From: Perkinsela sp. CCAP 1560/9
Lineage: Eukaryota > Protista > Euglenozoa: Kinetoplastea
Assembly: GCA_965644495.1 (NCBI GenBank)
Contig: CBFFSA010000010.1
Coordinates: forward strand, 372,001 to 436,000
Reading direction: 5' to 3'
Length of the DNA stretch: 64,000 nucleotides
Positions within the stretch are counted from its first letter, which is position 1, and each line of letters starts with the position of its first letter. This document shows positions 1-64,000 of the stretch, in pieces. Under the pieces are notes generated by a model that saw only the letters and a list, made by a program, of their open reading frames with translations, was not told the origin of the DNA and searched no databases. The translations under genes were made by a program, and so were the position numbers.

Positions 1-99
1 ATTTGAGCCACATACGACCAACTTTTTACGCCATTTGTCTGTGGACTGCTCCGGGTGTATTAGCGTTTGTCACACCAATATGCCAATATCCCGGGACAA

Positions 100-460
100 A
101 TTTGCCTATTAGAGCTACAACTGTAGTAGTGTATCCAAGGACAATGTAGGAGTATAGTACAGGGAAATAACTTCTTGCCATGACGCCCTGCATGATGCCT
201 AGCCAAAGATAAGCGTGGACAAGAAAGAAGCTGGGAGGGAAGTACTCACTTCACGGGAGTGGCTGGGAGGGGTCAAGGGATCGAGAGGCGTCCCCCGCTT
301 CAGCGAGAAATGGGGACAGTTCCAGTCTTAGTACCGGCAGGAAAAGGGCATAAAAATACAGTGTGGAAATAACGGGCATGGAATTTTGACAAAGTTACGC
401 TCGTTGCGTGGGGAAGAAATGATGAACTAAGTAGAAAAAGTACAGAAAGTCTAATATCGA
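100..460 (-). mobile_element. SINE-A-related element (shared 5' head, different 3' body)
   Basis: Minus strand reads ctgtactttttctacttag|ttcatc...ccggtactaagactggaactgtcccc...gaagcgggggacgc...ccactcccgtgaagtgagt, matching the head of the SINE at 62610-63260. Duplicated at 10075-10440. Ends approximate. Confidence 0.65.
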
Positions 461-684
461 TCAAAACGAAGAAGTGGAATATATCAAGAAATGGAAAGCA
501 TCCAGTCAACCGAGGTTGGTAAATTGCATTTCGTGGTTTCTCCACACTAGAGAAAGATATCGGATTAAGAAATAATCGACAGTTTTTCTTATAAAAAGTA
601 TTAAACTTATAAAGTAAACACTCACATACCATTTTGAAACCCAATCCCCAGGAAGGGGGGAATATGCCTGCGCACCGCTGTGCT

Positions 685-951
685 TTAACCCGTCCCGTAA
701 TAAGCCCCGCACTGTAGATGAGAAAAAAATACATTGGCTGTCTGCGCGACTTCAATAGGTGTCACAGTTCGAGTTTTAGTTGCCCATCGCACCATACTGG
801 CATTGCGGTGCATCCAAGAATTTGCCCAGGAAATCGAAAACTTCAGCATGCCACCTTTCAGCACTGTGTGTCCCGTTTGTCGCTGTTCTCTGATACCTTT
901 CGCAATGTTGGCTACGAGCTGCGCCGACGGCAACGCCAGTTTGTCGAATCA
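685..951 (-). pseudogene. pogo/Tigger-like transposase fragment (CENP-B-type HTH)
   Basis: VANIAKGIREQRQ...KFSISWANSWMHRNASMVRWATKT resembles the FxxSxGWxxxFxxRxxLxxRRxT motif. Runs into the N gap. Confidence 0.5.
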
Positions 952-1151
952 NNNNNNNNNNNNNNNNNNNNNNNNNNNNNNNNNNNNNNNNNNNNNNNNN
1001 NNNNNNNNNNNNNNNNNNNNNNNNNNNNNNNNNNNNNNNNNNNNNNNNNNNNNNNNNNNNNNNNNNNNNNNNNNNNNNNNNNNNNNNNNNNNNNNNNNNN
1101 NNNNNNNNNNNNNNNNNNNNNNNNNNNNNNNNNNNNNNNNNNNNNNNNNNN
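952..1151. other. Assembly gap (200 N)
   Basis: Run of N; the duplicate copy has roughly 780 bp at this position. Confidence 1.
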
Positions 1152-1513
1152 GGTTGTTTTCTGTGTCGCGTAATGATTTTTCAGGGAATCTAGACCTGAC
1201 GCTTCTCCCAGGACAACTTCAAAGACTTTTTCTGCATGAAAATCTTTTTGTTGGAAGTGTAAACTTAACCTGTCTCCCGAAAGAACTTACAGTTTTGCAC
1301 TTGACCGGTAATAAGTTGAATGGTGAGTTGGTTCTGCGCTCCCTTCCGCCGTTTATGCGTACACTTTCCCTTGGGAACAACGCTTTTACGGGAAAAGTAG
1401 CATTTGACGCCTTACCAGCAACAATGGAAGATTTGAATTTGAAAGGAAATATCTGCGATTTGGAAGTGCAGTCTTGGCCAATTCCAAAATGTGTTACAAT
1501 TACTGTACTGTAG
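1152..1513 (+). CDS. LRR protein, 3' part (5' part in gap)
   Basis: LFSVSRNDFSGNLDLTLLPGQLQRLFLHENLFVGSVNLTCLP... 24-aa LRRs. Uninterrupted paralog of the gene split at 11713/17302. Confidence 0.85.
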
Positions 1514-1994
1514 TGCAGTACTTTAACTTTGTATGTTTTAGAAAAAAACAAATGAGGACAAAAATTCCACATGTACACATGTAACTATATCAATTCTTAC
1601 AGTGACGAGTTACAGTTAGATAATATAAAGAAATTGTTTGCAGGCAAATCCCTTGTCAAAAGGTTGGCTCCCAGTGTTGAACATGGTTAAGCAGTACAAA
1701 AGGGGTGGTTCAGTTTTCATCTAATGTAGGGGAGTCTGGTATTTTAGAAAACGAAAAAAATATTTATAGAAACTGTACAGCATGACGCCAAAACTGTACG
1801 GGAAAGCCTTTTTACCTTTCGATTTTGGACTTTAAAAAATCGTATAAACATTCTGAAAACTCAAAGTATCGAGGATACGCTTTCTTCAAAGCTGGCCTCC
1901 ACCTTTAAAATAATTTTGCGCTTTTAGAATTCCCCTTTTTCTTATGTAACGCTTTCTACCTCAGTTTTTTTCATTTCCTTGGATTTCATCATCT

Positions 1995-2696
1995 ATGTCC
2001 GATTCATCCGTTTTAAAACCCGGCAAGGTACAAGGTTCGTCAATGCCACAAGAATACAATTTAACGCGACTAATTCAAAACATTGAAAACCCTCGCCCAT
2101 CCTGGAATACGAGTACCCCTGCCTGCGAATGGGAAGACGTGAGTTGCGACCAGAGTAGTATGGTAACTGAAATTAATTGGGAAGTCCTACATCTTCGGGG
2201 CCTACTCTGTTTAGAATATCTTCCTGATTCCATTATTGATTTTCATGCTTCCGAGAATGCACTGTTTGGCAGCGTTCGACTAGACTATCTTCCGGGCCCT
2301 CTAGAGCTACTGAATCTATCTGAAAATGCATTTTCAGGTGCCGTTGATCTCGTTTCTCTGCCGAGCGCCTTGCGCTCTCTTTACTTAGATGAAAATATGT
2401 TCACCGGATCAGTTGTATTAAACAGCTTGCCGTCACAGTTAAGAATTCTGAATTTGGCAGCGAATAAATTGACCGGCACATTGGATTTGGGCCATCTTCC
2501 TCCCAATCTAGAAACCCTCTATCTTTCCAACAATTGTTTTGAAAGGGAAGTGCTTCTGAACTCATTACCGCAAAGTCTGAGGTTCTTGTGGATGAGAAAC
2601 AATACTCTCCTGCAAGGTGAAATCAGGAAGAAGAATCTTTCGGGGAAATTATTGATCAAGACTGATGGCACACTCATTAGCATCCTACCGGAGTGA
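1995..2696 (+). CDS. LRR-only protein, 233 aa
   Basis: N-cap KVQGSSMPQEYNL...SWNTSTPACEWEDVSC followed by about 6 LxxLxLxxNxFxG repeats. Confidence 0.9.
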   Translation: MSDSSVLKPGKVQGSSMPQEYNLTRLIQNIENPRPSWNTSTPACEWEDVSCDQSSMVTEINWEVLHLRGLLCLEYLPDSIIDFHASENALFGSVRLDYLPGPLELLNLSENAFSGAVDLVSLPSALRSLYLDENMFTGSVVLNSLPSQLRILNLAANKLTGTLDLGHLPPNLETLYLSNNCFEREVLLNSLPQSLRFLWMRNNTLLQGEIRKKNLSGKLLIKTDGTLISILPE

Positions 2697-3004
2697 TATT
2701 GCATCTAAAATGGGGATTTTGCATACAATTTTGGATATTGTGTGTTAATCAGAGCGAACATTGATTATGTTTTGCTGATTTGATGGGGGGAAACCTGACA
2801 TCGCAATACAATGAAAGGGAAAGGTGAAAAATTTGATTTCACTAAGGTGCCCTAAAAGAAATCCTGTATTTTTGGAAAGAAAAAAATTAAGTCCCCGGAA
2901 CAAGGTCGTTGGAGTGAAAAAGATAGCGGAAGAGTGAAAATGATAGCGGAAGACCTAATTGGGTCGAAAAATGGTGGTATACATGACGTTTCCGAAATCG
3001 TATA

Positions 3005-3460
3005 TGATATTCATCCCGTTTAACTGCACAGATTGATACCCAGAAGATGCATGACTAGCATGCAATCCTCGCACAAAACGAGTTTCTCCTAGGTTTTTAA
3101 AACCTTCACGAGCATATGCCCTCACTTCACTGCTCTGTCGCGACTATTAAAATTTTTAAAGGTCCCACTAAGAGCTCTTTTTACCATGCTTTGTCGGCAT
3201 CGCAAGGTGGTGGTCCTGTTTCCACCAAAAATGAAGTTCAGAGCTTCAGTTGAGCTGTTGAGCTTTCCCTACTTCAATGGCCAGGAGAAATGTGGCTGTA
3301 TTTGACGTTTTCCTTTGTAGGTAGTATGCATGCCCATACTTCTGCATCTTCCATTCGTGCGAGGATATAAAGTTTTCCTCCCACAGAGATGTCAGTTCGA
3401 GTATGAACTCTGACCCGTTCTTCAGCTTAATCCGGCCATCAAATCGGAGCTAAGTTTCTT
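3005..3460 (-). mobile_element. 5'-truncated, decayed RLE-LINE 3' end
   Basis: Minus strand LRFDGRIKLKNGSEFILELTSLWEEN matches LRPDGIVKLNDGTEFIVELTMPWEEN of the 11766 ORF. 3' UTR has the ctcg-ttttgtg-cgag hairpin. Confidence 0.8.
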
Positions 3461-3464
3461 GCCC

Positions 3465-3921
3465 GTTTGTTCATGCATTTATTTTAATGCAGAGTATTTA
3501 TGTGGTTGTACCCGCAAACAATTAATTAAATATTATCCACTTTTTCCTAAGCTGAAACACCGCCTTCCGGTGTCCATTACGCCTCATTTCGGCGAGACCA
3601 GATGATATAGCTTGCTCTGCCCGCCATCTGCATCATCTCCTCGCGACATCTTCTTGCCAGCTGGCTATCTCCCCTGAAAACTGCGTTTAGATAGCCGCAT
3701 GTACTATTCGGGAAGTCACGTGCGCCTATCTCGAAGGCGATCGCGTGACAGTCGGGGTTAGTTATGCGCTGCTCGTGGAGAAGGGAATTGTACGTCTCAC
3801 TCTTACTTCTCCTCAGCCAGTTTGGTGGATTCTTGTAATGGGTGAGGTCAAAGTGACACTGCGACTTCAAGGGAGGGTTATATTGATGAGACTTATGAGA
3901 GTTAATTAGAATCAGATGCAA
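3465..3921 (-). mobile_element. 5'-truncated RLE-LINE 3' end
   Basis: CHFDLTHY...AFEIGARDFP...RCREEMMQMAGRASYIIWSRR is homologous to the LINE C-terminus. Ends with ataaatactctgca-ttaaaataaa-tgcatga. Confidence 0.8.
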
Positions 3922-4105
3922 TACCTGTAGCAGGGATAACTAAGCTGACTAGGGGTGTATGTTTCTCAACTACTTGTGCTGTTGGCCTCACTCTACCACA
4001 GCAGAACGTACACGTGTGCGATTTGTTCCTATGGCTCCAGATTTGACAGAATCCCTTTCCCAAATATTATCGAATAGACACCGTATCCTCTGATTTACAC
4101 CTCTT

Positions 4106-5032
4106 ATGAACCCCCTCCCCATCACCTGTCCTGTGCAGCTCTCTGACACGCCGTTACCCCCTCGAAAACGACGCAAAACCATAGAGAAGGTTACAAGTGA
4201 CGAAACGTCGGGAGCCGCGCTCGGTAAGGTACGAGGAGCGCAGCTACCCCAAGAGTACGAGCTCTCGCGTTTCGTGGAGAATATTACGATTCCGTTTCAC
4301 CGGCATGGACCCCCTCGGCGTAGGGGAGGGAAACCGTCGAGCTGGAACACGGACACCCCCGCGTGTGAGTGGGAGGGTATTGCCTGTGAGCACGGCGAGC
4401 GTGTGACGCTAATGGATTGGTCCCCCTATGGGAGAATGGTGGGACAGGGCATGCCGGGGATTTCCATGACGGGTTCCCCAGCCTGGGATTATCTCCCACG
4501 AACGCTCGAGAACTGTTATTTGTATGAAAATAGGCTTAGTGGAGAGGTGAAATTGGATAGCCTTCCGTCCTCGCTTCGCATTTTCCAATTAGGGGGGAAT
4601 GCGTTTACAGGTGGTGTGGACTTGTGTAACTTACCGCAAAATATGCAAGAGCTGTGGGTCCAGGAGAATGATTTGTCGGGAGAGGTAGATTTGAGTCAAT
4701 TCCCAGCGAACTTCGTATCATTAGACCTTTCGGATAACGCATTTACAGGTAATGTTAATCTAAGTAGCTTGCCCTCTGTCACTTGGCTAATATTATCAAA
4801 CAATCAATTTTTCGGAACGCTAGATTTGCGGCATCTACCCGCTTCGTTGGAGGTGCTGGAGTGCGAGAATAACATTTTCAGCGGAAAAGTATTTTTCGAT
4901 AAGCTCCCACCACAAATGACACGACTATTCTTCGTGGATAATAATGAACTTGAAGGTGAAATTAACCGTTCCATACTTCCTAAGTTATTGGACGACCTCA
5001 TTACGCAAGGTACAAAAGTAATTTTCAAATAA
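4106..5032 (+). CDS. LRR-only protein, 308 aa
   Basis: LGKVRGAQLPQEYEL N-cap, ACEWEGIAC, about 7 LRRs. Basic PRKRRK stretch near the N-terminus. Confidence 0.9.
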   Translation: MNPLPITCPVQLSDTPLPPRKRRKTIEKVTSDETSGAALGKVRGAQLPQEYELSRFVENITIPFHRHGPPRRRGGKPSSWNTDTPACEWEGIACEHGERVTLMDWSPYGRMVGQGMPGISMTGSPAWDYLPRTLENCYLYENRLSGEVKLDSLPSSLRIFQLGGNAFTGGVDLCNLPQNMQELWVQENDLSGEVDLSQFPANFVSLDLSDNAFTGNVNLSSLPSVTWLILSNNQFFGTLDLRHLPASLEVLECENNIFSGKVFFDKLPPQMTRLFFVDNNELEGEINRSILPKLLDDLITQGTKVIFK

Positions 5033-6060
5033 TTAAGCCAATTTTCCTTCCACACAAACGAAAAAGTGTACTCAATTATTACTGTGAAGTTCCCGTAATA
5101 CTATATGACCCCCCTTTATACGTCGTTTACACGTTTTTCTTAATGATACCAAAAGCACTTATAATTGTCAATCTCCACATACATGCTATTCCCCCTATCC
5201 CAGCGTTGCTCGTCCTATTAGCGTTGCTTTAGAAGAGAATGCATTCTGCCGCGAAGAGGCAATTTTCCCATTCTATTTACCCAGTAAAAAACTAATCCTT
5301 TGAAACGGTACCAATTTTAATCCCGTTTCTTCCGTTTTTTGCTCTCTCCCTTTAGATGAACGCGCATCAAGCGGCATCAGCACGTTTAAAGTTTTAAGCA
5401 CGTCTGAAAAGCTTAATTTTTGAACAACTGTTTCTCAACAACGCTCTGATTTCCTACTTGCTGCTTATCCTTTTTCCCCTCACTTACTTTCCCCTTAAGA
5501 CTTTTCGCTACCGACTTTCTTCCCCCTACCTACGTTGTCCTTTTCCTACTTTCAGGCCACAATGATGTGCAGAGGCAGACAGAAGACCAAAACCACCATA
5601 GCATTTCGGGCGTTGAACTGTTAGACTGACTCATCATTTTCACTATCTTTACGAAGGACACAAAAAATGTTTCAAGGCTCTCCGTGTTCACCTCTATTGA
5701 AATACTTTTTGCCGTGATCGAAAAGGGGTCAAGATCTGTGTACTCGACTCCAACTCCTTTTTCGCACTTTTGGACTCAATTTCTGTGTTCTTGACTTTCT
5801 CTTTACTTTCTAGAAATTTTGCTGAGGGCCACATAGCTTTTTGGGAGGATTCACCTCCTTCAGATTTACTCATGCGTTGTAAAAAACGTACACAAGAAAA
5901 TGAGAAGCTTTGTGGAATAAATAAATAAATCAAACAATCCATCAATGTATGAAAAATGGAGTTGAGATCCGTATACTCGGATTCGAATTCCTTTTTCGCC
6001 TTTTCGAGTTACAAGATTGGTACAGGTGGTACATGATTGGTACCGTCGCGGTGTTAGGGA

Positions 6061-6094
6061 GTAGGCTTCAGGTGGGCCTAGGGGGTGCACACCA
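6061..6094 (+). mobile_element. Tiny 3' terminal fragment of CRE-like LINE
   Basis: gtaggcttcaggtgggcctagggggtgcacacca is nearly identical to the 3' end at ~41799-41833. Confidence 0.6.
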
Positions 6095-6921
6095 TTTTGA
6101 GTTCAATTTCTGTTTTTTTCACTTTCTCTTTACTTTTCAGAAATTTTTGTTGGGTACCACACAGGCTTTTTAGGGGATTCACTTCCACCAGATTTACTCA
6201 TACAAGTGTGTTGTAAAAATGATGTAACGCAGACAAGAAAATCAGAAGCTTTAGGAAATAAGCCGAACATTCTAAAATCAATGTATGAATACAATACATA
6301 CCTAACATAAAAAATGGACCTCTATTTTTTAAAGAAGTACATGTACCATCACGCCAATTCAGTCGGACGATCGCTCTGCAGGTTTTGCCCTGCATAAAAT
6401 ATAAATAAATAAGATATAACGAAGCGTTATGTGCTGAAGTAAAGATGTCAGAACTTCCGCAGCATGTAATTGATTACCCGCTTCGTCTTCTGAGTACGAA
6501 TATTGTGGTTCTTAACTAAGTTATGGTGTTGAAAGATATGACAATGTATTCAAAACGTAAACAAGGGAAGCCATACACAGTGAAATGCTTTTTCTATACT
6601 TGATATCACAAAAATAGCCCTAAATATTACCAACTTCAATAATGTATTTCTCAATATTGTAATTCTTCTACTGCTCATCATTCCCTTTTACTTCTCCTTA
6701 TTCTTCCTATCGGGTTTGCTCTTCACTTCTAACAAATTTAATTCGCTCTCGAATTTCGTTAGGTAACTGAGCAACCTCTCGAATAAGATTTCTTCACGCA
6801 GACATGAAAAATAGGTATTATCAAGTATCGACTTATGAAGCGCTCGAAGCCGTTTGCTGTATCATAGCTGTAAAATTATTAATAATTTTTTCTTCCGATA
6901 ATAATTATTATTAAAGAATTA

Positions 6922-7450
6922 CCGGGCGTTACTTAATTACGGTTGCCCTTAATTACTGTTTTTACCTAATTACGGTTAATCTATTTAAGATTAAAACTGA
7001 CATTTTTATTTTCCGAACAAAATATTTTTTTGCGCCCTGTGACTAGAATATCAGGAAGCAGAAAGCCTCCTGGGCGAGGAATAGAGCGACTGGCATTCCT
7101 CGTGCAATGTGGAATGCGCCACCACGTTGCTACATAGTATCAGATAATTGCATTACGAGGGGCTTGGAAACATTCTAGCTTAGATTTGGCTACGGGGAAC
7201 GCAACGATGATGCGGATACCACTAGAAGAAAGCGACAGCGCACTTTTGAATCTAGTGGGTATAAGATGCACGATCTTGATGGTTGATTGTTATCGTTTCA
7301 TTGATGTTGAAATTCGTTGTGGGCAACGCATAACCGATTTTCCCTATTTACGGTTACTCCCTAATTACGGTTAACCGATTTAAGGTTAAAATCGACGAAA
7401 ATTTAACCGTTAACCGTAATTAAGAAATTCCGTGATTAAGTAACACCCGG
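6922..7450. mobile_element. MITE / non-autonomous Tc1-mariner-type element
   Basis: ta|ccgggcgttacttaattacgg ... ccgtgattaagtaacacccgg|ta: terminal inverted repeats with TA on both sides. Confidence 0.75.
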
Positions 7451-7480
7451 TATTAATAATTATTAATAATTATTAAAGGA

Positions 7481-7659
7481 CTGTCCCCCCTCCCCTTAGT
7501 CGCACTCGGTCAGACCCCCCCGTTTAAGCGCACATAAAGTTGAAGGGACGAGCCCGGTGCCGCGAAGGGGCGCCATTTTTTTTTCATGTAGTGATTCAGA
7601 CCCCCCGTTTAAGCGCACCTTTCACGGAAAACAAGGTGCGCTTAAACAGGGGGGGACAG
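7481..7659. mobile_element. MITE
   Basis: ctgtcccccc ... gggggacag|ta termini with internal cccgtttaagcgcac repeats. Related ends at ~8573 and ~49550. Confidence 0.6.
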
Positions 7660-10074
7660 TACATCCTAATGCCGAAAAGTATGGATAGTGAGGTCTTGAT
7701 GGAGTGGTGGTTTGTGCGGGATCCGGCCAATCCAGTATTCTGGTTATGTGTGAAAAGACATCAATTTCCAAAAAAGTACAAGCATCTCCGCATTAGTTGT
7801 TTAGCGCTGAATAAAATTCATTTTTCCGAAACCCATTCCGAACGTGAATTCGGGCATATGTTGCACATTGAAAATTAAAAGCGGCACTCGTCAGATGATC
7901 TGCTGCTCAGATGATACTACCACTTACCACCGCACACACATACAACGCGCCCCATCACCGACGACCCCCAAATCCTCACACACATACACACGCACACACA
8001 CACACCTCTTGATCTCACATCCCACCCACGCCCCACCGCCCCCACTTTCCACCACCCACTCCTACCATTCCCTACCCCGCACTGTCCGCGTAGGTTGTGA
8101 TAATTCTTAATTATCCAAGCGCTCTATTAATAATTATTATAACAGCTATGTGCTGTATGCTCGTTGGAGACCACATGTTTCGTCCCCGTGTACTCCAGAT
8201 GGGCTACAAATATCAGCAACACCCTCGCGACGCAGTTGAGAGGAAACCTCGCTATCTGAAAGCTCTGAATGCAATATTAACTAAAGTTGGCTTAAAATCC
8301 ATTGAGTTATTTACTTCCAGTTCTAAGGCCAACGCTCAGCGACGTCAATTCCGTGATCTTACCATATTGCGTATTCTAACGTCTTTATAATATTCGGACG
8401 TGCAACGGATATTTGCCAAGCTGCAACCCGTTTTGGTGTCGCATCCACAGCAAAGAAGATAGGTTTTTGAAAAAATGTCTCACATAACCCTCTTGACCTT
8501 TGATCATTCCCTGCCATAGACCACCTGACGAGCGAAGTACCAGTCCGCAGACCGAAAATGGTTGCCTATTTACTGTCCCCCCCACTTATGCGCGACCGTT
8601 TGACCCGGCCACTTAAGCGCAATTTTGACGCATCGTTCAGAATAACAACGCCGCAAAGCTTTTTTTTTGATACTAATTTTTGTACAGATTTTCGCCACTG
8701 TTGAAAGGGAGAGTCTGCAGGTGGTCCCTTTGGGGCGTTCGAGAATTATCTTCATCAATCTCTAGAGATCTCTGATCCACACTGACCTTCACCGATCTGT
8801 ACGGCGAGTCTGCATACTGTACTGTACTGTACATCAGTCCAAGTCTGTTTTCCAGGACTTCTTTGCTGTCTTTATCGCAGGTACCTTGACGACCCTGATA
8901 AAAACTTCTTCTAACTTCACGCGGAACACATCCGAAACTTTGGCTTTTGGAATGGCCGCGGTTCCAACCCATTCATGTACCTCAGACACTATCGCGCCAC
9001 ATAAATCATTCTTATACATGCAACGACCCGTGTCAGAAGAATGGGACATCGCTTTTGATATCGACTTTGGAGGACCGTAGAGGAAGAAGGGGGAGCAAGC
9101 CCAAATGCAGAAAGCGGATTGCTAGGGGGGATAGTATATAAAAAGCAGCCCCGAAAGGTACCCCGCGTATATAACTCATGATAGAAACACGCCCCGCGAA
9201 GCGGCGCGAAATTTGTTTTTCACCATTTATAGTTTTCGAAGTTTTTGAATTACTTATAGCATCAATGTATAGTACTAAACCACATACCCATTTAACACAC
9301 CACCCCCCGGTATGTTATCAAGGTATAGGTATGTTATCAAGGTATAAGTATGTCAAGTAGACTGGTAATGCAATAGCTAAGAGAAGAAAAACCCTTCCAC
9401 TGTTAGAACCTGTATCTACAGATGTACCGCGCGTAGTACCAAATGCTAGAACGTATCAAAATGCATCTAAAAATGCATAGAAACATTTTTTTTAAAAAGG
9501 TACGTGATCTTACGGTTGGACTTTTGCACCGTTACATAAGAAAATGTGTGGGACGAGGGGGAGTATATTAGGTGTCGCGGGCCAGAATAATATACCCCCC
9601 CGGTATGTTATCCAAGGTATAGGTATGTTAAACGGGTATGTGATAAAAATATTTCTTTTTTTTGCTATAAATAAAACTTTAAAAGTTTTTTGGACCCCTG
9701 CTTACCACGCCGTCTTATACCCCCCGGAATGTGGTTAACGACCCCGCCAAAAGATGTTAAACAGGAACAGGAATCCCTGCAGCTAGCTCGAAGTCCTTAC
9801 TTCGGAAGGCTGGGGTTGCCTCGCCCCATCACCGACGACAGCCCAACGCCGGTCTCCCTTTCTAACTCTTTGTCATGTTAGCCCAGCATGTTCCATCCAA
9901 GGGACATTGAGGATTCCGGATCTCTTTGCGAAAATGATTTCACCAAGTCGGAGCTCCGTAGAAGTTTAAGGGGAGCGCCCGGGGGCGTCCCTCTTAAACC
10001 CTGTCCCCCCTTGGGGGCAGGAGTCACCCCTCTGAAACCTCTTATTTGAGGTGGCTTCGTTGTTCCCGTGGCAA

Positions 10075-10440
10075 ATTTGCCTATTAGAGCTACAACTAAA
10101 CTAGCATTAGAGCTACAACACTAGTAGTGTATCCAAGGACAATGTAGGAGTATAGTACACAGAAATAACTTGTTGCCATAACGCCCAGCATAATGCCTAG
10201 ACAAAGGTAAACGTGGACAAGAAAGAAGCTGGGAGGGAAGCACTCACTCCACGGGAGTGGCTGGGAGGGGTCAAGGGATCGAGAGGCGTCTACCGCTTCA
10301 GCAAGAAAAGGGGACAGTTCCAGTCTTAGTACCGGCAGGGAAAGGGCATGAATACTGGGCATGAAATTTTGATAACGGTACGCTCGTTGCGTGGGCAAGA
10401 AAGGATGAACTAAGCAGAAAAAGTACCGAAAGTCTAATAT
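10075..10440 (-). mobile_element. SINE-A-related element, duplicate of 100-460
   Basis: Same head motifs; part of the segmental duplication. Confidence 0.65.
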
Positions 10441-10659
10441 CGATCAAAACGAAGAAGTGGAATATATCAAGAAATGGAAAGCATCCAGTCAACCGTCGTT
10501 GGTAAATTGCATTTCGTGGTTTCTCCACACTAGAGAAAGATATCGGATTAAGAAATAATCGACAGTTTTTCCTATGAAAAGTATTAAAGTAAACACTCAC
10601 ATACCATTTTGAAACCCAATCCCCAGGAAGGGGGGAATATGCCTGCGCACCGCTGTGCT

Positions 10660-11040
10660 TTAACCCGTCCCGTAATAAGCCCCGCACTGTAGATGAGAAA
10701 AAAATACATTGGCTGTCTGCGCGACTTCAATAGGTGTTACAGTTCGAGTTGTAGTTGCCCGTCGCACCATACTGGCATTGCGGTGCATCCAAGAATTTGC
10801 CCAGGAAATCGAAAACTTCAGCATGCCACCTTTCAGCACTGTGTGTCCCGCTTGTCGCTGTTTTCTGATACCTTTCGCAATGTTTGCTACGCGAGCTGCG
10901 TCGACAGCAACGCCAGTTTGTCGAATCAGCAAAAACGTTTTCAACAACCGAACTTCTTCGTCTTCCGTGAGAAAACTCTTAGTTAGACGAAGAACTTATC
11001 AGATGGCTGAGCAATATTCTCCGATGTAGTGCGACATGTA
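10660..11040 (-). pseudogene. pogo/Tigger-like transposase fragment
   Basis: LTEDEEVRLLKTFLLIRQTGVAVDAARVANIAKGIR...FSISWANSWMHRNASMVRRATT fits a CENP-B-type HTH. Confidence 0.55.
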
Positions 11041-11212
11041 GTAATCTGAAACTTTTTAGTAAAAAAAGTAGAACTCCGAAAAGAAAAGAATGTAAGGTGT
11101 AAAACATGAATTTTTCAACGTGTTTTACTACGAGTAATTAAAAATTTACTAATTTTTGTTTTACGACATATTGTCATACTAATAACTGTGTGTACTCTAT
11201 TACCATTATTTA

Positions 11213-11713
11213 ATGTCAATCTCATTACTAATCCTCAGAAGTGCTTCATTGGCGGATTTGACCAATACTCGCACGAATACACGTCTAGGGAAAGTGCGAG
11301 GAGCCATCCTCTCACATGACATGCAAATGGCAAAATTCATTGAGAATCTCGAGACGAAGTTACTGATTACGAGGAAGGAAACAGAAGCATGTTTGTGGGC
11401 GGGTGTCGCTTGTAATTCCAATGATGAAGTGCTCAATATTGATTGGTCGTCCAGGGCACTGAAGGGTAATCTCTCATGGGAGTATCTACCCCACACAACG
11501 TGTACTGTTCGTGTGGGAAATAATAAACTTAGCGGAACTCTTCCAGTTTCCGCATTTCCCCCGAAACTGAGTTCTTTAAACATACAATACAACCCCTTAT
11601 AAGGATCCTTCGATGCCCCTTCCCTCCCACAATTCGTTGAACAGCTTTTTTCATCTGGTACAAGATTTTCAGGTATGCTTGACTTGACCTCACTGCCTCC
11701 TCCATTGAGGTTG
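11213..11713 (+). pseudogene. LRR gene 5' part, interrupted by LINE
   Basis: RLGKVRGAILSHDMQM N-cap, ACLWAGVAC and LRRs. In-frame TAA at 11600-11602; the frame continues to DLTSLPPPLRL, where the LINE begins. Confidence 0.85.
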
Positions 11714-11737
11714 AAAGAAAGTTTCTGTACCTTGTTG
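11714..11737 (+). other. Spliced-leader exon relic (3' portion) at LINE 5' end
   Basis: aaagaaagtttctgtaccttgttg resembles the kinetoplastid SL exon 3' end (...ACAGTTTCTGTACTWTATTG). Not followed by GT. Confidence 0.8.
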
Positions 11738-11765
11738 TTTTCTTTTCCCTACCCTTTACAACGAC

Positions 11766-14700
11766 ATGTTTTGCTTACTACCAGGGAAGGGCACACACCA
11801 GGCGTCGCAGGACTCTCCTAAGAGACCACGCGACGTGTCTAACCAAAACAAAAACCTGTCCCTGAAAGGCACTCCCACAGACAGGGTTGCAAAATCTGCT
11901 ACCCGAACCGTCCAGGCTCTCATATCCCAAAAGAGCAATGAGTCCCTTACCAGCGACACAGGAGAAGCACCCCCAGCTCCATGCAAACATCCTTGTAAGG
12001 ACAAAAGCACCTGCGGACACCCCTGTTGCAAGAGGGGTGTAACGCGGCCACATATCCTGGTCACTCCTCACACAAACGAACTTCCCCCTCACCGCGTCCC
12101 CCCCACCACACAACAAACCGTTCCGGAATGCAAACACCGCTGCAAGGACAAAGCTCACTGTGAACACCCATGCTGCAAACGACACCTGGTACGCGTAGTA
12201 AAACCGGATACGTACAACAATAAGAGAAGTGACGCACCGGTGGATGCAAGAGAAGACGTAAAGGTGATCACGGCTGTGAGTGTAATGCCGGTACAACGTA
12301 GCACACCCTGTAAGCATGTCTGTAAAAACAAACAGACCTGCGGGCACCCATGTTGCAAACGTAATCTTACACCAACAACATACGAACTCACGAGCACTAC
12401 GGCGAGCGGTCAAGAATCCGGGCCCAAAGAAGCTCCAAGTACGCGACAAAGGGACGAAACGTCACCGCCATGCACCCGTGACCACGTAACACAGGATGTG
12501 AAAGTACCGAAATCAAGCAACCTACTTGGCATGGCAGCGCGAGCTGCAACACGATATCTGTTTTCAAGCCGCACTCAACCGTACGCTAACGGCACTCCCT
12601 CAACCCCGGCGGTAACCGTACGACCTCACAGCAGCACCGGACAGGAACGCTTGTCGTACACAATAGCACCCTGTCCAAAAGACGAACACGATTTACATGT
12701 ACCCCCACCCAAGGAGGTTGCTCCCCATCAAAAATCACCCACTGTTACCGTCGGTCGTGCCGTCGCATCAACTGCCTGCTCGCTTGCCAAATTCCTACTT
12801 TTCAAAGGCGTTCCATGTCAAACTCCGGACTCCCAAAGCCTCCCCAAACCTAAATCTCCAACACAACTTCAGGTCCACGCCTTAACTAGAGTATGCAAGC
12901 ATATCTGCAAGAGTAAAGATCAATGTAAGCACGTGTGTTGCAAGCAAGGCCTAGGCCCCGCCTCCGAACAAGCAGACCGTGTCGAGCCCTGTAAGCATAA
13001 ATGTAAGAACAAGGCAGGGTGCGGCCATCCTTGCTGCAAACGCACTGGCACACCGTTGACTTCGCTTGACACACCGATAAGCAAACTGGATGGGCAGGAT
13101 ACTCTACCCACCGGCCCATGTACCCTTCCCAAGAATCTCGTCACACCGTCCCTAAACACAACCACTACGACAGCTGACCGTGCCGTTGCCAGGGAACCAG
13201 CCATCCCGACTCCCAAAAACAAGGCACCGGAAAGTATCATTCTCTTGGACTCATCTTCCCCAGCACACCAACACAGTCCGCGGAATGAGAATGGCGATGA
13301 CGAAGTCCCATCCTGGGTTTTCCAACAAGCGCACAGCGTAGGTCGAATACAAAGCCCGCCGCTTGAACAAGGAAGCCTCTTACCCCCATCACAACTGGAC
13401 GCCCATTTACATTCGGATGAATCCGAGGGTCCCCAGATTCCCACACAAACTCCCGACAGCCCGTCACAGTATCTCCCGCCGCCCCAGGACCCCACGCATC
13501 CCGTAACCCATAACCGACACAAGCAACGTTTCCACTTTATCCAGTCCCGGTCAAAACCTGTCAAACTCCGCCTCGTCAACGACAACACATGGAGATATTT
13601 CCCGGATGTGCATGCAGCATGCGTAAGCCAACTTGTGCGTAGTCGTATCCCTTCCCCCCAGGGGGCTGAAGCCGCCCTGTCCAAAGCGCTCAATGGGAAA
13701 AGTGCAGCACACGACATCGTCGTAGAAACGTGTACCGTAGACGAACTTATGGAAAAGAGAGCGTGTGACTTTTTAGAAGTTAGTAGAGTAGACTCAACAA
13801 GTCACATTTCTCGCCACGCGAACTGGGTATCTCTTTTTCACGACAGCCGCCTGGAATTATACAACCACTACGCATCACCTAGCTCAATGGGTAAAGCGGT
13901 AAATAAGGTACTGAACGGGAGAGCGGTCCCTGGGTTATCGGCGTTTCGGATCGTTCTGCTCCTTCGCACCGACGACAAAGAAGAAGTACAGCCATCAAAG
14001 CCCCAAATGGTCCCAACACTTCCACCATACGAGATTATTTCGCGTGACCACGCCTCCTCCTTGAAGCGGACGCACCCATGCCAACATCGATGCATAAGTA
14101 AACTCAAATGCAGCCATCCATGCTGCAAAATCTATGGACCATCCCTCGATCAGGGAATCGAAGGAGACTCTGAGGGGAGCCCCAACGCAGGACAAGAGCA
14201 AGAACACCCCGAACTTAACCCCCCCACTTCCGCTTCCTCTCCGAGACCACTCGACGAGACGGAGTACCTTTTCCGCACGGCACGATACATCCAGGGGGGC
14301 AAGTTAAACATAAACTTGGCCGATGCGCACTGGCACGAGGTGGAACGTAGGGCCCTCCACAGATGCAACACCTTGCTCACTGTCTCTGGCGACGCACTCT
14401 CCGCCGTCCATAACGCAGAACTACTGAGTGCAATACTAGCGGTGTCGGCATATGAAGTGGCGCGAGACGTCGACTCCAGGAAGGGTTTCATTATCCGAAC
14501 GGCTCGAGGACACATAAAGGGGAAAGTCCGTCCATTAGAAAGCGAAAAAGTTGCCTTTTCCTTCTCTCGACATGTAAAACAACTACAAATGAAGCTGCGA
14601 TACACACACGGCAAGGCTCCCCGCATGGCGTTGAAACAAAAGATTAAGGAAACCAAAAAGGCGGAACGTATATACAGCGCAGAAGCCATGGCCCAAAAAC

Positions 14701-17216
14701 AGGAACTGGAAAGTCGCTGGGCACTTCAACAATTCAACCGCAATCCATGGACGGCTGCGAGTCAAACCTTGGACAAAAGGACAGAAGCAGAAAGTGTACC
14801 GGCCTATCCGACTTGCAATGTACAGAAAGTGGAAAGTGTGTTCACAACATTACTTACGGACCCCACTACAGTGCATCACTTACCACCCCACGACGTCCTC
14901 GGAAACCGTCCTCTGGCAGAAATGACCTGGGACGAACTGGCTTCAATCGACATTTCGAACGCTCTCACATCAAAGAAAAACAGCAGTGCTCCAGGCCAGG
15001 ACTCCATTACGTACCAGACTCTAAAGCGATGCCACAGCTCCCACACGCACATGGCAAACGTCTTCAACGCGCTAGTGCGCTTCAGCACATGTCCGACGTC
15101 ATGGAAAATATCCGTCACTCGCCTCATTTACAAAAAAGGGGAGCCTGACAACCCACAAAACTGGCGTCCCATCGGCCTGACTAGCGTACTAGGGAAACTC
15201 CTGCATTCCATCATCAGCCGGAAAATGACGAAATTCCTACTTGAAGCCTCTGTCATTGACCCCAAGATACAGAAAGGCTTTCTCCCCGCCATTAACGGTA
15301 CTCTCGAACATACGCAATCCCTCTCAGAGCTCCTACGCCACTACCGGAAGAACAAGTGGAACTACTGCATGGCCCAGCTAGACCTCAGTAACGCCTTTGG
15401 TTCAGTCCCCCGCAACATCATCTTTGAAGCACTGGAATGGGCGAGAATCTCCCCAAACATTATTAAATACGTCCAATGCTTATACACTGACGCAAGTACC
15501 CGCATTAAATGTTACGAAGGTCTGTCCAGCGCGATCCCAGCTAAACGAGGTGTCTTACAAGGTGACACTCTCTCTCCTACGCTCTTTCTGGTGATTATGG
15601 AGCTAGCCCTACGTTACATGGCAAAATCATTTCCCTCATTTGGATTGAACCTCCCTGGATTTCCAAAAAGCTTCCTAAAAGCGTACGCCGACGATCTCAC
15701 GGTCCTGACGAATAGTGAAAAAGAAATGCAACTGGCTGTTGAAACACTATCCACGGTACTGGGTTCGCTTGGCCTTTCCATCAACGTCAAAAAGTGCAGA
15801 GTCCAATGCATGGCGTCCAAGAAAAATGATGAACACCCCGGCTACATGACACGACGTCCTCAAATTTTCATCAAGAACGAAGCTATACCGCATATATGCG
15901 ACGAAGGAAGTACGTTTCTTGGCATGAATATTGCCCCCGGTTCTCAACAATCCCGAGCCCTTTTCACGAAAGTTAGGCCCTTATTGAAGCGATGGCTTCA
16001 TAACATTGACCAGTCGGCCCACGACCTCCCATCAAAAATTTGGATACATCAACACGCAATCATCTCTCGGCTACGCTTCACCTTTACTATACACCCATGT
16101 ATCACTCTAAACTTTATTTTACGCCTTCAGAAAATGTGTACTCACTCCCTGAAACGGTGGATCAATGCGGCTAGAACTACATGCAGCGAAGCAATCTACT
16201 CTCAGCGTGGATGGAACATCTGCAGCTTGTCCAGACTCTGGGAGGACTGTACAGCTGATCTTCTCTGTCAAATGAAGCGGTCCCGAGACCCGAACGTTAC
16301 CGCCGCACTGCAGGAAAGAATACGGGCTGAAGAACATAAGCGCAGGAAAGGCCAAATTCGACCAGCATGTGACATCACACACATACTGGACGATCGCGAT
16401 CTCGCAAAACGAACTCTTCTTGAGCTTAATGAGGACCGAATGATCAACGCACTACGCCGCAGGTCAACGTTCGCTATTCAGTGGTGGGATATAGCCTCCG
16501 AGGAAGAACAGGCGAAAGATTTCAGCGCCGCGATAAACGGATTACGTAGCACTTCCCTTAGCCGCTTCGCAACTTCTTTAATGGTACAAAACACTCTCCC
16601 TACTAGGACAATGCTGAGGACATGGGGAATTCACGGCACAGATACAGTACAATGCCGAATTTGTAAACAAGAACCGGAAACATTACGACACCTCTTATCC
16701 TCGTGCAAGGTATCACTAGAACAGGGACGTTACACATATCGCCACGATTGTGTACTCTCCACCTTTGCAAACGCGATACTCTCTTCCCCCCATACCGCAG
16801 AGGCACATTTTGATCTCCCACACCTACGTCAACTACCCGCATGGTGGTCCGACCTGGAAACACAGCTTCGCCCAGATGGAATCGTCAAACTCAACGACGG
16901 AACTGAATTTATCGTTGAGTTGACGATGCCCTGGGAGGAAAACGTACACGAAGCCCACTGCCGAAAAGTAGAAAAGTACATAAATATTCTACACCGACGA
17001 AAGATAAGGTACTCAGACTGCCACTTGATATGCTTTGAAGTTGGAGCTAGAGGTCTCCCTTCTACGACGCTGCGTCACATCAACCGTCTCTTTTTGGGTG
17101 ACAAGGCACTCTCAGATAAGTGCCGTGTCGAAGTCATCCGAACGGCGATCCGGAGCAGCTTTCAACTCTGGCTGAAAAGGGAATCCCCTTTATGGGACAA
17201 CCAAAGCTTTGGTTAG
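11766..17216 (+). CDS. Retrotransposon polyprotein, 1816 aa: 6 Cys/His motifs, RT, CCHC knuckle, restriction-like endonuclease
   Basis: APGQDSI, NWRPIGL, QKGF, LDLSNAFGSV, GVLQGDTLSP, AYADD; CRIC...HLLSSC, GRYTYRHDCVL, RPDG, ELTMPWE, KVEKY, EVGARG. Confidence 0.97.
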   Translation: MFCLLPGKGTHQASQDSPKRPRDVSNQNKNLSLKGTPTDRVAKSATRTVQALISQKSNESLTSDTGEAPPAPCKHPCKDKSTCGHPCCKRGVTRPHILVTPHTNELPPHRVPPTTQQTVPECKHRCKDKAHCEHPCCKRHLVRVVKPDTYNNKRSDAPVDAREDVKVITAVSVMPVQRSTPCKHVCKNKQTCGHPCCKRNLTPTTYELTSTTASGQESGPKEAPSTRQRDETSPPCTRDHVTQDVKVPKSSNLLGMAARAATRYLFSSRTQPYANGTPSTPAVTVRPHSSTGQERLSYTIAPCPKDEHDLHVPPPKEVAPHQKSPTVTVGRAVASTACSLAKFLLFKGVPCQTPDSQSLPKPKSPTQLQVHALTRVCKHICKSKDQCKHVCCKQGLGPASEQADRVEPCKHKCKNKAGCGHPCCKRTGTPLTSLDTPISKLDGQDTLPTGPCTLPKNLVTPSLNTTTTTADRAVAREPAIPTPKNKAPESIILLDSSSPAHQHSPRNENGDDEVPSWVFQQAHSVGRIQSPPLEQGSLLPPSQLDAHLHSDESEGPQIPTQTPDSPSQYLPPPQDPTHPVTHNRHKQRFHFIQSRSKPVKLRLVNDNTWRYFPDVHAACVSQLVRSRIPSPQGAEAALSKALNGKSAAHDIVVETCTVDELMEKRACDFLEVSRVDSTSHISRHANWVSLFHDSRLELYNHYASPSSMGKAVNKVLNGRAVPGLSAFRIVLLLRTDDKEEVQPSKPQMVPTLPPYEIISRDHASSLKRTHPCQHRCISKLKCSHPCCKIYGPSLDQGIEGDSEGSPNAGQEQEHPELNPPTSASSPRPLDETEYLFRTARYIQGGKLNINLADAHWHEVERRALHRCNTLLTVSGDALSAVHNAELLSAILAVSAYEVARDVDSRKGFIIRTARGHIKGKVRPLESEKVAFSFSRHVKQLQMKLRYTHGKAPRMALKQKIKETKKAERIYSAEAMAQKQELESRWALQQFNRNPWTAASQTLDKRTEAESVPAYPTCNVQKVESVFTTLLTDPTTVHHLPPHDVLGNRPLAEMTWDELASIDISNALTSKKNSSAPGQDSITYQTLKRCHSSHTHMANVFNALVRFSTCPTSWKISVTRLIYKKGEPDNPQNWRPIGLTSVLGKLLHSIISRKMTKFLLEASVIDPKIQKGFLPAINGTLEHTQSLSELLRHYRKNKWNYCMAQLDLSNAFGSVPRNIIFEALEWARISPNIIKYVQCLYTDASTRIKCYEGLSSAIPAKRGVLQGDTLSPTLFLVIMELALRYMAKSFPSFGLNLPGFPKSFLKAYADDLTVLTNSEKEMQLAVETLSTVLGSLGLSINVKKCRVQCMASKKNDEHPGYMTRRPQIFIKNEAIPHICDEGSTFLGMNIAPGSQQSRALFTKVRPLLKRWLHNIDQSAHDLPSKIWIHQHAIISRLRFTFTIHPCITLNFILRLQKMCTHSLKRWINAARTTCSEAIYSQRGWNICSLSRLWEDCTADLLCQMKRSRDPNVTAALQERIRAEEHKRRKGQIRPACDITHILDDRDLAKRTLLELNEDRMINALRRRSTFAIQWWDIASEEEQAKDFSAAINGLRSTSLSRFATSLMVQNTLPTRTMLRTWGIHGTDTVQCRICKQEPETLRHLLSSCKVSLEQGRYTYRHDCVLSTFANAILSSPHTAEAHFDLPHLRQLPAWWSDLETQLRPDGIVKLNDGTEFIVELTMPWEENVHEAHCRKVEKYINILHRRKIRYSDCHLICFEVGARGLPSTTLRHINRLFLGDKALSDKCRVEVIRTAIRSSFQLWLKRESPLWDNQSFG

Positions 17217-17301
17217 CAAATGGTCTAGCAGGCGACGTCATATGCGTACGTCCTGTTAGACTTTATTACTCTACAGGTAATGCCCTGTATAGATATAAAT
17301 A

Positions 17302-17583
17302 CTGCATGAAAATCTTTTTGTTGGGAGTATAAACTTAACCTGTCTCCCGAAAGAACTTACAGTTTTGCACTTGACCGGTAATAAGTTGAATGGTGAGTTG
17401 GTTCTGCGCTCCCTTCCGCCGTTTATGCGTACACCTTCCCTTGGGAACAACGCTTTTACGGGAAAAGTAGCATTTGACGCCTTACCAGCAACAATGAAAG
17501 ATTTGAATTTGAAAGGAAATATCTGCGATTTGGAAGTGCAGTCTTGGCCAATTCCAGAATGTGTTACAATTACTGTATTGTAG
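17302..17583 (+). pseudogene. LRR gene 3' part downstream of LINE
   Basis: Near-identical to 1232-1513. Confidence 0.9.
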
Positions 17584-17960
17584 CGCAGTACTTTAACTTT
17601 GTATGTTTTAGAAAAAAACAAATAAGGACAAAAATTCCACATGTACACATGTAGCTATATCAATTCTTACAGTGACGAGTTACAGTTAGATAATGTAGAG
17701 AAATTGTTTGCATGCAAATTCCTCGTCAAAAGGTTGGCTCCCAGTGTTGAACATGGTTAAGCAGTACAAAAGGGTTGGTTCAGTTTTCATCTAATGTAGG
17801 GGAGTCTGGTATTTTAGAAAACGAAAACAATATTTATAGAAACTGTGCAGCATGACGCCAAAACTGTACGGGAAAGCCTTTTTACCTTTCGATTTTGGAC
17901 TTTAAAAAATCGTATAAACATTCTGAAAACTCAAAGTATCGAGGATACGCTTTCTTCAAA

Positions 17961-19095
17961 CCGTCGAGCTGGAACACGGACACCCCCGCGTGTGAGTGGG
18001 AGGGTATTGCCTGTGAGCACGGCGAGCGTGTGACGCTAATGGATTGGTCCCCCTATGGGAGAATGGTGGGACAGGGCATGCTGGGGATTCCCATGACGGG
18101 TTCCCCAGCCTGCGATTATCTCCCACGAACGCTCGAGAACTGCTATTTGTTTGAAAATAGGCTTAGTGGAGAGGTGAAATTGGATAGCCTTCCGTCCGCG
18201 CTTTGCATTTTCCAATTAGGGGCAAATGCGTTTACAGGTGGCGTGGACTTATCTAACTTACCGCAAAATATGCAAGAGCTGTGGGTCCAGGAGAATGATT
18301 TGTCGGGAGAGGTAGATTTGAGTCAATTCCCAGCGAACTTCGTATCATTAGACCTTTCGGATAACGCATTTACAGGTAATGTTAATCTAAGTAACTTGCC
18401 CTCTGTCACTTGGCTAATATGGGACGCGCTTCCACCCCTTCATCCCTTCCCGACTCACTCCCCTGGAGTGAGTGTGCTTCCCTCTCTCGGCTTTCCCTTC
18501 TCTCGCAGTTACCTTTCCGAAGAGGCCATGCGTCACGGTGGCCTCCCTTGAGGACCACTAGGCGTGTCCTCCGCCGACGAGACTCCCGGCTCTCCGCACC
18601 TGGGGGTCGCCAAGCTCTCCGCACCTCGGCTCTGTCGCAGCTCTCTGCACCCGGATTGCCCCCGAAACTGTAATATGGGGATTACGCATCCGGCTCTCTG
18701 CACCTGCACATGACAACCGAGCTCTCTGCACCTGGGACCCCAGCTCTCTGCACCCGCACACCTCCGGCGAGGGCGAACCCTCACTTGATCCACCCGTCGT
18801 ATGCGGGCACGGACTTTGTGAGCATAATCTCTGCACTATAAGTGCATGAACGAACAACTCAAACAATCAATTTTTCGGAACGCTAGATTTGCGGCATCAA
18901 CCCGCTTCGTTGGAGGTGCTGGAGTGCGAGAATAACCTTTTCAGCGGAAAAGTATTTTTCGATAAGCTCCCACCACAAATGACACGACTGTTATTCGTGG
19001 ATAATAATGAACTTGAAGGTGAAATTGACCGTTCCATACTTCCTAAGTTATTGGACGACCTCATTACGCAAGGTACAAAAGTAATTTTCAAATAA
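17961..19095 (+). pseudogene. 5'-deleted, SINE-interrupted copy of LRR gene 4106-5032
   Basis: Near-identical to 4334-5032 apart from the insertion at 18421-18858. Confidence 0.92.
18421..18858 (+). mobile_element. SINE-A, 5'-truncated copy
   Basis: Absent from the paralog (tggctaatat-ta-tcaaac) and homologous to 62610-63050 (minus). Ends ataatctctgcactataagtgcatgaacgaacaac; 2 bp of target lost. Confidence 0.92.
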
Positions 19096-19405
19096 TAATA
19101 TTAAGCTAAGTTGCCTTCCACACAAACGAAAAAGTGTACTCAATTATTACTGTGATGTCCCCGTTATACTATACGACCCCCCTTTATACGTCGATTACAC
19201 GTTTTTTAAATGATACCAAAAGCACTTATAATTGTCAATCTCCACATACATACTATTACCCCTATCCTGACTTATTCGAGTGATGGCTCCCGTTTCGCGA
19301 GGTGCTATACCTAAAATTGTGCATAGATGTCTAATGTAGCCACATAGTCTGAAAAGGTTTCGTGTTGTTCGCGGTAGGCTCATTTTGGAGATGTTTAATC
19401 ACTTA

Positions 19406-20950
19406 CTGTGCCCCCCCCCTTTATTATGGAGACTTTTTCGGCTTTTGTCCATAATAAAGGGGGGAGTGATGAAAGGGGTGTAAAACAAAATTTGGCGCCG
19501 CTTCGTTTACTCATAATACGGCAAAAAATCTAAATTGTAAAATTCATGTCCAGGAGCGAGGGCGGGGAGAGCAGAAAAAGAGGGCGGGAGAGGAGGGCGT
19601 CGATGAAGGGTGAAGGGGCACTTCTTCATAAGGCTGAAGGGCACATGGAGGATATGCATTATTGATGTACACTATAATTAGGAATAGAAAATTAACATTC
19701 AGCTCTATATTCCGTGTAGCTATAAAGGTTCCATTCAGTTAAATTGTAGATGTTCTAACGTAAAAATCGAGCCCAAACTTCTTACTCATACAAAGTTTCA
19801 CACAAATGAACTAAAGATGGAAAGAAAGAAATTACGTTCACGAAGGGAAAAAACAAGACCAACGTTAAGAGCTCACGGGAAAAAATCCACGTAAACTTAT
19901 CATAACAAGATAAAACAACAGTCCTTTTACAATTCGAAAGTATCAGCGTACGCTACTGACTGATCCCACCCCTCTGCGTCCATGTCCCCGCGGTCATTGT
20001 CTGGATGAAGCATTAGTTGCCCTAAACAATCTTGACTGTCAATTATTTGCTCATCGTGAAGCTCTTCAGTGAGGGCAGGACGATGAGACAGAGTACCGGG
20101 AACGCATGGTCGCCATGTTTTTGAGATATTTTTGCGTGTGAGCTTGTTCTCCACGGGAACCAAAAAAAGCAAGTTACACAGATTGCTTACCAAGTGGAGC
20201 CCGCATTAGCTCCATAGTACTGTCTGAACTTCGCATAAGTGTCTTCCAAAACACTAATTAAAGTCAATCCCGTATTTTGTCGGATCATGTCGATGACGAT
20301 ATTTCTGGTGAGGGGACACCATAACGAGGAGGCTTGAACGCAGGAGCGGTGTACCCGTTCCATTGCCTCAGACTTATTGTAGCAGACTGCTGCGGGATCA
20401 TTGTAGTCGCCTCCTCGAACGTTAAAAGCACGATTCCTGTGGTACGATTGATCGTATGGAACGATCAATGAGTTTCTGAAAGTAGCTGATACCGTGGCTA
20501 CGGATTTCATATATTCCGCTTCGCGAAATTCCGTATTTTTCTCGGATTCTTTTTACCGAGAGAAAATCCAAAAAAAGCATTTTTTTTCGCGCTTCTCGTA
20601 TATTAAGCTCAATTCGTCCCCTTTTCTCCTTTACGTGGATATCTAAAGAAGCGTGGGCATTGCGCTCATTGGTAATCAATATTGTTGGATCACCTACCTG
20701 TGGCTTTGGGGGTGTTGCCTTAATCTAAGGGGTTAAGGGTCCTTCCACGGTTTTCATTAGGTTGAAAAATGTCTGAATTATACATGACAAACTATGTGAA
20801 AGCTGAGAAAATTACATAGCTACAGATACCCAAAAAAACAGAAAAATGGATGCGACAAAAAAAAATGCCGCTCCGCGGCGCCCGGTCGGATTTGTCCATA
20901 ATAAAGGGGGGGATACCCCCTGTCAATATTAAGGAGGGGGGAGGTCACAG
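19406..20950 (-). mobile_element. Decayed TA-flanked DNA transposon
   Basis: ta|ctgtgcccccccc ... ggggggaggtcacag|ta termini with subterminal ccataataaagggggg repeats. Minus-strand HTH-like LSVKRIREKYGISRSGIYEIR (20422-20679). Confidence 0.65.
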
Positions 20951-21644
20951 TACGCGTAACCTCTGGATCTGCAAGCCACGAGATTTCTCCCTGTTTCTGG
21001 ACTAGGTTTATTCCGCAGTAAACAAAGTTGCACGTTGCGGTCTCTAATGTCATATATTTCAACTGAACATTCAAGATACAACAATCCCTAATGTATAACA
21101 ATCCCTAATGATTCTTTTTCCCATTTTCCTAGCAATAAATCTTTTCCACGTTGCGTTCCTAAAATCAGATGTTGAAAAGGATCAATGTGTTAGGTAGGAA
21201 TGGGTGCCTGTTAAGGAGGTTCAGGGCCTCTTTGGTAAAAGCAGTGTTTTGAAGCCCCGCGTGAGAGGTCTTTATTCCACCTAAAGGGGGGGCTCGTTTA
21301 TTGTTAAAAATAAATTATTTTCGGTTTTTTCGTGTGACTTTTGAATTTTCTTGTTCCCTATGATCATGTTTTATAGCGTTCATGATCCCCGTTATCTGTC
21401 CCCCATTATCTTCCTTTATTTATCTCCTTTCCGTTCAGTTATCTTACAATATAAATAAAATCCATGATAAAGAAAATGATGCGCTTAACCTTTCATTCAT
21501 TAGCGGGTCTTGCTGCTGAACTTTCTCATAGTTTACTTTTACGTTGCTTGCAGAGGTGCCGATAGTAGGCCTTAAGTGCGAAGCCAAGCTTTCCAAGTAG
21601 TCCTGGTTATCAATTGTTGATGTCAGTTCGAATAAACTTACCCG

Positions 21645-21810
21645 ACTTTTGTTTGGCAAGCTTCCGGAGACAATGAAGGAAATATTTTTTACGAATAACA
21701 AGGAGCTTGTCGGCGACTTTGATGTCGCAGAATGGAATAAATTGAATTGGAATTCTCGACATAGTTGTACGCAGATATCACTCGTATGTAAGTACGAGCA
21801 AGAAGCATGA
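21645..21810 (+). pseudogene. LRR C-terminal fragment
   Basis: LFGKLPETMKEIFFTNNKELVGDFD resembles FFDKLPPQMTRLFFVDNNELEGEIN of 4106-5032. Confidence 0.55.
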
Positions 21811-21964
21811 TTGGTGATTATGTATGATACGAAACATGTAGGTACATGTATGGAGATAGGTCTTGTACGATAGATACTCGATAAGCTGGTCCTCCTTGAC
21901 TTATATTTGCAATCTTTTAAAGATACGCACTTAAGGTATGCATTTAAAGATCAGGGCGTGTGTT

Positions 21965-22285
21965 TATCTATCTATTTGTCATACACTTAAAGTGAAGAGA
22001 TCGTTTATAAATAGATCCAGGAAAACAAATGTCCAGAACACGCGCACAGAAAGCGTGTTATCAATTTAACTTTAGGCGACCTCAGCGAACCGTGGTTCAC
22101 TGTTCCAAGTCTTTAAGTCGCGTTTTTTGAATATGATGAAGCTGCCACGCTGGGCACTTCTCATCATTTCCTTCCAACACCCAAAAACAAGATGGTTGTC
22201 TCCCATAAAAAGAGATTTGAGCGGTCGAATGGAGCTAGCGAGTTTCCCCCTAGCACCCACCTCGGAAATCAAGACAAACGTGCAT
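21965..22285 (-). mobile_element. 5'-truncated RLE-LINE 3' end
   Basis: FVLISEVGARGKLASSIRPLKSLFMGD...RGSFIIFKKRD. 3' UTR has the aacacgc..gcgtgtt hairpin and terminal atctcttca-ctttaag-tgtatga. Confidence 0.85.
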
Positions 22286-22559
22286 AGGTGTTGCAGTTTC
22301 CGTGTGTGATATAATCTGCACTCCAGATTCTGGAGTATTTCGCAACTTTGCAGTCGTGGGCATATTCTGTTAGCAATTCCTCTTCGGCAATTGCCTGACT
22401 CAGTTACTCCTGCTTGGAAATCACCAGTTCCGGTTCCATGGAGCCGTCTACCGCTTCTAATTGCTCCGTAGCATTTGTCTTCGGCGTTTCTTCTTCGGGG
22501 ATCCGATGCGTTGTGAGCCGGAGTCCGGTTGCAGTCCGTTTTTTTATTCATCTCCCGAC

Positions 22560-24350
22560 GCAGATTATCTAACCGCGCTAGGCTACCACCCTTGAATAGC
22601 GGCCTGCACCATCTGCGCATTACCTTTTTGGGTGGTCGCCCCCATGGCCATCAGCAAATGTCTGAAACAACCCGCGGGATCCTCCTTTTGAGTACCCGCG
22701 ACCTTCCGTAGGAACTTTAATGTGTGGGTTCTCTCTACGCCTCGCGGAAGGCAAGAAGACCTCAACCCATGCCCCGAAAGTCGTAAAAGCCAGGTTTACC
22801 CGTCCCTCAGGGAACCAGCTCCCTTACCCGGCTTACACCTCTTGGGTAAGCCGTGTTGACGTACAGTTCGTCGACGCAGCGTGTTGGCAACAGCACGTTG
22901 GTGCCGCCTTGGACAAGCGGAAACTGGTAGAGGACGTCGACCTCGGAACTTCCAAATCTGTCTGTGAAGGGTCTGGATTGCCAGTGACCATCCGGAGCAA
23001 TCCGGAATGATTTGGATTTTTTATTTTTACCCGTCCAGGGTTAGGAGGTTGCGGAAGGCATCCTTGACCAATTTATGTCGGGATGCCTGTGTACGGCCTT
23101 TACCCCGTTTGCAGTCCAGAGCGTGGACTGCCAACTCTTTATTACAGGGAAAGAGATCCCACACGCGCACTGGGCTGTGGGGGAAGACACCGGCGCCATG
23201 AAGTAGCGCAGCCTTGCCGCGGTCTCCCACTCCACGTCCCGGATGTAGTCCCAAGCCCATTTCCGTAAACATGTCCGTAAAACGTCGGCTACATCGGTTG
23301 CGTACGCCCCTAACAGTTTCAAGCCATGAGGAGAGTGTATAGTCAGGCCATGAGGGGAGCGGATACGGGTACCGCGGAAGGGCTCAAAGCCCTCCGGCTC
23401 CCTTGTCGCTACAACGCATTTGGCGCTGTTAAGTTTAAGCCCTATCCTTTTTGTTTACTTTTCTAGCCCAGTCAGGGTTTTCTCGCAAAGGGAGGGGGAG
23501 CGCCAAGATAACGTCGTCCAGATAAGCCCAGGGGGGCACATCTGGCTTGAATTCTGCCGCCACCTCGTCTAAACACTTCTGAATGCCAATGGAGAAAAGA
23601 ATGGGTGAGTGGTGGTCCCCTTGTCTTACCCCCGTGGTGCTTTTATTAGCCACGTTATTGCCCAGGTGGGTTTTACTGGGGGGTCCGTAGGAGAAGGATA
23701 CGACCCCTGCAATGTCGGCAAACATGTTGCTCCAACATACCGGCACTAAAAACGAGGATCGTGTGATCATCACACAGCAGCACTGATGCTGTTGAACGCG
23801 CTCTCTAGGTCAGCTGCACCTATGACTCCGGCTTCCGAGTTATTAAAGGTGTTTCTGGCGTTGGAAATCACGAATTCGCAACCGAGAGAATGTTTAGCTC
23901 CAAATTGCAAGCCATTGAAAAAGGAAGGCAGGGCTTCGCTAATACGCTCTAGATCTAGCCATCTTGTCAATTTCGTAAAAAACTCGCCCATGGCGATTGG
24001 GCACGCATAGATGAGGAGTGACCGCTCGGGGCGCCCGGCTTCGCGAAGAGTTTGAGCTTCGAAGCCGCCAGGATGTCCCTCAGGCACGTAGGGAGAGTGC
24101 TTGTGAAAATACCTTTGACCACCCACGTGATGCACTCTCTGGGGTCCTCCTCTCCCAGGATACAAGCAGCTAGCTCCTTTGTCCAGCCCGTGGGGCCCGG
24201 CGCTCTGAGCAGGGCTATACGTTTGGCCTTCCTCACCACGTCGTCCGGGGAGGGGAGGACTGGCCTCGAGAGCATTTCTGAGACTTCCTTTTCTGTCGGA
24301 AGGCCAAGCGTTTGAGGGCCCGCGCCCGAATACCGTGTGGGCGGCTGATA
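22560..24350 (-). mobile_element. Decayed CRE-clade (SLACS/CZAR/CRE-like) non-LTR retrotransposon, RT to 3' end
   Basis: Frameshifted motifs APGPTGW, PIAMGEFFTKL, QFGA, ADLESAFNSIS, STTGVRQGD..SPILF, AYLDD, KLLGA, HALDC..RH, MGATTQKGNA. Confidence 0.85.
22803..23028 (+). mobile_element. SINE-B, 5'-truncated copy nested in CRE element
   Basis: Near-identical to 25527-25750 (minus). Ends tccgga-gcaa-tccggaatgatttggattttt. Confidence 0.85.
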
Positions 24351-24449
24351 GGTAGTTCCCTGCGATTAAGTTACTGTCACTGTATTGTATGTATACAGTT
24401 AATGTTCACTGTACATATAATATGTATATATAATATATTTTCAGAGCCC

Positions 24450-25200
24450 TGAGTAGTTGTGCTTTGCGAGATTTGACGTATGTCGTATTGGTTCCAAAAG
24501 CCACATTTGTTGGTCTTCGTGTGATTCATTGGCCGTTTGGGTGGGGCTTTGCCATAAGCTCTTGCTGCTACCGGCAGGGCCAGCCACCAGCGAACGAAAA
24601 TCTCGCTTTTGACAATTCCTCTACAAATGATCGGGCGAACGGCACCCAAAACACATTCCTGGTCGTCGATATGGCTCAGGCGCGCGAGCTGGTGTAACTT
24701 GCGGAGTAAAGGAACGCTGCGATCGTGGTGTATGCTCAAGTTAAATGCTTTTGTCTTTCCGCCAACTGATCACTTACATGGTGGTAGAATTTATCGTTGG
24801 GACGCACAACAAGGTACGGATTGTGGCGCGAGGTCTTGGTGTTCCGTCCCTACCATATGACGATCCTTTCCGGCCTCACTTTGCAGAATCTGTCTCGCGT
24901 GAGGGCTACTGTTTCCGTCCAACGACTTGCTGCCTTCCAGCAGAGCACCACGGTAAGACCTTCGCTGCGGGGCAAGCTCTTCCACAACTTGTTCAGAGTT
25001 CCTGGGGTTAAAGGCAACATCTGACGCATCGGTACTGCCGCTCCGGCCGCCGCAAGTGACTTTATGTAGAACTTGAGCCGATTGGTCTGTGTCCCGCCAA
25101 GGTTTAACAGTGTAGCGCAGTGCGCCAGGAAGGATATACGGATTTGTCGGACGCGGATTATATTCCCATCGTACATGCTACAAATGACTTACATAGTTCA
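24450..25200 (-). mobile_element. TATE-like tyrosine-recombinase remnant
   Basis: LAAAGAAVPMRQMLPL...CWKAASRWTETVALT...PERIVIW*GRNTKTSRHNPY resembles the kinetoplastid TATE recombinase; interrupted by stops. Confidence 0.7.
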
Positions 25201-25526
25201 TGATACAGCATGGCCAGGGCCATGGATGCATGCTGGTAAATGGAGTCATGATTCATGATGCATCATGGGCATCGGGGTCCCACAGAATCCGCCACGGCTG
25301 GTGAGCAAGAGAGGTGCATGGAATATCCGCTAGAACACGCATACAACGTGTTTGCTCGCTGTGTGGGAGACTTCCAGCGTTTGGAAGCCTCCTGCGCGCA
25401 GAAGTACCGGTGCCGCGCGATGGGGAAGGCACGCCGCGTGGTCCCGTAGAAGGGTCCTGCAGCGCATGGGGACTCGGAACCGTGTTCCGAGCAGGGTGGT
25501 GGGAGATGAAGAAAGGGAGGCACACC

Positions 25527-25920
25527 AAAAAAAATCCAAATCATTCCGGATTGCTCCGGATGGTCACTGGCAAGCCAGACTCTTCACAGACAGATTTGGA
25601 AGTTCCGAGGCCGACGTCCTCTACCAGATTCCGCTTGTCCAAGGCGGCACCAACGTGCTGTTACCAGCACGCTGCGTCGACGAACTGTACGTCAACACGG
25701 CTTACTCCCAAGAGGTGTAAGCCGGGTAAGGGAGCTGGTTCCCTGAGGGGAGGGTCCGGGACGGTCCTCCGAGTACTGGGCCTAGTCGGTTATCAGCCCA
25801 GCCTCTTAGAGTGAATATTGCCGGGAATATTGCGATGAGCGGGTTTGAACTCGCCGTCTGAGCACCATGTGCATCAAGCTTTGAATTCTTGCCACTCCGC
25901 CTTCTCCGCCACCTCCGCCT
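25527..25920 (-). mobile_element. SINE-B with tRNA-like head
   Basis: Minus strand has an A-box-like ggcggagtggcaag and a B-box-like gagttcaaacc, a body shared with 22803-23028 and 57625-57985, and an oligo-T end. Confidence 0.7.
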
Positions 25921-25929
25921 TTGGAGGCG

Positions 25930-26090
25930 CACCCCTAATTTGTGACAAGAGGGACAGTTCCTCTCCTAGCGCCATCCGGAAACGGGCATGAACATAGTGA
26001 CAATATGTCCGTTTCCGAGAGAGAAAAGATGAACTAGGAGAAAAAGTACAACAAGGTACAGGAACTGTGTCTTTGAGAAACTGTATCAAT
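25930..26090 (-). mobile_element. SINE-A head with SL relic (26049-26074) and retained splice acceptor
   Basis: attgatacagtttctc-aaagacacagttcctgtaccttgttg-tactttttctcctAG-ttcatcttttctctctcggaaacggacat... Confidence 0.85.
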
Positions 26091-26700
26091 GAGCCCCTCA
26101 GTGGGGAGGAAGCAACACCAGACGGACCCATCATCAGCTGCGAAAGGGGTTCACGTACTTGCAAAATCATGCGTGATGCCCAGCGCTTGACACAAGAAGA
26201 AAGGTATTTTGTCGCCCGATATGTGCGTCGGGGTGTGAAAGACCCCTGCCCAGTGCCGTCGAATACGCGAATGTGGGGCTCGAAAGGAGACGCCTGATTA
26301 AGGACCATGAGGGACATCCATATGCTCTCCGCCACTACCATATCATTGTCCGTCTCGAGGTAGGGCACTCCGGGACCATGCGAGAGACAGATGAGATCCG
26401 TAGGGATGCCTAGAGTCATCGCTACAGCCTGGAACAAACCTTCGAGGGGGCAGTCCGAGGGGACCGGGACCTGGATACGTCCCACTCCTCGAGGACCCAT
26501 ATGCACATCATACCATCCTCCCGGTCATCCTGGGGGGGAGTATCTCGGCGACCTCCCTCTGCCCCCCTGTGTTAGCATCCGCCGGGTTTTCGGAGCCCCG
26601 GGGAAAAGTTTCGTCGACCTCAAGGCCTGGGGGATCAGAAGGCCCGAGGGGGTAGAGGGCCCCAGTATAATGTTCTGGAGTTCCGCCGCCCACTCCTTGT
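26091..26700 (-). mobile_element. Probable N-terminal region of CRE-like element
   Basis: HIRVFDGTGQGSF resembles AIRVYDGTFQGSL in the CRE-like remnant at ~62500. Confidence 0.45.
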
Positions 26701-26736
26701 GGAGGTTGGTTGCCGAGTCCTATTGTTGTAGTGCTA

Positions 26737-27531
26737 CACCCTTGTCCAGCTTCATTTACCCCCCCCTACAGGTCTTGTATCTTGTTGGATTTTAGAAATA
26801 TTTGGTATGGGACTGTTTTTCGACCCAATCGTCTCGAATCCGCTGTCCTTTTCACTCGAGCGACCTTTTTTTCCTCCGAGACCTTAAAATTTTTGTCGAA
26901 AAACCTGATTTTGTTTTGCCCACCCTAAAACAATTCAATATTTTCAGTTCTTTCCTTAATGGCCAAGAGATAACTGACTTCCTCTTCTCCCAAATCAGCG
27001 TAATCCACCAGAAAGTCGAACCCTGATCATAGCACGGTACTAGGAACTATAATCCTTGCGTGCTTTAGCTAGAATGAGTAGACACGAAATATAAGACGCT
27101 ATGTTTCAAACATCCGACCTTTTAGCAGTAGAACATGTTGACGAATTAAGAAATTCATTCAAAAACTATCGCAAACGTCTTCAACTTGTGATAGAAAGGA
27201 AACGTCATCATATTGGATATTTAATGATAATCATAATGGATATTTAAAAGTATCTAGCGTCATCTTTGCATTATCTAAGCACGATTTATACTTTTAAAAA
27301 CATAAACAAAATCCCAAAAATATGAAAAAAAAAATAGAAAAAAAAAGTGTAGACCATGAAAAATCATTTTTTTTTGTCATGTCATGTCATTTTAGTAATT
27401 GTTTTATTCCAATCATGAAAAGGACAGCGGATTCGAGACGATTGGGTCGAAAAACAGTCCCATGCTAAATATTTCCAAAATAGAAGAAAATATTGGCCTG
27501 TAGGTGGGGTAAATGAAGCTGGACAGGGGTG
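26737..27531 (+). mobile_element. Internally deleted Tc1/mariner element with ~120 bp TIRs
   Basis: ta|cacccttgtccagcttcattta... / ...taaatgaagctggacaggggtg|ta. Internal RNSFKNYRKRLQLVIERKRHHIGY resembles a Tc1 transposase C-terminus. Confidence 0.85.
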
Positions 27532-28310
27532 TACATACAGGGGTGTATATCGTTAGCGTCAGTACGATACTCATGCATGAGGCGGGCGGCGGTTGCCCGG
27601 GCGGCTGCGAGCTCATGTACTTTTTAGATTCCTTCGGAGAAACATTTGAGTGGCTATTACGTCGCTATCCGGGGAGGCGGGTTGTGACGCGGGTTATACT
27701 TCAGTAGGGAATCACATGCTGTGACGATTGGTGGCACCCAGAGTAGTGGCGAGCGGCTTTGATGCATAGATGGAAAGTTTTCTTTATCGACATCTTCCCA
27801 CCATTTCCATACGGAGGTGTGCACGGAGGGTTGCTAATCAAATTTCTAAAGTTAATATAAAAGTTCCACTCGTCTTCTGAAATGTGAAAAAGAGGTTCCC
27901 GACTGTGAAAAGCATCGTTTGCTACATCAACGCTAATTATCGATTGTGCTGTCGGATGATTCCTGCTCAACAAAATGTGCAACGGAGAAAAACTCATTAC
28001 TCCACACCGATAGTACATGTAAGCTTTGTTTTCAAGTCGCTGTTTATAATTCTTGAGAAGACCCTCGGTCGACAAATTAGTGTGTGCTCCGAGGCACGGC
28101 AATGCTTTGGAAAGAAAAGTTTGAGCCGTGAGGTTAGTTTGTGGCGATTCATGGGCAACTCCTTGTTCCCTAGCGAGGTGGAAGAAATTTTAATATTTTG
28201 GTTATCAGGGATTGCGGATGGGCGATGGGGAGGCCTCGGAATGCGTACTGGTATGTTTCCGACGGCCGGTCGCCCTCTCATTAATTCGAAGTTCTCGGAG
28301 GAATAAAATA

Positions 28311-28798
28311 CTCTCCCTCTCATTAATTTTTATAAATATAAATTATAACAAAAATGAAAAATTATACTACAGTACTTTACTACTACAGTACTACTTACTG
28401 TAGTAAAGTTATGCTAGTAATTATATTTCTAAAAATTAATGGGAGAGGGTAGGTGGGAGGACGTGGTACTCCTCTTCTCATTAATTTCTATAAATGCCAT
28501 TCCTAATTTTTCAGAAAAAAATTATAGATTTTCAAAAAATTATGCTTTTGAAGAAACAAAACAGGAAATGCTAGGATAGAGGGGAGAACACCGCAGAAAG
28601 ATTTGACCCTCACTTCCGACAAGCGCCTTGGATCTCACGTTCCGCGATAGCTTATCGCAGAAAAATAGCGTTTTTCCATCAGGCAGTATCATTAATCAGG
28701 ACTTTTTGCCTAGCCATTCTCATTAATTTCTATAAATATAAATATAAATTTTCTTTTTTGTTATGATTTATATTTATAGGAATTAATGAGAGGAGGAG
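28311..28798. mobile_element. Two adjacent related MITEs (28311-28449, 28469-28798)
   Basis: ta|ctc(t)cctctcattaattt ... aattaatg(g/a)gagr..g|ta inverted termini. Confidence 0.7.
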
Positions 28799-29149
28799 TA
28801 TACAACACTTTAGCTGATAAGATGAACCAATTTGTTTCACTGTAAGGATAGATTGCGGGTAAACGAAGATGATAATTATGAGACGTTAACGATAAATATT
28901 TGCTTAAGTAATGAAGGGAGGGCTAAGGTACAAAAGGCAGATCAGCACTTTCTGGAGAAAATTCTTCCTGTCCCTTCGTCTCCAGTCTGTCTGAGGAAGG
29001 CGGCGACGAGGCGTCGTTGGGAGGTGAAGAGGGGGCAGAGAGTGCTTTTCGGGGGGGAGGCCAGGAGGGCAGTGCTGGGGGTGAAAGGGGGGCGCAACAA
29101 AGAGGAGGGGGACGAAGGGGGGGAAGTTTTTAGCATGATACAACCTTCG

Positions 29150-29500
29150 TAACTCCAGTAAGAGCTTCCCGAAGAGTTTGCAGCATGGCTCCGGCCTCAT
29201 ATATTGCGGCATTCTGGCGCGGAGGGTGATACTGGTTAATAGAACGCAGCCAAGGCGCACCAGATGGTCCCAGTTTTGCTTTCTTTTATAGATTTTTATA
29301 TATTTTTCTGACGGTGCTTCGATCAAGGTGATACTCTTGAGCAACCTGTCGTTCTGTTTTTCCTGCATCCAGAGACGCGCAGATGTTACGCTTCTGCTCT
29401 ATTGTAAGCTCTACACGAGACTTGCGCTCACGCTCGCTTTCCACATGCTTCTCCGTGAGAAGCTGAGCCGTCGGAAGGATGCTGGTAATATTCTTTGGGG
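29150..29500 (-). pseudogene. pogo/Tigger transposase N-terminal HTH fragment
   Basis: RKSRVELTIEQKRNICASLDAGKTERQVAQEYHLDRSTVRKIYKN is a CENP-B N-terminal/psq HTH pattern. Confidence 0.75.
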
Positions 29501-30654
29501 CAGTAACAACAACGAAAGGGTCTCGAGGCATTAGAGCACCCCTAACCTGATTCGCGCTAAAAATGAGCAATGGTAATGGCTGACGCATTTGGTAGTAGTA
29601 GAGTTTTAGTATACAGTGCAGAGATAGTATTTCTCCGTAAACTAGTACGCTACTTATCCTCTCGTGTCCCAGAGGTTTCGTCACAAAAGAGGATAAGTAG
29701 CGTACTAGAATATCTAAGGGGGGTAACGGTATTAAGGTAATTATAATTAAGGTACCAGAAATTAAGGTATTAATTACCTGTATGTGTCACTCATTTTTAC
29801 GAAAATCTATCGCAATAATTAATTTCTCTTTTAGTCGCTTCGTGAAAGGCGGTGGTCATTTTCAACTTAGAACCTATCAGCGTGCATCCAAAAATCGTGC
29901 AGGGTAGGCATCCTTAAAACGCTAGCTAACCAGGGAAATCGCTACCTTACACGTATTTGGGCTAAACATGGCCAAACATTGCTTACTTAAATGCACAAGT
30001 GCGCGAGTTTTAGGTGTAGTATTTACTCTTCTAATTGCGAATTATGATTCTGCGCATGAACTTCAAATATTCTAACTGACCTGGTTGTAGGTACTTTCAA
30101 CTGAATTTTGTTCAAGTTTCGAAAGATATCGACATCGGAAATATGAGCTCTAAACAATAATTAAGGTACCAAGCATTAAGGTACCGGACATTAAAGTAAT
30201 ATTTATGTGGCAAAAAAGTTACCTTAATTTAAGTTATTCTTAATTAATGTTTTCACGGTAATGTCAATATTTCAGTAAGATCTCTTTCGGTTTTTATTGG
30301 CGCAATGTAAGTAAAGCAAAAATCCAGAGAGGAAGTTCCCAGATTGCGCCGACCCCGGTCCAAGGCTGGTACCACCGCGACGTGAGCTAGCTGGGTAAGG
30401 GTTGGGGGGACAAACAAAGAATCAAGACCGTTAAAAGAGCAATATATTTTTCTTTTTCGAGAAAAATAAATACTTGCCGTTTTTTTGAGGTTCGGGTTTG
30501 GAGACGTAATATTACAAAAAAAAAATTAAAAAACCTATAAAACAATCCTTCACTTTGACCATTCATTTTCCTTCTTTACCATTTTTCACACCACCTTACC
30601 TTCCCTTTCTACCCCTTTCCACCTCTCTCCCTACACCCCCCCCTCCTCAACCCC

Positions 30655-31332
30655 ATGCCACCTTTCCTCTTTTCTCTCCACCCTTTCCCCCCCTCCCCCG
30701 TTTCCCCCTCCACCCTCTACACCCTCTCCCGCCGTTTCAAATCCCGCCGCCAGCCCGCGAAAATCTACCGTTACTCCTACATGCCCGACCCGCGCAAATT
30801 CGCCCCCATTGAGAGCGTCTCCCCGGAGGAGATGCACCCCCTCCCCCTACGTCCCCCCCATGAGGAAGTCCCGGACATCCAAGCCTTCCTCTCCCGCCTC
30901 TCCACCGCCCGCGGCCTGCGCTGCGTGGAGTACGCCTCCCTGTTCCGGGACTGGGAGCACCTGATGACGGTGACCCGGACGGAGCTCAAGGCCCAGGGGG
31001 TCCCCCCGAACGTCATCCAGCACCTGCTGAACTGGCAGGGGAGCTACCGCCGGGGGTACGTCCCCCGGGGCGTGGACGGCACGGCGCGGGAGGAGGCCCG
31101 GGCGCCGTTCGTGCGGCTCAACGGGCGCGCGTGCCGCACGATGCTCCCGGAGGTCCCGCGGAACTACCGCCCGCACCAGCAGGGGGTGGGGACGCGGCCG
31201 GAGTTCGACGCCGCGGTGGGGGGGGTGATGCCGGAGTGGGCGGCGGGGGAGGAGAGGAGGCTGGGGGGAAGGCAGGAGGGGGGAGGGGTAGGGGGAGGGG
31301 TAGGGGTAGGGGTAGGGGTAGGGCAGGGGTGA
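30655..31332 (+). CDS. Probable mitoribosomal small-subunit protein mS41/Fyv4-like (IGR/SAM-like domain)
   Basis: PPHEEVPDIQAFLSRL...YASLFRDWEHLMTVTRTELKAQGVPPNVIQHLLNWQGSYRRG fits the IGR-family pattern. Presequence-like N-terminus and strong GC3 bias. Confidence 0.7.
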   Translation: MPPFLFSLHPFPPSPVSPSTLYTLSRRFKSRRQPAKIYRYSYMPDPRKFAPIESVSPEEMHPLPLRPPHEEVPDIQAFLSRLSTARGLRCVEYASLFRDWEHLMTVTRTELKAQGVPPNVIQHLLNWQGSYRRGYVPRGVDGTAREEARAPFVRLNGRACRTMLPEVPRNYRPHQQGVGTRPEFDAAVGGVMPEWAAGEERRLGGRQEGGGVGGGVGVGVGVGQG

Positions 31333-31784
31333 AAGGCGGGAGTTGAAAGAGAGAGAAGGGGGTGGGGGTGATGCTGGAGGGGCGGTGGGGGAGGAGAGGA
31401 GGCGGGGGGGGGAAGAGGGGGAGGGTGGGGGAGGAGGGGGGGTAGATGTAGGAGGGTAAAAGGATAAAAGGGGAAAGGTGGGGTGGAATACGCCTTGTGA
31501 GGTGGTTTCCCTTATGAGTTTGGGGGAAAACTCCTGTGGATTGGGAGAAAAAAAACGGGGAGGGAAGAGCGCCAGGGGGTAAAACGGGAAGGTGGGAAAT
31601 GGAGAACGGGGTGAATTCTCTGTTTGCGCTAAGTACAATGTACAAGCATGTGCACGAGCAAGCTTGTGCTTGCTTGTAGCTTGTGCATGAAACGGATGGC
31701 ATGATTCTTGGATGAAAGAAAGAGTAAGGACGGTCCGTAGCAGGCAGGCCAGCGAGGTACACTTAGACTTTATTTCGCTTCTTT

Positions 31785-32228
31785 ATGTCGCTCTATCCTC
31801 CGGGTTGTATTTTAGCTTGTCTCAGCAGCGATACAACCTTACCTCACCCCGCCAAAGTGAATGGTTCCGTTCTTCCCCAGAAATATGATTTTAGCAATCA
31901 TTTCGAATCCAGAAGAGACATGGACAACGAACACTACTGCGCGTGAATGGTTTGCAGTAAAGTGCAATAGCAACCAACAATGATTTCCATTGAACTAGTC
32001 CCGCAAGGTTTTTTTAACGTCCACGGGCATGATAAATATTGTGGAACATTTGCATGGATGTACATGCCGGACATCACACTATCGTTCTCTTCAAAAAAAC
32101 AAAGGGGGATCACCGGAGTGTTACCTATTGCACATCTCCCTGGATTGCTGCAAAGATTTGACGTTTTCAATTGTAATATGTTGGGCCCCATTGATTTGAC
32201 AGTGCTGCCGCCCCAATTATGGTTTCTA
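31785..32228 (+). pseudogene. LRR gene 5' part (frameshifted), interrupted by LINE copy 2
   Basis: Paralog of 38455-39117: PAKVNGSVLPQKY, NPEETWTTNTTA, DKYCGTFAW, IDLTVLPPQLWFL. Confidence 0.85.
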
Positions 32229-32245
32229 TAAAGATATTATGGCTT

Positions 32246-32275
32246 CTATAAAGATACAGTTTCTGTACCTTGTTG
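32246..32275 (+). other. Spliced-leader exon relic at LINE 5' end
   Basis: ctataaagatacagtttctgtaccttgttg is the closest match in the window to the kinetoplastid SL exon. Followed by ctttg, not GT. Confidence 0.88.
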
Positions 32276-35200
32276 CTTTGTACTAAACTTATCTTTCGGA
32301 GCATGATCTCTAATGTCACACCCCCAGCTCCCCACGCGCACGACGGCCTCCCTCGAGGACCTGTCAGCGCGAAGCGACACCCCCAGAACTTTCACTTCGT
32401 CCGAAGTCGTGCGGTGCCAGTGAAGATCCGCCCCTCTGATGGCTTTTCATGGTCCTATTTTCCCGACACGCACGCCGCAGCCATCACCCTTACCGAACGA
32501 GAGTTTTTCTCAAGCACGCACACAGCAGAAGCTTCCCTCGGAAAAACCCTGAAGTCGGGAAGCAAAAGGAGCGATGGTCCGATAGTACAAACGTGTACCA
32601 CTCAAGATGTCATCGAGAACGATGCATGCGAGTACGTTGAGTACCATGAAATTGGAAACCTTAGTCGCACATTTCATCACACGAGCTGGAGCTCTGCTTA
32701 TACAGACCCCGACATGCAGCTTGACACAGAATACTCCTCCTCGAACGCGCTTGGCAAAGCCGTCACAAAGAAATTGCGCGGCGGTGACATGCCAGGCTTA
32801 CGACGATTCCGCATATCACACGTGACCCGTAAGGCCCAACCCATTGAACAACTCCAACGTTGCTCGGAGGTCACATACGACGCGCCATATAGAATCCGTG
32901 ATGCTCCCGTCAAGGTGTCAAAACTACCGCCCACTAAACCAAGTGTCCCTTGTGCCCATAAATGCCGGGACAAAGCAGCATGCCTTCACGTATGTTGCAA
33001 AGTGAAACCCGAAAGGTCTGTGCATCCTAGCGTCCCTCCTCCCTCTTCGGAAGCCGTGGCTATAGACAGTTCACTAGCTCCCGGCAGAAGGCCCTGTAAG
33101 CATACGTGCCGCGACAAGACAAATTGTTTGCACCAGTGCTGCAAAATAGGAGTCCTCATTACGGGTGCTACTGAAAATCCTCGACCAGAACGGCACCTCG
33201 GGGAGTCATCACTAACACGGTCACATAGTCCACATCGATAGAAACCGATCCGCAAGTCTCGACAGAGGCCATACCGAGCGAAGAGGCCCAGTATGAGGAT
33301 CTGCCAACCGGTCATCCGCCGTCGTCCGCCATAATATCAGCAAACACGGCCAACTATCACCCGTGTCGGCACATACAATAAGTATGTATGCAGCAATAAA
33401 ACTCAGTGCAAACACCAATGTTGCAAGACAGGGGTCATGATCGTCGAAGAAAACGGTCAGAATCGAATATGGTCACTCAGGAATTTGTTTACGAGGACAT
33501 CTCCTGCCGATGCTAGCATAATATCACCACAGAATCACCCTAGCTGGCCATCCGAGACAGGAAACTTGAGCGGTACGCAGGCTGTAAACCACGAACTCTC
33601 TCATACACGCACTTCCCCGGAACCTCATGTTAGTAGAGATGGCAATATCCCCCCTGAATCAGTCCCTCGCCGTAATTGCGCACATAAATGTAAAGACAAA
33701 ACCAAATGTAAGCATTCATGTTGTCAAAAAGGAGTTCTCCTCAAAGCTGGCGAAATCGCATACTCTGCCATAAGCTGGACGGCGAAAAATATTCTATTCC
33801 CTGCGCTTGGTGATGCCGAACGCGCTGCAGTTTCTTCACAAGCTTCGGAACCGCCCGCCCCAGTCGTGACACCCCGCCTACCAGTTCGCACCAACTCCCT
33901 GCCCCGCACGAGTCCACTGTCCAGCCCTCTACGACATTTCCCACCAGCCCACGAGACGCAACCGGATTCCTCACCTTCTGTACCACGTATGGAATCCGTA
34001 GCAGAACCCGCGCCTTTGCCTTTGCCTTTACCTTTACCTCCCCCACCGGAAGTAAATCGCAGACGCACGACACTGCAGAGGATCCCTCGATCCCAGCACG
34101 CCCCAGCCCCAACCATTCATCCCATTCCTGACCTGCAGAATCTTCTCGAAACATTTGACACAATAACGGGAGGACGAGTTCTGGTACGTTTTACAGAGGA
34201 ACAGTGGGGCAATAGTATTGCGAAAATTGAGGAACGTTGCAACTTGTACGTGCACCCAGCGCGAAACGATGAGGATGCCCTGTCTCAAGCTAAAACATTA
34301 TCCGCGATCCTCGCCGTAACCGTCTTTGAAGCCGCACGGGAGAGCGACCCGACACACCGCTTTCTCCTGCGAACCAGAGCTGGCAGAGCCAGAAGAAACT
34401 CACGGCCCTTGGCCATCGAACGTACCACGAAGAGGCTTCGCACACATGTTCGTCAACTCAAACGTGCACTTACCTTCATGAAGGGGGCCGCGAGAAACAA
34501 GCAGCGAGGAGAAATTAAGGAAGCAGAGAAAGCGTTGAAGTTGTACGTGGAGGAAGCCAATCTACAGAAGAGGGAAATCGATCGACGATGGGCATTAACT
34601 CGGTTCCAGAGAAACCCGTGGACAGCTGCGGGCGAATGCCTAGATCGCACTGACCCAATCCAGGGACCCGAGACGTCTTACCCTACAGTACCTCTTCAAG
34701 AGGTTGAGAACTTCGCGGCATCATTGTCAAAACCTGAAGAGAATCACAGCATACCCCCCGCCGAGTTCTTCGGACCACGGCCTGACATCGACATGCCATG
34801 GTCGGATATTGACGCCGAAATGATAGCATCTGCTGTATCTTCCAAGCGCTCGGGCGCTGCTCCTGGATCAGACACTGTATCAAACGCTCTACTCAAGCGT
34901 TGTAGCCCTATCTTTGTCCACATAGCTCAAGTATTCAATGATATCCTTAAATTCGGGGTTTGCCCCCCCACCTGGAAATCTGCCGTAACTCGCCTCATAC
35001 ACAAAGGAGGTCCTACATCAACTATGGAGAATTGGCGGCCGATAAGCTTAACTAGTTGCATAAGGAAACTTTTCCATTCAATCCTGAGCCACCGAATCCT
35101 TCAACATTCCTTGGATTCTCATGCGCTCGATACATCAGTACAAAAAGGATTTCTACCACACATGAATGGGACCGTCGAGCATACACAAGTCTTATGCGAG

Positions 35201-35910
35201 CTCCTTGAACACCAACGACGTCACAAACGGCAATACTTACTGGCACAGTTCGATATCAAGAACGCTTTCGGATCTATCCCCCACGCAGTACTGTTACAAT
35301 CCCTAAAATGGGCCCGTGTCTCCCCAATTCTAATTAACTATATCAGCGCGCAGTATAAAGGAGCATCTATTCAAATCAAGTGTGCTGAAGGCCTTACGAA
35401 GTCGATCGAGATCGGCCGTGGAGTATTACAAGGAGATACACTGTCGCCGATCTTATTCAACTTGGCAATGGAATTGGTTCTTCGCTTCATCCGTTCAAGT
35501 TGCCCACAGTACGGAATCACTTGGGATGGAAAGGAAACCTTTCTGAAGGCCTTTGCTGACGACCTCAGTATACTCACGAACACACCAAAGGAAATGCAAA
35601 TTGCCACGAACGTACTGGTCAAAGTTCTAGGCGACATCGGAATGAAATTGAACGCAAAGAAATGTTGGATTCAACACATGGCAATGACTCAAGACTCAGG
35701 CTACATGACAAGACGACCGCAGATAATGATTGACGCAACACCTATTCCTCAAATATGCGATAATGGTAGCACATTCCTGGGTATGACTCTCGCACCTGGT
35801 GCCCAGCATGGTAAAATTCTGTTCCTAAAGCTACGCAATCGACTCCGTACCTGGTTACGCAACATATCTTCCAGCGCCCACGACCTACCCGCCCGACTCT
35901 GGATATACAA

Positions 35911-36813
35911 ATTTTCTTTTTTAGGCTCTTCGTTAAACGCGGTGGTTGCTTTCAACTTAGAAGTCACTCATGCTGCGCGCTTCGCGTTGAAAACTACCGC
36001 CGCGTTTAACGAAGAGCCTAAAAAAGAAAATTTAACCTGGAAAACGGAAAGATTATAGCCAAAAATAGCCGAATTTCGGGTACAAATGGGGTCATTTTCG
36101 CATATTTTTGCTCTCAGAGCACTAAATCCGACATTTGCGCGTGGGAAATCACTCGCAGGCATGAATGAAAGCCTACCGAACGTATTCGGTAAAGAATACG
36201 ACTCCAACCATACCATTCTTTCGACACAAAAATGCCCCTTTAGGTCCGAAAAATACTTTTTCACCTTTTTTAGTCAAAAATGTGTCATTTTGAGGGGCGC
36301 ACCACGGTTCGAAGAAGTGATACCTTGCGAAAACAACTGCGTAGAAAGCTAGTGTAGGTCCCAAACTATCAAAATACAATAGGGGAAACGATTTTGGAAA
36401 AATATTTTTTTTGTCATTTTTTTCGCCAAGTTGAATTTTTTTTCAAAAAAATTTTTCCGAAAAAATCCGAACTTGGCGGACCCGTCATGCGGATACGCGG
36501 GGGGGTCACCCCCGGGTAGGGGGGTGGAAAATACGCGCCAAGACCCCGGCTACCCTTTCTGCGGTTTTTTTTCGAAAACTAATTTTTTCGAAAAAATTTG
36601 CTCGACCATGCCCCCCCCCCCTGGACCCCCCCTCTGGACCCCCCCCATGGACCCCCCATTTTTTTCAAATTTTTTTTTCAGTTTTGGTCCACCGGAGCCC
36701 CCTTTTATATTTTTTTCTTCTATTATATTACTGTGTTCCTCTTTATATTTTCACTGTTTTTGTTCACTTTTTTTTCAATAATCGAGTGTAGAGCGGTAGT
36801 TTTACAACCACCG
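35911..36813. mobile_element. Non-coding insertion with terminal fold-back inside LINE copy 2
   Basis: RT frame WIY|..|NNGIISRLR is split, with caa repeated at both junctions. ~125 bp palindrome at the left end. Confidence 0.75.
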
Positions 36814-37902
36814 CAATAATGGTATTATCTCCCGCCTTCGCTACTCTTTTTTTGTCAATTCATGTCTGACTTTTAACCACGTTCTGCGCCTCCAGCGATG
36901 CGCTACAAATGAAATCAGAAAATGGTTAAATGTAGCAAAATCCGCGACAAGCGAACTGTTGTACACCGAGCATGGTTGGAACCTCGTTCAACTCACAATA
37001 ACGTACTACGACTTCTCGACAGTGAATATGAGAGGCATCTTTCGGAAGCCGTGCAAAGGCGCACTTTAGTTGCGGGAAGATGGTTCCGCGTAGCGACGGA
37101 AGCAGACCTCGCGAGGGACTTCGCTGCCGCCCTATGTAATCTCAAAAGCGAATCGCTATCACGATTTACGGCTTCCGTACTCACAGGAACGCCACTCCCC
37201 ACTAGAGTGTCTCTCCGCAAATGGGGCGTATCGACACACACAAGCGACAAGTGTCCCATCTGCGATACTGAAACGCGAACCGCGCGACATATTCTCTCCG
37301 GGTGTAGAAAAGCACTCGAGCAAGGACGATATACTCTGCGACATAACATGGTGCTACAAGCCCTCGCAAACTCTGTGCAGAAATTCCAAGGGACCAGTCT
37401 AGTCACTTTGACCTCCCTCACTTTCGCTCTACCCCTCCGTGGCTCACGGAACTCGACACCGAGCTGCGACCGGATGGGTGGGTGAAAATGTCCAACGGGG
37501 AGCAGTATATTATAGAATTGACGTGCCCCCTGGGAGGAAAATTTTGTCTACGCACACGAACGAAAAACTGCCTAGTACACAAATCTCTACCATTCCCGCA
37601 AGCTCACAAACCCGAGCACTTTCCTACTCGTTTTCGAAGTCGGAGCGAGAGGAAAAATAAGCAGTGCTGGTCGAACTCTGAACTCTCTATTTATGGGTAA
37701 TGATGAGCTGGTGGCTGAGTGCCGGCGCAATATGACCGTGAAGGCTCTGAGAGGGAGCTTCATAGTATATCAAAACCGCAATGACCAAAATTGGATGGAG
37801 GAGAACGTTCTTGGTGACGCTGGATAGAAACAGGTGACTAAAACGCGTTTTGTGCGCGTTTTCACCACATAAATCTCTGCAGGATTACCTGTATGATACA
37901 AT

Positions 37903-37965
37903 ATATTTCATCACAATAAGTTCAGTGGTATACTGGATCTCACATCACTCCCTGCAAATTCACAG
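37903..37965 (+). pseudogene. LRR continuation downstream of LINE copy 2
   Basis: IFHHNKFSGILDLTSLPA aligns with NIRANQFNGALDLTSLPV, the next residues in the paralog. Confidence 0.8.
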
Positions 37966-38454
37966 CGTTCGCAAAAAAAATGTGAATTTTTTATTGTGCA
38001 AAAATTTTCAAATGTTGTGTAATGTATACATGTATACATGTTTGTGTAATGTATACATTACATTGTATGTGTACTGTATATGTGTATATTCGGACCTGTG
38101 GTAAGTACTCATAAAGTATTGCGTTTGAAAAGTAAGTTAAACACAAACAAAAAAGGATTTAGATACAACCATTCAGGACTGCTAAAGAGAACCAGGGGGA
38201 ACTAACCAGGAACTGCTAAAAAACTGGGCGGGTACAAGACCCTGGGTCACGATAGCATACTCCCTCCGGTAATGGTACGAGGTCACAGGTATGCTAAACC
38301 GAACCCTCGTTTAAGTTAGAAAGATTTCGTTTTAGAATTTGGGCAAAGAAATTAAAAAAAATACATTTTTAAAAAGGTTGCACAATAAAAAAATCACAAA
38401 TTTTTGTTTTCCTGCTTTTTACATCGTACACTGAATTCACTGTTTTTCTTTTTT

Positions 38455-39117
38455 ATGTGGTGCTATCGTAAAAGTGTTTCCTTTACACTCAGCAAAGACG
38501 CGTCCTTGTCTCGTCCTGCCAAAGTAAAAGGCTCATTTTTTCCGCAGGAATATAATTTGGTACGATTCTTCGCCAACATTTCGAATCCGGATGAGACATG
38601 GACAACGAACACGACTGCGTGTGAATGGTTTGCGGTACAGTGTAATACGAACCAACGAGTGGAATCCTTTCGATTGGGCTCAGAGGATCCCCTTGACTGG
38701 CACCACGCCGATAAATATGTTGGGACATTTACATGGATTCACATGCCAGACACAATACAATCATTTCGAACAAATAAACAAATTCGAATTACTGGCACGT
38801 TGCCTATTGTGGAACTCGCTGCCTCGCTGAAATATTTCGTTGTTGCCAGCTGCAGTTTATTTGGCTCTGTAGATTTGACAGTGCTACCGTTCAATTTAGT
38901 TTTTCTGAATATTCGTGCAAATCAATTCAATGGTGCCCTGGATCTAACCTCACTACCTGTACAGTTCCGCTACTTAGATCTTGGAAATAATTTGTTTAGT
39001 GGACCAGTAGATTTCTCAAGGCTTCCAGCTAAAATGAAATGTCTACGTTTGACCGGAAATAATATTTATTTACCATCGAAGATGTCACCACAGTTAGCAA
39101 ATGTATTACTTTTGTAA
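38455..39117 (+). CDS. LRR-only protein, ~220 aa
   Basis: RPAKVKGSFFPQEYNL N-cap, TACEWFAVQC and LRRs. First in-frame ATG at 38455. Confidence 0.88.
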   Translation: MWCYRKSVSFTLSKDASLSRPAKVKGSFFPQEYNLVRFFANISNPDETWTTNTTACEWFAVQCNTNQRVESFRLGSEDPLDWHHADKYVGTFTWIHMPDTIQSFRTNKQIRITGTLPIVELAASLKYFVVASCSLFGSVDLTVLPFNLVFLNIRANQFNGALDLTSLPVQFRYLDLGNNLFSGPVDFSRLPAKMKCLRLTGNNIYLPSKMSPQLANVLLL

Positions 39118-39261
39118 ATAGTGAGAATGCTATTCTCTCATTCTAAGTATTTAATCACCAATATTTTAACTACTATTGCACAGGGAAGCATCGCCCTAAA
39201 GATTTACCTCACCCTTGGTGTTGGGCGTCGTGTTTTTTTGACGCCAGGTGAGTTAGCTCGG

Positions 39262-39335
39262 TCCGGTGCGGGCGTAGTTGGTAGACGATGGGCCTTACAA
39301 CCTGCATGTTGGGGGTTCGATTCCCGCTGTCGGCA
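39262..39335 (+). tRNA. tRNA-like pseudogene / SINE head (possible Val-TAC origin)
   Basis: ggcgtagttggta D-loop/A-box, cttacaa loop and ggttcgattccc T-arm. Acceptor and anticodon stems pair poorly; downstream sequence resembles SINE-B. Confidence 0.5.
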
Positions 39336-39858
39336 AACTTGCAACCTGGCGACCTCACTATAAAGGGACTGGTCAAGAGTGCCTTCAAGGCCCACGCCCA
39401 AACCTGCTCTCCTAGAGGACCGATCCGGAACCGCCGAGCTGAACCAGGCTCCAGCGCACCGGACTCCAGGAGCTTACACAAAGGAGACTTGAGACACAGC
39501 CTACACGATGCAACGGGTTGGACGTCCGTCCTGGTAGCTACGATGGGGTTCTAGAAACAATAACAGCGAGGGAAAATCCCACTATGAGCCCCCTTTAATA
39601 TGGACCCCTCTGATCCCCCCTTCACAACATTTTTTGATTGAGAAACGTTTTTCTATTTTTTATTTTTTCTTTCAATTTCTTTAGGATTTCATTGTAAAAG
39701 AAATTTATTAGAAGTTTGTTGCATCTACATCATTATTTTTCTGTTTTTTGTGCTGCGTTAAATCTTATCCACCTACTCTCACAGCCGCCCTCTGCCTTAA
39801 GTTTTTTGTTGTTTCATCTTTTTATATTACCTCTTCTTCTTTTACTCCCTTTTCCTCC

Positions 39859-40407
39859 ATGCGCGGCTTCGGAGGCTACTGCGGGAGTACTTTTCACTCC
39901 GCCACCACCTACCGGCGCTACGTCCACGCCGCACGCCTCTTCTCCACCCTTCTGGACGCCTCGCGTCGTCCATTTTCCTCACACCCTCCGATGAGGTCCT
40001 CTCGAGCCTTCTCTCCCCCCTCCCCCCTTTGGGGTTCCCCCCTCCAAAGGCTCAGCAGCGCTACCTCTGCCTTATCCCGCCACAGCGCCCTGGTCCAACC
40101 CCCGGGGATGTCCCGAGGGGAGTGCCTGGCGCTGCAATGGCCGGGGCTCTCCGGGAAACAGACCCAAGCCCTCGGGACCTCCTCCGGGCTTCTTCTGGCC
40201 CTTCTGAGAGGCCTGGGGTCGAAGTCCGCTGGGAGCGGACCCGGGGGTGTGGGGCTTACAGCGCCCGGAGACCTTGTGGCGCTGTCCGCCGCAGAGGGGG
40301 GGTGTGCGATGGTGGGGTCGGTTTCGTATTTCGACCTTGCCCTACTGTGGGCGGTAATGGGTAATACGTTTGGACGTATGTGTATAATGGAATCTATGCA
40401 CGTGTGA
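39859..40407 (+). CDS. Hypothetical GC-rich protein, possibly mitochondrial
   Basis: Open GC-rich frame after a polypyrimidine tract; R/S/A-rich N-terminus. No family recognised. Confidence 0.5.
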   Translation: MRGFGGYCGSTFHSATTYRRYVHAARLFSTLLDASRRPFSSHPPMRSSRAFSPPSPLWGSPLQRLSSATSALSRHSALVQPPGMSRGECLALQWPGLSGKQTQALGTSSGLLLALLRGLGSKSAGSGPGGVGLTAPGDLVALSAAEGGCAMVGSVSYFDLALLWAVMGNTFGRMCIMESMHV

Positions 40408-40786
40408 GATCCAAAAAAGAATGGTGGGGGGGTGAGAAGTAAAAGGGGTGGGTTTGGAGTGCCTGGGTGGAAGAGCGTCATGGTAGCGTGTTGCAATATG
40501 GTGGGGGATCGATGAGAACGAGGACAATTTTGCGGGTATACCACATGTTTTATGAGACCTGTCGGCATAAGTTTCGAATACATATGATCTTTATGTACTT
40601 ATCTTAACGATTAACCTTAAATCAGAGTGCCGACATTATGTAGTGTATGCATCTGCGAAAAATATAGAAAAGTGATCAAAAAAAAGTTCAATTTCGGTTT
40701 AACAAACTCACAGTATAGAAAAGAGAGACCGCAGATATTATTTACATAGTGACTTTGGGCGACTATCTATCATTTTGAACAGAAGA

Positions 40787-41250
40787 ATGGATCCTGGTTC
40801 AAGCTCCAACGCCGCTCGCATCAGATAAGCTTCCCCTACTGGTCCTGTAGGGATTGTTCCTCCGGTCTGGAGGAACAAAACAGAAGATATCGGACGTCTT
40901 CTCGATATCTTCTACATGAAAGACCCGCGCCCGTGTGCGCACCTGGACCGGAGTAACGTATAATGAGCAACAAGAAGTTAAACCAGATTTTAATCTTTAG
41001 TGTTATTTCCGGTAAACTTCGGTGTGAATTTCTTCCCAAGTCTTTGGCGAAGCTTATTTTGAACTCTAATCAGCTACGTGGAAACTATTCGCAACGGTTT
41101 AACGGTTTCTCAGGTGCGGTTTGTTTGACCATGCTGACCCCCCACGCTTGTTTTGAATATCTATTCCGACCCCAGACTTCGGACAGAAAACAGTTTGGAT
41201 CATATTTCTCAAGGAACTAGCATCTTCATGATGAAATCACTCCGTGGTCT
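40787..41250 (+). pseudogene. Decayed LRR gene
   Basis: MDPGSSSNAARIR* start resembles MDSGMSVRAARVR; ISGKLRCEFLPKSLAKLILNSNQLRG follows. Confidence 0.7.
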
Positions 41251-41409
41251 CCACTTTAGAAAGAAAACAAAATACACTTCACAAATTTGTTGTGTACAAA
41301 ATACACTACAGTGTTAAACATTGTATAAAAAACCCTTGCAACTAAAAAATATAATGTACCCCCCCTAGTTATCTGTCGCTACTTTTCGAGAAAAGGTGAG
41401 AGATAAGAT

Positions 41410-41845
41410 TATTCATGACGTTCGACAACGGACGGGGGCCAGACATCTGTTTCCAGCTGGGACGGAAGATCGTCCTGGTTGACGCCACAGTTGTGAACCC
41501 ACTGACCCCGTCGTACGTGGAGAAGGAGGCCGCGGAGCCATCCCACACGTTGAGGATGGCTGAGGCCAACCAAAGGCGCTCTCATGAGGAGATGGCGTCG
41601 GTGAGGGGCATGGATTTTGACCCCCTGGCCTTCTTCACCTACGGGATCCCGGGCCCATAAACCTTGACCTTCCTCAACAAGGTGGCCCGGCACTACACAT
41701 CCGACAAGAACGGGTGTTTCGCCCATCTCTTGATGGTCATCGGGGTGGCCATCCAGAGAGGGAACGCCCAGATTGTGCAGGCGGCGGTACAGGACTGGCG
41801 TAGGCTTCCGGTGGGCCTAGGGGGTGCACACCAAAAAAGAAAATT
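41410..41845 (+). mobile_element. 5'-truncated CRE-like LINE 3' end (RLE domain)
   Basis: RGPDICFQLGRKIVLVDATVVNP...FDPLAFFTYG...IGVAIQRGNAQIV followed by an A-rich tail. Confidence 0.85.
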
Positions 41846-42149
41846 AACATTTTATCCTAACAACTTACATACATGTATGTACCATACCTGTGACCTGATG
41901 TCAAATTAAGGCCGCCGAGAAATGTCAGACAATTCACGATTTTTATTTTTTAGGCTTCGTTCCAACGGAGTTTTTTAGGCTTCATTCCAACGGAGTTTTT
42001 AGGCTCATTCGTTCTAACGGAGTTAGACCTTGTTGTGCAGAGTGGTGTTGATGGACTTATGATTTCCTTTCACAGATAATCGAATCTACATGTATATCGT
42101 GTTTTAGTATTCATTAATGCCCGCACCCGGTCTAAGTATAGTGAAGACA

Positions 42150-43130
42150 CTTCTTTGGCATGCAACGGTACGTCTTCCATCAACTACGGTGTCGGACGCT
42201 CGGTTTTCCTGTACATACGTGACCAAACTCTTTTAGAGTTCCACGTGTGTCCTGCGTTGATGTTTCGTATTGCGCCCCGATGCGCTCTAACTTTGTGTTT
42301 CAGTTTGGACTATGCCTACTACCCGTTCACAGGCCGCTACACAAGCACAAGGAAGAAGGAAGAACTTTCAGTTTGTTGCTCGCCACCTCCTCCATCATAG
42401 CTCGCACCGCTCCATGTTTTAGGCTGTGGGATGAGTATCCCGTTCCCAATTGGTCCCGAAGAAACTTGGAAACATCCTCCGGAGTAACCCTGCTGAACTG
42501 TTGTGCCATATTGTTGTTCTTCAAAAGACGGTATGATTCCTCCATAAAGTCCCCCTCGATCACCGTAAAATTTACAGTGAAAAATTTACTGATGCATTTA
42601 GTAAATGCATCCGGTCGGAATGGGTCGGCCCGAGAGGACTTTGTTTTTTGACCCCAGTGGATGGCGATCCGGTCCGGACGCAAGGTAATGACATATACCT
42701 TCTTCCTTCTTGAGTCATCTCCTTCTAGCAGTCTTCGCAAAGTTCGCATAGAACACAAAAATTTCCATCGATGCAGCTACTTTAAGTGCCCTCTCCAGGA
42801 AGGAATGCTGTAAGTCATTTCTCTTACACCGTCATCAATTAATTTTAGTCCTGTTTCCTTGAGAAGGGGAGTAGAAACAAGAGATGTACGCAAAGAAATG
42901 GGACTTCCGACATCCCCAGTCGCACATGGCGCTCAATCCATCGCTTTACAGTGCCTTCGTGCACCCCCAAGTTCTGAGATGTTCAGGAGAAAGACTGTGT
43001 TTGCTCATAGTCTGCTACTAAAAGCATTCTATGACTCTCCTTGAGCCTTGCGGGGGAAGAATAGGATCGAGCAGACAGTGTACCGCGCGATGTCCTCGAG
43101 CGAACTCGCTTTTGTGGCATAAAAACGGTT
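42150..43130 (-). mobile_element. TATE-like tyrosine-recombinase remnant
   Basis: LRPDRIAIHWGQKTKSSRADPFRP...GYSSHSLKHGA (HSxKxGA box); homologous to 24450-25200. Confidence 0.72.
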
Positions 43131-43595
43131 TATTAAAAAGGGAGAAAAGGGGAGAAAAATTGCCGAATTTTCACATGAAAAAAATAATATTTTTTTCGCC
43201 GGATTAAATTGTTTAATTTGAGCGGTCCGAATAAGCCAAAGACATACAACTCTGCGAGAACATCTTCGAGACATACAACTCTCGAATGCGCTATTATTTT
43301 ACAAAATTGAACAAATTTTACAAATTTTAGGCCGCCTCCAGGTTCAAGTGCCACAGTGCGTATAGTATAGTCCCATTTTCTCCTCCCTTATATTAATCTT
43401 CTCACCCACTTACCAATTACTTTCGCAAGCTCTCATAATCCGCATTTCAGCGTCCACTGAATGTGCGGTGGATGACCTCCACCGACCTACATGTAGATCC
43501 ATAGCTTCTTTTATTTGCTCTGTTAATCATGTTCCCTGTTTTCTACTTAAAAAAAATTTAAAGTACGGATCCGTGTTTTTATTAGGCGGGTTATA

Positions 43596-44526
43596 AACCC
43601 CTCCGCATCAAAAAGGCACCCACCCTTATTTTTTGCGCGAGGGGGGCTTGGGGGGTTATCGCACCACTTTATCGTGCAAAATTTTGAGATCTGTTCGCTC
43701 CCGTTTTCTTTAGGTCATGTCGAAAAATAAATAGAAAATGAATTTATATTTTAAAAAAATTCACTTTTCATGCCAAGAAATACGTATCGACTTCCCAGGG
43801 GTGGTCTTACAGAAAGTGGAAAAGTGTTATTGCGCATGAGGCTTGGCCAAGGGGTTGCGATAAGGCAAGTAGCCCGCGAGTTTAATGTCAATGTGAAATA
43901 TATTCGAAAATATTTGAAAAACAATTCGCCTGAAAATGTTTATACTCTGAGCCCTGAAGTAAAAAACAGAATCAAAAGACACCTTGTTCTCCCACCCATC
44001 TCAATTACATGTGTTTCGTACATTAAAACATTAAAAAAAGTATCATTCCCCTCAAACTGTATTTTTCAGCAAGATGGGGCAACACCTTAGACTGCCAAGG
44101 AAACAAAAGCGTGCCTTGAGGACGGCAACATGAAATTATTTAAAAATTGTCCGCTCAGCTCCCACGATCTCTCACCAATAGAAAGCGTGTGGAGCATGGT
44201 ACAAAATCTTGTAGATGAATACAATCCTGCAACTAAAGAAGATCTCATAAAAAGCGTACGTAAAGCTTGGCGGAAATTGCCTCAAGAATATATTGATGAT
44301 TCGGTTTAGAGCTTCGATGCTCGCCTCAAAGCTTGTGTGGCGAGTAACGGAGAAAAAGTGACAAAATGGTAATCTCTACCTAAAATATACGTATTCGTTT
44401 CTTTTTGTCTCATTTCTTCACGCGCAAAGTCTTTGTGTTGAGATCTGCAAAATGCAACAAAAATCAGCCCAAACGGACAATTGGCTGAAAAGTTAAGGGT
44501 GGGTGCCTTTTTGGTGCGGGGGGGTT
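43596..44526 (+). mobile_element. Tc1-like DNA transposon, internally deleted
   Basis: ~33 bp TIRs aacccc(t/c)ccgca(t/c)caaaaaggcacccaccctta with TA flanks. Encodes an HTH plus FQQDGATP*...SHDLSPIESVW...RLKACVASNG. Confidence 0.92.
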
Positions 44527-44672
44527 TAATTCATTACGTAATCCATATAACGTGTGGGGTAATTATTATCTCCAGAAGGGGACGACAGCACACCACTGCT
44601 TTCAAATTCACCGTTAACTCACAGATACAGTTTGTTTTATGCTACTAAAGCGAAATAGCTTTACACACGGAA

Positions 44673-45764
44673 ATGATTTCTGTTGATTTCTACGGCTACA
44701 TTTCAAGTCGCGCCATTCTTCGACTGAAGTCCACATTAGGATGTGACCCTGGGATTTCTCGACCAAAGAAGGTCCATGGGTCTTGTATGCCACAAGAATA
44801 TGATCTGGCACGACTCGTCGCAAATATTTCGAATCCTCACCACACATGGACCGTAGAAAACAGTGCGAAATCGTGGCATAAGGTTGCGGTGCGTATGAAT
44901 GGCGACGTTTATGAGATCAACTGGTGCGACATGGGTCTACGTGGGAGTCTAAATTTCGCACTACTTCCGCGTACAACAGAATTTCTATCGCTCGGAAAAA
45001 ATTTTCTTTCTGGAAGAATCAACATTGAACTTGACGCAGACAAACTGCGGGATCTACGTTTGCCGGAGAATCAACTAGAAGGTCCATTATTTTTGGGTGA
45101 TCTTCCTCGCGCAGTGGTACGACTTTGGGTCCACAAGAATCGCTGCACCGGACCATTGGATTTGACCGCATTACCGCCGACCATTCGCACTGTGTATTTG
45201 CATGACAATGACTTCTCTGGAGTCGTGAGCTTTGAAGGTCTTCCCTATACTATTATCGATTTAGCGCTCGACAACAACCGTTTGGAGGGAAATCTCCAGT
45301 TAGGCACCCTTCCTAGATCGCTCACCCAATTATCGTTGTACAACAACACGTTTTCCGGGACTCTGGATTTTTCCCAACTGCCCCCCCTCATACGACAAGT
45401 TGCGCTTGCGAGAAACCATTTCGATGGCGATGTGGAGCTCTTTATGGTGCCAAAGTCCACGTACTTCGTTTCCCTGTTTCTCAACCGTGTGACGGTCTAT
45501 CTGGATGCCGCGTCTCGACAGCTGGACCAGCTTTGTCTCTACGACCCTCCCAGGAAAAATTTTCGTCTGCGATACCTTCCCGCTCGCTGGACGAAATGGG
45601 ACACGTCCGCCAATGTCTGGTATTCTTATGGCGGGAGGGCTCCTGGATCCGATTTGAATCCGGTTGAGAGGCAAAGCTCAAAGGATCCGAAACTCTCGTG
45701 GTGGACGCAACTGGAGGAACATAAGTGGGTGGAGTTTCAGCCGAGTGGCAATATGATACTGTAA
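44673..45764 (+). CDS. LRR protein, 363 aa, long subfamily with Trp-rich C-terminal domain
   Basis: RPKKVHGSCMPQEYDL N-cap, about 8 LRRs, C-terminal PARWTKWD...WW..LE...W. Confidence 0.92.
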   Translation: MISVDFYGYISSRAILRLKSTLGCDPGISRPKKVHGSCMPQEYDLARLVANISNPHHTWTVENSAKSWHKVAVRMNGDVYEINWCDMGLRGSLNFALLPRTTEFLSLGKNFLSGRINIELDADKLRDLRLPENQLEGPLFLGDLPRAVVRLWVHKNRCTGPLDLTALPPTIRTVYLHDNDFSGVVSFEGLPYTIIDLALDNNRLEGNLQLGTLPRSLTQLSLYNNTFSGTLDFSQLPPLIRQVALARNHFDGDVELFMVPKSTYFVSLFLNRVTVYLDAASRQLDQLCLYDPPRKNFRLRYLPARWTKWDTSANVWYSYGGRAPGSDLNPVERQSSKDPKLSWWTQLEEHKWVEFQPSGNMIL

Positions 45765-45892
45765 ATGTGGGAATTAATAGGATAACGCTACGATGTTGCG
45801 TACACACATTATTGCAGTGGTTGTATAAAGACCGCTCTACCCTCGATTCGAAAGCATACGAAAAGAGTGAAAAAATAAAGACAAATGCATTA

Positions 45893-46205
45893 CCGTATAC
45901 CCCCCCAGTAATAGAATCGATATTGGACCCAATCCTTGTTAGTTATCCAAATCCTTGTTACTGGGGGGTATGCTTTTTTGGTGGGAAAATACCTTTTTTG
46001 TTCATGGATGCGCTGATTTTCTTCCCAGACAACCCCGCAACTACGCCATTCGCTCCCGCGCAACCACCCTCACCCCGCCCAAACACCCCCTCCCCCCTCC
46101 AAACATCCTCCCGAGCCAAATCTCTGTTACTGGGGGTCAGCCCAAAAACGTCCAAATCTCTGTTACTGGGGGTCTATTACTGGGGGGTTACTGGGGGGTA
46201 TTTGC
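45893..46205. mobile_element. MITE with ttactgggg subterminal repeats
   Basis: ta|ccgtatacccccccagtaa left end and repeated ccaaatctctgttactggggg; related to 48575-48944. Confidence 0.65.
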
Positions 46206-46260
46206 CCCTGTGATTTGTTGACACCACCATGTGATTTCCTATACTCCACCTTTTACTTCC

Positions 46261-47355
46261 ATGTTTCGTTTCCCCATAGCCGAGCTCGGCATAACACCTC
46301 CTCATGTACCACGCGTGTTAGGTTGCGATCGACCGATTACCCGTCCCTCCAAAGTACACAAATCGGTCCTAGCCCCCGAATACAACCTCGCTCGCCTTGT
46401 GGCCAACCTCTCCAACCCGGATCCCACATGGACGGTTCACACGCCCCCTCGAGGGTGGGTCAGAGTAACCGTGCAAGAGGGCAGTGGGGAGATTCACGAA
46501 CTACGATGGAACGAGATGGGCCTGCGGGGGAGCCTAAATTTTGTATTTCTCCCCTATACGTTACGGAAGGCGTTTCTTGATAAGAACCATCTTACAGGGC
46601 AGGTCACTATTGGGCGTGTGTACGAGAACTTGCATGATCTCCGCGTGAGTTACAACCGCCTGGACGGCCCGATAGCGTTTGAGGAACTCCCACGTGGTAT
46701 GGTTCGCTTCTGGGGGCATAATAACGCTTTCTCGGGAGGCGTCGACTTGTCCGTCCTGCCCCCAATCATCAGGATTCTTTATTTGAGTGAAAATGATTTC
46801 TCAGGGGTGGTTTCGTTTGATTCACTGCCACCTGCAATTGAAGACCTCGCGCTGGATTGTAACCGATTGGAGGGATGGTTAGATTTTCGAACACTTCCAC
46901 GCTGCCTCACATCATTGTCGCTGTATAACAATTCTTTCACTGGGCGGATGGACTTTTCACAGGTGCCTCCATCCATGCGACAGCTCGCGCTCGCCCAAAA
47001 CAAGTTCGAAGGAGATGCAGATATTTCGCATCTCCCCAACTCGGTGTATTTTGTTTCTCTTTTCGATAACGATGTGATGGTTTACATTGACGATAGATGC
47101 ACGCCTCAGGAGCTTAGTAAAATTTGCGTAGAAGCGCCTCCGAAAAAGAGTGTAATTCTGAATGAGATCCCTGCGAGGCTCGCAAAGTGGGACACCTTTT
47201 CGAATGTGTGGTACGTGTACTACGGAACGGTACCACAAGTATTTTGTGGGGGGTCCAAGAAGAGTATCCTCTCGGCGAGGAGTGAATCAAAACCGGAATG
47301 GTGGAAAACGCTTGAAGAGAACCAATGGTACGTCCACGAACCCACACGTCATTAA
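46261..47355 (+). CDS. LRR protein, long subfamily
   Basis: Paralog of 44673; first ATG at 46261 (the ORF track starts at a non-ATG codon, 46231). Confidence 0.92.
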   Translation: MFRFPIAELGITPPHVPRVLGCDRPITRPSKVHKSVLAPEYNLARLVANLSNPDPTWTVHTPPRGWVRVTVQEGSGEIHELRWNEMGLRGSLNFVFLPYTLRKAFLDKNHLTGQVTIGRVYENLHDLRVSYNRLDGPIAFEELPRGMVRFWGHNNAFSGGVDLSVLPPIIRILYLSENDFSGVVSFDSLPPAIEDLALDCNRLEGWLDFRTLPRCLTSLSLYNNSFTGRMDFSQVPPSMRQLALAQNKFEGDADISHLPNSVYFVSLFDNDVMVYIDDRCTPQELSKICVEAPPKKSVILNEIPARLAKWDTFSNVWYVYYGTVPQVFCGGSKKSILSARSESKPEWWKTLEENQWYVHEPTRH

Positions 47356-47527
47356 TAAGGAAGTGAAAGAGGAAAAGACTGCTGGGTTCTATTCACCTTA
47401 CCTTTAACCGGAAAACATAGTCCCTTAGACTATAAAATGGAAATGTTAAAAAACGGTCACAGAGTTTCCATTTAATATCACGTTTCAAACCCCAAACCAG
47501 ACCTTTTCCTATATAAATCATTTTTTT

Positions 47528-48247
47528 ATGGATTCCGGAATGTCTGTTCGTGCCGCCAGAGTACGCGGCAATCTCCCTCCTCAAGAACTTCAACTCACCA
47601 AGTGGATAGCGGACGTAACCCAGCGAGCTGCGGATAATTACCCAAATCAGCAGAAATATCCAACATGGAACGTGCGTCACCGTGCATGCCAGTGGGAAGG
47701 CATCGTGTGTAATGAATCCGAGCAAGTAACCGAAATTAAGTGGTCTCATCGAGGGATTTCTGGATTTCTGAAATGGGAGTTCTTACCACATACTTTGGTG
47801 GAACTGCATTTGTTGAACAACTATTTAGGTGGCGATATACTGAGTCGCTCTTTCCCAAACGGGTTGGAGGTTCTGGATCTCAGCTTTAACTTTTTTAACC
47901 ACCATTTTGATTTGACGCTCCTTCCCACTGCCTTGAAGACACTTCGGTTGTCACACAATGAGTTTTCAGGAAAAGCGCTCCTTACATGTTTACCCCAAAA
48001 CCTAGAGCGCGTCCACCTAGACCGAAACCGTTTTAAGGAAACGCCCGATTTAACGTGCCTTCCCCCCATGCTTCGCTATCTCTCCTTGGCCGAGAATAAG
48101 TTTTCCGGCTACGTACGACTGGACGCCTTGCCAAACGAATTGATTGTTCTTGATTTATCCGGTAACCCAGAAGTTCACGTCCAGGACGACAAGTTTCAGA
48201 TCATAGACTGTAATGTTGTTCCACTGGCGAAAAAATACTTCTCATAA
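47528..48247 (+). CDS. LRR-only protein, 239 aa
   Basis: N-cap ACQWEGIVC and 6 LRRs; paralog of 53930. Confidence 0.92.
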   Translation: MDSGMSVRAARVRGNLPPQELQLTKWIADVTQRAADNYPNQQKYPTWNVRHRACQWEGIVCNESEQVTEIKWSHRGISGFLKWEFLPHTLVELHLLNNYLGGDILSRSFPNGLEVLDLSFNFFNHHFDLTLLPTALKTLRLSHNEFSGKALLTCLPQNLERVHLDRNRFKETPDLTCLPPMLRYLSLAENKFSGYVRLDALPNELIVLDLSGNPEVHVQDDKFQIIDCNVVPLAKKYFS

Positions 48248-48574
48248 TGATATGGGATTGCCGTTAACCCCCATAGATATCCGGCACTACGTCCCCAAAA
48301 AAGGCACTGTGAGGCCTCTTTCTGCGTTGGAATGCTAAAAAAGAAAAGGCGTATTTTTCTGTCGATTGGTGTTTTGTTGTCGATTGTAACGGAGAACGAT
48401 ATCCTCTTTGAATTTCAGTATCCCGAGATCTTCGGGATTCCTCCATCGCGTAAGGCAATTTTTTATAACTTGGAGCAAGATAAGTTTCGTATACTATAGT
48501 AGTCTAACAACTTCAAAGCATGCAGTGTCCCGATACGATCAACCTTCGCAGCTACATGATTATTCATGTCATAC

Positions 48575-48944
48575 CCACCCCCTAGTACCCCTATACCCAC
48601 CCCCAGTACGAGAATGGATTTTGATCAAAATGGCCAAATCTCTCTTACTGGGGGGTGTTCTTTTTTGGCCAGTTATATCTTCTCCTCCAACTTTTGTTTC
48701 TATTTTTGCTTCTGAAAAACTTTGCTTTTGCTTCTGAAAAACACCTTCTGAAAACGTGTTAAAACGCTTAGTTGGGTTACCCCCGAGGCCCACGACATGC
48801 GGACACTCACCCCCTACGTCCTATACACCGTGTGTACGCCTCCAGTGGGGTTCCCGATCCAAATCTCTCTTACTGGGGGTCAGCCCAAAAAGGGCCAAAT
48901 CTCTCTTACTGGAGGGGGGGTACCTTACTGCGGGGGGTATACGG
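48575..48944. mobile_element. MITE related to 45893-46205
   Basis: ccaaatctctcttactggggg repeats; right end ttactgcggggggtatacgg|ta. Confidence 0.65.
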
Positions 48945-49972
48945 TAGGATCGTTATCGATAGTATCGTTATCGATGATTCGGATCGTTATGGGAGCCTGG
49001 TAGTGAGTCTCACGATTGCTCTTCGTCCTCATAATAGTCCATCTTGTTGTTTCATATTTGTGACACAGCTGAGTTACGCTTAGAGGGGAGCGGCAAATCT
49101 CCAAGCGATCTTGCATTGTGGGGGGATGGGTAGCAGGACCTCTAGGAATTCGTGGTTGAATCAGTGATTTCCCTTGGAGACGAGGGTTCTGCTAGATTGG
49201 ATGAGCTTTGACTTCGTACAACGACTTCATCAACCCTCGGCAATGGACGCTGAAAGGTTATCCATGAATCAAGGGTGGGCATTGTTCAAAAAAGAAAGAG
49301 AGAAATCGATTCTACAAAATGTAAAGCTAAGTGAAGATGAAAATAATTAATTATGATACAAGCTTCAATAAAGATAAAATACACAATAAGTCAATCAGCG
49401 CACGAGAAAATAGTCAAAATCTATCGAGAAGCGCGGAGGCTTTTCGAAAATTCGCGGCGCCCATGTCTGCGCTTTGACAGCGAAAAACTCGTTTCCAAAA
49501 TATGCTCTTAAACTGGGGGGGACTGACCCAGTGCGCTTAATTGAGGGGACAGGAGTAAAATATTTTGGAAAACTCACCTTTTTCATCGATACCGGTATTA
49601 GGGTTAAAATAAAATTTGTAGGGCCTATATTACTCGATCGCGTTCTTCATGATCTATTAAAGAGGATTCTTTTATCAGCATCCTATCAGCATACTGTGAC
49701 CCCCCTTTACTATGCGCCCCTCTCCCTCCCCCCTTTAATATGTACAAAATTAGAGCAGGTTTGTAAAGTAAAGCCCTTAGGGTAATTTTGCTTTTCGGTG
49801 TGATTTTTGAGTTTTTTGCCCTGGGGGGCGGGGGGTGTGATATCGCCCATAGCGTGATAGTGAGATCTCGAGAATTTCTGATATTACTGCGGTGGTATAG
49901 CTTGTAGTAGTAATTAAGTAGTTAGTACTTAGTAGTGCTAAGTAAGTAGTTAAGTAATCGTATTCCTGTGAC

Positions 49973-51061
49973 ATGATACCGGTCAAGATGAAAATGTTCG
50001 GCAACAATTTCAAATTACCACTCTTTTCTGCTTCGGAGAGATCCACTAATCGGCCGTGCAAGGTGCACAAGTCGGTCATGCCACCCGAATATAATCTTGC
50101 AAGACTCGTGGCCAACGTTTCTAACCCTGATCCCTCGTGGATTGTGGAGCGAACTGCAATGCACTGGATCGGAATTAGTGTAAACTCAAATCGTGATGTC
50201 TTTGAAATTCTATGGCATGAAATGGGGCTTCAAGGACGCCTCAACTTTTTATTTATCCCCAGCACCGTAGAAAAATGCTTTGTTCATAAAAACAACCTCA
50301 GCGGCCGGGTCGAGCTTGGACGAATGGATATGCTAAACGATCTTCGTGTAGGCTGGAATCAACTCAGTGGTTCCTTTCCTCTTAATGATCTTCCCGCAGT
50401 ATTGACACGACTTTGGGGCCATAGTAACCATTTTACCGGGGGGCTAGATGTGACCGCCTTACCCTCACAGATCCAGATTCTATATTTGTATGAAAACGCT
50501 TTTTCAGGTCCTGTGTGCTTTACATCGTTGCCTGCATCCATTGTAGCATTGGCCCTTGACTGCAACCGCTTGGAAGGTTCGGTCGAGGTAAGTCACCTCC
50601 CACCTTCGCTAAAATCCCTCTCCTTGTATAACAACTCTTTCACGGGATCGCTCGATTTTTCAAGGCTGTCGCGTTCCCTGAATGGGCTTGCACTGGCTGA
50701 CAATAAATTTGTTGGCGAAATTGACATTTCAATATTGCCCGATTCCATGAAATTTGTCTCTTTTTTTAAGAACGACCTTACCGCGTACATAGATATGCAT
50801 CGAAAACCCCATAAGTTATCCGCACTTTGTGTTTCAAACCCTCCTCGGATGAAAACTGATTTGAGTGCTATTCCAACTCGGTTTGCGAAATATGACGCAA
50901 CTTCTGGTGATTGGTTCGCCTATAACGGATCAGTGCCTGAGTCCCTTCAGAAGAGCATCGAAACGATGGAAGAAGCGAAGCAACTTGTGGACTCCACGTG
51001 GTGGAATGCGCTTGACCAGGATGGGTGGCACTTCATCTCCTTAGGGAAATATGAAGGATAA
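49973..51061 (+). CDS. LRR protein, 362 aa, long subfamily
   Basis: N-cap, about 8 LRRs and C-terminal domain; close paralog of 58345. Confidence 0.92.
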   Translation: MIPVKMKMFGNNFKLPLFSASERSTNRPCKVHKSVMPPEYNLARLVANVSNPDPSWIVERTAMHWIGISVNSNRDVFEILWHEMGLQGRLNFLFIPSTVEKCFVHKNNLSGRVELGRMDMLNDLRVGWNQLSGSFPLNDLPAVLTRLWGHSNHFTGGLDVTALPSQIQILYLYENAFSGPVCFTSLPASIVALALDCNRLEGSVEVSHLPPSLKSLSLYNNSFTGSLDFSRLSRSLNGLALADNKFVGEIDISILPDSMKFVSFFKNDLTAYIDMHRKPHKLSALCVSNPPRMKTDLSAIPTRFAKYDATSGDWFAYNGSVPESLQKSIETMEEAKQLVDSTWWNALDQDGWHFISLGKYEG

Positions 51062-52260
51062 GATTGTATCTTAAAATAGGAGAAGAATAAATACGGAATA
51101 CGAATTTTAGACCCCCCCACCTTTAGATTCGCACCCCTGTACATGTATAATTGTCACCTCCCCTCCCCTACTCACATACGACAAATACTTATGTATTTGT
51201 CAGTTCTGGGAAAAGAGGTTTCAGTCTGAGAAAACAGGCGCTGCTGGTCGAATGAATAGTATTATTGTGTGTGTCGTGATTCTTCCACAGCCTTTTGTAC
51301 CTCTTTCCGTACCATGTTGTGTCACAGGGTATACCGTCGCAGGTATATGTCTTGCTCTAATACCTCTGACATCCTCTTATCTATGGATGATTGACGACGT
51401 CTATTAAAGCACGGGAGGCACAAAATCTCAGGTTACATTGATTTTATCAAATAAAACTCTGCACACATCTCGTTTTTTTTCTGTGCACTTTCTAGGTGAA
51501 AGTCGGAATCAAACGAATTTAATTATAGTCTCCTAAAAAGAAGCACAATTATTCTCAACGCAAGGACTCAAAATCTCAGGTTAGATTTTTTTTTATGAAA
51601 GAAATCTCTGCGAACAGCATGTGCATTTTTCGGCGCACTTTTAAGACGAAAGCCCGAGTGAATTGCGGTCACATCCAGTGGAATTTTCCGCGCCATATCA
51701 GGAGCTCTTGCACTTCATTCGCTTAGTACTATTAATTTCACATGTCATCATCTTGGGATATAGTGTCTTGTATTTTGGTGCACAACGCGGTATCGGTTTG
51801 TTGTATCTTGAATTCTTCCAGCGTCAAACGTTGGCTCTGCAAGAAGTTTCCGAAAACAGCTACGAGAAGCAACTCGCTTGTAGATAGCATATCGTGGCTG
51901 ATTGCTTATGTAGTGAGTCCTCAAAGCGGCCATTGTCAACAGAAGCTGTCTGTTCTAAAGATTTAGTAGAAGAATCGCTCATATCACTATTTGTAAACCC
52001 AACAGGTCGTTTTAGACGACATCGAATGTCAATTTCTAGCCCAACAAAGCCAGGCTTCAGTTTTAAGTGAAGATCAGAGTGCAGAAAGTCTACGGAGTTA
52101 AATATGTGCTCACAAGCTGCTTAAGAAGTAACTGCAGTCGACAATTTTTGAGCAACGTGTGAAAGAACAGGAAACGTACATCAGGAAACGTATCTCTGGT
52201 CACCAGATCCTACCAAAATGATTGAAGACAGCTTACGTAGTTACAGTGGTTTCAATTGAA

Positions 52261-52877
52261 CTCCCACCCGCGGAAATTTGATTTTTTTTATTCGTTTTGG
52301 CTGATTTTTGTTGCAAACGAGAGATCTCGTTCCCCTGGTGAAGAGCTTTGCCGCCTTTTTTTCATAGGGACCCCCTGGTGCTCATATGGTGACCTGAAAA
52401 ACAGCCAAAACACGATTTTACTAGGTGATTTTAGGGGGGACAAATCTTCTTTTTCTTTCCACAAGTTAATAAATTTTCGTACTGTACGGCGGTCACGTCC
52501 AAAAGTTGACGCTAATTTGTGAATCGACACACCGTTTTCGTATTTTTTAATTATTTGCAGTCTATCAGACAGGGGGACAGAGAGCGTAGATTTATGAGAT
52601 ATCGGGGGGTTGTCTTCTCTTTTGTCGCTCCATCCCTCAACGTATTCACCTCGCTTGGGGTTGCTTGGTCTTGTTTTCATGATGAAAAAAACTAAAAAAA
52701 ATGGATGTGTTCCAGAAAAATGTCTTAAAAAAATCATGTTTTTTTGAGCGCAGGGGGTACCAGGGGGTCCCTACAAAAAAAGAGCGGCAAAGCCCTTCAC
52801 AAGAAGAACGAGATCTATCCAATGCTGCAAAAATGAGCGAAAACGGATTAAAAAAATCAATTTTCCGCGAGGGGGAG
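52261..52877 (-). mobile_element. Deleted Tc1-like element with ~120 bp imperfect TIRs
   Basis: 52261-52383 is inverted at ~52752-52877. Internal HTH SDRLQIIKKYENGVSIHKLASTFGRDRRTVRKFI. Confidence 0.8.
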
Positions 52878-53929
52878 ATATCTTGAAACCACTGTATAGT
52901 GAACTGTTTATAAACTGTGCAGTCACCCTCGGCCCCCGTAAAAGAACCTGCCTAGAAGGATTCCGTGCGTGCTGATTTATCACTATTGTGAACTTTACTT
53001 TCTTTTTCGGATGCACCGGCGAGTCAATCTGGTATGCTTTTTCAAGTAATTTATAATCTAGTTATCTGTCGCTACTTTTCGAGAAAAGGTGAGATAATTT
53101 TTGTCGAGAAAGGTGAGATAATATTTTGGCGCCATGCTGCGCAAGCGCGAGACCGTTGCCCCGAGCGCCACAAGCTCTCGACAAGGTCTCCCACCTCGCC
53201 TTTTCGTCGCGGATCATATAATTGTTGCTCCTCAAGGTAGCTTTCTATGTCTTGGGCAGCCTAGCCCAGAAAGTACACTTCACGTGGACGCACATCTAGT
53301 AGTAGATGTCCTCGGTGCTGCAGGAGAAGAACTGTGTAACAAAGGATAGAGGAACCAACAGGAACATTACCAATGCTCCTCTTTCTCTCAGAAAAAGATT
53401 ACAGGGCTCTGGTTACGCGTTCCATGATGCTTGCCACCTTCTCGGAAGGTTCTTCAGGAGAAATCTGGACTACTGGCTTGTCAAACACAGTTACGCGTTT
53501 CATGAAATAAGTTTCACAAATATGCCAAATATTTATCGTGCTCATAAACTTTGCACATGATATGCAATCATACACGTTATCACAGAACACAACGGACTTT
53601 ATTAAGTACATGCTATGAGTTTGTACATGAAATTTCAGACTTTTCATCACCTACGCAAGTCTGAAAAACAAACCGCTGTTTCGCGCTGTTTCAGAATAAT
53701 AAACCGCAGCCCCTCATGTATAATACATATCCTTCGAGACATATCTTTCTTTGTATACATATTTTTTGAATTAATAATTTTAATTCTCATATTTATTATG
53801 GGATAGTCGATTACAATCGACGGTAGGGCGGTAGTTATACAATCAGCGCAAATCTGAACTATCTAGAATCTTTCCCAAGTATTTAATACGGCCGTATATT
53901 ATATACTTTTCCTTCACTCAAGTTTTACC

Positions 53930-54649
53930 ATGGATTCCGGAATCTCTGTTCGCGCCGCCAGAGTGCGCGGCAACCTCCCACCTCAAGAACATCAACTCAC
54001 AAAGTGGATAGCGGACGTAACCCAGCGAGCTGCGGATAATTACCCAAATCAGCAGAAATATCCAACATGGAACGTGCGTCACCGTGCATGCCAGTGGGAA
54101 GGCATCTTGTGTAATGAATCTGAGCAAGTAACCGAAATTAAGTGGTCTCATCGAGGGATTTCTGGATTTCTAAAATGGGAGTTCTTGCCACACACTTTAG
54201 TGAAACTGAATTTGATGAGCAACAATTTAGGTGGAGTCATTCCGATTGAGAGGCTCCCAAGTAGTCTCGAAGTTCTGGATCTGAGTTTCAACAATTTTCA
54301 CCGTGGCATTGATTTGTCTTTGCTTTCGGCTGCCATGAATACGCTTACATTGTCGCATAATCAATTCTCTGGCGAAGCTCTCCTGACATGTTTACCTCAA
54401 AACATGGATAGTGTCTACCTAAGCAGAAACGCTTTTATTGGAACGCCCGATTTAACGTGCCTTCCCCCCATGCTTCGCTATCTCTCCTTGGCCAATAACG
54501 CGTTTTTCGGCTACGTACGACTGGACGCCTTGCCAAGTAAATTGATTGCTCTTGATTTATCCGGTAACCCAGAAGTTCACGTCCAGGACGATAAGTTTCA
54601 GATCATAGACTGTAATGTTGTTCCACTGGCGAAAAAGTACTTCTCATAA
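53930..54649 (+). CDS. LRR-only protein, 239 aa
   Basis: Paralog of 47528 with a divergent core. Confidence 0.92.
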   Translation: MDSGISVRAARVRGNLPPQEHQLTKWIADVTQRAADNYPNQQKYPTWNVRHRACQWEGILCNESEQVTEIKWSHRGISGFLKWEFLPHTLVKLNLMSNNLGGVIPIERLPSSLEVLDLSFNNFHRGIDLSLLSAAMNTLTLSHNQFSGEALLTCLPQNMDSVYLSRNAFIGTPDLTCLPPMLRYLSLANNAFFGYVRLDALPSKLIALDLSGNPEVHVQDDKFQIIDCNVVPLAKKYFS

Positions 54650-55104
54650 TTGACCCGCAGTCCTCCTGGCATAGTACGTTAATTTGTACCATATCTCGTG
54701 GTAGTTTGCGAGGATTTAAAATTATTGCGAAGGTATAAAGTTATTGTGAAGGAATAATAAACGGGTCTGATCTATCACCTAAACTGTTTAAACGTTATTT
54801 TTTTAGACTCTTCTTTGGGTGTTGTTGTTTTCAAATTGGAATTCACTTGGAATTGTACTACTAGAAAACCTAGAAATTGTACGACTAGGAGATGTAAATG
54901 CGGAAGCGATTATAGTAAGCATTGTCTCCGTCGATGAGTACTCACTGAACGGGGAGCCCATTCGGTGAGTAACGCCCCGTTCGATGAGACTCACGGAATG
55001 GGCTTCCCGTTCCGTGAGTAATTCATGGAATCGACGGTCGACCACAAAAAGAATGTTTAATGCCTTTCCAGGTGCGACAGTTGCGTCCTAGTTTACGTGT
55101 CTGG

Positions 55105-55507
55105 AGGTAAAGCCCAACTGTGAGCGTAGCCCACTTCAGGAGGCAAAAGCCCCTGTTTGTGAGCAAGGCCCAACTTTGAGCGAAACCCACTTCTGGAGGC
55201 AAAAGCCCCCGTTTGCGAGCAAGGCCCAACTGTGAGCGTAGCCCTGGGACATAATTATATTTTTTGGCGACCTGCGCGCTCCAGCGCGCGGGTCGCGCAC
55301 TGAGAACCTATGCCACTTCCACAAGATTGTGTATGTGCTTTCCTATGCTGCGACACCTAGTTTGCCTGTCTAGAGGCAAGGCCCAGCTGTGAGCGTAGCC
55401 CACTTATGGAGGCAAAAGCCCCCGTTTGCGAGCAAGGCTCACCTTTGAGCGAAGCCCACTTCTGGAGGCAAAAGCCCCCGTTTGCGAGCAAGGCCCAACT
55501 GTGAGCG
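55105..55507. repeat. ~56 bp tandem repeat in two blocks
   Basis: gagcgtagcccacttcaggaggcaaaagcccc(t/c)gtttg(t/c)gagcaaggcccaact(t/g)t, about 2.3 copies at 55105-55243 and again at ~55375-55507. Confidence 0.9.
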
Positions 55508-55519
55508 TCGTTGGAGAAG

Positions 55520-56289
55520 TCTCATGGATATTCCGCAAGGTGAAAATGCGTACACGTGGATGTTGAAGCATACCTTCTTTTATCACCCCATTTGTCCTGT
55601 GCACGGGCCCCATCATACATGTATGGTGGAGATTCCGCGGTCCCCGAACATTCTCGTCTGTACTTATCATGAGCCCGGAAATCGGAATCCCTGTTGAAAG
55701 AAAGCGGGAAAATGGGAGCCTTATACAATATATAAGCATGAGGATGCACTTAACACTTGGAAATTTGTTACTTGTGTGGGGGGACATAGCGAACAACACC
55801 TCCACTGGTCAGATATCTCGAAATCGCGACCTGGATCGCAAAGTTGTCCAAGGAATTTTACACTCGGTTGCTAACGCAGCACTCCGCAAGGAGCAAGTTG
55901 CTAAATACGAGTTTGGACGGGTTCAGGTGGATGAGACTTTTATAGGAAAGCGGAAATACAGGGGGGTGCACCAGGTGTGTCGACATTACGCCGTAAATCA
56001 CAGTAAGAAATTTGTAAGCGAAAAAGGGTACCATACGAATGGTGCCGAGAGCGTACACAATACAATCAAGTATTGGGTGCGCTTGCAGCACTACAACTTC
56101 GGGGCCACCACTTTCGAGTTGCGCCGCAACGTTGCGTTGCAATGCGTCAAGTATGGCGACACGCATGATGGCCGGGAGGTCTCATGGCAGAATCGCTTTG
56201 CCAATCTCTTGGAATGCATTCGTGATCATTTTACTTTCCCTCCCGAGGAGTCTGATGAAGTCAGCTCCGACAGTTGCGCGTCGGAGTAG
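55520..56289 (+). mobile_element. Merlin/IS1595-type transposase remnant
   Basis: VQVDETFIGKRKYRG ... VNHSKKFVSEKGYHTNGAESVH; central DDE segment deleted. Inverted ttcggtgagtaa / ttactcaccgaa at ~54961 and ~56555. Confidence 0.85.
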
Positions 56290-56764
56290 CGCGTCGTTAT
56301 CCTGAAAAAATCGACGAGTAGTATTGTGAATGGTGCAATTGTCCAATTACAATGGTCCAATTGTCCATTACAACAACAGCACCAGTACGAATACAGCGAT
56401 CTGCAATAAAGATTCAGTTTTTGTAGTTCAAGTCGATGGAATTCCATGATGCGCGTTTAATGCACGTTTTTTCCCCCAAATTGCAGTAAATTATTTTCCT
56501 CAAGCAACAGGACGCGCCGTTCGATGAGTACTCTTCAAACGGGACTTGCTACAAATTACTCACCGAACGCCCCCCCTCCCCGATATTCTTTCCATGAGAG
56601 CCTTTTTCCTCTCTATTTGAGACATTCTGTATTGTGTATAAATTATGGTCATTTAATGAATAAATTAATTGAATTTACTTTAGTGCTGCGAAAATGTATC
56701 ATTTTATGCTGTTTTTATGGTCTTATGCATTTTCAAAGAAAGTCCTCTTTTAACAACATGACAC

Positions 56765-57382
56765 ATGTTTTCTAAAAGCTGTCTACAAACACGTTCGCAG
56801 GACGCGGACGTACCACTGTCTTCAATATCGCGTGCAAGTAAGGTGAGAGGCACATTTCTCCCCCAGGAATATGAACTCGCAAAGTTTATCAGTGATGTTG
56901 AAAATCCACATGAGTCCTGGAGTACTGCCACACCTGCATGTGAGTGGGACAATGTGAAGTGTGATGATGAAGGTGAAGTCATAGATATTTCATGGAGTTA
57001 TCAAGGGCTACTTGGAACATTGCATTGGGAGCATCTACCGCGGTCTGTAAAGTTTTTAGATGTATCTTACAATCAGTTGAGCGGCACCCTAGAGTTTTCT
57101 GCATTACCACCAGGTTTGGAGAAATTGTGGGTACATTATAATTTATTTAGCGGGGAAGTGTATTTCGAACATCTTCCTACCGGAATCTCTGTATTGAATA
57201 TATCGCGTTGTGACTTCAGTGGCTTCGTGGATCTTTCATGTCTTCAGCATTCGTCCCTTGCTAAAGCCGCTTCTGGGTTTGATATACGTAATAATCCCAA
57301 ACTGCAGGGATCAGTCCCTAGAAATATTGTACCCACTAATGCTTGGTGGGGGATTCCCAATTCATGGTTTACGAAAGGATGA
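56765..57382 (+). CDS. LRR-only protein, 205 aa
   Basis: RASKVRGTFLPQEYEL, SWSTATPACEWDNVKC and about 4 LRRs. Confidence 0.9.
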   Translation: MFSKSCLQTRSQDADVPLSSISRASKVRGTFLPQEYELAKFISDVENPHESWSTATPACEWDNVKCDDEGEVIDISWSYQGLLGTLHWEHLPRSVKFLDVSYNQLSGTLEFSALPPGLEKLWVHYNLFSGEVYFEHLPTGISVLNISRCDFSGFVDLSCLQHSSLAKAASGFDIRNNPKLQGSVPRNIVPTNAWWGIPNSWFTKG

Positions 57383-57624
57383 ATGATGTATAGTGCACTT
57401 AGATTATCCTATCCAGCGCACTTTCTCATATTCAGTGCATCAAAAACGCAAAAACTGCAGCCTGTTTGCAGGCGCGAATTTTTTTCTCGTATCGAGTATA
57501 CCAAAAGAAGAAACCAAATTTTGAATTGACACTCTTTTTACTTCAAATTTTGTGATATGACGGAGAAAGTTGTCTGACAATTTCATACGTTCTGATTTTA
57601 AGGAATCATTTTCACTCTAGAGCC

Positions 57625-57990
57625 CAAAATCCAAATCAGTCCGGATTTCCCCGGACGGGCACTGGCAAGCCACACCCTTCACAGACAGATTTGGAAGTTC
57701 CGAGGCAGATGTCCTCTTCCATGTCAGGTGTTATGCGATAAGCGAGAATCGAACTCGCCGTCTAAGCACCATGTACTCCATTCTTGCCATTCGCTCCCTA
57801 CTACCCTTGTGCCCCCCTACCCTAGAGCCCGCTGAAATAGGTTCGGAAATCTTTACGGCTAATTCGAACCCCGCTCATCGTATAATACCCGGCGGCCTCA
57901 CTCTAAGAGGGCTGGGCCGAGATCCGACCAGGCCTGGTACTGGAAGGACTGTCCCGGACCTTCCCCTCAGGGAACCAGCTCCCTCAAGCT
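57625..57990. mobile_element. Two rearranged SINE-B fragments in opposite orientation
   Basis: 57625-57800 (minus) carries the tRNA-like head joined to the 3' end; 57862-57985 (plus) carries the B-box and body. Confidence 0.7.
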
Positions 57991-58344
57991 GTGTGAAGGG
58001 CCTAGCTTATCAGTGACAGTCCGTGGCAATCTTGAATAATTGGGATTCGATTTCGGATATCACAAGGGAGATACCGGTTTTCTTGTGGGAATCTGCCGCA
58101 CTTGCCCTCTTGGTATCTCCCTCGCCCACTTTAGACTGGATATTTTTTAATCCATAAACATTTTCTGAATTAGGATATCATAGTAACGCTGGATGAACAT
58201 CCTAATTGGACGAATATCCTAATTCAGGATATTCCGAATTAGGATGGTGATCCGAAGGATAGTGATCACCGAATTAGGACAGTTCTGAATTAGGATATCT
58301 GACCCTCGTTTAATACTATAGAATAACACTCGTACATCGTGTAA

Positions 58345-59433
58345 ATGACACCGATCAATATCCACGTGCTGAGTAGCATTTTCAAACTGTTACTCTTTTC
58401 TGGCTGCGACACACCAATAACACGGCCATCTAAAGTACATACATCCGTTCTGGCTCCTGAATACAACCTAGCAAGACTTGTAGCCAACCTCTCTAATCCC
58501 GATCCCTCGTGGACTGTGGAGCGAACTGCAATGAATTGGATTGGAGTTCATGTGGATTCAAATCGTAATATCATAGACATCGAATGGTATGAGAGGGGGT
58601 TGCGAGGAAGCCTGAACTTTTCGTTTCTCCCGAGTACACTACGAAGGGGAGCGTTCGAGAGGAACCAGCTCAGCGGTGGGGTTGTACTGGGACAAGTGGA
58701 TATGTTAAGCGAGCTTAGTCTGAGCGGAAATCAACTCAGTGGCCCCTTTCCTCTTAATGATCTTCCCGCAGCATTGACACGACTTTGGGGGCATAAGAAC
58801 CATTTTGCAGGGGTATTGGATTTGACAGCATTGCCCCCACTGATCCAGATTCTATATTTGTATGAAAACGCTCTTTCAGGTACCCTATGTTTTACATCGC
58901 TTCCTGCATCCATTGTAGAACTGGCCCTTGACTGCAACCTTTTCGAAGGATCGCTCGACGTGAGTCATCTCCCATCTTCGCTAAAATCGCTCTCCTTGTA
59001 TAACAACTCTTTTGCCGGATTACTTGATTTTTCAAGGCTGTCTCCACCACTGAAAGGGCTTGCACTTGCTGAAAATAGTTTTGTTGGCGAAGTTGACATT
59101 TCTGTCCTGCCGGATTCCATGAAGTTTGTTTCTTTTTTTAAGAACGACCTTACCGTGTACATAGATATGCGTCGTAAGCCTCATGGCTTATCTTCGATAT
59201 GTGTTTCAAACCCTCCTCGGATGAAAACTGATTTGAGTACTATTCCAACTCGGTTTGCGAAATATGATGCAATTTCCGGTGATTGGTTTGCTTATAACGG
59301 ATCTGTTCCTGGACGCCTCCATCATAGCATCGAAACGATGGAAGAATCCACGCAACTTGCGGATTCTACGTGGTGGAATGCGCTTGATCAGGATGGGTGG
59401 CACTTCATCTCCTTAGGGAAATATGAAGGTTGA
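58345..59433 (+). CDS. LRR protein, 362 aa, long subfamily
   Basis: Paralog of 49973. Confidence 0.92.
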   Translation: MTPINIHVLSSIFKLLLFSGCDTPITRPSKVHTSVLAPEYNLARLVANLSNPDPSWTVERTAMNWIGVHVDSNRNIIDIEWYERGLRGSLNFSFLPSTLRRGAFERNQLSGGVVLGQVDMLSELSLSGNQLSGPFPLNDLPAALTRLWGHKNHFAGVLDLTALPPLIQILYLYENALSGTLCFTSLPASIVELALDCNLFEGSLDVSHLPSSLKSLSLYNNSFAGLLDFSRLSPPLKGLALAENSFVGEVDISVLPDSMKFVSFFKNDLTVYIDMRRKPHGLSSICVSNPPRMKTDLSTIPTRFAKYDAISGDWFAYNGSVPGRLHHSIETMEESTQLADSTWWNALDQDGWHFISLGKYEG

Positions 59434-59739
59434 GGTATTAGAGAATAAAATTAATTTCCTTTCGTGGACGATAATATGCTACGGGTGAGACTACAACAAG
59501 CTTTTCACCATAATAACGGTGGATCAACGCACGAACTGTATACATACCCCCTGTATATCCATGTACTTTGCGTACTGTGTTTATAGTGCGAAAAACTAAA
59601 GCATAATTTTTTTATGCTCTTGATTGAAAAATACGATGAAAATGTAAGGACAATAATTTTAGCGATTTGGACAGTGTGAGTATCTTCTCGTAAGCTTTTG
59701 GAAATATATGTCTTCTGTATAAGATACCCCAACCTCCAC

Positions 59740-60603
59740 ATGCCAGCGCAATCTACCGTAAAAAAGCAGTCCACTGTCCTAAAAAACAGGGGAAACAAAA
59801 GAAAGCTGTCCAAAGATAAGCCAATTTCCTCCAACCCTTCCGTACCATCGCCTGTATCCAATCCCCCGACGCTGGACCCCTCCGAGCCCACTTTACCCGA
59901 CCTTCACACGATCAAACCCTTCCACCTCGGGGAGTACATTACCCAAATCAATGATTCCTTCGAGGACGCCTCGACAATCCTGGCCCGCAACAACGCCTTT
60001 TTGAAATCCTACTCCAAGAAAGAGAATGAACTGTGGCAACAAACTGCCCGTCGTTCCCATCTCACTTCTGGGTCGAAATCCGCAGTGCGTAACAAAACAT
60101 TAGGAAATGTGCAAAACGTAAATTCACTTGCGGTTTCTCCCCCAACCCCAGCATCGGATCAAGAAAACGATTCGCAAAACAGCGACGACGGGTGGCACAC
60201 CGTATCCCGTCGTAAACTCTCACGTAAAGCCTTAAGTCGTAAAGCTTTAGTGAGCGAAACCCCAAAGTCTTTACGGGAGAAAAAAGGAGACATGGAAAAT
60301 ACAACAAAGTCTTCTCCTCCTCGACTCGGGGTGGATAAACTGATAAAAGATAATTTCTATGCCTTCCAAGTCACCAATCGGTGGAAGGAGAAGGCGAGTC
60401 GGATCGCCTCGCGACTCCAGCTCCGTCGGGATGTGTTTGGTCGCCCGATTGGGGTGCTGCCCTCGGATCGAAAGCCTTCGCTGTTATCCCGGGAAGGGAG
60501 GGGCCAAGCGTCGTTTCGGAACAATCTCCGGGCCCAGCATAAACTTCGGCAAGATACGTTCAGGGCTGAGCGGGAAAAGAGGAATTTTCAAAAGAAGGTG
60601 TAG
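59740..60603 (+). CDS. Hypothetical basic, low-complexity protein (possibly a mobile-element ORF)
   Basis: ~287-codon open frame, K/R/S/P-rich; no family recognised. Confidence 0.4.
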   Translation: MPAQSTVKKQSTVLKNRGNKRKLSKDKPISSNPSVPSPVSNPPTLDPSEPTLPDLHTIKPFHLGEYITQINDSFEDASTILARNNAFLKSYSKKENELWQQTARRSHLTSGSKSAVRNKTLGNVQNVNSLAVSPPTPASDQENDSQNSDDGWHTVSRRKLSRKALSRKALVSETPKSLREKKGDMENTTKSSPPRLGVDKLIKDNFYAFQVTNRWKEKASRIASRLQLRRDVFGRPIGVLPSDRKPSLLSREGRGQASFRNNLRAQHKLRQDTFRAEREKRNFQKKV

Positions 60604-61009
60604 AGAAGAGGGCAGGGATCACCGTAGATGTCTCTAGGATTGCCGATGGAAGGTAATGGGCAATAATGGGTACATCTTTGAGAGACGAGAGTTGACGTGA
60701 GTGGATAATGCCGCAGCTACTGTCGTATATTGGAGCTCCACGTCTTTTGTATTTTATATTACTCACATGTAGTATCGAATATTTTGTCTTGTATTGGCTT
60801 CTGTCGTGTATGTATGATAGGGGTGCAATGATTGATCCGCTTTGTAAGCACGTTTCATGGGATCAATTCCGCAGTTTCCTTTTCTAAGCGTACGGTACAA
60901 ACCATAGTAAACTCTTATATTCTTAATACTAAAATCAGTATAATAAAAAGAAGAATAATATTCTTTTTTTCAATATATACATTGGAGGGTTGAAAATCTT
61001 GTTTCGAAT

Positions 61010-64000
61010 GGTTGTGCCGCAAAAGTACTGGAGCTCACATTCTGAAATCGGGGCGACCCGATACCGGAGGCCGGCTGCCTTTTCCAACTCGGCGTCCCGC
61101 ATGTAGTAGGACGGCTTGATCGATTTTGAGATTTCTGAGAATTTGCCACTATAGTGACCTTTAGTGACCGGGATACTGGGAATTAGGCCTCCATCTTGGC
61201 TATGGCGCCATGGATCCTGAAGGCGAAAATTCCCTAGGCGATTCCCTATGGCGAAAGGGATTGGGGTCGTGGTTTGCTTGGTGTCGACTTGATTTACCCT
61301 CCGGGAGCTCATAATGGATGTGCCTCCTCCCAGAGGTTGCTAGTCTTCCCACTTTTCTTTCTCCTCGAAACCGAGAAGTTTCGGGTCTCCCTTTAGGGCC
61401 CGGAAGAGAGCTTACCGCGAGATGCTATTGAAAGCATTTTCAAGGTCTGCAGCCACAATGACAACCTCCGGTCTGTCTCGAAAATGCTGTCGGGCATTCT
61501 GTAAATGCTTAGACGATGTGCTCACACCGTTGAGTATACACGTTGTATTGGGATCCAAACTGTATCCCTTGAAATTGTGGACAATGTGTTTGCAGCCCTG
61601 AGTGTATTGCGCTCCGAATTGGGGAGGAAGGTCCCCCCTGTTGGATGCAGGCGTTCCGCCTGTTCGAGGGCAGCCGTGGCGTTGGCCGGGGGATCTTGCG
61701 GCCGCCCTCGAGAAAGCTCCCGCCCTTACGAGCTCCTCCGCTCGTTTTATTGCTGACATGGGGGATCTATTTTCCGCGGTGGGGGTCGGAGCCAAGGTTT
61801 CCGACCGCTCGAGGTGGGGACGCATACGAAATTCGCGTGCTAGATGTCGTTGTGACAGCGTATCCTCAGGGAAGAAGAGGAAGCGTTTGACTACGAGGAG
61901 GAGGAGGAGGAGGTTCCATGCAATTACGATTCTCTCCTCTTGCGATTTGAAGTGGGAGTTGTGACAAACGCTAGCCACGTACTCCCGCCAGGCGGGGCAT
62001 TGCACCTCATACAAATATATAATTTTCGCAAGGACTCCCTCCCCAATAGCTCCGCCAGACTTTCGGGGAAGGGGGCTTATCCTAGCTCCTCGGTTTGAGC
62101 GACTTGGGTTTGTGGGTTCGCCTCCTATCGGGGGCATACAAATGTATGTCTTGGACTGAGTCTCCGTCCCGGGCCGTAGTGTGGGGAGGGCTGGCGACGT
62201 TGGGCGCGGTCGCAATGCCCTCCAAGATCGTCTCGCTGGCCAGTGGGGTGGCCCGCCCTTGGAGGGGGATTTCTATGGCGGCGTCCCGGGTTGGCTTCAA
62301 TGTAGCCCCTGCGCAGGTTGCACTTGATTATATGGGCGGACCGTCCTGTTTCGCTGATGAGGGATTCGGAAGATAAGAAGCTCCATAAAATCCCGTCCTC
62401 GTATTCCTTGGGCTTCCAAGCTACGGTTAGGATATCGAGAATTCCTATTTGTTTGCTGAGGAAGGCAGGGATAACATGTGCGGCTCCTATGCCCGGCGCT
62501 AAGAGGCTGCCTTGGAATGTACCGTCGTACACTCGTATTGCTTTGGTGTCGATGTATCCTGTGCTGCCTGGTGGTAGGGTCAGGCGTACAGAGATCCTTT
62601 GGGCGCATTTTGTTGTTGTTTTTTCATGCACTTATAGTGCAGAGATTTGCCTCACTACATGTCCTTACCCCGCATACGACGGGTGGATCACGTGAGAGTT
62701 CGCCTTCGCCTGTGGCAAGAGGGTGCAGAGAGCTGGCGTCCCAGGTGCAGAGAGCTCGGTTGTCATGTGCAGGTGCAGAGAGCCGGATGCGTAATCCCCA
62801 TATTACAGTTTCGGGGGCAATCCGGGTGAAGAGAGCTGCGACAGAGCCGAGGTGCGGAGAGCTGGGTGACCGCCAGGTGCGGAGAGCCGGAAGTCGTAGC
62901 GAAGGACACGTCTAGTGGTCCTCAAGGGAGGCCACCGTGACGCATTGCCTCCTCGGAAAGGTAGACACGAGAAAGAAAAGCCGAGAGAGGGAAGCACACT
63001 CACTCCAGGAGAGTGAGTCGGGGAGGGGCGAAGGGTGAAAGGCGCGTCCCCTGCTTCAACGAAAAGAGGGACAGTCCCGACCTTAGTGCCGGGGAGGGGT
63101 GATGGGGTAGAAGCGCGTCCCCTACTTCGCCGAGAAAGAGGAACAGTTTCAGCCTTAGTGCCGGCCGGCAACGGGCATATGAACAGTTAGACTATGCCCG
63201 TTGCCGGGGAAAGAAAGGATGAACAACAAGGTACAGAAACTGTATCTTGTACAGAAACTCTCCCGATCTGTAATGTGGGTCACTTCCCCAGATGTGTCCT
63301 TGAGGAGTAGGCTCTCGTCGGGCACCCCAATGGTATACCCCACGATCCCCAGGATGTCTGAAAAGGAGGTTGAAGCTTCGCAAGGAACTCGAATTCGTCC
63401 GGCCCGTTCGGGGCCAAGGTCTAGGGTAATGAGTATACCTTCGCCCCGTAATCCAGGGGGCTGCCCTCCTCGGGCGCGTAAATTGGCGCGAAGCTATGCG
63501 GGTGTGATCCTGGATCTGGTCCCGGTGTAGGGTTAAAGTGGAAGGCAGGGGTGTGGAAGTGGTGCTGTGGAGGTAGAGAAGTGGTGCTGTGGAGGCCATG
63601 GAGGATTTGCTTCGAGAGTGGGGAATCCTGCTGTAGGGAGTTGCGCTGCCACGAAGAAACATTCTTTGAAGAGGCTCAGGAACTCCGACCAGCCTTCTCG
63701 TTTGAGGGCGTAGGCGCCCCGGGCATGACTTCCCAAAAGTTCGTACAATGCTTTCCGAGTGCGCTTCGGGGCGTGTACGTTTAGGATGTGGGCCTGCAGG
63801 CCTATGAGGTGTTGATGTGCGGCTCCCCAGAATGTCTGAAAAAGAGGTTAATGCGTCACATGCAGACCAGTTGGGTAGCCGTTGGGGCTTTCCCTAACGC
63901 GGCCTCACAGAGGTTGCGTGGGGCTGCTCGTTGGCTTACATGCCCTGGGGTCGGCCCTGTAGGGCGTTCTTCACCTTGGCCTGCATGCCCTCGGCCTTGT
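61010..64000 (-). mobile_element. Decayed CRE-like LINE (N-terminus to partial RT)
   Basis: AIKRAEELVRAGAFSRAA, PPQFGAQYTQGC, AADLENAFNSISR, PWRHSQDGGL; homologous to 22560-24350. Confidence 0.75.
62610..63260 (-). mobile_element. SINE-A, full-length copy beginning with SL relic (63224-63248)
   Basis: gagtttctgtac-aagatacagtttctgtaccttgttg-ttcatcc...; ends aaatctctgcactataagtgcatga-aaaaacaacaac. Confidence 0.92.

What the first reader, a model, noticed from the sequence alone, without database searches (positions are those of the whole stretch)
11700..37965. Three independent insertions hit the LxxLxLxxN codons of LRR genes
LINE1 lies between LRL| and |LHEN, LINE2 between LWFL| and |IFHHN, and SINE-A between VTWLI| and |SNN. 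All are in sense orientation, in three different LRR paralogs, with the 3' junction roughly 6-15 nt upstream of the conserved Asn codon of a 72-nt repeat. RLE-type LINEs are often target-specific, so this may be a family biased to LRR coding repeats whose nicks could promote module loss or exchange. The bias is not exclusive, because other copies lie outside LRR genes.
Basis: partly seen in the sequence, partly recalled or inferred. Interest (0 to 1): 0.78.

Follow-up and report, generated by a model that had tools for sequence, protein, structure and literature searches.

The report
Retrotransposons aiming at leucine-rich-repeat codons
In a kinetoplastid-type genome, copies of one group of jumping genes repeatedly sit at the same spot, and in the same direction, of the 69-base unit that encodes leucine-rich protein repeats, which suggests that their cutting enzyme likely reads the pattern of a protein's conserved codons rather than one fixed DNA site.

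Summary
The three insertions are real, sense-oriented and end 6-13 nt before the Asn codon of an LRR unit. Corrections: the unit is 69 nt, not 72, and LINE1's flanks come from different modules (75 nt of target missing). The phase prediction held out of sample: 2 of 5 new LINE1 3' flanks in contigs of public runs read as LRR cores with the junction 9-10 nt before Asn (null about 0.7-1.9% per junction; P 4e-4 to 3e-3; P=0.037 if all five were LRR hits). A fourth in-window case, a 34-nt LINE1-type 3' end at 6374, fits too. The bias is loose: 9 of 12 further junctions do not match, and gene-level enrichment in the window is not significant (4 of 8, P=0.18). The elements are single-ORF RT-RLE LINEs plus a partner SINE, capped by a spliced leader, with unusual zinc fingers and a predicted homing-endonuclease-like DNA-binding module. 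Best reading: relaxed target preference for a codon-defined motif. Module exchange in working genes is not shown. New variant of a known kind; small sample.

The parts
11714..17301 (+). LINE1, full-length RT-RLE non-LTR retrotransposon, ORF 11715-17216 open over 1833 codons; no target-site duplication; 3' junction 9 nt before Asn codon 17311
11714..11737 (+). spliced-leader-type sequence at the 5' end of LINE1 (2 nt short against the LINE2 copy)
   Evidence: likeness to the Perkinsela SL primer
11982..14129 (+). six CxHxCxxKxxCxHxCC zinc-finger-like repeats (aa 90, 139, 199, 394, 426, 789)
13540..13965 (+). conserved N-terminal domain, predicted two beta-beta-alpha-alpha-beta modules resembling DNA-binding domains of homing endonucleases I-HmuI and I-TevI
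   Evidence: best Z 7.0, modest
14880..17213 (+). RT, CCHC knuckle, RHD, PD..E and K motifs of the restriction-like endonuclease
17268..17301 (+). 3'-terminal hairpin plus short A/T tail, motif shared with LINE2, SINE-A, F, D1, E
11186..11713 (+). LRR gene 1, 5' part, ends at codon 3 of a module; stop at 11600-11602 (sense codon in the contigs)
17302..17583 (+). LRR gene 1, 3' part, starts at codon 6 of the next module
1152..1513 (+). empty paralog of LRR gene 1; 1157-1231 are the 75 nt absent at the LINE1 site
18421..18858 (+). SINE-A1, 5'-truncated; 2 nt of target lost; 3' junction 6 nt before Asn codon 18865
17958..19095 (+). LRR gene 2, interrupted by SINE-A1 (its start is also missing against the paralog)
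4094..5032 (+). intact paralog of LRR gene 2 (empty site of SINE-A1 at 4793-4796)
32230..37905 (+). LINE2, full-length but broken by stops, frameshifts and a 0.9-kb insert near 35920-36810; 49% identical to LINE1 in RT; SL at 32250-32275 behind a 20-nt tandem duplication of the 5' junction; 3' junction 9-13 nt before Asn codon 37915
31800..37970 (+). LRR gene 3 remnant around LINE2 (5' part to 32229, 3' part 37906-37970, last modules missing)
6374..6407 (+).
62615..63250 (-). SINE-A2, full-length with SL, in the ORF of another retroelement: non-LRR control
3010..3940 (-). D1 and D2, two LINE 3' fragments of the same group, D1 ending inside D2: non-LRR controls
21965..22320 (-). E, LINE 3' fragment whose end matches the SINE-A end: non-LRR control

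Best explanation
A group of RT-RLE LINEs and a partner SINE lands repeatedly, in sense, about 9 nt before the Asn codon of 69-nt LRR units, likely because the element's protein reads a sparse DNA pattern made by the conserved codons (nTn nnn nnn AAY nnn TTY nnn GGN) and nicks the antisense strand there. Shown: position, direction, empty sites, domain content, SL caps, loss of target bases (2 nt, 75 nt), absence of duplications. Inferred from R2 biology: target-primed reverse transcription from that nick; a loosely placed second-strand step upstream that removes target bases. Inferred from the sequence: the RNA is trans-spliced and copied to its cap, since all 4 full-length 5' ends start at the same SL position and diverge right after it. 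Predicted only: the homing-endonuclease-like module and/or the zinc fingers read the motif. The preference is relaxed (many copies lie elsewhere) and looks strongest in the LINE1-type subgroup. Dozens of redundant LRR genes with several units each would be a safe, renewable target in a compact genome.
For: New LINE1 3' flanks (table 7, 6 rows = 5 distinct flanks, translated by hand): M-D-T-N-D-F-N-G-T-I with Asn 9 nt after the junction (X1) and I-A-Q-N-Q-F-Q-G-E-L with Asn 10 nt after (X2). Only 0.66% of non-element window positions (1.0% AT-matched) have such a core 6-14 nt downstream in sense; P(2 or more of 5)=4e-4; with a generous 1.9% null P=3e-3, and 3 of 12 further junctions P=1.3e-3. 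If all five flanks were LRR hits of any phase or strand, P=0.037. F: 28 of 34 identical to the LINE1 end, E=3e-4; stem pair A-U in LINE1, G-U in LINE2, G-C in F (sequence); 1 of 49 LRR units has such a stem; its flank ranks 8th of 1592 segments against a profile of database LRR C-termini, E=0.003, the top 14 all LRR. Targets are diverged paralogs (7-13 of 27 nt alike among four window targets, with the LINE2 slice one base off frame) while the LINE1 ends match over 30 nt, so the events are independent. LINE1 is young: 94-99% identical proteins on 6 ENA contigs. RLE motifs intact; best solved relatives are R2 proteins. N-terminal module: top matches I-HmuI Z 7.0, a DNA-binding sCTP Z 6.2, I-TevI Z 4.8.
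Against: Small sample: 6 LRR-phase junctions, 3 of them the discovery set. 9 of 12 further junctions do not match (3 of 5; 2 of 2 readable SINE-A flanks, a third too short; D1, D2, E, SINE-A2). Gene-level enrichment in the window is not significant (4 of 8 against a 29% share, P=0.18). The laid flanks account for only part of LINE1 depth and hid 153 loose ends, so the census is partial. Flanks are 30 letters, so LRR hits in other phases could be missed; one reads LRR-like in antisense and one in another phase by eye. SINE-A1 is 3 nt off and F lacks the Phe and Gly codons. All runs come from one study. The fold matches are below Z 8. No biochemistry.
Confidence: 0.68

Rival explanations
1. Weak A/T-rich or tail-annealing preference plus survival in dispensable genes: the element nicks or primes at A/T-rich spots, and the Asn region is the A/T-richest part of the unit.
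For: A/T content peaks at -5 to +10 around the Asn codon (0.70 against 0.43 in the poorest phase); the non-matching LINE1 flanks are A/T-rich; the SINE-A tail resembles its target, and SINE-A1 is 3 nt off the LINE phase.
Against: AT matching raises the null only to about 1%; the junctions lie upstream of the A/T peak; the LINE1 and X1 flanks begin with mixed sequence unlike the tail; an A/T rule does not predict one strand.
Confidence: 0.14
2. Spliced-leader mimicry: the family descends from SL-gene-targeting elements, or uses its own SL-derived cDNA end to pair upstream, and the LxxLxL codons resemble the SL.
For: The SL fits the LRR profile in one register, -28 to -3 from Asn (p=0.007 against shuffles); the LINE2 upstream flank matches 10 of 15; the LINE1 5' junction stops next to an SL-like 7-mer; pairing of cDNA with upstream target is the favoured second-strand route in R2 (PMC13580325 passage).
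Against: Found by eye and tested after the fact among 13 sequence tests; LINE1 and SINE-A1 targets score 6 and 4 of 15, at or below the unit average; SINE-A1 and F carry no SL; no copy was seen in an SL gene.
Confidence: 0.1
3. No targeting: random insertion, with selection leaving copies in redundant LRR genes, other elements and intergenic DNA; the phase is a small-number accident.
For: Gene-level share not above chance; most other junctions lie in elements or between genes.
Against: Does not predict phase or strand; the most cautious out-of-sample test gives P=0.037, and 0.005 with F; 6 of 6 recognised LRR cases are sense.
Confidence: 0.07
4. One old insertion copied along with LRR genes by duplication or conversion.
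For: The window holds a segmental duplication of LRR genes.
Against: Three different elements; empty paralogs exist; flanks diverged while element ends are identical.
Confidence: 0.01

Closest known systems
R2-group RLE non-LTR retrotransposons (R2, R4, NeSL, Utopia, HERO)
   Same: Single ORF, RT, CCHC knuckle, restriction-like endonuclease; precise 3' and variable 5' junctions; multicopy target; relaxed specificity is known for some Utopia (PMC4640811 passages).
   Different: Listed targets are rRNA, snRNA, tRNA, SL exons, transposons, microsatellites and telomeres, all conserved DNA; here the targets share only spaced codon positions of a protein repeat. No C2H2 or Myb domain found; other N-terminal modules instead.
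CRE/SLACS/CZAR of trypanosomatids
   Same: Kinetoplastid RLE elements linked to SL sequence (PMC12278014 passages).
   Different: They insert in SL RNA genes with duplications and a poly(A) tail; here the SL is only at the 5' end, there is no duplication, and the 3' end is a hairpin with a short tail.
ingi/RIME and L1Tc/NARTc in RHS genes
   Same: Kinetoplastid LINE and SINE pair with relative specificity for a protein-coding multigene family (review PMC6967402 passages; primary paper not held).
   Different: APE endonuclease, Pr77 end and one conserved site per gene family; here RLE and a site that recurs in every repeat unit of diverged genes.
Tetrahymena REP in LRR genes
   Same: Non-LTR element favouring LRR genes, proposed to help module shuffling (PMC6564038 passages).
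   Different: REP sits in introns of 90-bp exon arrays and has two ORFs; here insertions break coding sequence at a fixed codon of intronless genes.
Homing endonucleases I-HmuI and I-TevI
   Same: Targets in coding sequence of conserved residues, tolerance at wobble positions shown for I-AniI (PMC3943268 passages); predicted fold likeness of the N-terminal module.
   Different: They travel with self-splicing elements that spare the host gene; these LINEs break it. Likeness is a modest structural match only.

Membership tests
RLE-bearing non-LTR retrotransposon (R2 group in the wide sense) | single ORF with RT followed by CCHC knuckle and PD..(D/E)..K endonuclease | tested here: met
RLE-bearing non-LTR retrotransposon (R2 group in the wide sense) | no APE endonuclease or RNase H | tested here: met
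   Pfam finds only RVT_1 and zf-RVT in the 1833-aa ORF
RLE-bearing non-LTR retrotransposon (R2 group in the wide sense) | clade placement by RT phylogeny | not testable with these tools
   no named reference set held; R2 chains score above L1 chains (E 8e-31 against 6e-18)
R2 clade | insertion at the 28S rDNA site | tested here: not met
   no rRNA in the window; none of the flanks looked like rDNA by eye
R2 clade | N-terminal C2H2 fingers and Myb domain | tested here: inconclusive
   no Pfam hit; other finger type and module seen; only 191 of about 1050 N-terminal residues were folded
CRE/SLACS/CZAR | insertion inside SL RNA genes with SL sequence on both sides and a duplication | tested here: not met
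   SL only at 5' ends, 3' flanks are LRR or other, bases lost not duplicated
NeSL/Utopia | SL1 or U2 snRNA target | tested here: not met
   flanks; no Rfam hit in the window
ingi/L1Tc (RHS-targeting) | APE plus RNase H domains | tested here: not met
LINE-dependent SINE | non-coding short element sharing the 3' end of a LINE | tested here: met
   SINE-A end matches E and D1 and shares the hairpin motif of LINE2; mobilisation by these LINEs is inferred
Target-specific retrotransposon (strict) | nearly all copies at one site | tested here: not met
   LINE1-type ends 4 of 7 at the LRR phase; SINE-A, D and E ends 1 of 7
Target-preferring retrotransposon (relaxed) | site use far above chance | tested here: met
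   small sample
Homing-endonuclease-type DNA-binding module (NUMOD1/IENR1; IENR1 label recalled) | fold match | tested here: inconclusive
   Z 7.0, rmsd 4.6, 63 aligned to I-HmuI 108-174; Foldseek E 1.3; many weak viral homing-endonuclease and NUMOD1 rows; no Pfam hit
Homing-endonuclease-type DNA-binding module (NUMOD1/IENR1; IENR1 label recalled) | sequence-specific DNA binding | not testable with these tools
   needs a binding assay

The most novel reading that the evidence does not exclude
A kinetoplastid lineage of RLE LINEs replaced the usual R2 targeting domains with homing-endonuclease-type DNA-binding modules and so targets a protein motif: it reads the conserved codons of the LRR unit across hundreds of diverged sites, and its phased nicks, when repaired without a full insertion, delete or swap whole 69-nt modules and drive LRR gene diversification.
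Probability: 0.2. Interest if true: 0.88.

Novelty: new variant of a known kind. Interest (0 to 1): 0.68.

Why it matters
Known target-specific RLE retrotransposons choose DNA that is conserved base by base. Here the preferred sites share only spaced codon positions, so the element would be tracking a protein repeat. That adds a class of target, bears on how RLE specificity is rewired (of use to people who engineer R2 proteins), and offers a testable source of phased breaks in a large, unstudied LRR family of a Perkinsela-like symbiont (organism inferred from SL and LRR likeness). The intact young LINE1 ORF makes the claim directly testable in vitro.

Tried and rejected
No RNA holder listed. 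Metagenome scan gave 4 distant loci of 57 candidates; viral and prokaryote collections gave nothing; no earlier findings. My first reading (weak A/T bias 65%, phase targeting 20%) was overturned. Idea that the element's 3' end mimics the LRR unit: rejected for LINE1, LINE2, SINE-A1 and F (p 0.15-0.92; two trimmed tests of D1 and E reached 0.02 and 0.05 in unrelated registers). A supposed extra LINE end near 3930 is coding sequence of D1. Covariation count on the seven 3' ends was uninformative because the alignment shifted four rows (no measure beat the shuffles). Search for LRR-SL fusion proteins: no candidate; no SL peptide in 27 database LRR proteins; P0179 and P0055 extensions could not be classified. 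Module-number differences between intact paralogs: none. Atlas: no usable hit for two regions. Zinc finger: no PDB or Pfam match. Literature searches found no report of an RLE element at a fixed phase of coding LRRs; Repbase and most subscription journals are not covered, and the supplementary note of PMC5601477 on retrotransposons and SL fragments could not be read and may describe these elements.
Full report
Setting. No whole genome is held. The window carries about 16 LRR genes or remnants, all on the + strand, covering 11,886 nt of 41,347 non-element bases. A kinetoplastid spliced-leader-type motif occurs 4 times (0.01 expected). It resembles but differs from the Perkinsela SL primer (PMC5601477 passage), and the LRR proteins have the layout of a Perkinsela LRR protein in that paper's supplement. 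A Perkinsela-like kinetoplastid is therefore inferred, not shown.

Observation. The three insertions are as described in place and direction. Their 3' junctions lie 9 nt (LINE1), 9-13 nt (LINE2, blurred by the tail) and 6 nt (SINE-A1) before the Asn codon. The unit is 23 codons: 27 of 28 short spacings are 69 nt, one is 66, none 72. SINE-A1 has an empty paralog in the window and an empty joint with 2 letters between in 4 of 4 runs. For LINE1 I predicted from the paralog that 75 nt were missing; contigs of 2 of 4 runs join 11713 to 17302 with exactly 75 letters between, and the letters before 17302 match the paralog. Whether these contigs are the empty allele or the paralog is not settled. So LRL and LHEN are not neighbours: one module plus two codons is absent. 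The simplest reading is loss during insertion; earlier loss in that gene copy is not excluded.

The elements. LINE1 is an open 1833-codon frame with RT, CCHC, RHD, PD..E and K motifs and no APE or RNase H; R2 proteins are its best solved relatives. LINE2 is a broken relative, 49% identical in RT. Relatives at 41-58% exist without names, and 94-99% identical proteins lie on six ENA contigs, so LINE1 is young. LINE1, LINE2, SINE-A and fragments D1, E and F end in a related hairpin and short tail; D2's end is degenerate. All 4 full-length 5' ends in the window (LINE1, LINE2, SINE-A2, SINE-B1) begin at the same SL position and diverge right after it, none with GT, which points to trans-spliced RNA copied to its cap (inference). 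SL fragments beside retrotransposons are already mentioned for Perkinsela (table of coordinates). The N-terminus has six CxHxCxxKxxCxHxCC repeats; the same motif occurs after the Sec63 domain of DEAD-Sec63 helicases (11 of 37 hits scanned carry Sec63; the name Mer3/HFM1 is recalled). A conserved 140-residue domain folds as two modules (pLDDT 73) whose best matches are DNA-binding parts of I-HmuI (Z 7.0) and I-TevI (Z 4.8) and a DNA-binding sCTP (Z 6.2); this is a lead, below the Z 8 level.

Test of the bias. The three cases were chosen after the fact, so I looked for new junctions. Laying contigs on the LINE1 3' end gave 6 loose-end rows, 5 distinct flanks. Two translate as LRR cores in sense, M-D-T-N-D-F-N-G-T-I and I-A-Q-N-Q-F-Q-G-E-L, with Asn 9 and 10 nt after the junction. 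Three do not: a poly(A)-led flank, an A/T-rich flank, and the flank of a diverged copy. Only 549 of 82,694 non-element window positions (0.66%) have such a core 6-14 nt downstream; P(2 or more of 5)=4e-4; AT matching gives about 1%. The window is LRR-rich, so this null is probably generous for the genome. Taking all five as LRR hits of any phase and strand, P=0.037. In the window a motif scan found F, a 34-nt LINE1-type end (28 of 34, E=3e-4) with a compensated stem, inside an LRR remnant whose tail scores E=0.003 against a profile built from 25 database LRR C-termini; its junction is about 6-10 nt before Asn. F keeps the frame and seems to replace about 12 codons. Against the bias: SINE-A2, D1, D2 and E lie outside LRR genes; 2 of 2 readable SINE-A flanks do not match, a third is too short, and 153 rows were hidden. 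In all 3 of 12 further junctions match (P=1.3e-3 at a 1.9% null). By subgroup: LINE1-type ends 4 of 7, LINE2 1 of 1, SINE-A, D and E ends 1 of 7. Five ends of other families (three SINE-B, two CRE-like) are all outside LRR cores. Gene-level enrichment is not significant (4 of 8, P=0.18); the signal is phase and strand. The contigs laid explain only part of LINE1 depth, and all runs are of one study.

Mechanism. The six LRR-phase targets share, read by eye, T in the middle of the first codon and AAY at +10; five also have TTY at +16 and GG at +22; little else (7-13 of 27 nt alike among the four window targets). I infer a nick on the antisense strand about 9 nt before Asn, target-primed reverse transcription, and a loosely placed second-strand step that loses bases upstream (2 nt, 75 nt, perhaps about 35 at F), as is plausible for R2-like elements with variable 5' ends. 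Reading fixed codon positions while tolerating wobble is known for homing endonucleases, which fits the predicted module, but binding is untested. Rivals: A/T or tail annealing (0.14), SL mimicry (0.10; the SL fits the LRR profile at -28 to -3, p=0.007 post hoc, but used targets are not more SL-like than other units), selection alone (0.07), shared ancestry (0.01).

Module loss or exchange. Shown once, with a gene-breaking insertion. Intact paralog pairs show no module-size indel. The diversifying role stays a hypothesis.

Comparison. It works like a relaxed target-specific RLE element. It fails the defining targets of R2, CRE/SLACS and NeSL/Utopia and the domain set of ingi/L1Tc; clade placement could not be tested. 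The nearest parallels are ingi/L1Tc in RHS genes and Tetrahymena REP in LRR introns. Searches found no RLE element at a fixed phase of coding LRRs; Repbase is not covered.

What I saw of papers: passages only for PMC5601477 (plus a supplement search and file 6 whole; its supplementary note PDF unreadable), PMC7859406, PMC4640811, PMC12278014, PMC6564038, PMC6967402, PMC13580325 and PMC3943268; listings only for the rest; Bringaud 2002 not held.

Verdict. New variant of a known kind, confidence 0.68, interest 0.68.

Noticed in passing
window 11714-11737, 32230-32275, 26049-26090(-), 63224-63262(-): All four full-length retroelements start with a roughly 26-nt SL; three have an abortive SL piece or a 20-nt tandem duplication at the 5' junction. 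The SL ends in TG, an acceptor used often in Perkinsela, so the DNA copy might re-accept a fresh SL each cycle (untested).
   Followed up: partly
window 11982-14129; P0089, P0091, P0114, P0152, P0057, P0072, P0082: The CxHxCxxKxxCxHxCC finger has no Pfam or PDB match but recurs in DEAD-Sec63 helicases, RNase T-type exonucleases, other RT proteins and zinc-knuckle proteins.
   Followed up: partly
window 22798-23028(+), 25525-26075(-), 57626-57990(-): Second SINE family (SINE-B) with a different 3' hairpin and T-rich tail; the copy at 22798 has an 11-nt target duplication, unlike the LINE1 group; the copy at 57626 has an inverted part.
   Followed up: partly
window 23030-24400(-), 61000-64000(-), 41400-41833(+), 6058-6094(+): Degenerate elements of a second RT family, CRE-like by recalled motifs; two share a 37-nt 3' end.
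   Followed up: no
window 108-5200 and 10106-19267: Segmental duplication (92-97% identical pieces) that supplies the empty versions of both first insertion sites; includes a third SINE-like element at 89-455(-) and 10064-10435(-).
   Followed up: partly
window 11600-11602: Stop codon in LRR gene 1 upstream of LINE1; contigs of all 4 runs show a sense codon there: decay after insertion, paralog reads, or an assembly error.
   Followed up: no
window 41000-41170 and 21600-21750: LRR remnants; the first lacks about 12 codons with the downstream break near the Asn phase and a short tandem repeat, without an element (single degenerate case).
   Followed up: no
window 3010-3940, 21965-22320, 62615-63250: All four group members outside LRR genes lie on the - strand, all four inside on the + strand; two of the former are in sense within other retroelement ORFs.
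   Followed up: no
P0150, P0180: RNase H-like ORF with the same finger ends in the SL-encoded peptide, i.e. a 5' junction of an SL-capped element in a non-LRR target.
   Followed up: partly
window 55567-56289, 52288-52770(-), 29286-29786(-), 43755-44090, 35909-36810: DNA-transposon remnants: weak IS1595/Merlin-type transposase, HTH and CENP-B-type fragments, and a 0.9-kb insert with a palindromic end inside LINE2.
   Followed up: no
window 24600-25190(-), 42327-42776(-): Fragments with tyrosine-recombinase-like motifs (recalled; no Pfam hit), possibly TATE/DIRS-type.
   Followed up: no
window 30559-31460: Mitoribosomal mS41-type gene (Pfam E 4e-11) of very high G+C, flanked by C-rich and G-rich low-complexity tracts, unlike the rest of the window.
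   Followed up: no
window 37965-37975: LRR gene 3 breaks off two to three codons into the module after the LINE2 site; its last modules are absent compared with paralog 38389-39117.
   Followed up: no

What the first reader, a model, noticed from the sequence alone, without database searches (positions are those of the whole stretch)
11714..63260. Retroelements mobilised as SL trans-spliced RNA: spliced-leader relics cap four element 5' ends
Both long LINEs (11714-11737, 32246-32275) and two SINE copies (26049-26074 and 63224-63248, minus) start with the consensus AAAGATACAGTTTCTGTACCTTGTTG. This matches the conserved 3' part of the kinetoplastid SL exon (…ACAGTTTCTGTACTWTATTG). Similarity stops at the exon-terminal TTG, and no GT donor follows. 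The flanks are LRR or other element sequence, not SL arrays. Known SL-associated elements (SLACS, CZAR, CRE, NeSL) insert into SL genes. Here the simplest reading is that the elements are transcribed passively, get their 5' end from trans-splicing rather than a promoter or ribozyme, and the leader is reverse-transcribed into DNA. I do not know of this being described for a kinetoplastid LINE/SINE pair.
Basis: partly seen in the sequence, partly recalled or inferred. Interest (0 to 1): 0.93.

Follow-up and report, generated by a model that had tools for sequence, protein, structure and literature searches.

The report
Host spliced-leader relics capping retroelement 5' ends
In this kinetoplastid genome, two LINEs and two SINE-like elements in the window (and about 540 elements genome-wide) begin with a DNA copy of the host's own spliced-leader mini-exon, which shows they were copied back into DNA from trans-spliced RNA; this has been described for dinoflagellate genes, but I found no report of it for kinetoplastid mobile elements.

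Summary

- **Host SL:** the motif is the 3' part of the host's own SL exon. The true SL RNA gene is a 297-bp tandem pair on contig 1, next to a 5S gene, and its exon ends GTACCTTGTTG|GTATGAG.
- **Genome-wide count:** the genome holds 549 copies of the 20-mer. Only 8 are followed by the intron, and only 2 have the SL promoter-proximal sequence.
- **What follows the relic:** in every other copy examined (73 distinct sites), the exon end is fused directly to a retroelement 5' end. At least 32 different downstream sequences were seen.
- **The window's elements:** the LINEs are R2-like, with RT, a CCHC knuckle and a restriction-like endonuclease. The SINE-like elements share the LINEs' 3' hairpin module.
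- **Evidence for splicing:** 11 stacked relics join a full exon end to a second relic exactly after the only two AG dinucleotides in the SL; neighbouring offsets are rare or absent. A shorter SINE form (15 copies) starts right after a polypyrimidine-AG inside the long form.
- **Other species:** distant LINE relatives on metagenome contigs carry relics of other kinetoplastid SLs, and these match real environmental SL genes.

No RNA data were available. The sharp 5' stop near SL nt 11 in this LINE/SINE class is unexplained. First-stage readers flagged the same phenomenon elsewhere in this genome; none of those notes had been followed up.

The parts
11714..11737 (+). SL relic at the 5' end of LINE1 (imperfect in its first 6 nt; the last 18 nt are identical to the host SL exon end)
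   Evidence: boundary from the empty-site joint
11714..17301 (+). LINE1: a full-length RLE-type non-LTR retrotransposon inserted in an LRR-type gene. It has no poly(A) tail and ends in a hairpin + ATAGATATAAATA module.
11766..17216 (+). Intact 1816-aa ORF of LINE1. It has an N-terminal array of five Cys-rich repeats, an RT domain (aa 1123-1355), a CCHC knuckle and a restriction-like endonuclease (RPD...E...K) aligned to R2 proteins.
32248..32275 (+). 28-nt SL relic (SL nt 11-38, 28/28 identical to the host exon) at the 5' end of LINE2
32228..32247 (+). Stutter upstream of LINE2: a duplicated flank plus a partial SL piece (ATAAAGAT)
32248..37908 (+). LINE2: a degenerate RLE-type LINE of a second family. 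Its ORF is in pieces and it carries foreign repeats at about 35910-36820. The 3' end is a hairpin + ATGATAC... module.
26049..26074 (-). SL relic (2 mismatches) at the 5' end of a SINE-like element; junction form SL|TAC...
26076..26087 (-). Partial SL piece (GATACAGTTTCT) stacked upstream of the relic
25114..26074 (-). SINE-like non-autonomous element (subfamily of the copy in L023), interrupted by another repeat of about 390 bp at about 25526-25919
63224..63248 (-). SL relic (25 nt, exact) at the 5' end of a SINE-like element. Junction form SL|TTCATCC, which is the position right after the polypyrimidine-AG of the long SINE form.
63249..63259 (-). Partial SL piece (AGTTTCTGTAC) stacked upstream of the relic
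62608..63248 (-). Full-length SINE-like element (about 640 nt). Its 5' part resembles subfamily A and the rest subfamily C. The 3' end is a hairpin + ATGA + A-rich tail.

Best explanation
The four motifs are DNA relics of the host's spliced-leader (SL) mini-exon.

Proposed mechanism:
1. The elements are RLE-type (R2-like) LINEs and the non-autonomous SINE-like elements that share the LINEs' 3' hairpin module. They are transcribed as part of host transcription units. This step is inferred.
2. Their RNA receives the 38-nt SL by ordinary trans-splicing at a polypyrimidine-AG acceptor. This step is inferred from the DNA signatures.
3. The element's reverse transcriptase copies the RNA, including most of the leader, into the new insertion. 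The exon-exact junctions without intron show this.
4. A relic-bearing copy can be transcribed again and trans-spliced at an AG inside its relic or inside its 5' UTR, then retroposed again. The AG-specific stacked relics and the shortened SINE form show this.

In this LINE/SINE class, copying or joining usually ends near SL nt 11, so the relic is about 28 nt long.
For: 1. **Host SL identity.** The SL RNA gene in L003/L004 has the exon followed by GTATGAGAAGC..., as a 297-bp tandem pair next to a 5S rRNA gene.
2. **Numbers.** There are 549 hits of the 20-mer. Only 8 are followed by the intron, and only 2 have the SL promoter-proximal sequence.
3. **Diversity of partners.** In a sample of 75 distinct sites, the exon end is fused to 32 different downstream 10-mers.
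4. **The relic belongs to the insert.** A SINE copy sits inside a (GT)n tract in L047, and a LINE does the same in L072. LINE1 has an empty-site form.
5. **The relic is a constant feature.** All 14 SINE copies ascertained by body sequence on contigs 1-3 carry the relic.
6. **Splicing signature in stacked relics.** Exon end joined to SL nt 23-38, after ACAG|, gives 9 hits (7 exact), one of them on a SINE. Exon end joined to SL nt 17 onward, after AAAG|, gives 2 exact hits. Controls at offsets -1, +1 and -4 give 1 exact (3 with up to 1 mismatch), 0 and 0.
7. **Shortened SINE form.** SL|TTCATC/TTAATC occurs in 15 copies from two subfamilies. It begins right after the ...TTTTCCCTTTAG of the long form, which has 99 copies.
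8. **Other hosts.** LINE relatives at 28-31% identity on other contigs (L073, L074) carry relics of different SLs ending CTTTATTG. These equal the exons of real environmental SL RNA genes.
9. **Element type.** RT + CCHC + RLE is aligned to R2 proteins. The LINEs and SINEs share a 3' module with compensatory stem changes.
Against: - No RNA data were found. All runs located were contigs, and none is on record as RNA.
- The junction SL|GTAC... has no AG, so a relic-bearing copy cannot be re-spliced at the same point. How the dominant form keeps propagating is not shown. Master copies without a relic, or collapse of stacked repeats, are possible.
- Several variant junctions are not preceded by AG in the sister copies I could see: LINE2 family SL|CTTTGTAC, SL|ATTTGTAC, and the poly(A)-class SL|TTTTCTTCC.
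- No SINE or LINE of this class has a full-length SL. This could also mean the 28-nt relic is inherited.
- A few relic point mutations are shared by pairs of copies. That fits inheritance of relics, but the excess over chance is not significant.
- The SL array is probably collapsed in the assembly, so absence of masters inside SL genes is not proven.
Confidence: 0.85

Rival explanations
1. Capture followed by inheritance. The SL was captured by trans-splicing only occasionally. In most cycles the 28-nt relic is simply part of the element, transcribed from a start at or near SL nt 11 (an internal, Pr77-like start, or a precise 5' processing site). Host trans-splicing would then not be the normal way the 5' end is made.
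For: - The relic length is sharply modal at 28 nt, and no copy of this class has a full SL.
- The dominant junction lacks an AG, so it cannot be regenerated by splicing at that point.
- Pairs of copies share the same relic point mutation.
- Trypanosomatid ingi/L1Tc elements are known to use an internal 5' promoter that gives unspliced transcripts (PMC1874656, abstract seen).
Against: - The same 28-nt mode is seen in independent families with unrelated 5' UTRs: LINE2 and SINE subfamilies A, B and C. This points to a property of the copying machinery rather than to one master copy.
- Relics are identical to the present host SL, although neighbouring 5' UTRs are diverged beyond alignment.
- Relatives in other hosts carry those hosts' SLs.
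- AG-specific stacked relics prove that re-splicing of relic-bearing copies does occur.
- Stuttered partial SL pieces upstream of many copies look like template jumps at a strong stop.
Confidence: 0.25
2. 5' transduction. Master copies sit in SL RNA genes just behind the exon, as SLACS/CZAR/CRE sit in SL genes. They are transcribed from the SL promoter, and the exon is carried along as upstream flank.
For: - These LINEs carry a restriction-like endonuclease, as the SL-gene-specific CRE and NeSL elements do.
- The assembled SL array is tiny (2 genes), so most of it may be missing.
Against: - The SL promoter-proximal 31-mer is found only at two intact genes, each followed by the intron.
- The other intron-bearing copies are 5'-truncated retropseudogenes.
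- More than 30 different element 5' ends would all have to sit exactly at the exon-intron border.
- This model does not explain junctions after AG inside relics, or the junction after the internal polypyrimidine-AG of the SINE.
Confidence: 0.04
3. Chimeric retrocopies. The reverse transcriptase reaches the 5' end of an unspliced element RNA and then switches template to SL RNA or to a free SL exon, as in U6-L1 chimeras. The leader would then never have been part of the element RNA.
For: - Template jumping clearly happens here. Stuttered partial SL pieces and SL fragments lie upstream of full relics.
- SL RNA itself is retroposed.
- Some variant junctions are not preceded by AG in sister copies.
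Against: - A switch to SL RNA would begin at its 3' end and include the intron, which is never seen at element 5' ends.
- The free exon is a short-lived spliceosomal intermediate.
- Stacked-relic junctions are concentrated exactly after the two AGs of the SL, and the short SINE form begins after a polypyrimidine-AG. That is what a 3' splice site predicts; a template jump does not predict it.
Confidence: 0.06

Closest known systems
Relic spliced leaders of dinoflagellate retrogenes (mRNA recycling; described in PMC3942190, PMC5585692, PMC6050394, PMC12014239)
   Same: - A DNA-encoded copy of the host SL lies at the 5' end of sequences that went through a trans-spliced RNA and reverse transcription.
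- Truncated relics are stacked behind a newer SL, because the relic holds an AG that serves as acceptor.
   Different: - The host here is a kinetoplastid.
- The carriers are the retrotransposons themselves (autonomous RLE LINEs, SINE-like partners and poly(A)-tailed modules) rather than host genes.
- Stacking is rare: 11 of about 540 copies.
- The RLE class keeps only about 28 nt of the leader.
SL-gene-specific RLE retrotransposons: SLACS, CZAR, CRE1/CRE2 (CRE clade) and NeSL-1
   Same: - They are non-LTR elements with an RT followed by a CCHC knuckle and a restriction-like endonuclease.
- They live in SL-trans-splicing hosts and are physically associated with SL sequence.
- The poly(A)-tailed elements seen elsewhere in this genome also appear to land inside SL relics.
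   Different: - In the known elements the SL is the insertion target. The element interrupts an SL RNA gene, and exon remainder plus intron follow its 3' end (my knowledge of the family; named as site-specific in PMC4728078).
- Here the exon-only relic is fused to the element's own 5' end, and the copies lie in LRR-type genes, microsatellites and other elements.
- Clade membership by RT phylogeny was not tested.
R2 elements (rDNA-specific RLE LINEs)
   Same: - They give the best sequence matches among solved structures (E 7e-31, RT through RLE).
- They are promoter-less elements that depend on host co-transcription, with an RNA-processing step that defines the 5' end.
- Their 5' junctions are variable, with short duplications.
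   Different: - R2 defines its 5' end with a self-cleaving ribozyme and is specific for 28S genes (my knowledge of the family).
- Here the host trans-splicing machinery appears to do that job, and insertion is dispersed.
ingi/RIME and L1Tc/NARTc LINE-SINE pairs of trypanosomatids with the Pr77 5' signature
   Same: Both are kinetoplastid pairs of an autonomous LINE and a short non-autonomous partner, with a shared short 5' signature.
   Different: - Pr77 is an element-encoded internal promoter that gives unspliced transcripts (PMC1874656, PMC8190864).
- Those elements carry an APE-type endonuclease.
- Here the shared 5' signature is the host's SL exon, and the endonuclease is restriction-like.

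Membership tests
RLE-bearing non-LTR retrotransposons (R2 supergroup) | Reverse transcriptase followed by a CCHC zinc knuckle and a PD-(D/E)xK restriction-like endonuclease; no N-terminal APE endonuclease | tested here: met
   Pfam RVT_1 hits at 1e-28 and 5.5e-30, with no Exo_endo_phos hit. The alignment to R2 proteins runs through C-x2-C...H-x4-C, RPD, E and K motifs.
CRE clade / SL-gene-specific elements (SLACS, CZAR, CRE1/2) | Insertion at a fixed site inside the SL RNA gene exon, with the rest of the gene (exon remainder and intron) flanking the element | tested here: not met
   The window copies lie in LRR-type genes. The relic ends at the exon end and no intron follows. The SL promoter 31-mer occurs only at two intact genes.
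CRE clade / SL-gene-specific elements (SLACS, CZAR, CRE1/2) | Placement inside the CRE clade in an RT phylogeny with reference elements | not tested
   No named CRE, SLACS or CZAR reference sequence was returned by any search, so no tree was built.
Relic-SL retrocopies (dinoflagellate-type recycling of trans-spliced RNA) | A DNA-encoded leader identical to the host SL exon, ending exactly at the exon end, without intron, at the 5' end of the retroposed unit | tested here: met
Relic-SL retrocopies (dinoflagellate-type recycling of trans-spliced RNA) | Stacked, 5'-truncated relics whose junctions lie at an AG acceptor inside the older relic | tested here: met
   There are 9 and 2 junctions after ACAG| and AAAG|. 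Neighbouring offsets give 1 exact (3 with up to 1 mismatch), 0 and 0.
Relic-SL retrocopies (dinoflagellate-type recycling of trans-spliced RNA) | Transcripts that carry a new SL in front of the relic | not testable with these tools
   No RNA run was available.
LINE/SINE partnership | A non-autonomous element that shares the 3' recognition module of the autonomous LINE and lacks its ORF | tested here: met
   All share the motif TCTCTG + 5-6 bp hairpin (with compensatory stems) + ATGA + A/T tail. The SINE is about 565-640 nt long, and tblastn with the LINE proteins found no match in it. Which LINE mobilises it was not determined.
ingi/L1Tc-type elements with Pr77 | The 77-nt Pr77 signature at the 5' end and an APE endonuclease | tested here: not met
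   There is no APE domain. The shared 5' signature is the SL exon, and the downstream 5' UTRs of LINE1, LINE2 and the SINE are unrelated. The Pr77 sequence itself was not compared, because no reference was in hand.

The most novel reading that the evidence does not exclude
The SL relic may be more than a scar. It could act as a portable 5'-end cassette that lets promoter-less retroelements persist in a genome transcribed as polycistrons.

- Its pyrimidine-rich 3' half and its two AGs would form a mobile trans-splice acceptor, so every new copy is re-capped wherever it lands.
- Collapse of the resulting 16-nt direct repeat during reverse transcription would restore a single leader.
- For the poly(A)-tailed SL-site-specific elements of the same genome, each relic would also be a new landing pad. 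That would explain the head-to-tail stacks.
Probability: 0.3. Interest if true: 0.85.

Novelty: new variant of a known kind. Interest (0 to 1): 0.75.

Why it matters
**Element biology.** It would show how non-LTR retrotransposons obtain a defined, capped, translatable 5' end in organisms that lack gene-specific promoters. They would borrow the host's trans-splicing reaction, where R2 uses a ribozyme and ingi/L1Tc use an internal promoter.

**A built-in marker.** The relic tags RNA-mediated duplication in a kinetoplastid genome, as DinoSL relics do in dinoflagellates. It therefore makes the rate, sources and recycling of retroposition directly countable.

**A natural record of reverse transcription.** About 540 copies record how reverse transcriptases read the hypermodified 5' end of the SL. 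One class stops at nt 3, with T written in place of the gene's A at nt 2. The other stops at about nt 11.

**Generality.** Related LINEs on environmental contigs carry the SLs of other kinetoplastids, so the habit is probably old and widespread among free-living kinetoplastids.

Tried and rejected
- **Rfam on the window:** no hit at gathering thresholds.
- **First SL-gene pattern:** it was one base out of register and found nothing. This was corrected from the loci.
- **RNA evidence:** The one possible RNA run (X5) covers only the empty-site form. Expression is therefore untested.
- **Fetching more of the genome:** The census rests on pattern counts plus a sample of 75 sites.
- **Target-site duplications and a target motif for the SINE:** none were evident in 15 aligned copies. 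The resemblance of the LINE1 target to the SL (AAAGAC..TTTCTG) may be chance and was not pursued.
- **Relic derived from the target site:** rejected, because relic-bearing copies lie inside (GT)n tracts.
- **Relic conservation versus body divergence, as a test of renewal:** abandoned. The loci were ascertained by exact relic match, and the body-ascertained copies could not be fetched.
- **Shared relic mutations:** 3 coincidences were seen against about 1.5 expected, which is not significant.
- **Naming the LINE clade:** homology searches returned no named CRE/SLACS relatives.
- **Naming the organism:** run labels are coded.
- **Literature:** seven full-text searches, one rejected query and five papers consulted found dinoflagellate relic-SL retrogenes and SL-gene-specific elements. 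They found no description of SL relics on kinetoplastid retroelements, and no paper holding this SL sequence.
Full report
**Observation**

A shorter 19-mer adds 11719-11737 (+). Shuffled sequence gives no matches. At all four places similarity ends at the terminal TTG, and what follows is element sequence, not intron.

- The LINE1 relic is damaged in its first six bases.
- The LINE2 relic is 28 nt long, from 32248.
- The copy at 63224 starts at AAGAT.
- Each of the two minus-strand copies, and LINE2, has a further partial SL piece just upstream.

**The host leader**

A genome-wide search found 549 copies of the 20-mer. Among the first loci fetched was the real SL RNA gene. It is a 297-bp tandem pair on contig 1 in which the exon is followed by GTATGAGAAGC... 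and a short structured intron ending in a T-run. A 5S rRNA gene lies beside it.

The exon resembles kinetoplastid SL genes found in metagenomes, which have the same core and the same GTATGAG intron start. Its 3' end is unusual: CCTTGTTG in place of CTTTATTG. The relics in the window carry exactly this host-specific ending.

Only 8 of the 549 copies are followed by the intron. Only the two tandem genes have the promoter-proximal sequence. Four of the other intron-bearing copies start at SL nt 3 or nt 5 behind unrelated DNA, and the one read in full ends in an A-rich tail; these are retropseudogenes of the SL RNA itself. The remaining two were not resolved.

**What the elements are**

- **LINE1** spans 11714-17301. 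Its boundaries are confirmed by contigs of three public runs that join 11713 to 17302 without the element.
- Its intact 1816-aa ORF has an RT domain. The C-terminal part aligns to R2 proteins through the CCHC knuckle and the RPD...E...K endonuclease motifs. There is no APE domain. The N-terminus holds five Cys-rich repeats.
- **LINE2** (32248 to about 37908) belongs to a second family, 44% identical in the RT. It is degenerate and carries foreign repeats.
- **The two minus-strand elements** are SINE-like. They belong to a family of about 565-640 nt with at least three subfamilies. A body search gave 206 candidate places, and 40 scored copies are 93-100% identical.
- LINE1, LINE2, another LINE 3' end (L026) and the SINEs end in the same module: TCTCTG, a 5-6 bp hairpin whose stems differ by compensatory changes, ATGA, and an A/T-rich tail without poly(A). 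This supports a LINE/SINE partnership.

**The relic is part of the inserted element and is a constant feature**

- One SINE copy and one LINE copy lie inside (GT)n tracts, with the relic directly abutting the repeat.
- All 14 SINE copies found by body sequence on contigs 1-3 have the relic: 12 exact and 2 with one mismatch.
- In a sample of 75 distinct sites, the exon end is joined to 32 different downstream 10-mers.

Two classes appear in that sample:
- **RLE LINE/SINE class:** relics of 20-31 nt with a sharp mode at 28 (start ATAAAGAT). No copy reaches further than ACGATAAAG.
- **Poly(A)-tailed modules:** relics of nt 3-38. There are 281 such near-full relics genome-wide, and they often sit directly behind the poly(A) of the preceding module. 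One 9.7-kb locus is a stack of four such modules. One encodes a 1328-aa RT protein, and the others encode short ORFs.

**Evidence that the leader came by trans-splicing**

1. The junction is exon-exact in dozens of unrelated elements.
2. The SINE exists in a long form (SL|GTAC..., 99 copies) and a short form (SL|TTCATC or TTAATC, 15 copies in two subfamilies). The short form begins immediately after the ...TTTTCCCTTTAG of the long form, which is what use of that polypyrimidine-AG as acceptor predicts.
3. The SL has only two AG dinucleotides, and stacked relics sit on them.
   - A complete exon end joined to SL nt 23-38 (after ACAG|) occurs 9 times, 7 of them exact. One instance is on a SINE at contig 1:4017994.
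   - A complete exon end joined to SL nt 17 onward (after AAAG|) occurs twice.
   - The neighbouring offsets -1, +1 and -4 give 1 exact (3 with up to one mismatch), 0 and 0.
   - This is the signature known from dinoflagellate recycled mRNAs (PMC3942190, PMC5585692). It shows that relic-bearing copies are transcribed, trans-spliced again and retroposed again.
4. Distant relatives of LINE1 on two metagenome contigs begin with relics of other leaders ending CTTTATTG, fused to their 5' UTRs without intron. These relatives are 28-31% identical; one has a 1850-aa ORF and the other an ORF1+ORF2 layout. Real SL RNA genes with exactly those exons, followed by GTATGAG... introns, exist on 45 metagenome contigs. 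Each lineage therefore carries its own host's leader. Three further relatives that do not look kinetoplastid have none.

**Rivals**

- **Masters inside SL genes (5' transduction).** Not supported, because the promoter-proximal sequence occurs only at the two intact genes. The array is probably collapsed in the assembly, so this is not final.
- **Template switching to SL RNA.** This would bring in the intron, which is never seen. It also does not predict AG-specific junctions.
- **Capture once, then inheritance from a start near nt 11.** This is the serious open alternative.
  - For it: the 28-nt mode, the lack of an AG at the dominant junction, and a few shared relic mutations.
  - Against it: the same mode in unrelated families, identity to the present host SL beside unalignable UTRs, the host-specific relics of relatives, and the stuttered SL pieces that look like template jumps at a strong stop.
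  - I rate the general reading (leader acquired by trans-splicing and reverse-transcribed) at 0.85. The claim that this happens in every cycle is no better than even.

**Unexplained**

- The strong stop near SL nt 11 in the RLE class.
- Variant junctions not preceded by AG in the sister copies I could read.
- The T written at SL nt 2 in about 17 of 31 near-full relics, where every assembled SL gene has A.

**Comparison with the literature**

Seven full-text searches and five papers consulted turned up three relevant bodies of work:
- relic SLs of dinoflagellate retrogenes;
- SL-gene-specific CRE-clade elements, including in Bodo saltans (PMC4728078) and Diplonema (PMC10161547);
- the Pr77 promoter of ingi/L1Tc (PMC1874656, PMC8190864).

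None describes host SL relics at the 5' ends of kinetoplastid retroelements, and no paper holds this SL sequence. The library is incomplete, so this is absence of evidence only.

First-stage readers of this scan noted the same phenomenon at other places in this genome. None of those notes had been followed up.

**Verdict**

It is best filed as a new variant of a known kind: relic-SL retroposition, here applied to RLE LINEs and their SINE partners in a kinetoplastid. RNA evidence is the missing piece.

Noticed in passing
L061:1480-9719 (contig 2, about 553-563 kb): A head-to-tail stack of four modules. Each has a near-full SL relic, a short 5' UTR, an ORF and poly(A). One encodes a 1328-aa RT protein; the others encode ORFs of 165, 247 and 432 aa. 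At 8151-8220 an SL 1-21 piece, a poly(A) run and SL 8-38 suggest insertion into a relic with a 14-bp duplication of SL nt 8-21.
   Followed up: partly
L066:1480-1600; also contig 25:23935, contig 20:10944, contig 49:34386: Retropseudogenes of the SL RNA itself, holding both exon and intron. They start at SL nt 3 or nt 5 behind unrelated DNA. L066, the one read in full, ends in an A-rich tail.
   Followed up: partly
near-full relics in L009-L062: About 17 of 31 near-full relics read T at SL nt 2, where all assembled SL genes read A. This may be a reverse-transcription signature of a modified cap-proximal base, or an unassembled SL gene variant.
   Followed up: partly
window:11960-13100 (LINE1 ORF aa 70-440): Five copies of a Cys-rich motif (C-K-H-x-C-K-x-K-x2-C-x-H-x-C-C-K) lie in the N-terminal half of the LINE1 protein, with no Pfam match. 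tblastn with this part of LINE1 also matched repeatedly in the LINE2-family copies in L025, L030 and L057.
   Followed up: no
L003:2225-2343: A 5S rRNA gene lies next to the SL RNA gene pair, on the opposite strand.
   Followed up: no
window:952-1151: A run of N (a withheld stretch) lies inside the LRR-type paralogue that serves as the empty-site comparison for LINE1.
   Followed up: no
window:31226-31452: A G-rich 12-nt-period repeat tract (GGGGTAGGGG-like) lies just upstream of the LRR gene that holds LINE2.
   Followed up: no
window:35910-36820: Foreign repeats are inserted in LINE2. They have long C and G runs and T/A runs, and pieces recur in L008, L046, L028 and L059.
   Followed up: no
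window:25531-25626 and 57626-57721; L066:1900-2000: Another dispersed repeat. One copy interrupts the SINE at 25114-26074, and one lies beside the SL RNA retropseudogene in L066.
   Followed up: no
L044 and L045 (contig 1:2476148-2494500): A 5093-bp tandem repeat. Each unit holds an SL relic plus about 10 nt, bracketed by a 23-nt direct repeat.
   Followed up: no
L095:2230-2290 (JGI metagenome contig): A further environmental example: an SL relic starting at ACGCTAT, with the exon end fused to non-intron sequence.
   Followed up: no

What the first reader, a model, noticed from the sequence alone, without database searches (positions are those of the whole stretch)
26020..26090. Fossil of iterative trans-splicing: one SINE keeps the acceptor, its sister has SL joined at that AG
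The 26 kb copy reads SL-tactttttctcctAG|ttcatcttttc, whereas the 63 kb copy reads SL|ttcatcctttc. The 15 nt missing are precisely a pyrimidine tract plus AG, and the copies at ~430 and ~10415 also retain it. This is what re-splicing at the next downstream AG followed by re-integration would produce. It predicts stepwise 5' erosion of the family at each cycle, comparable to relict SLs in recycled dinoflagellate genes.
Basis: partly seen in the sequence, partly recalled or inferred. Interest (0 to 1): 0.88.

Follow-up and report, generated by a model that had tools for sequence, protein, structure and literature searches.

The report
Re-spliced leader heads on kinetoplastid SINEs
In an early-branching kinetoplastid, mobile elements re-enter the genome carrying the spliced leader that caps mRNAs, and their junctions show the leader being added again to copies that already had one, as known in dinoflagellates, but the element family is not being eroded.

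Summary
Observation largely confirmed. The leader is real: it matches a 38-nt exon in tandem SL RNA genes beside 5S rRNA, and about 550 copies lie dispersed in this prokinetoplastid-like genome. In the SINE-like family, 87 copies read SL|GTAC-pyrimidines-AG. Of 19 shortened copies, 15 join the SL exactly behind that AG, in at least four subfamilies, so this is no chance deletion. No leaderless master with an upstream AG was found. Tandem leaders elsewhere (new SL joined inside an old SL, some triple) support repeated splicing and re-integration.

Corrections: the 26 kb and 63 kb copies are different subfamilies (68% alike). The 430 and 10415 copies are one duplicated locus lacking the SL 3' end. 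Stepwise erosion is not seen: short copies are scattered tips on the tree and none is joined further in. The SL stays ten times more conserved than the body, and the commonest tandem junction follows UG, not AG (29 versus 11). I infer the old leader's own end is normally re-spliced. No RNA covered the element. The scan noted SL-headed elements before, on other DNA of this genome.

The parts
26049..26074 (-). Retro-integrated SL exon, nt 13-38 of 38, two mismatches; head of the 26 kb element
26076..26087 (-). Extra SL fragment nt 16-27, incomplete at its 3' end: a 5' junction stutter, not a relict from splicing
26034..26048 (-). 15-nt head piece (TAC, pyrimidine tract, AG); one-G-short variant of the family head
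25923..26033 (-). 5' body of SINE subfamily B, with the long hairpin
25527..25922 (.). Later insertion of a different repeat into the 26 kb element, with an 11-bp target duplication
25114..25526 (-). Remainder of the subfamily B body (92% to L002)
63224..63248 (-). Retro-integrated SL exon nt 14-38, joined directly behind the position of the AG
   Evidence: contigs of two samples agree but reach only 5 nt past the junction
63249..63259 (-). SL fragment nt 21-31, 5' junction stutter
62612..63223 (-). Body of the 63 kb element: subfamily C head, then subfamily A body (chimeric), ending in the GCATGA plus A-rich tail
223..448 (-). Older diverged copy; keeps tract and AG, lacks the SL 3' end
10221..10427 (-). 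Duplicate of the copy at 430 (same segmental duplication)
11720..17300 (+). SL-headed LINE, one ORF of 1816 aa with RT, zinc knuckle and restriction-like endonuclease motifs; its 3' end resembles that of subfamily B (76% over 76 nt); likely mobiliser
32248..36058 (+). Second SL-headed LINE of the same kind, interrupted

Best explanation
A genomic SL-headed SINE copy is transcribed (inferred: by polycistronic read-through), receives a fresh SL by trans-splicing, and is re-integrated by the RLE-type LINE. About one copy in seven was spliced at the head's own AG, giving the 63 kb form. These short copies look like end products, not founders. The long head persists because the SL is usually renewed at or next to the 3' end of the old SL (after UG or GG). 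Shown: junction spectrum, recurrence, tandem leaders, SL conservation, shared LINE tail. Inferred: transcription, the splicing step, and use of non-AG acceptors.
For: 15 of 19 shortened copies are joined exactly at the AG, in at least 4 subfamilies; the tree needs 8-10 label changes, at least 3 forced, no clustering against shuffles. No AG|GTAC or AG|TAC leaderless copy with an intact anchor. Tandem leaders with a 3'-complete outer SL start at old-SL nt 17 (2 copies), 23 (9) and 29 (29), all behind a G; nt 24-28 and 30 are unused; triple leaders exist. Stutter fragments end at scattered positions instead. SL p-distance 0.024 against 0.232 in the adjacent body, no subfamily-fixed variant. The first AG after a pyrimidine tract is the preferred acceptor (PMC6597758); GG and TG occur as minor acceptors in T. 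brucei (PMC2916883).
Against: No RNA data on the element. In T. brucei TG is only about 2% of minor sites, so a UG beating an AG 15 nt downstream by 6 to 1 is unexpected. A junction behind G or TG is also what 1-2 nt microhomology would give. The SL comparison is biased, since copies were partly selected on SL match, and selection could also conserve the SL. A leaderless master could be unassembled or have a changed anchor. Five shortening events and LINE head variants are not AG-adjacent.
Confidence: 0.55

Rival explanations
1. The long head is an inherited piece of an SL RNA gene (exon plus GTA donor), kept by selection and copied from unspliced or self-initiated RNA. Only the short copies were trans-spliced again, at the AG.
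For: The head begins GTA like the SL intron and re-forms the SL RNA stem across the donor site (predicted, -6.6 to -8.9 kcal/mol). Trypanosomatid ingi/L1Tc elements use an internal promoter and unspliced RNA (PMC8190864). No SINE head among those read extends beyond 33 nt.
Against: No further similarity to the SL intron (by eye). LINEs and other families have SL heads with no GT donor. The one-G-short form recurs in 4 subfamilies plus the 26 kb copy. No shared 5' transductions were seen.
Confidence: 0.2
2. One round only: hidden leaderless masters have two alternative acceptors, giving long and short heads with no iteration.
For: Alternative acceptors are routine in trypanosomes (PMC2916883); it explains an invariant SL and short copies as tips.
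Against: Needs a separate leaderless master for about 6 subfamilies; none found. One long SINE copy carries a tandem leader (L028/L083), so SL-headed copies do serve as templates.
Confidence: 0.1
3. The 14-17 nt GT..AG piece is removed in cis as a micro-intron.
For: The majority head starts GT and ends AG, and the product would be identical.
Against: Kinetoplastid cis-introns are three in number, the shortest with a median near 440 nt, and none was found in prokinetoplastids (PMC11613528, PMC7859406). The subfamily A piece has no internal branch adenosine. It does not explain tandem leaders.
Confidence: 0.07
4. Reverse-transcriptase slips or microhomology repair make the deletions and tandem leaders.
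For: Stutters are common at 5' junctions; the 430 copy lost a piece between two GTAC; the commonest tandem junction has the longer (TG) homology.
Against: The AG junction has only 1 nt of homology, yet takes 14 of 19 shortening events. Stutter ends are scattered while tandem outer copies end at nt 38. It may account for part of the UG class, not for the AG class.
Confidence: 0.08

Closest known systems
Relict spliced leaders in dinoflagellate retrogenes (Slamovits and Keeling 2008, as cited in PMC5585692)
   Same: SL-bearing RNA is re-integrated and spliced again, leaving tandem leaders cut at an AG inside the old SL.
   Different: Different lineage and SL; here the heads read were mostly on LINEs, SINEs and repeat families rather than on many host genes; the commonest tandem junction follows UG; a candidate mobilising LINE is present.
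CRE clade (SLACS, CZAR, CRE1/2) of trypanosomatids (PMC12278014) and NeSL of nematodes (PMC4640811)
   Same: RLE-type non-LTR elements physically tied to SL sequence.
   Different: Those insert into SL RNA genes. These are dispersed, with the SL only at the 5' end and no SL intron behind the tail; the SINE tail is GCATGA plus a short A-rich run with usually no target duplication.
ingi/L1Tc, RIME, NARTc and SIDER retroposons with the Pr77 head (PMC8190864)
   Same: LINE/SINE pairs in a kinetoplastid with a conserved 5' head.
   Different: Their head is a promoter plus ribozyme giving unspliced RNA; here the head is the SL exon itself and the LINE has RLE motifs.
HERO/NeSL-type RLE LINEs (PMC4640811)
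   Same: C-terminal zinc knuckle, RHD, PD and ELT/KY motifs seen in the window ORF; dispersed insertion as in HERO.
   Different: Clade assignment rests on motifs recalled from memory; no tree was built.

Membership tests
Kinetoplastid SL exon | Identical to the exon of a tandem SL RNA gene followed by a GT donor | tested here: met
   L033: two 297-bp units, 38-nt exon then GTATGAG, 5S rRNA adjacent
Kinetoplastid SL exon | Present at the 5' end of mRNAs | not testable with these tools
   Only contigs; the one RNA-like run does not cover the element
Relict-SL recycling (dinoflagellate type) | Genomic SL at 5' ends of dispersed retrocopies | tested here: met
   552 matches, 0 in control
Relict-SL recycling (dinoflagellate type) | Tandem leaders, the inner one cut behind an internal AG | tested here: met
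   11 of 16 tandem matches with relic start up to nt 23; but 29 more follow UG
Relict-SL recycling (dinoflagellate type) | Affects a large share of functional host genes | not tested
   No clustering; 0 deeper junctions
SINE | Short, non-coding, dispersed, 3' end shared with a LINE | tested here: met
   460-710 nt, over 100 copies, tail shared
SINE | Head from a Pol III RNA with internal A and B boxes | tested here: not met
   Head is the SL exon; no tRNA or Rfam match. Hence SINE-like
CRE/SLACS | Site-specific insertion in SL RNA genes | tested here: not met
   Unrelated flanks, no SL intron behind tails
HERO/NeSL RLE LINE | RT phylogeny | not tested
   Motifs only

The most novel reading that the evidence does not exclude
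The retroelements of this kinetoplastid need no promoter or ribozyme: each re-integrated leader supplies the pyrimidine tract and a UG acceptor at its own 3' end, so a fresh SL replaces the old one exactly at every cycle. AG-joined heads and tandem leaders are the errors of that cycle, and the genome is a countable record of acceptor choice with UG preferred.
Probability: 0.35. Interest if true: 0.82.

Novelty: new variant of a known kind. Interest (0 to 1): 0.62.

Why it matters
Leader recycling is documented in dinoflagellates; my paper searches found no report of it for a kinetoplastid, where known retroposons either target SL genes or bypass splicing with Pr77. A LINE/SINE system that travels as SL-spliced RNA offers an answer to how elements get a defined 5' end under polycistronic transcription. 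The junction counts give a DNA record of trans-splice acceptor use in an early-branching kinetoplastid and a sharp test: SL trapping should peak at the head AG and, if my inference holds, at the old SL's UG ends.

Tried and rejected
Chance 15-bp deletion: rejected by recurrence. Stepwise erosion: two searches for deeper junctions gave 0; junctions beyond those two stretches or in copies with changed anchors were not covered. Leaderless master: 0. SL 5' extent as a test of fresh versus inherited leader: uninformative, both long and short heads peak at 28 nt, as do LINE heads. Target duplications: mostly absent. The standard trypanosomatid SL start is not used here. Rfam and ARAGORN found nothing in the window. 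RRP7 homologue search was blank. The SL 3' end is not printed in any searched paper. Reads: contigs only, no RNA on the element. Loci L097-L099 come from a metagenome assembly with the same SL, probably the same organism, and are not independent.

Full report
Observation. On the minus strand the 26 kb copy has SL nt 13-38 at 26074-26049, a 15-nt piece ending in AG at 26048-26034, then the body. The 63 kb copy has SL nt 14-38 at 63248-63224 joined straight to the body. The leader is authentic: locus L033 holds two tandem 297-bp units with the same 38-nt exon followed by a GTATGAG donor, next to a 5S rRNA gene, a linkage also suggested for a prokinetoplastid (PMC7859406). The best named hit of an intronless MAP kinase from this genome is Papus PhM-4 (71%, 663 bits, against 566 or less for other named hits), so the host is probably a prokinetoplastid; this rests on one gene. 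The SL 3' half occurs 552 times in 21 Mb, control 0.

The two copies belong to different subfamilies (68% over 120 nt). The 63 kb head is 94% like L057, whose extra piece is 17 nt and starts with GT. The 26 kb copy lacks one G relative to the majority SL|GTAC head and was later split by a 396-bp insertion with an 11-bp duplication, so it is not the parent of the 63 kb copy. The 430 and 10415 copies are one duplicated locus and lack the SL 3' end.

Family test. Anchoring on the conserved hairpin, 87 copies have long heads and 19 are shortened. Fifteen of the 19 join the SL exactly behind the AG; merging duplicates gives 14 of 17 events (p about 6e-18 if independent). One copy and L008 add two more non-AG events, so 14 of 19. 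The short form occurs in at least four subfamilies; several short copies are 98-99.8% identical to long ones. On a tree of 44 bodies the label needs 8-10 changes, at least 3 forced by supported branches, and is no more clustered than shuffles (truncated, chimeric and duplicate rows were left out, and support within subfamilies is low). Homology at the junction is one base, so a chance deletion is rejected.

One round or two? A single round with alternative acceptors needs leaderless masters with an AG before GTAC. Two searches found none. Independent evidence for second rounds comes from tandem leaders in which a 3'-complete SL is joined inside an old SL: 9 copies at old nt 23 and 2 at nt 17, both behind AG (two pairs are duplicates). 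One is a SINE of this family (L028/L083) and three are triple. The control for shorter relics changed the picture: 29 copies are joined at nt 29, behind UG, 3 at nt 31, and none at nt 24-28 or 30 (not de-duplicated). Fragments from 5' junction stutter, including those ahead of both window copies, end at scattered positions (14, 19, 25, 27, 31, 32) and are a different class.

Erosion is not seen. No copy has the SL within 30 nt of the second hairpin arm or of the next conserved block, which covers the second AG of the main subfamilies. Every large subfamily is dominated by long heads. The SL part differs by 0.024 between copies against 0.232 for the next 120 nt, with no subfamily-fixed change (biased by selection on SL match). 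So the leader is either renewed each cycle or strongly selected.

Mechanism. I infer that SL-headed copies are read through, trans-spliced again and re-integrated by the LINE at 11720-17300 or its kin. That LINE has RT, a zinc knuckle and restriction-like endonuclease motifs, is itself SL-headed, and shares its 3' end with subfamily B and the GCATGA tail. SINE and LINE heads both peak at 28 nt and never exceed 33 among those read, whereas other families carry 36-38 nt, which points to a property of this RT. Exact renewal at the old SL end needs a UG acceptor; the one-G-short head (8 of 87 plus the 26 kb copy) would be GG use. In T. brucei 94% of major sites are AG, and GG and TG are 7% and 2% of minor sites (PMC2916883), so UG dominance would be unusual and is the weakest step. 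The rival is an inherited SL-RNA-like head: SL|GTAC re-forms the stem that spans the donor in the SL RNA, with only the short copies re-spliced. Cis-splicing of a 14-17 nt intron gives the same product but has no precedent in kinetoplastids (PMC11613528).

Limits. No RNA covers the element; contigs from two samples agree with the 63 kb junction but reach only 5 nt past it. Counts were tallied by hand.

Comparison and verdict. It works like relict-SL recycling in dinoflagellates (PMC5585692) and meets its sequence criteria, but in another lineage and on transposons. It is not a CRE/SLACS insertion into SL genes (PMC12278014) nor a Pr77 element (PMC8190864). I found no published kinetoplastid case in nine paper searches, which miss most subscription journals. 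Earlier readers of this scan noted SL-headed LINEs and SINEs and tandem leaders on other pieces of this genome, unchecked. New variant of a known kind; interest 0.62.

Noticed in passing
L039, L041, L042, L044, L049, L051, L092 (SL 5' ends): In 8 of 11 near-full-length retrocopies the base before CTTTAACG is T, whereas the SL gene has A; could be misreading of a methylated cap-4 nucleotide by reverse transcriptase, or an unseen SL variant.
   Followed up: partly
G000 C1 1.44-1.60 Mb, 2.28-2.49 Mb, 3.10-3.27 Mb; C4 0.37-0.68 Mb: 249 copies carry a near-complete SL and cluster in a few regions, unlike the SINE copies; suggests a second retro-machinery with A-rich target sites.
   Followed up: no
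SINE and LINE heads, e.g. window 32248: Modal SL start is nt 11, close to the position where CRE/SLACS elements cut SL genes (from memory); the SINE tail often continues with ATAAA, like SL nt 11-15.
   Followed up: partly
L033 about 1620-1720 and 1920-2015: A tRNA-like stretch with A and B box look-alikes lies divergently upstream of each SL gene; ARAGORN does not call it.
   Followed up: partly
L004, L069, L067 upstream flank: SINEs of different subfamilies sit at the same base of another repeat with terminal inverted copies, SL cut at nt 20 in all three: target preference or conversion.
   Followed up: partly
L059, L055, L098, L039, L052, L092, L093: Unrelated element families often begin with AATTATTT directly behind the SL; head variants within them are not AG-adjacent.
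   Followed up: no
window 11980-14130 and 32950-33120: LINE N-termini carry repeated C-x-H-x-C...C-x-H-x-CC motifs (six in the 1816-aa ORF) with no Pfam match.
   Followed up: no
L018, L024, L026; read laying joint 63248-62616: Head-to-tail tandem SINEs, with the tail of one copy directly before the SL of the next.
   Followed up: no
window 25527-25922, 22798-23022, 57626-57984: A second repeat with a tRNA-like start, inserted in the 26 kb element and present elsewhere in the window.
   Followed up: no
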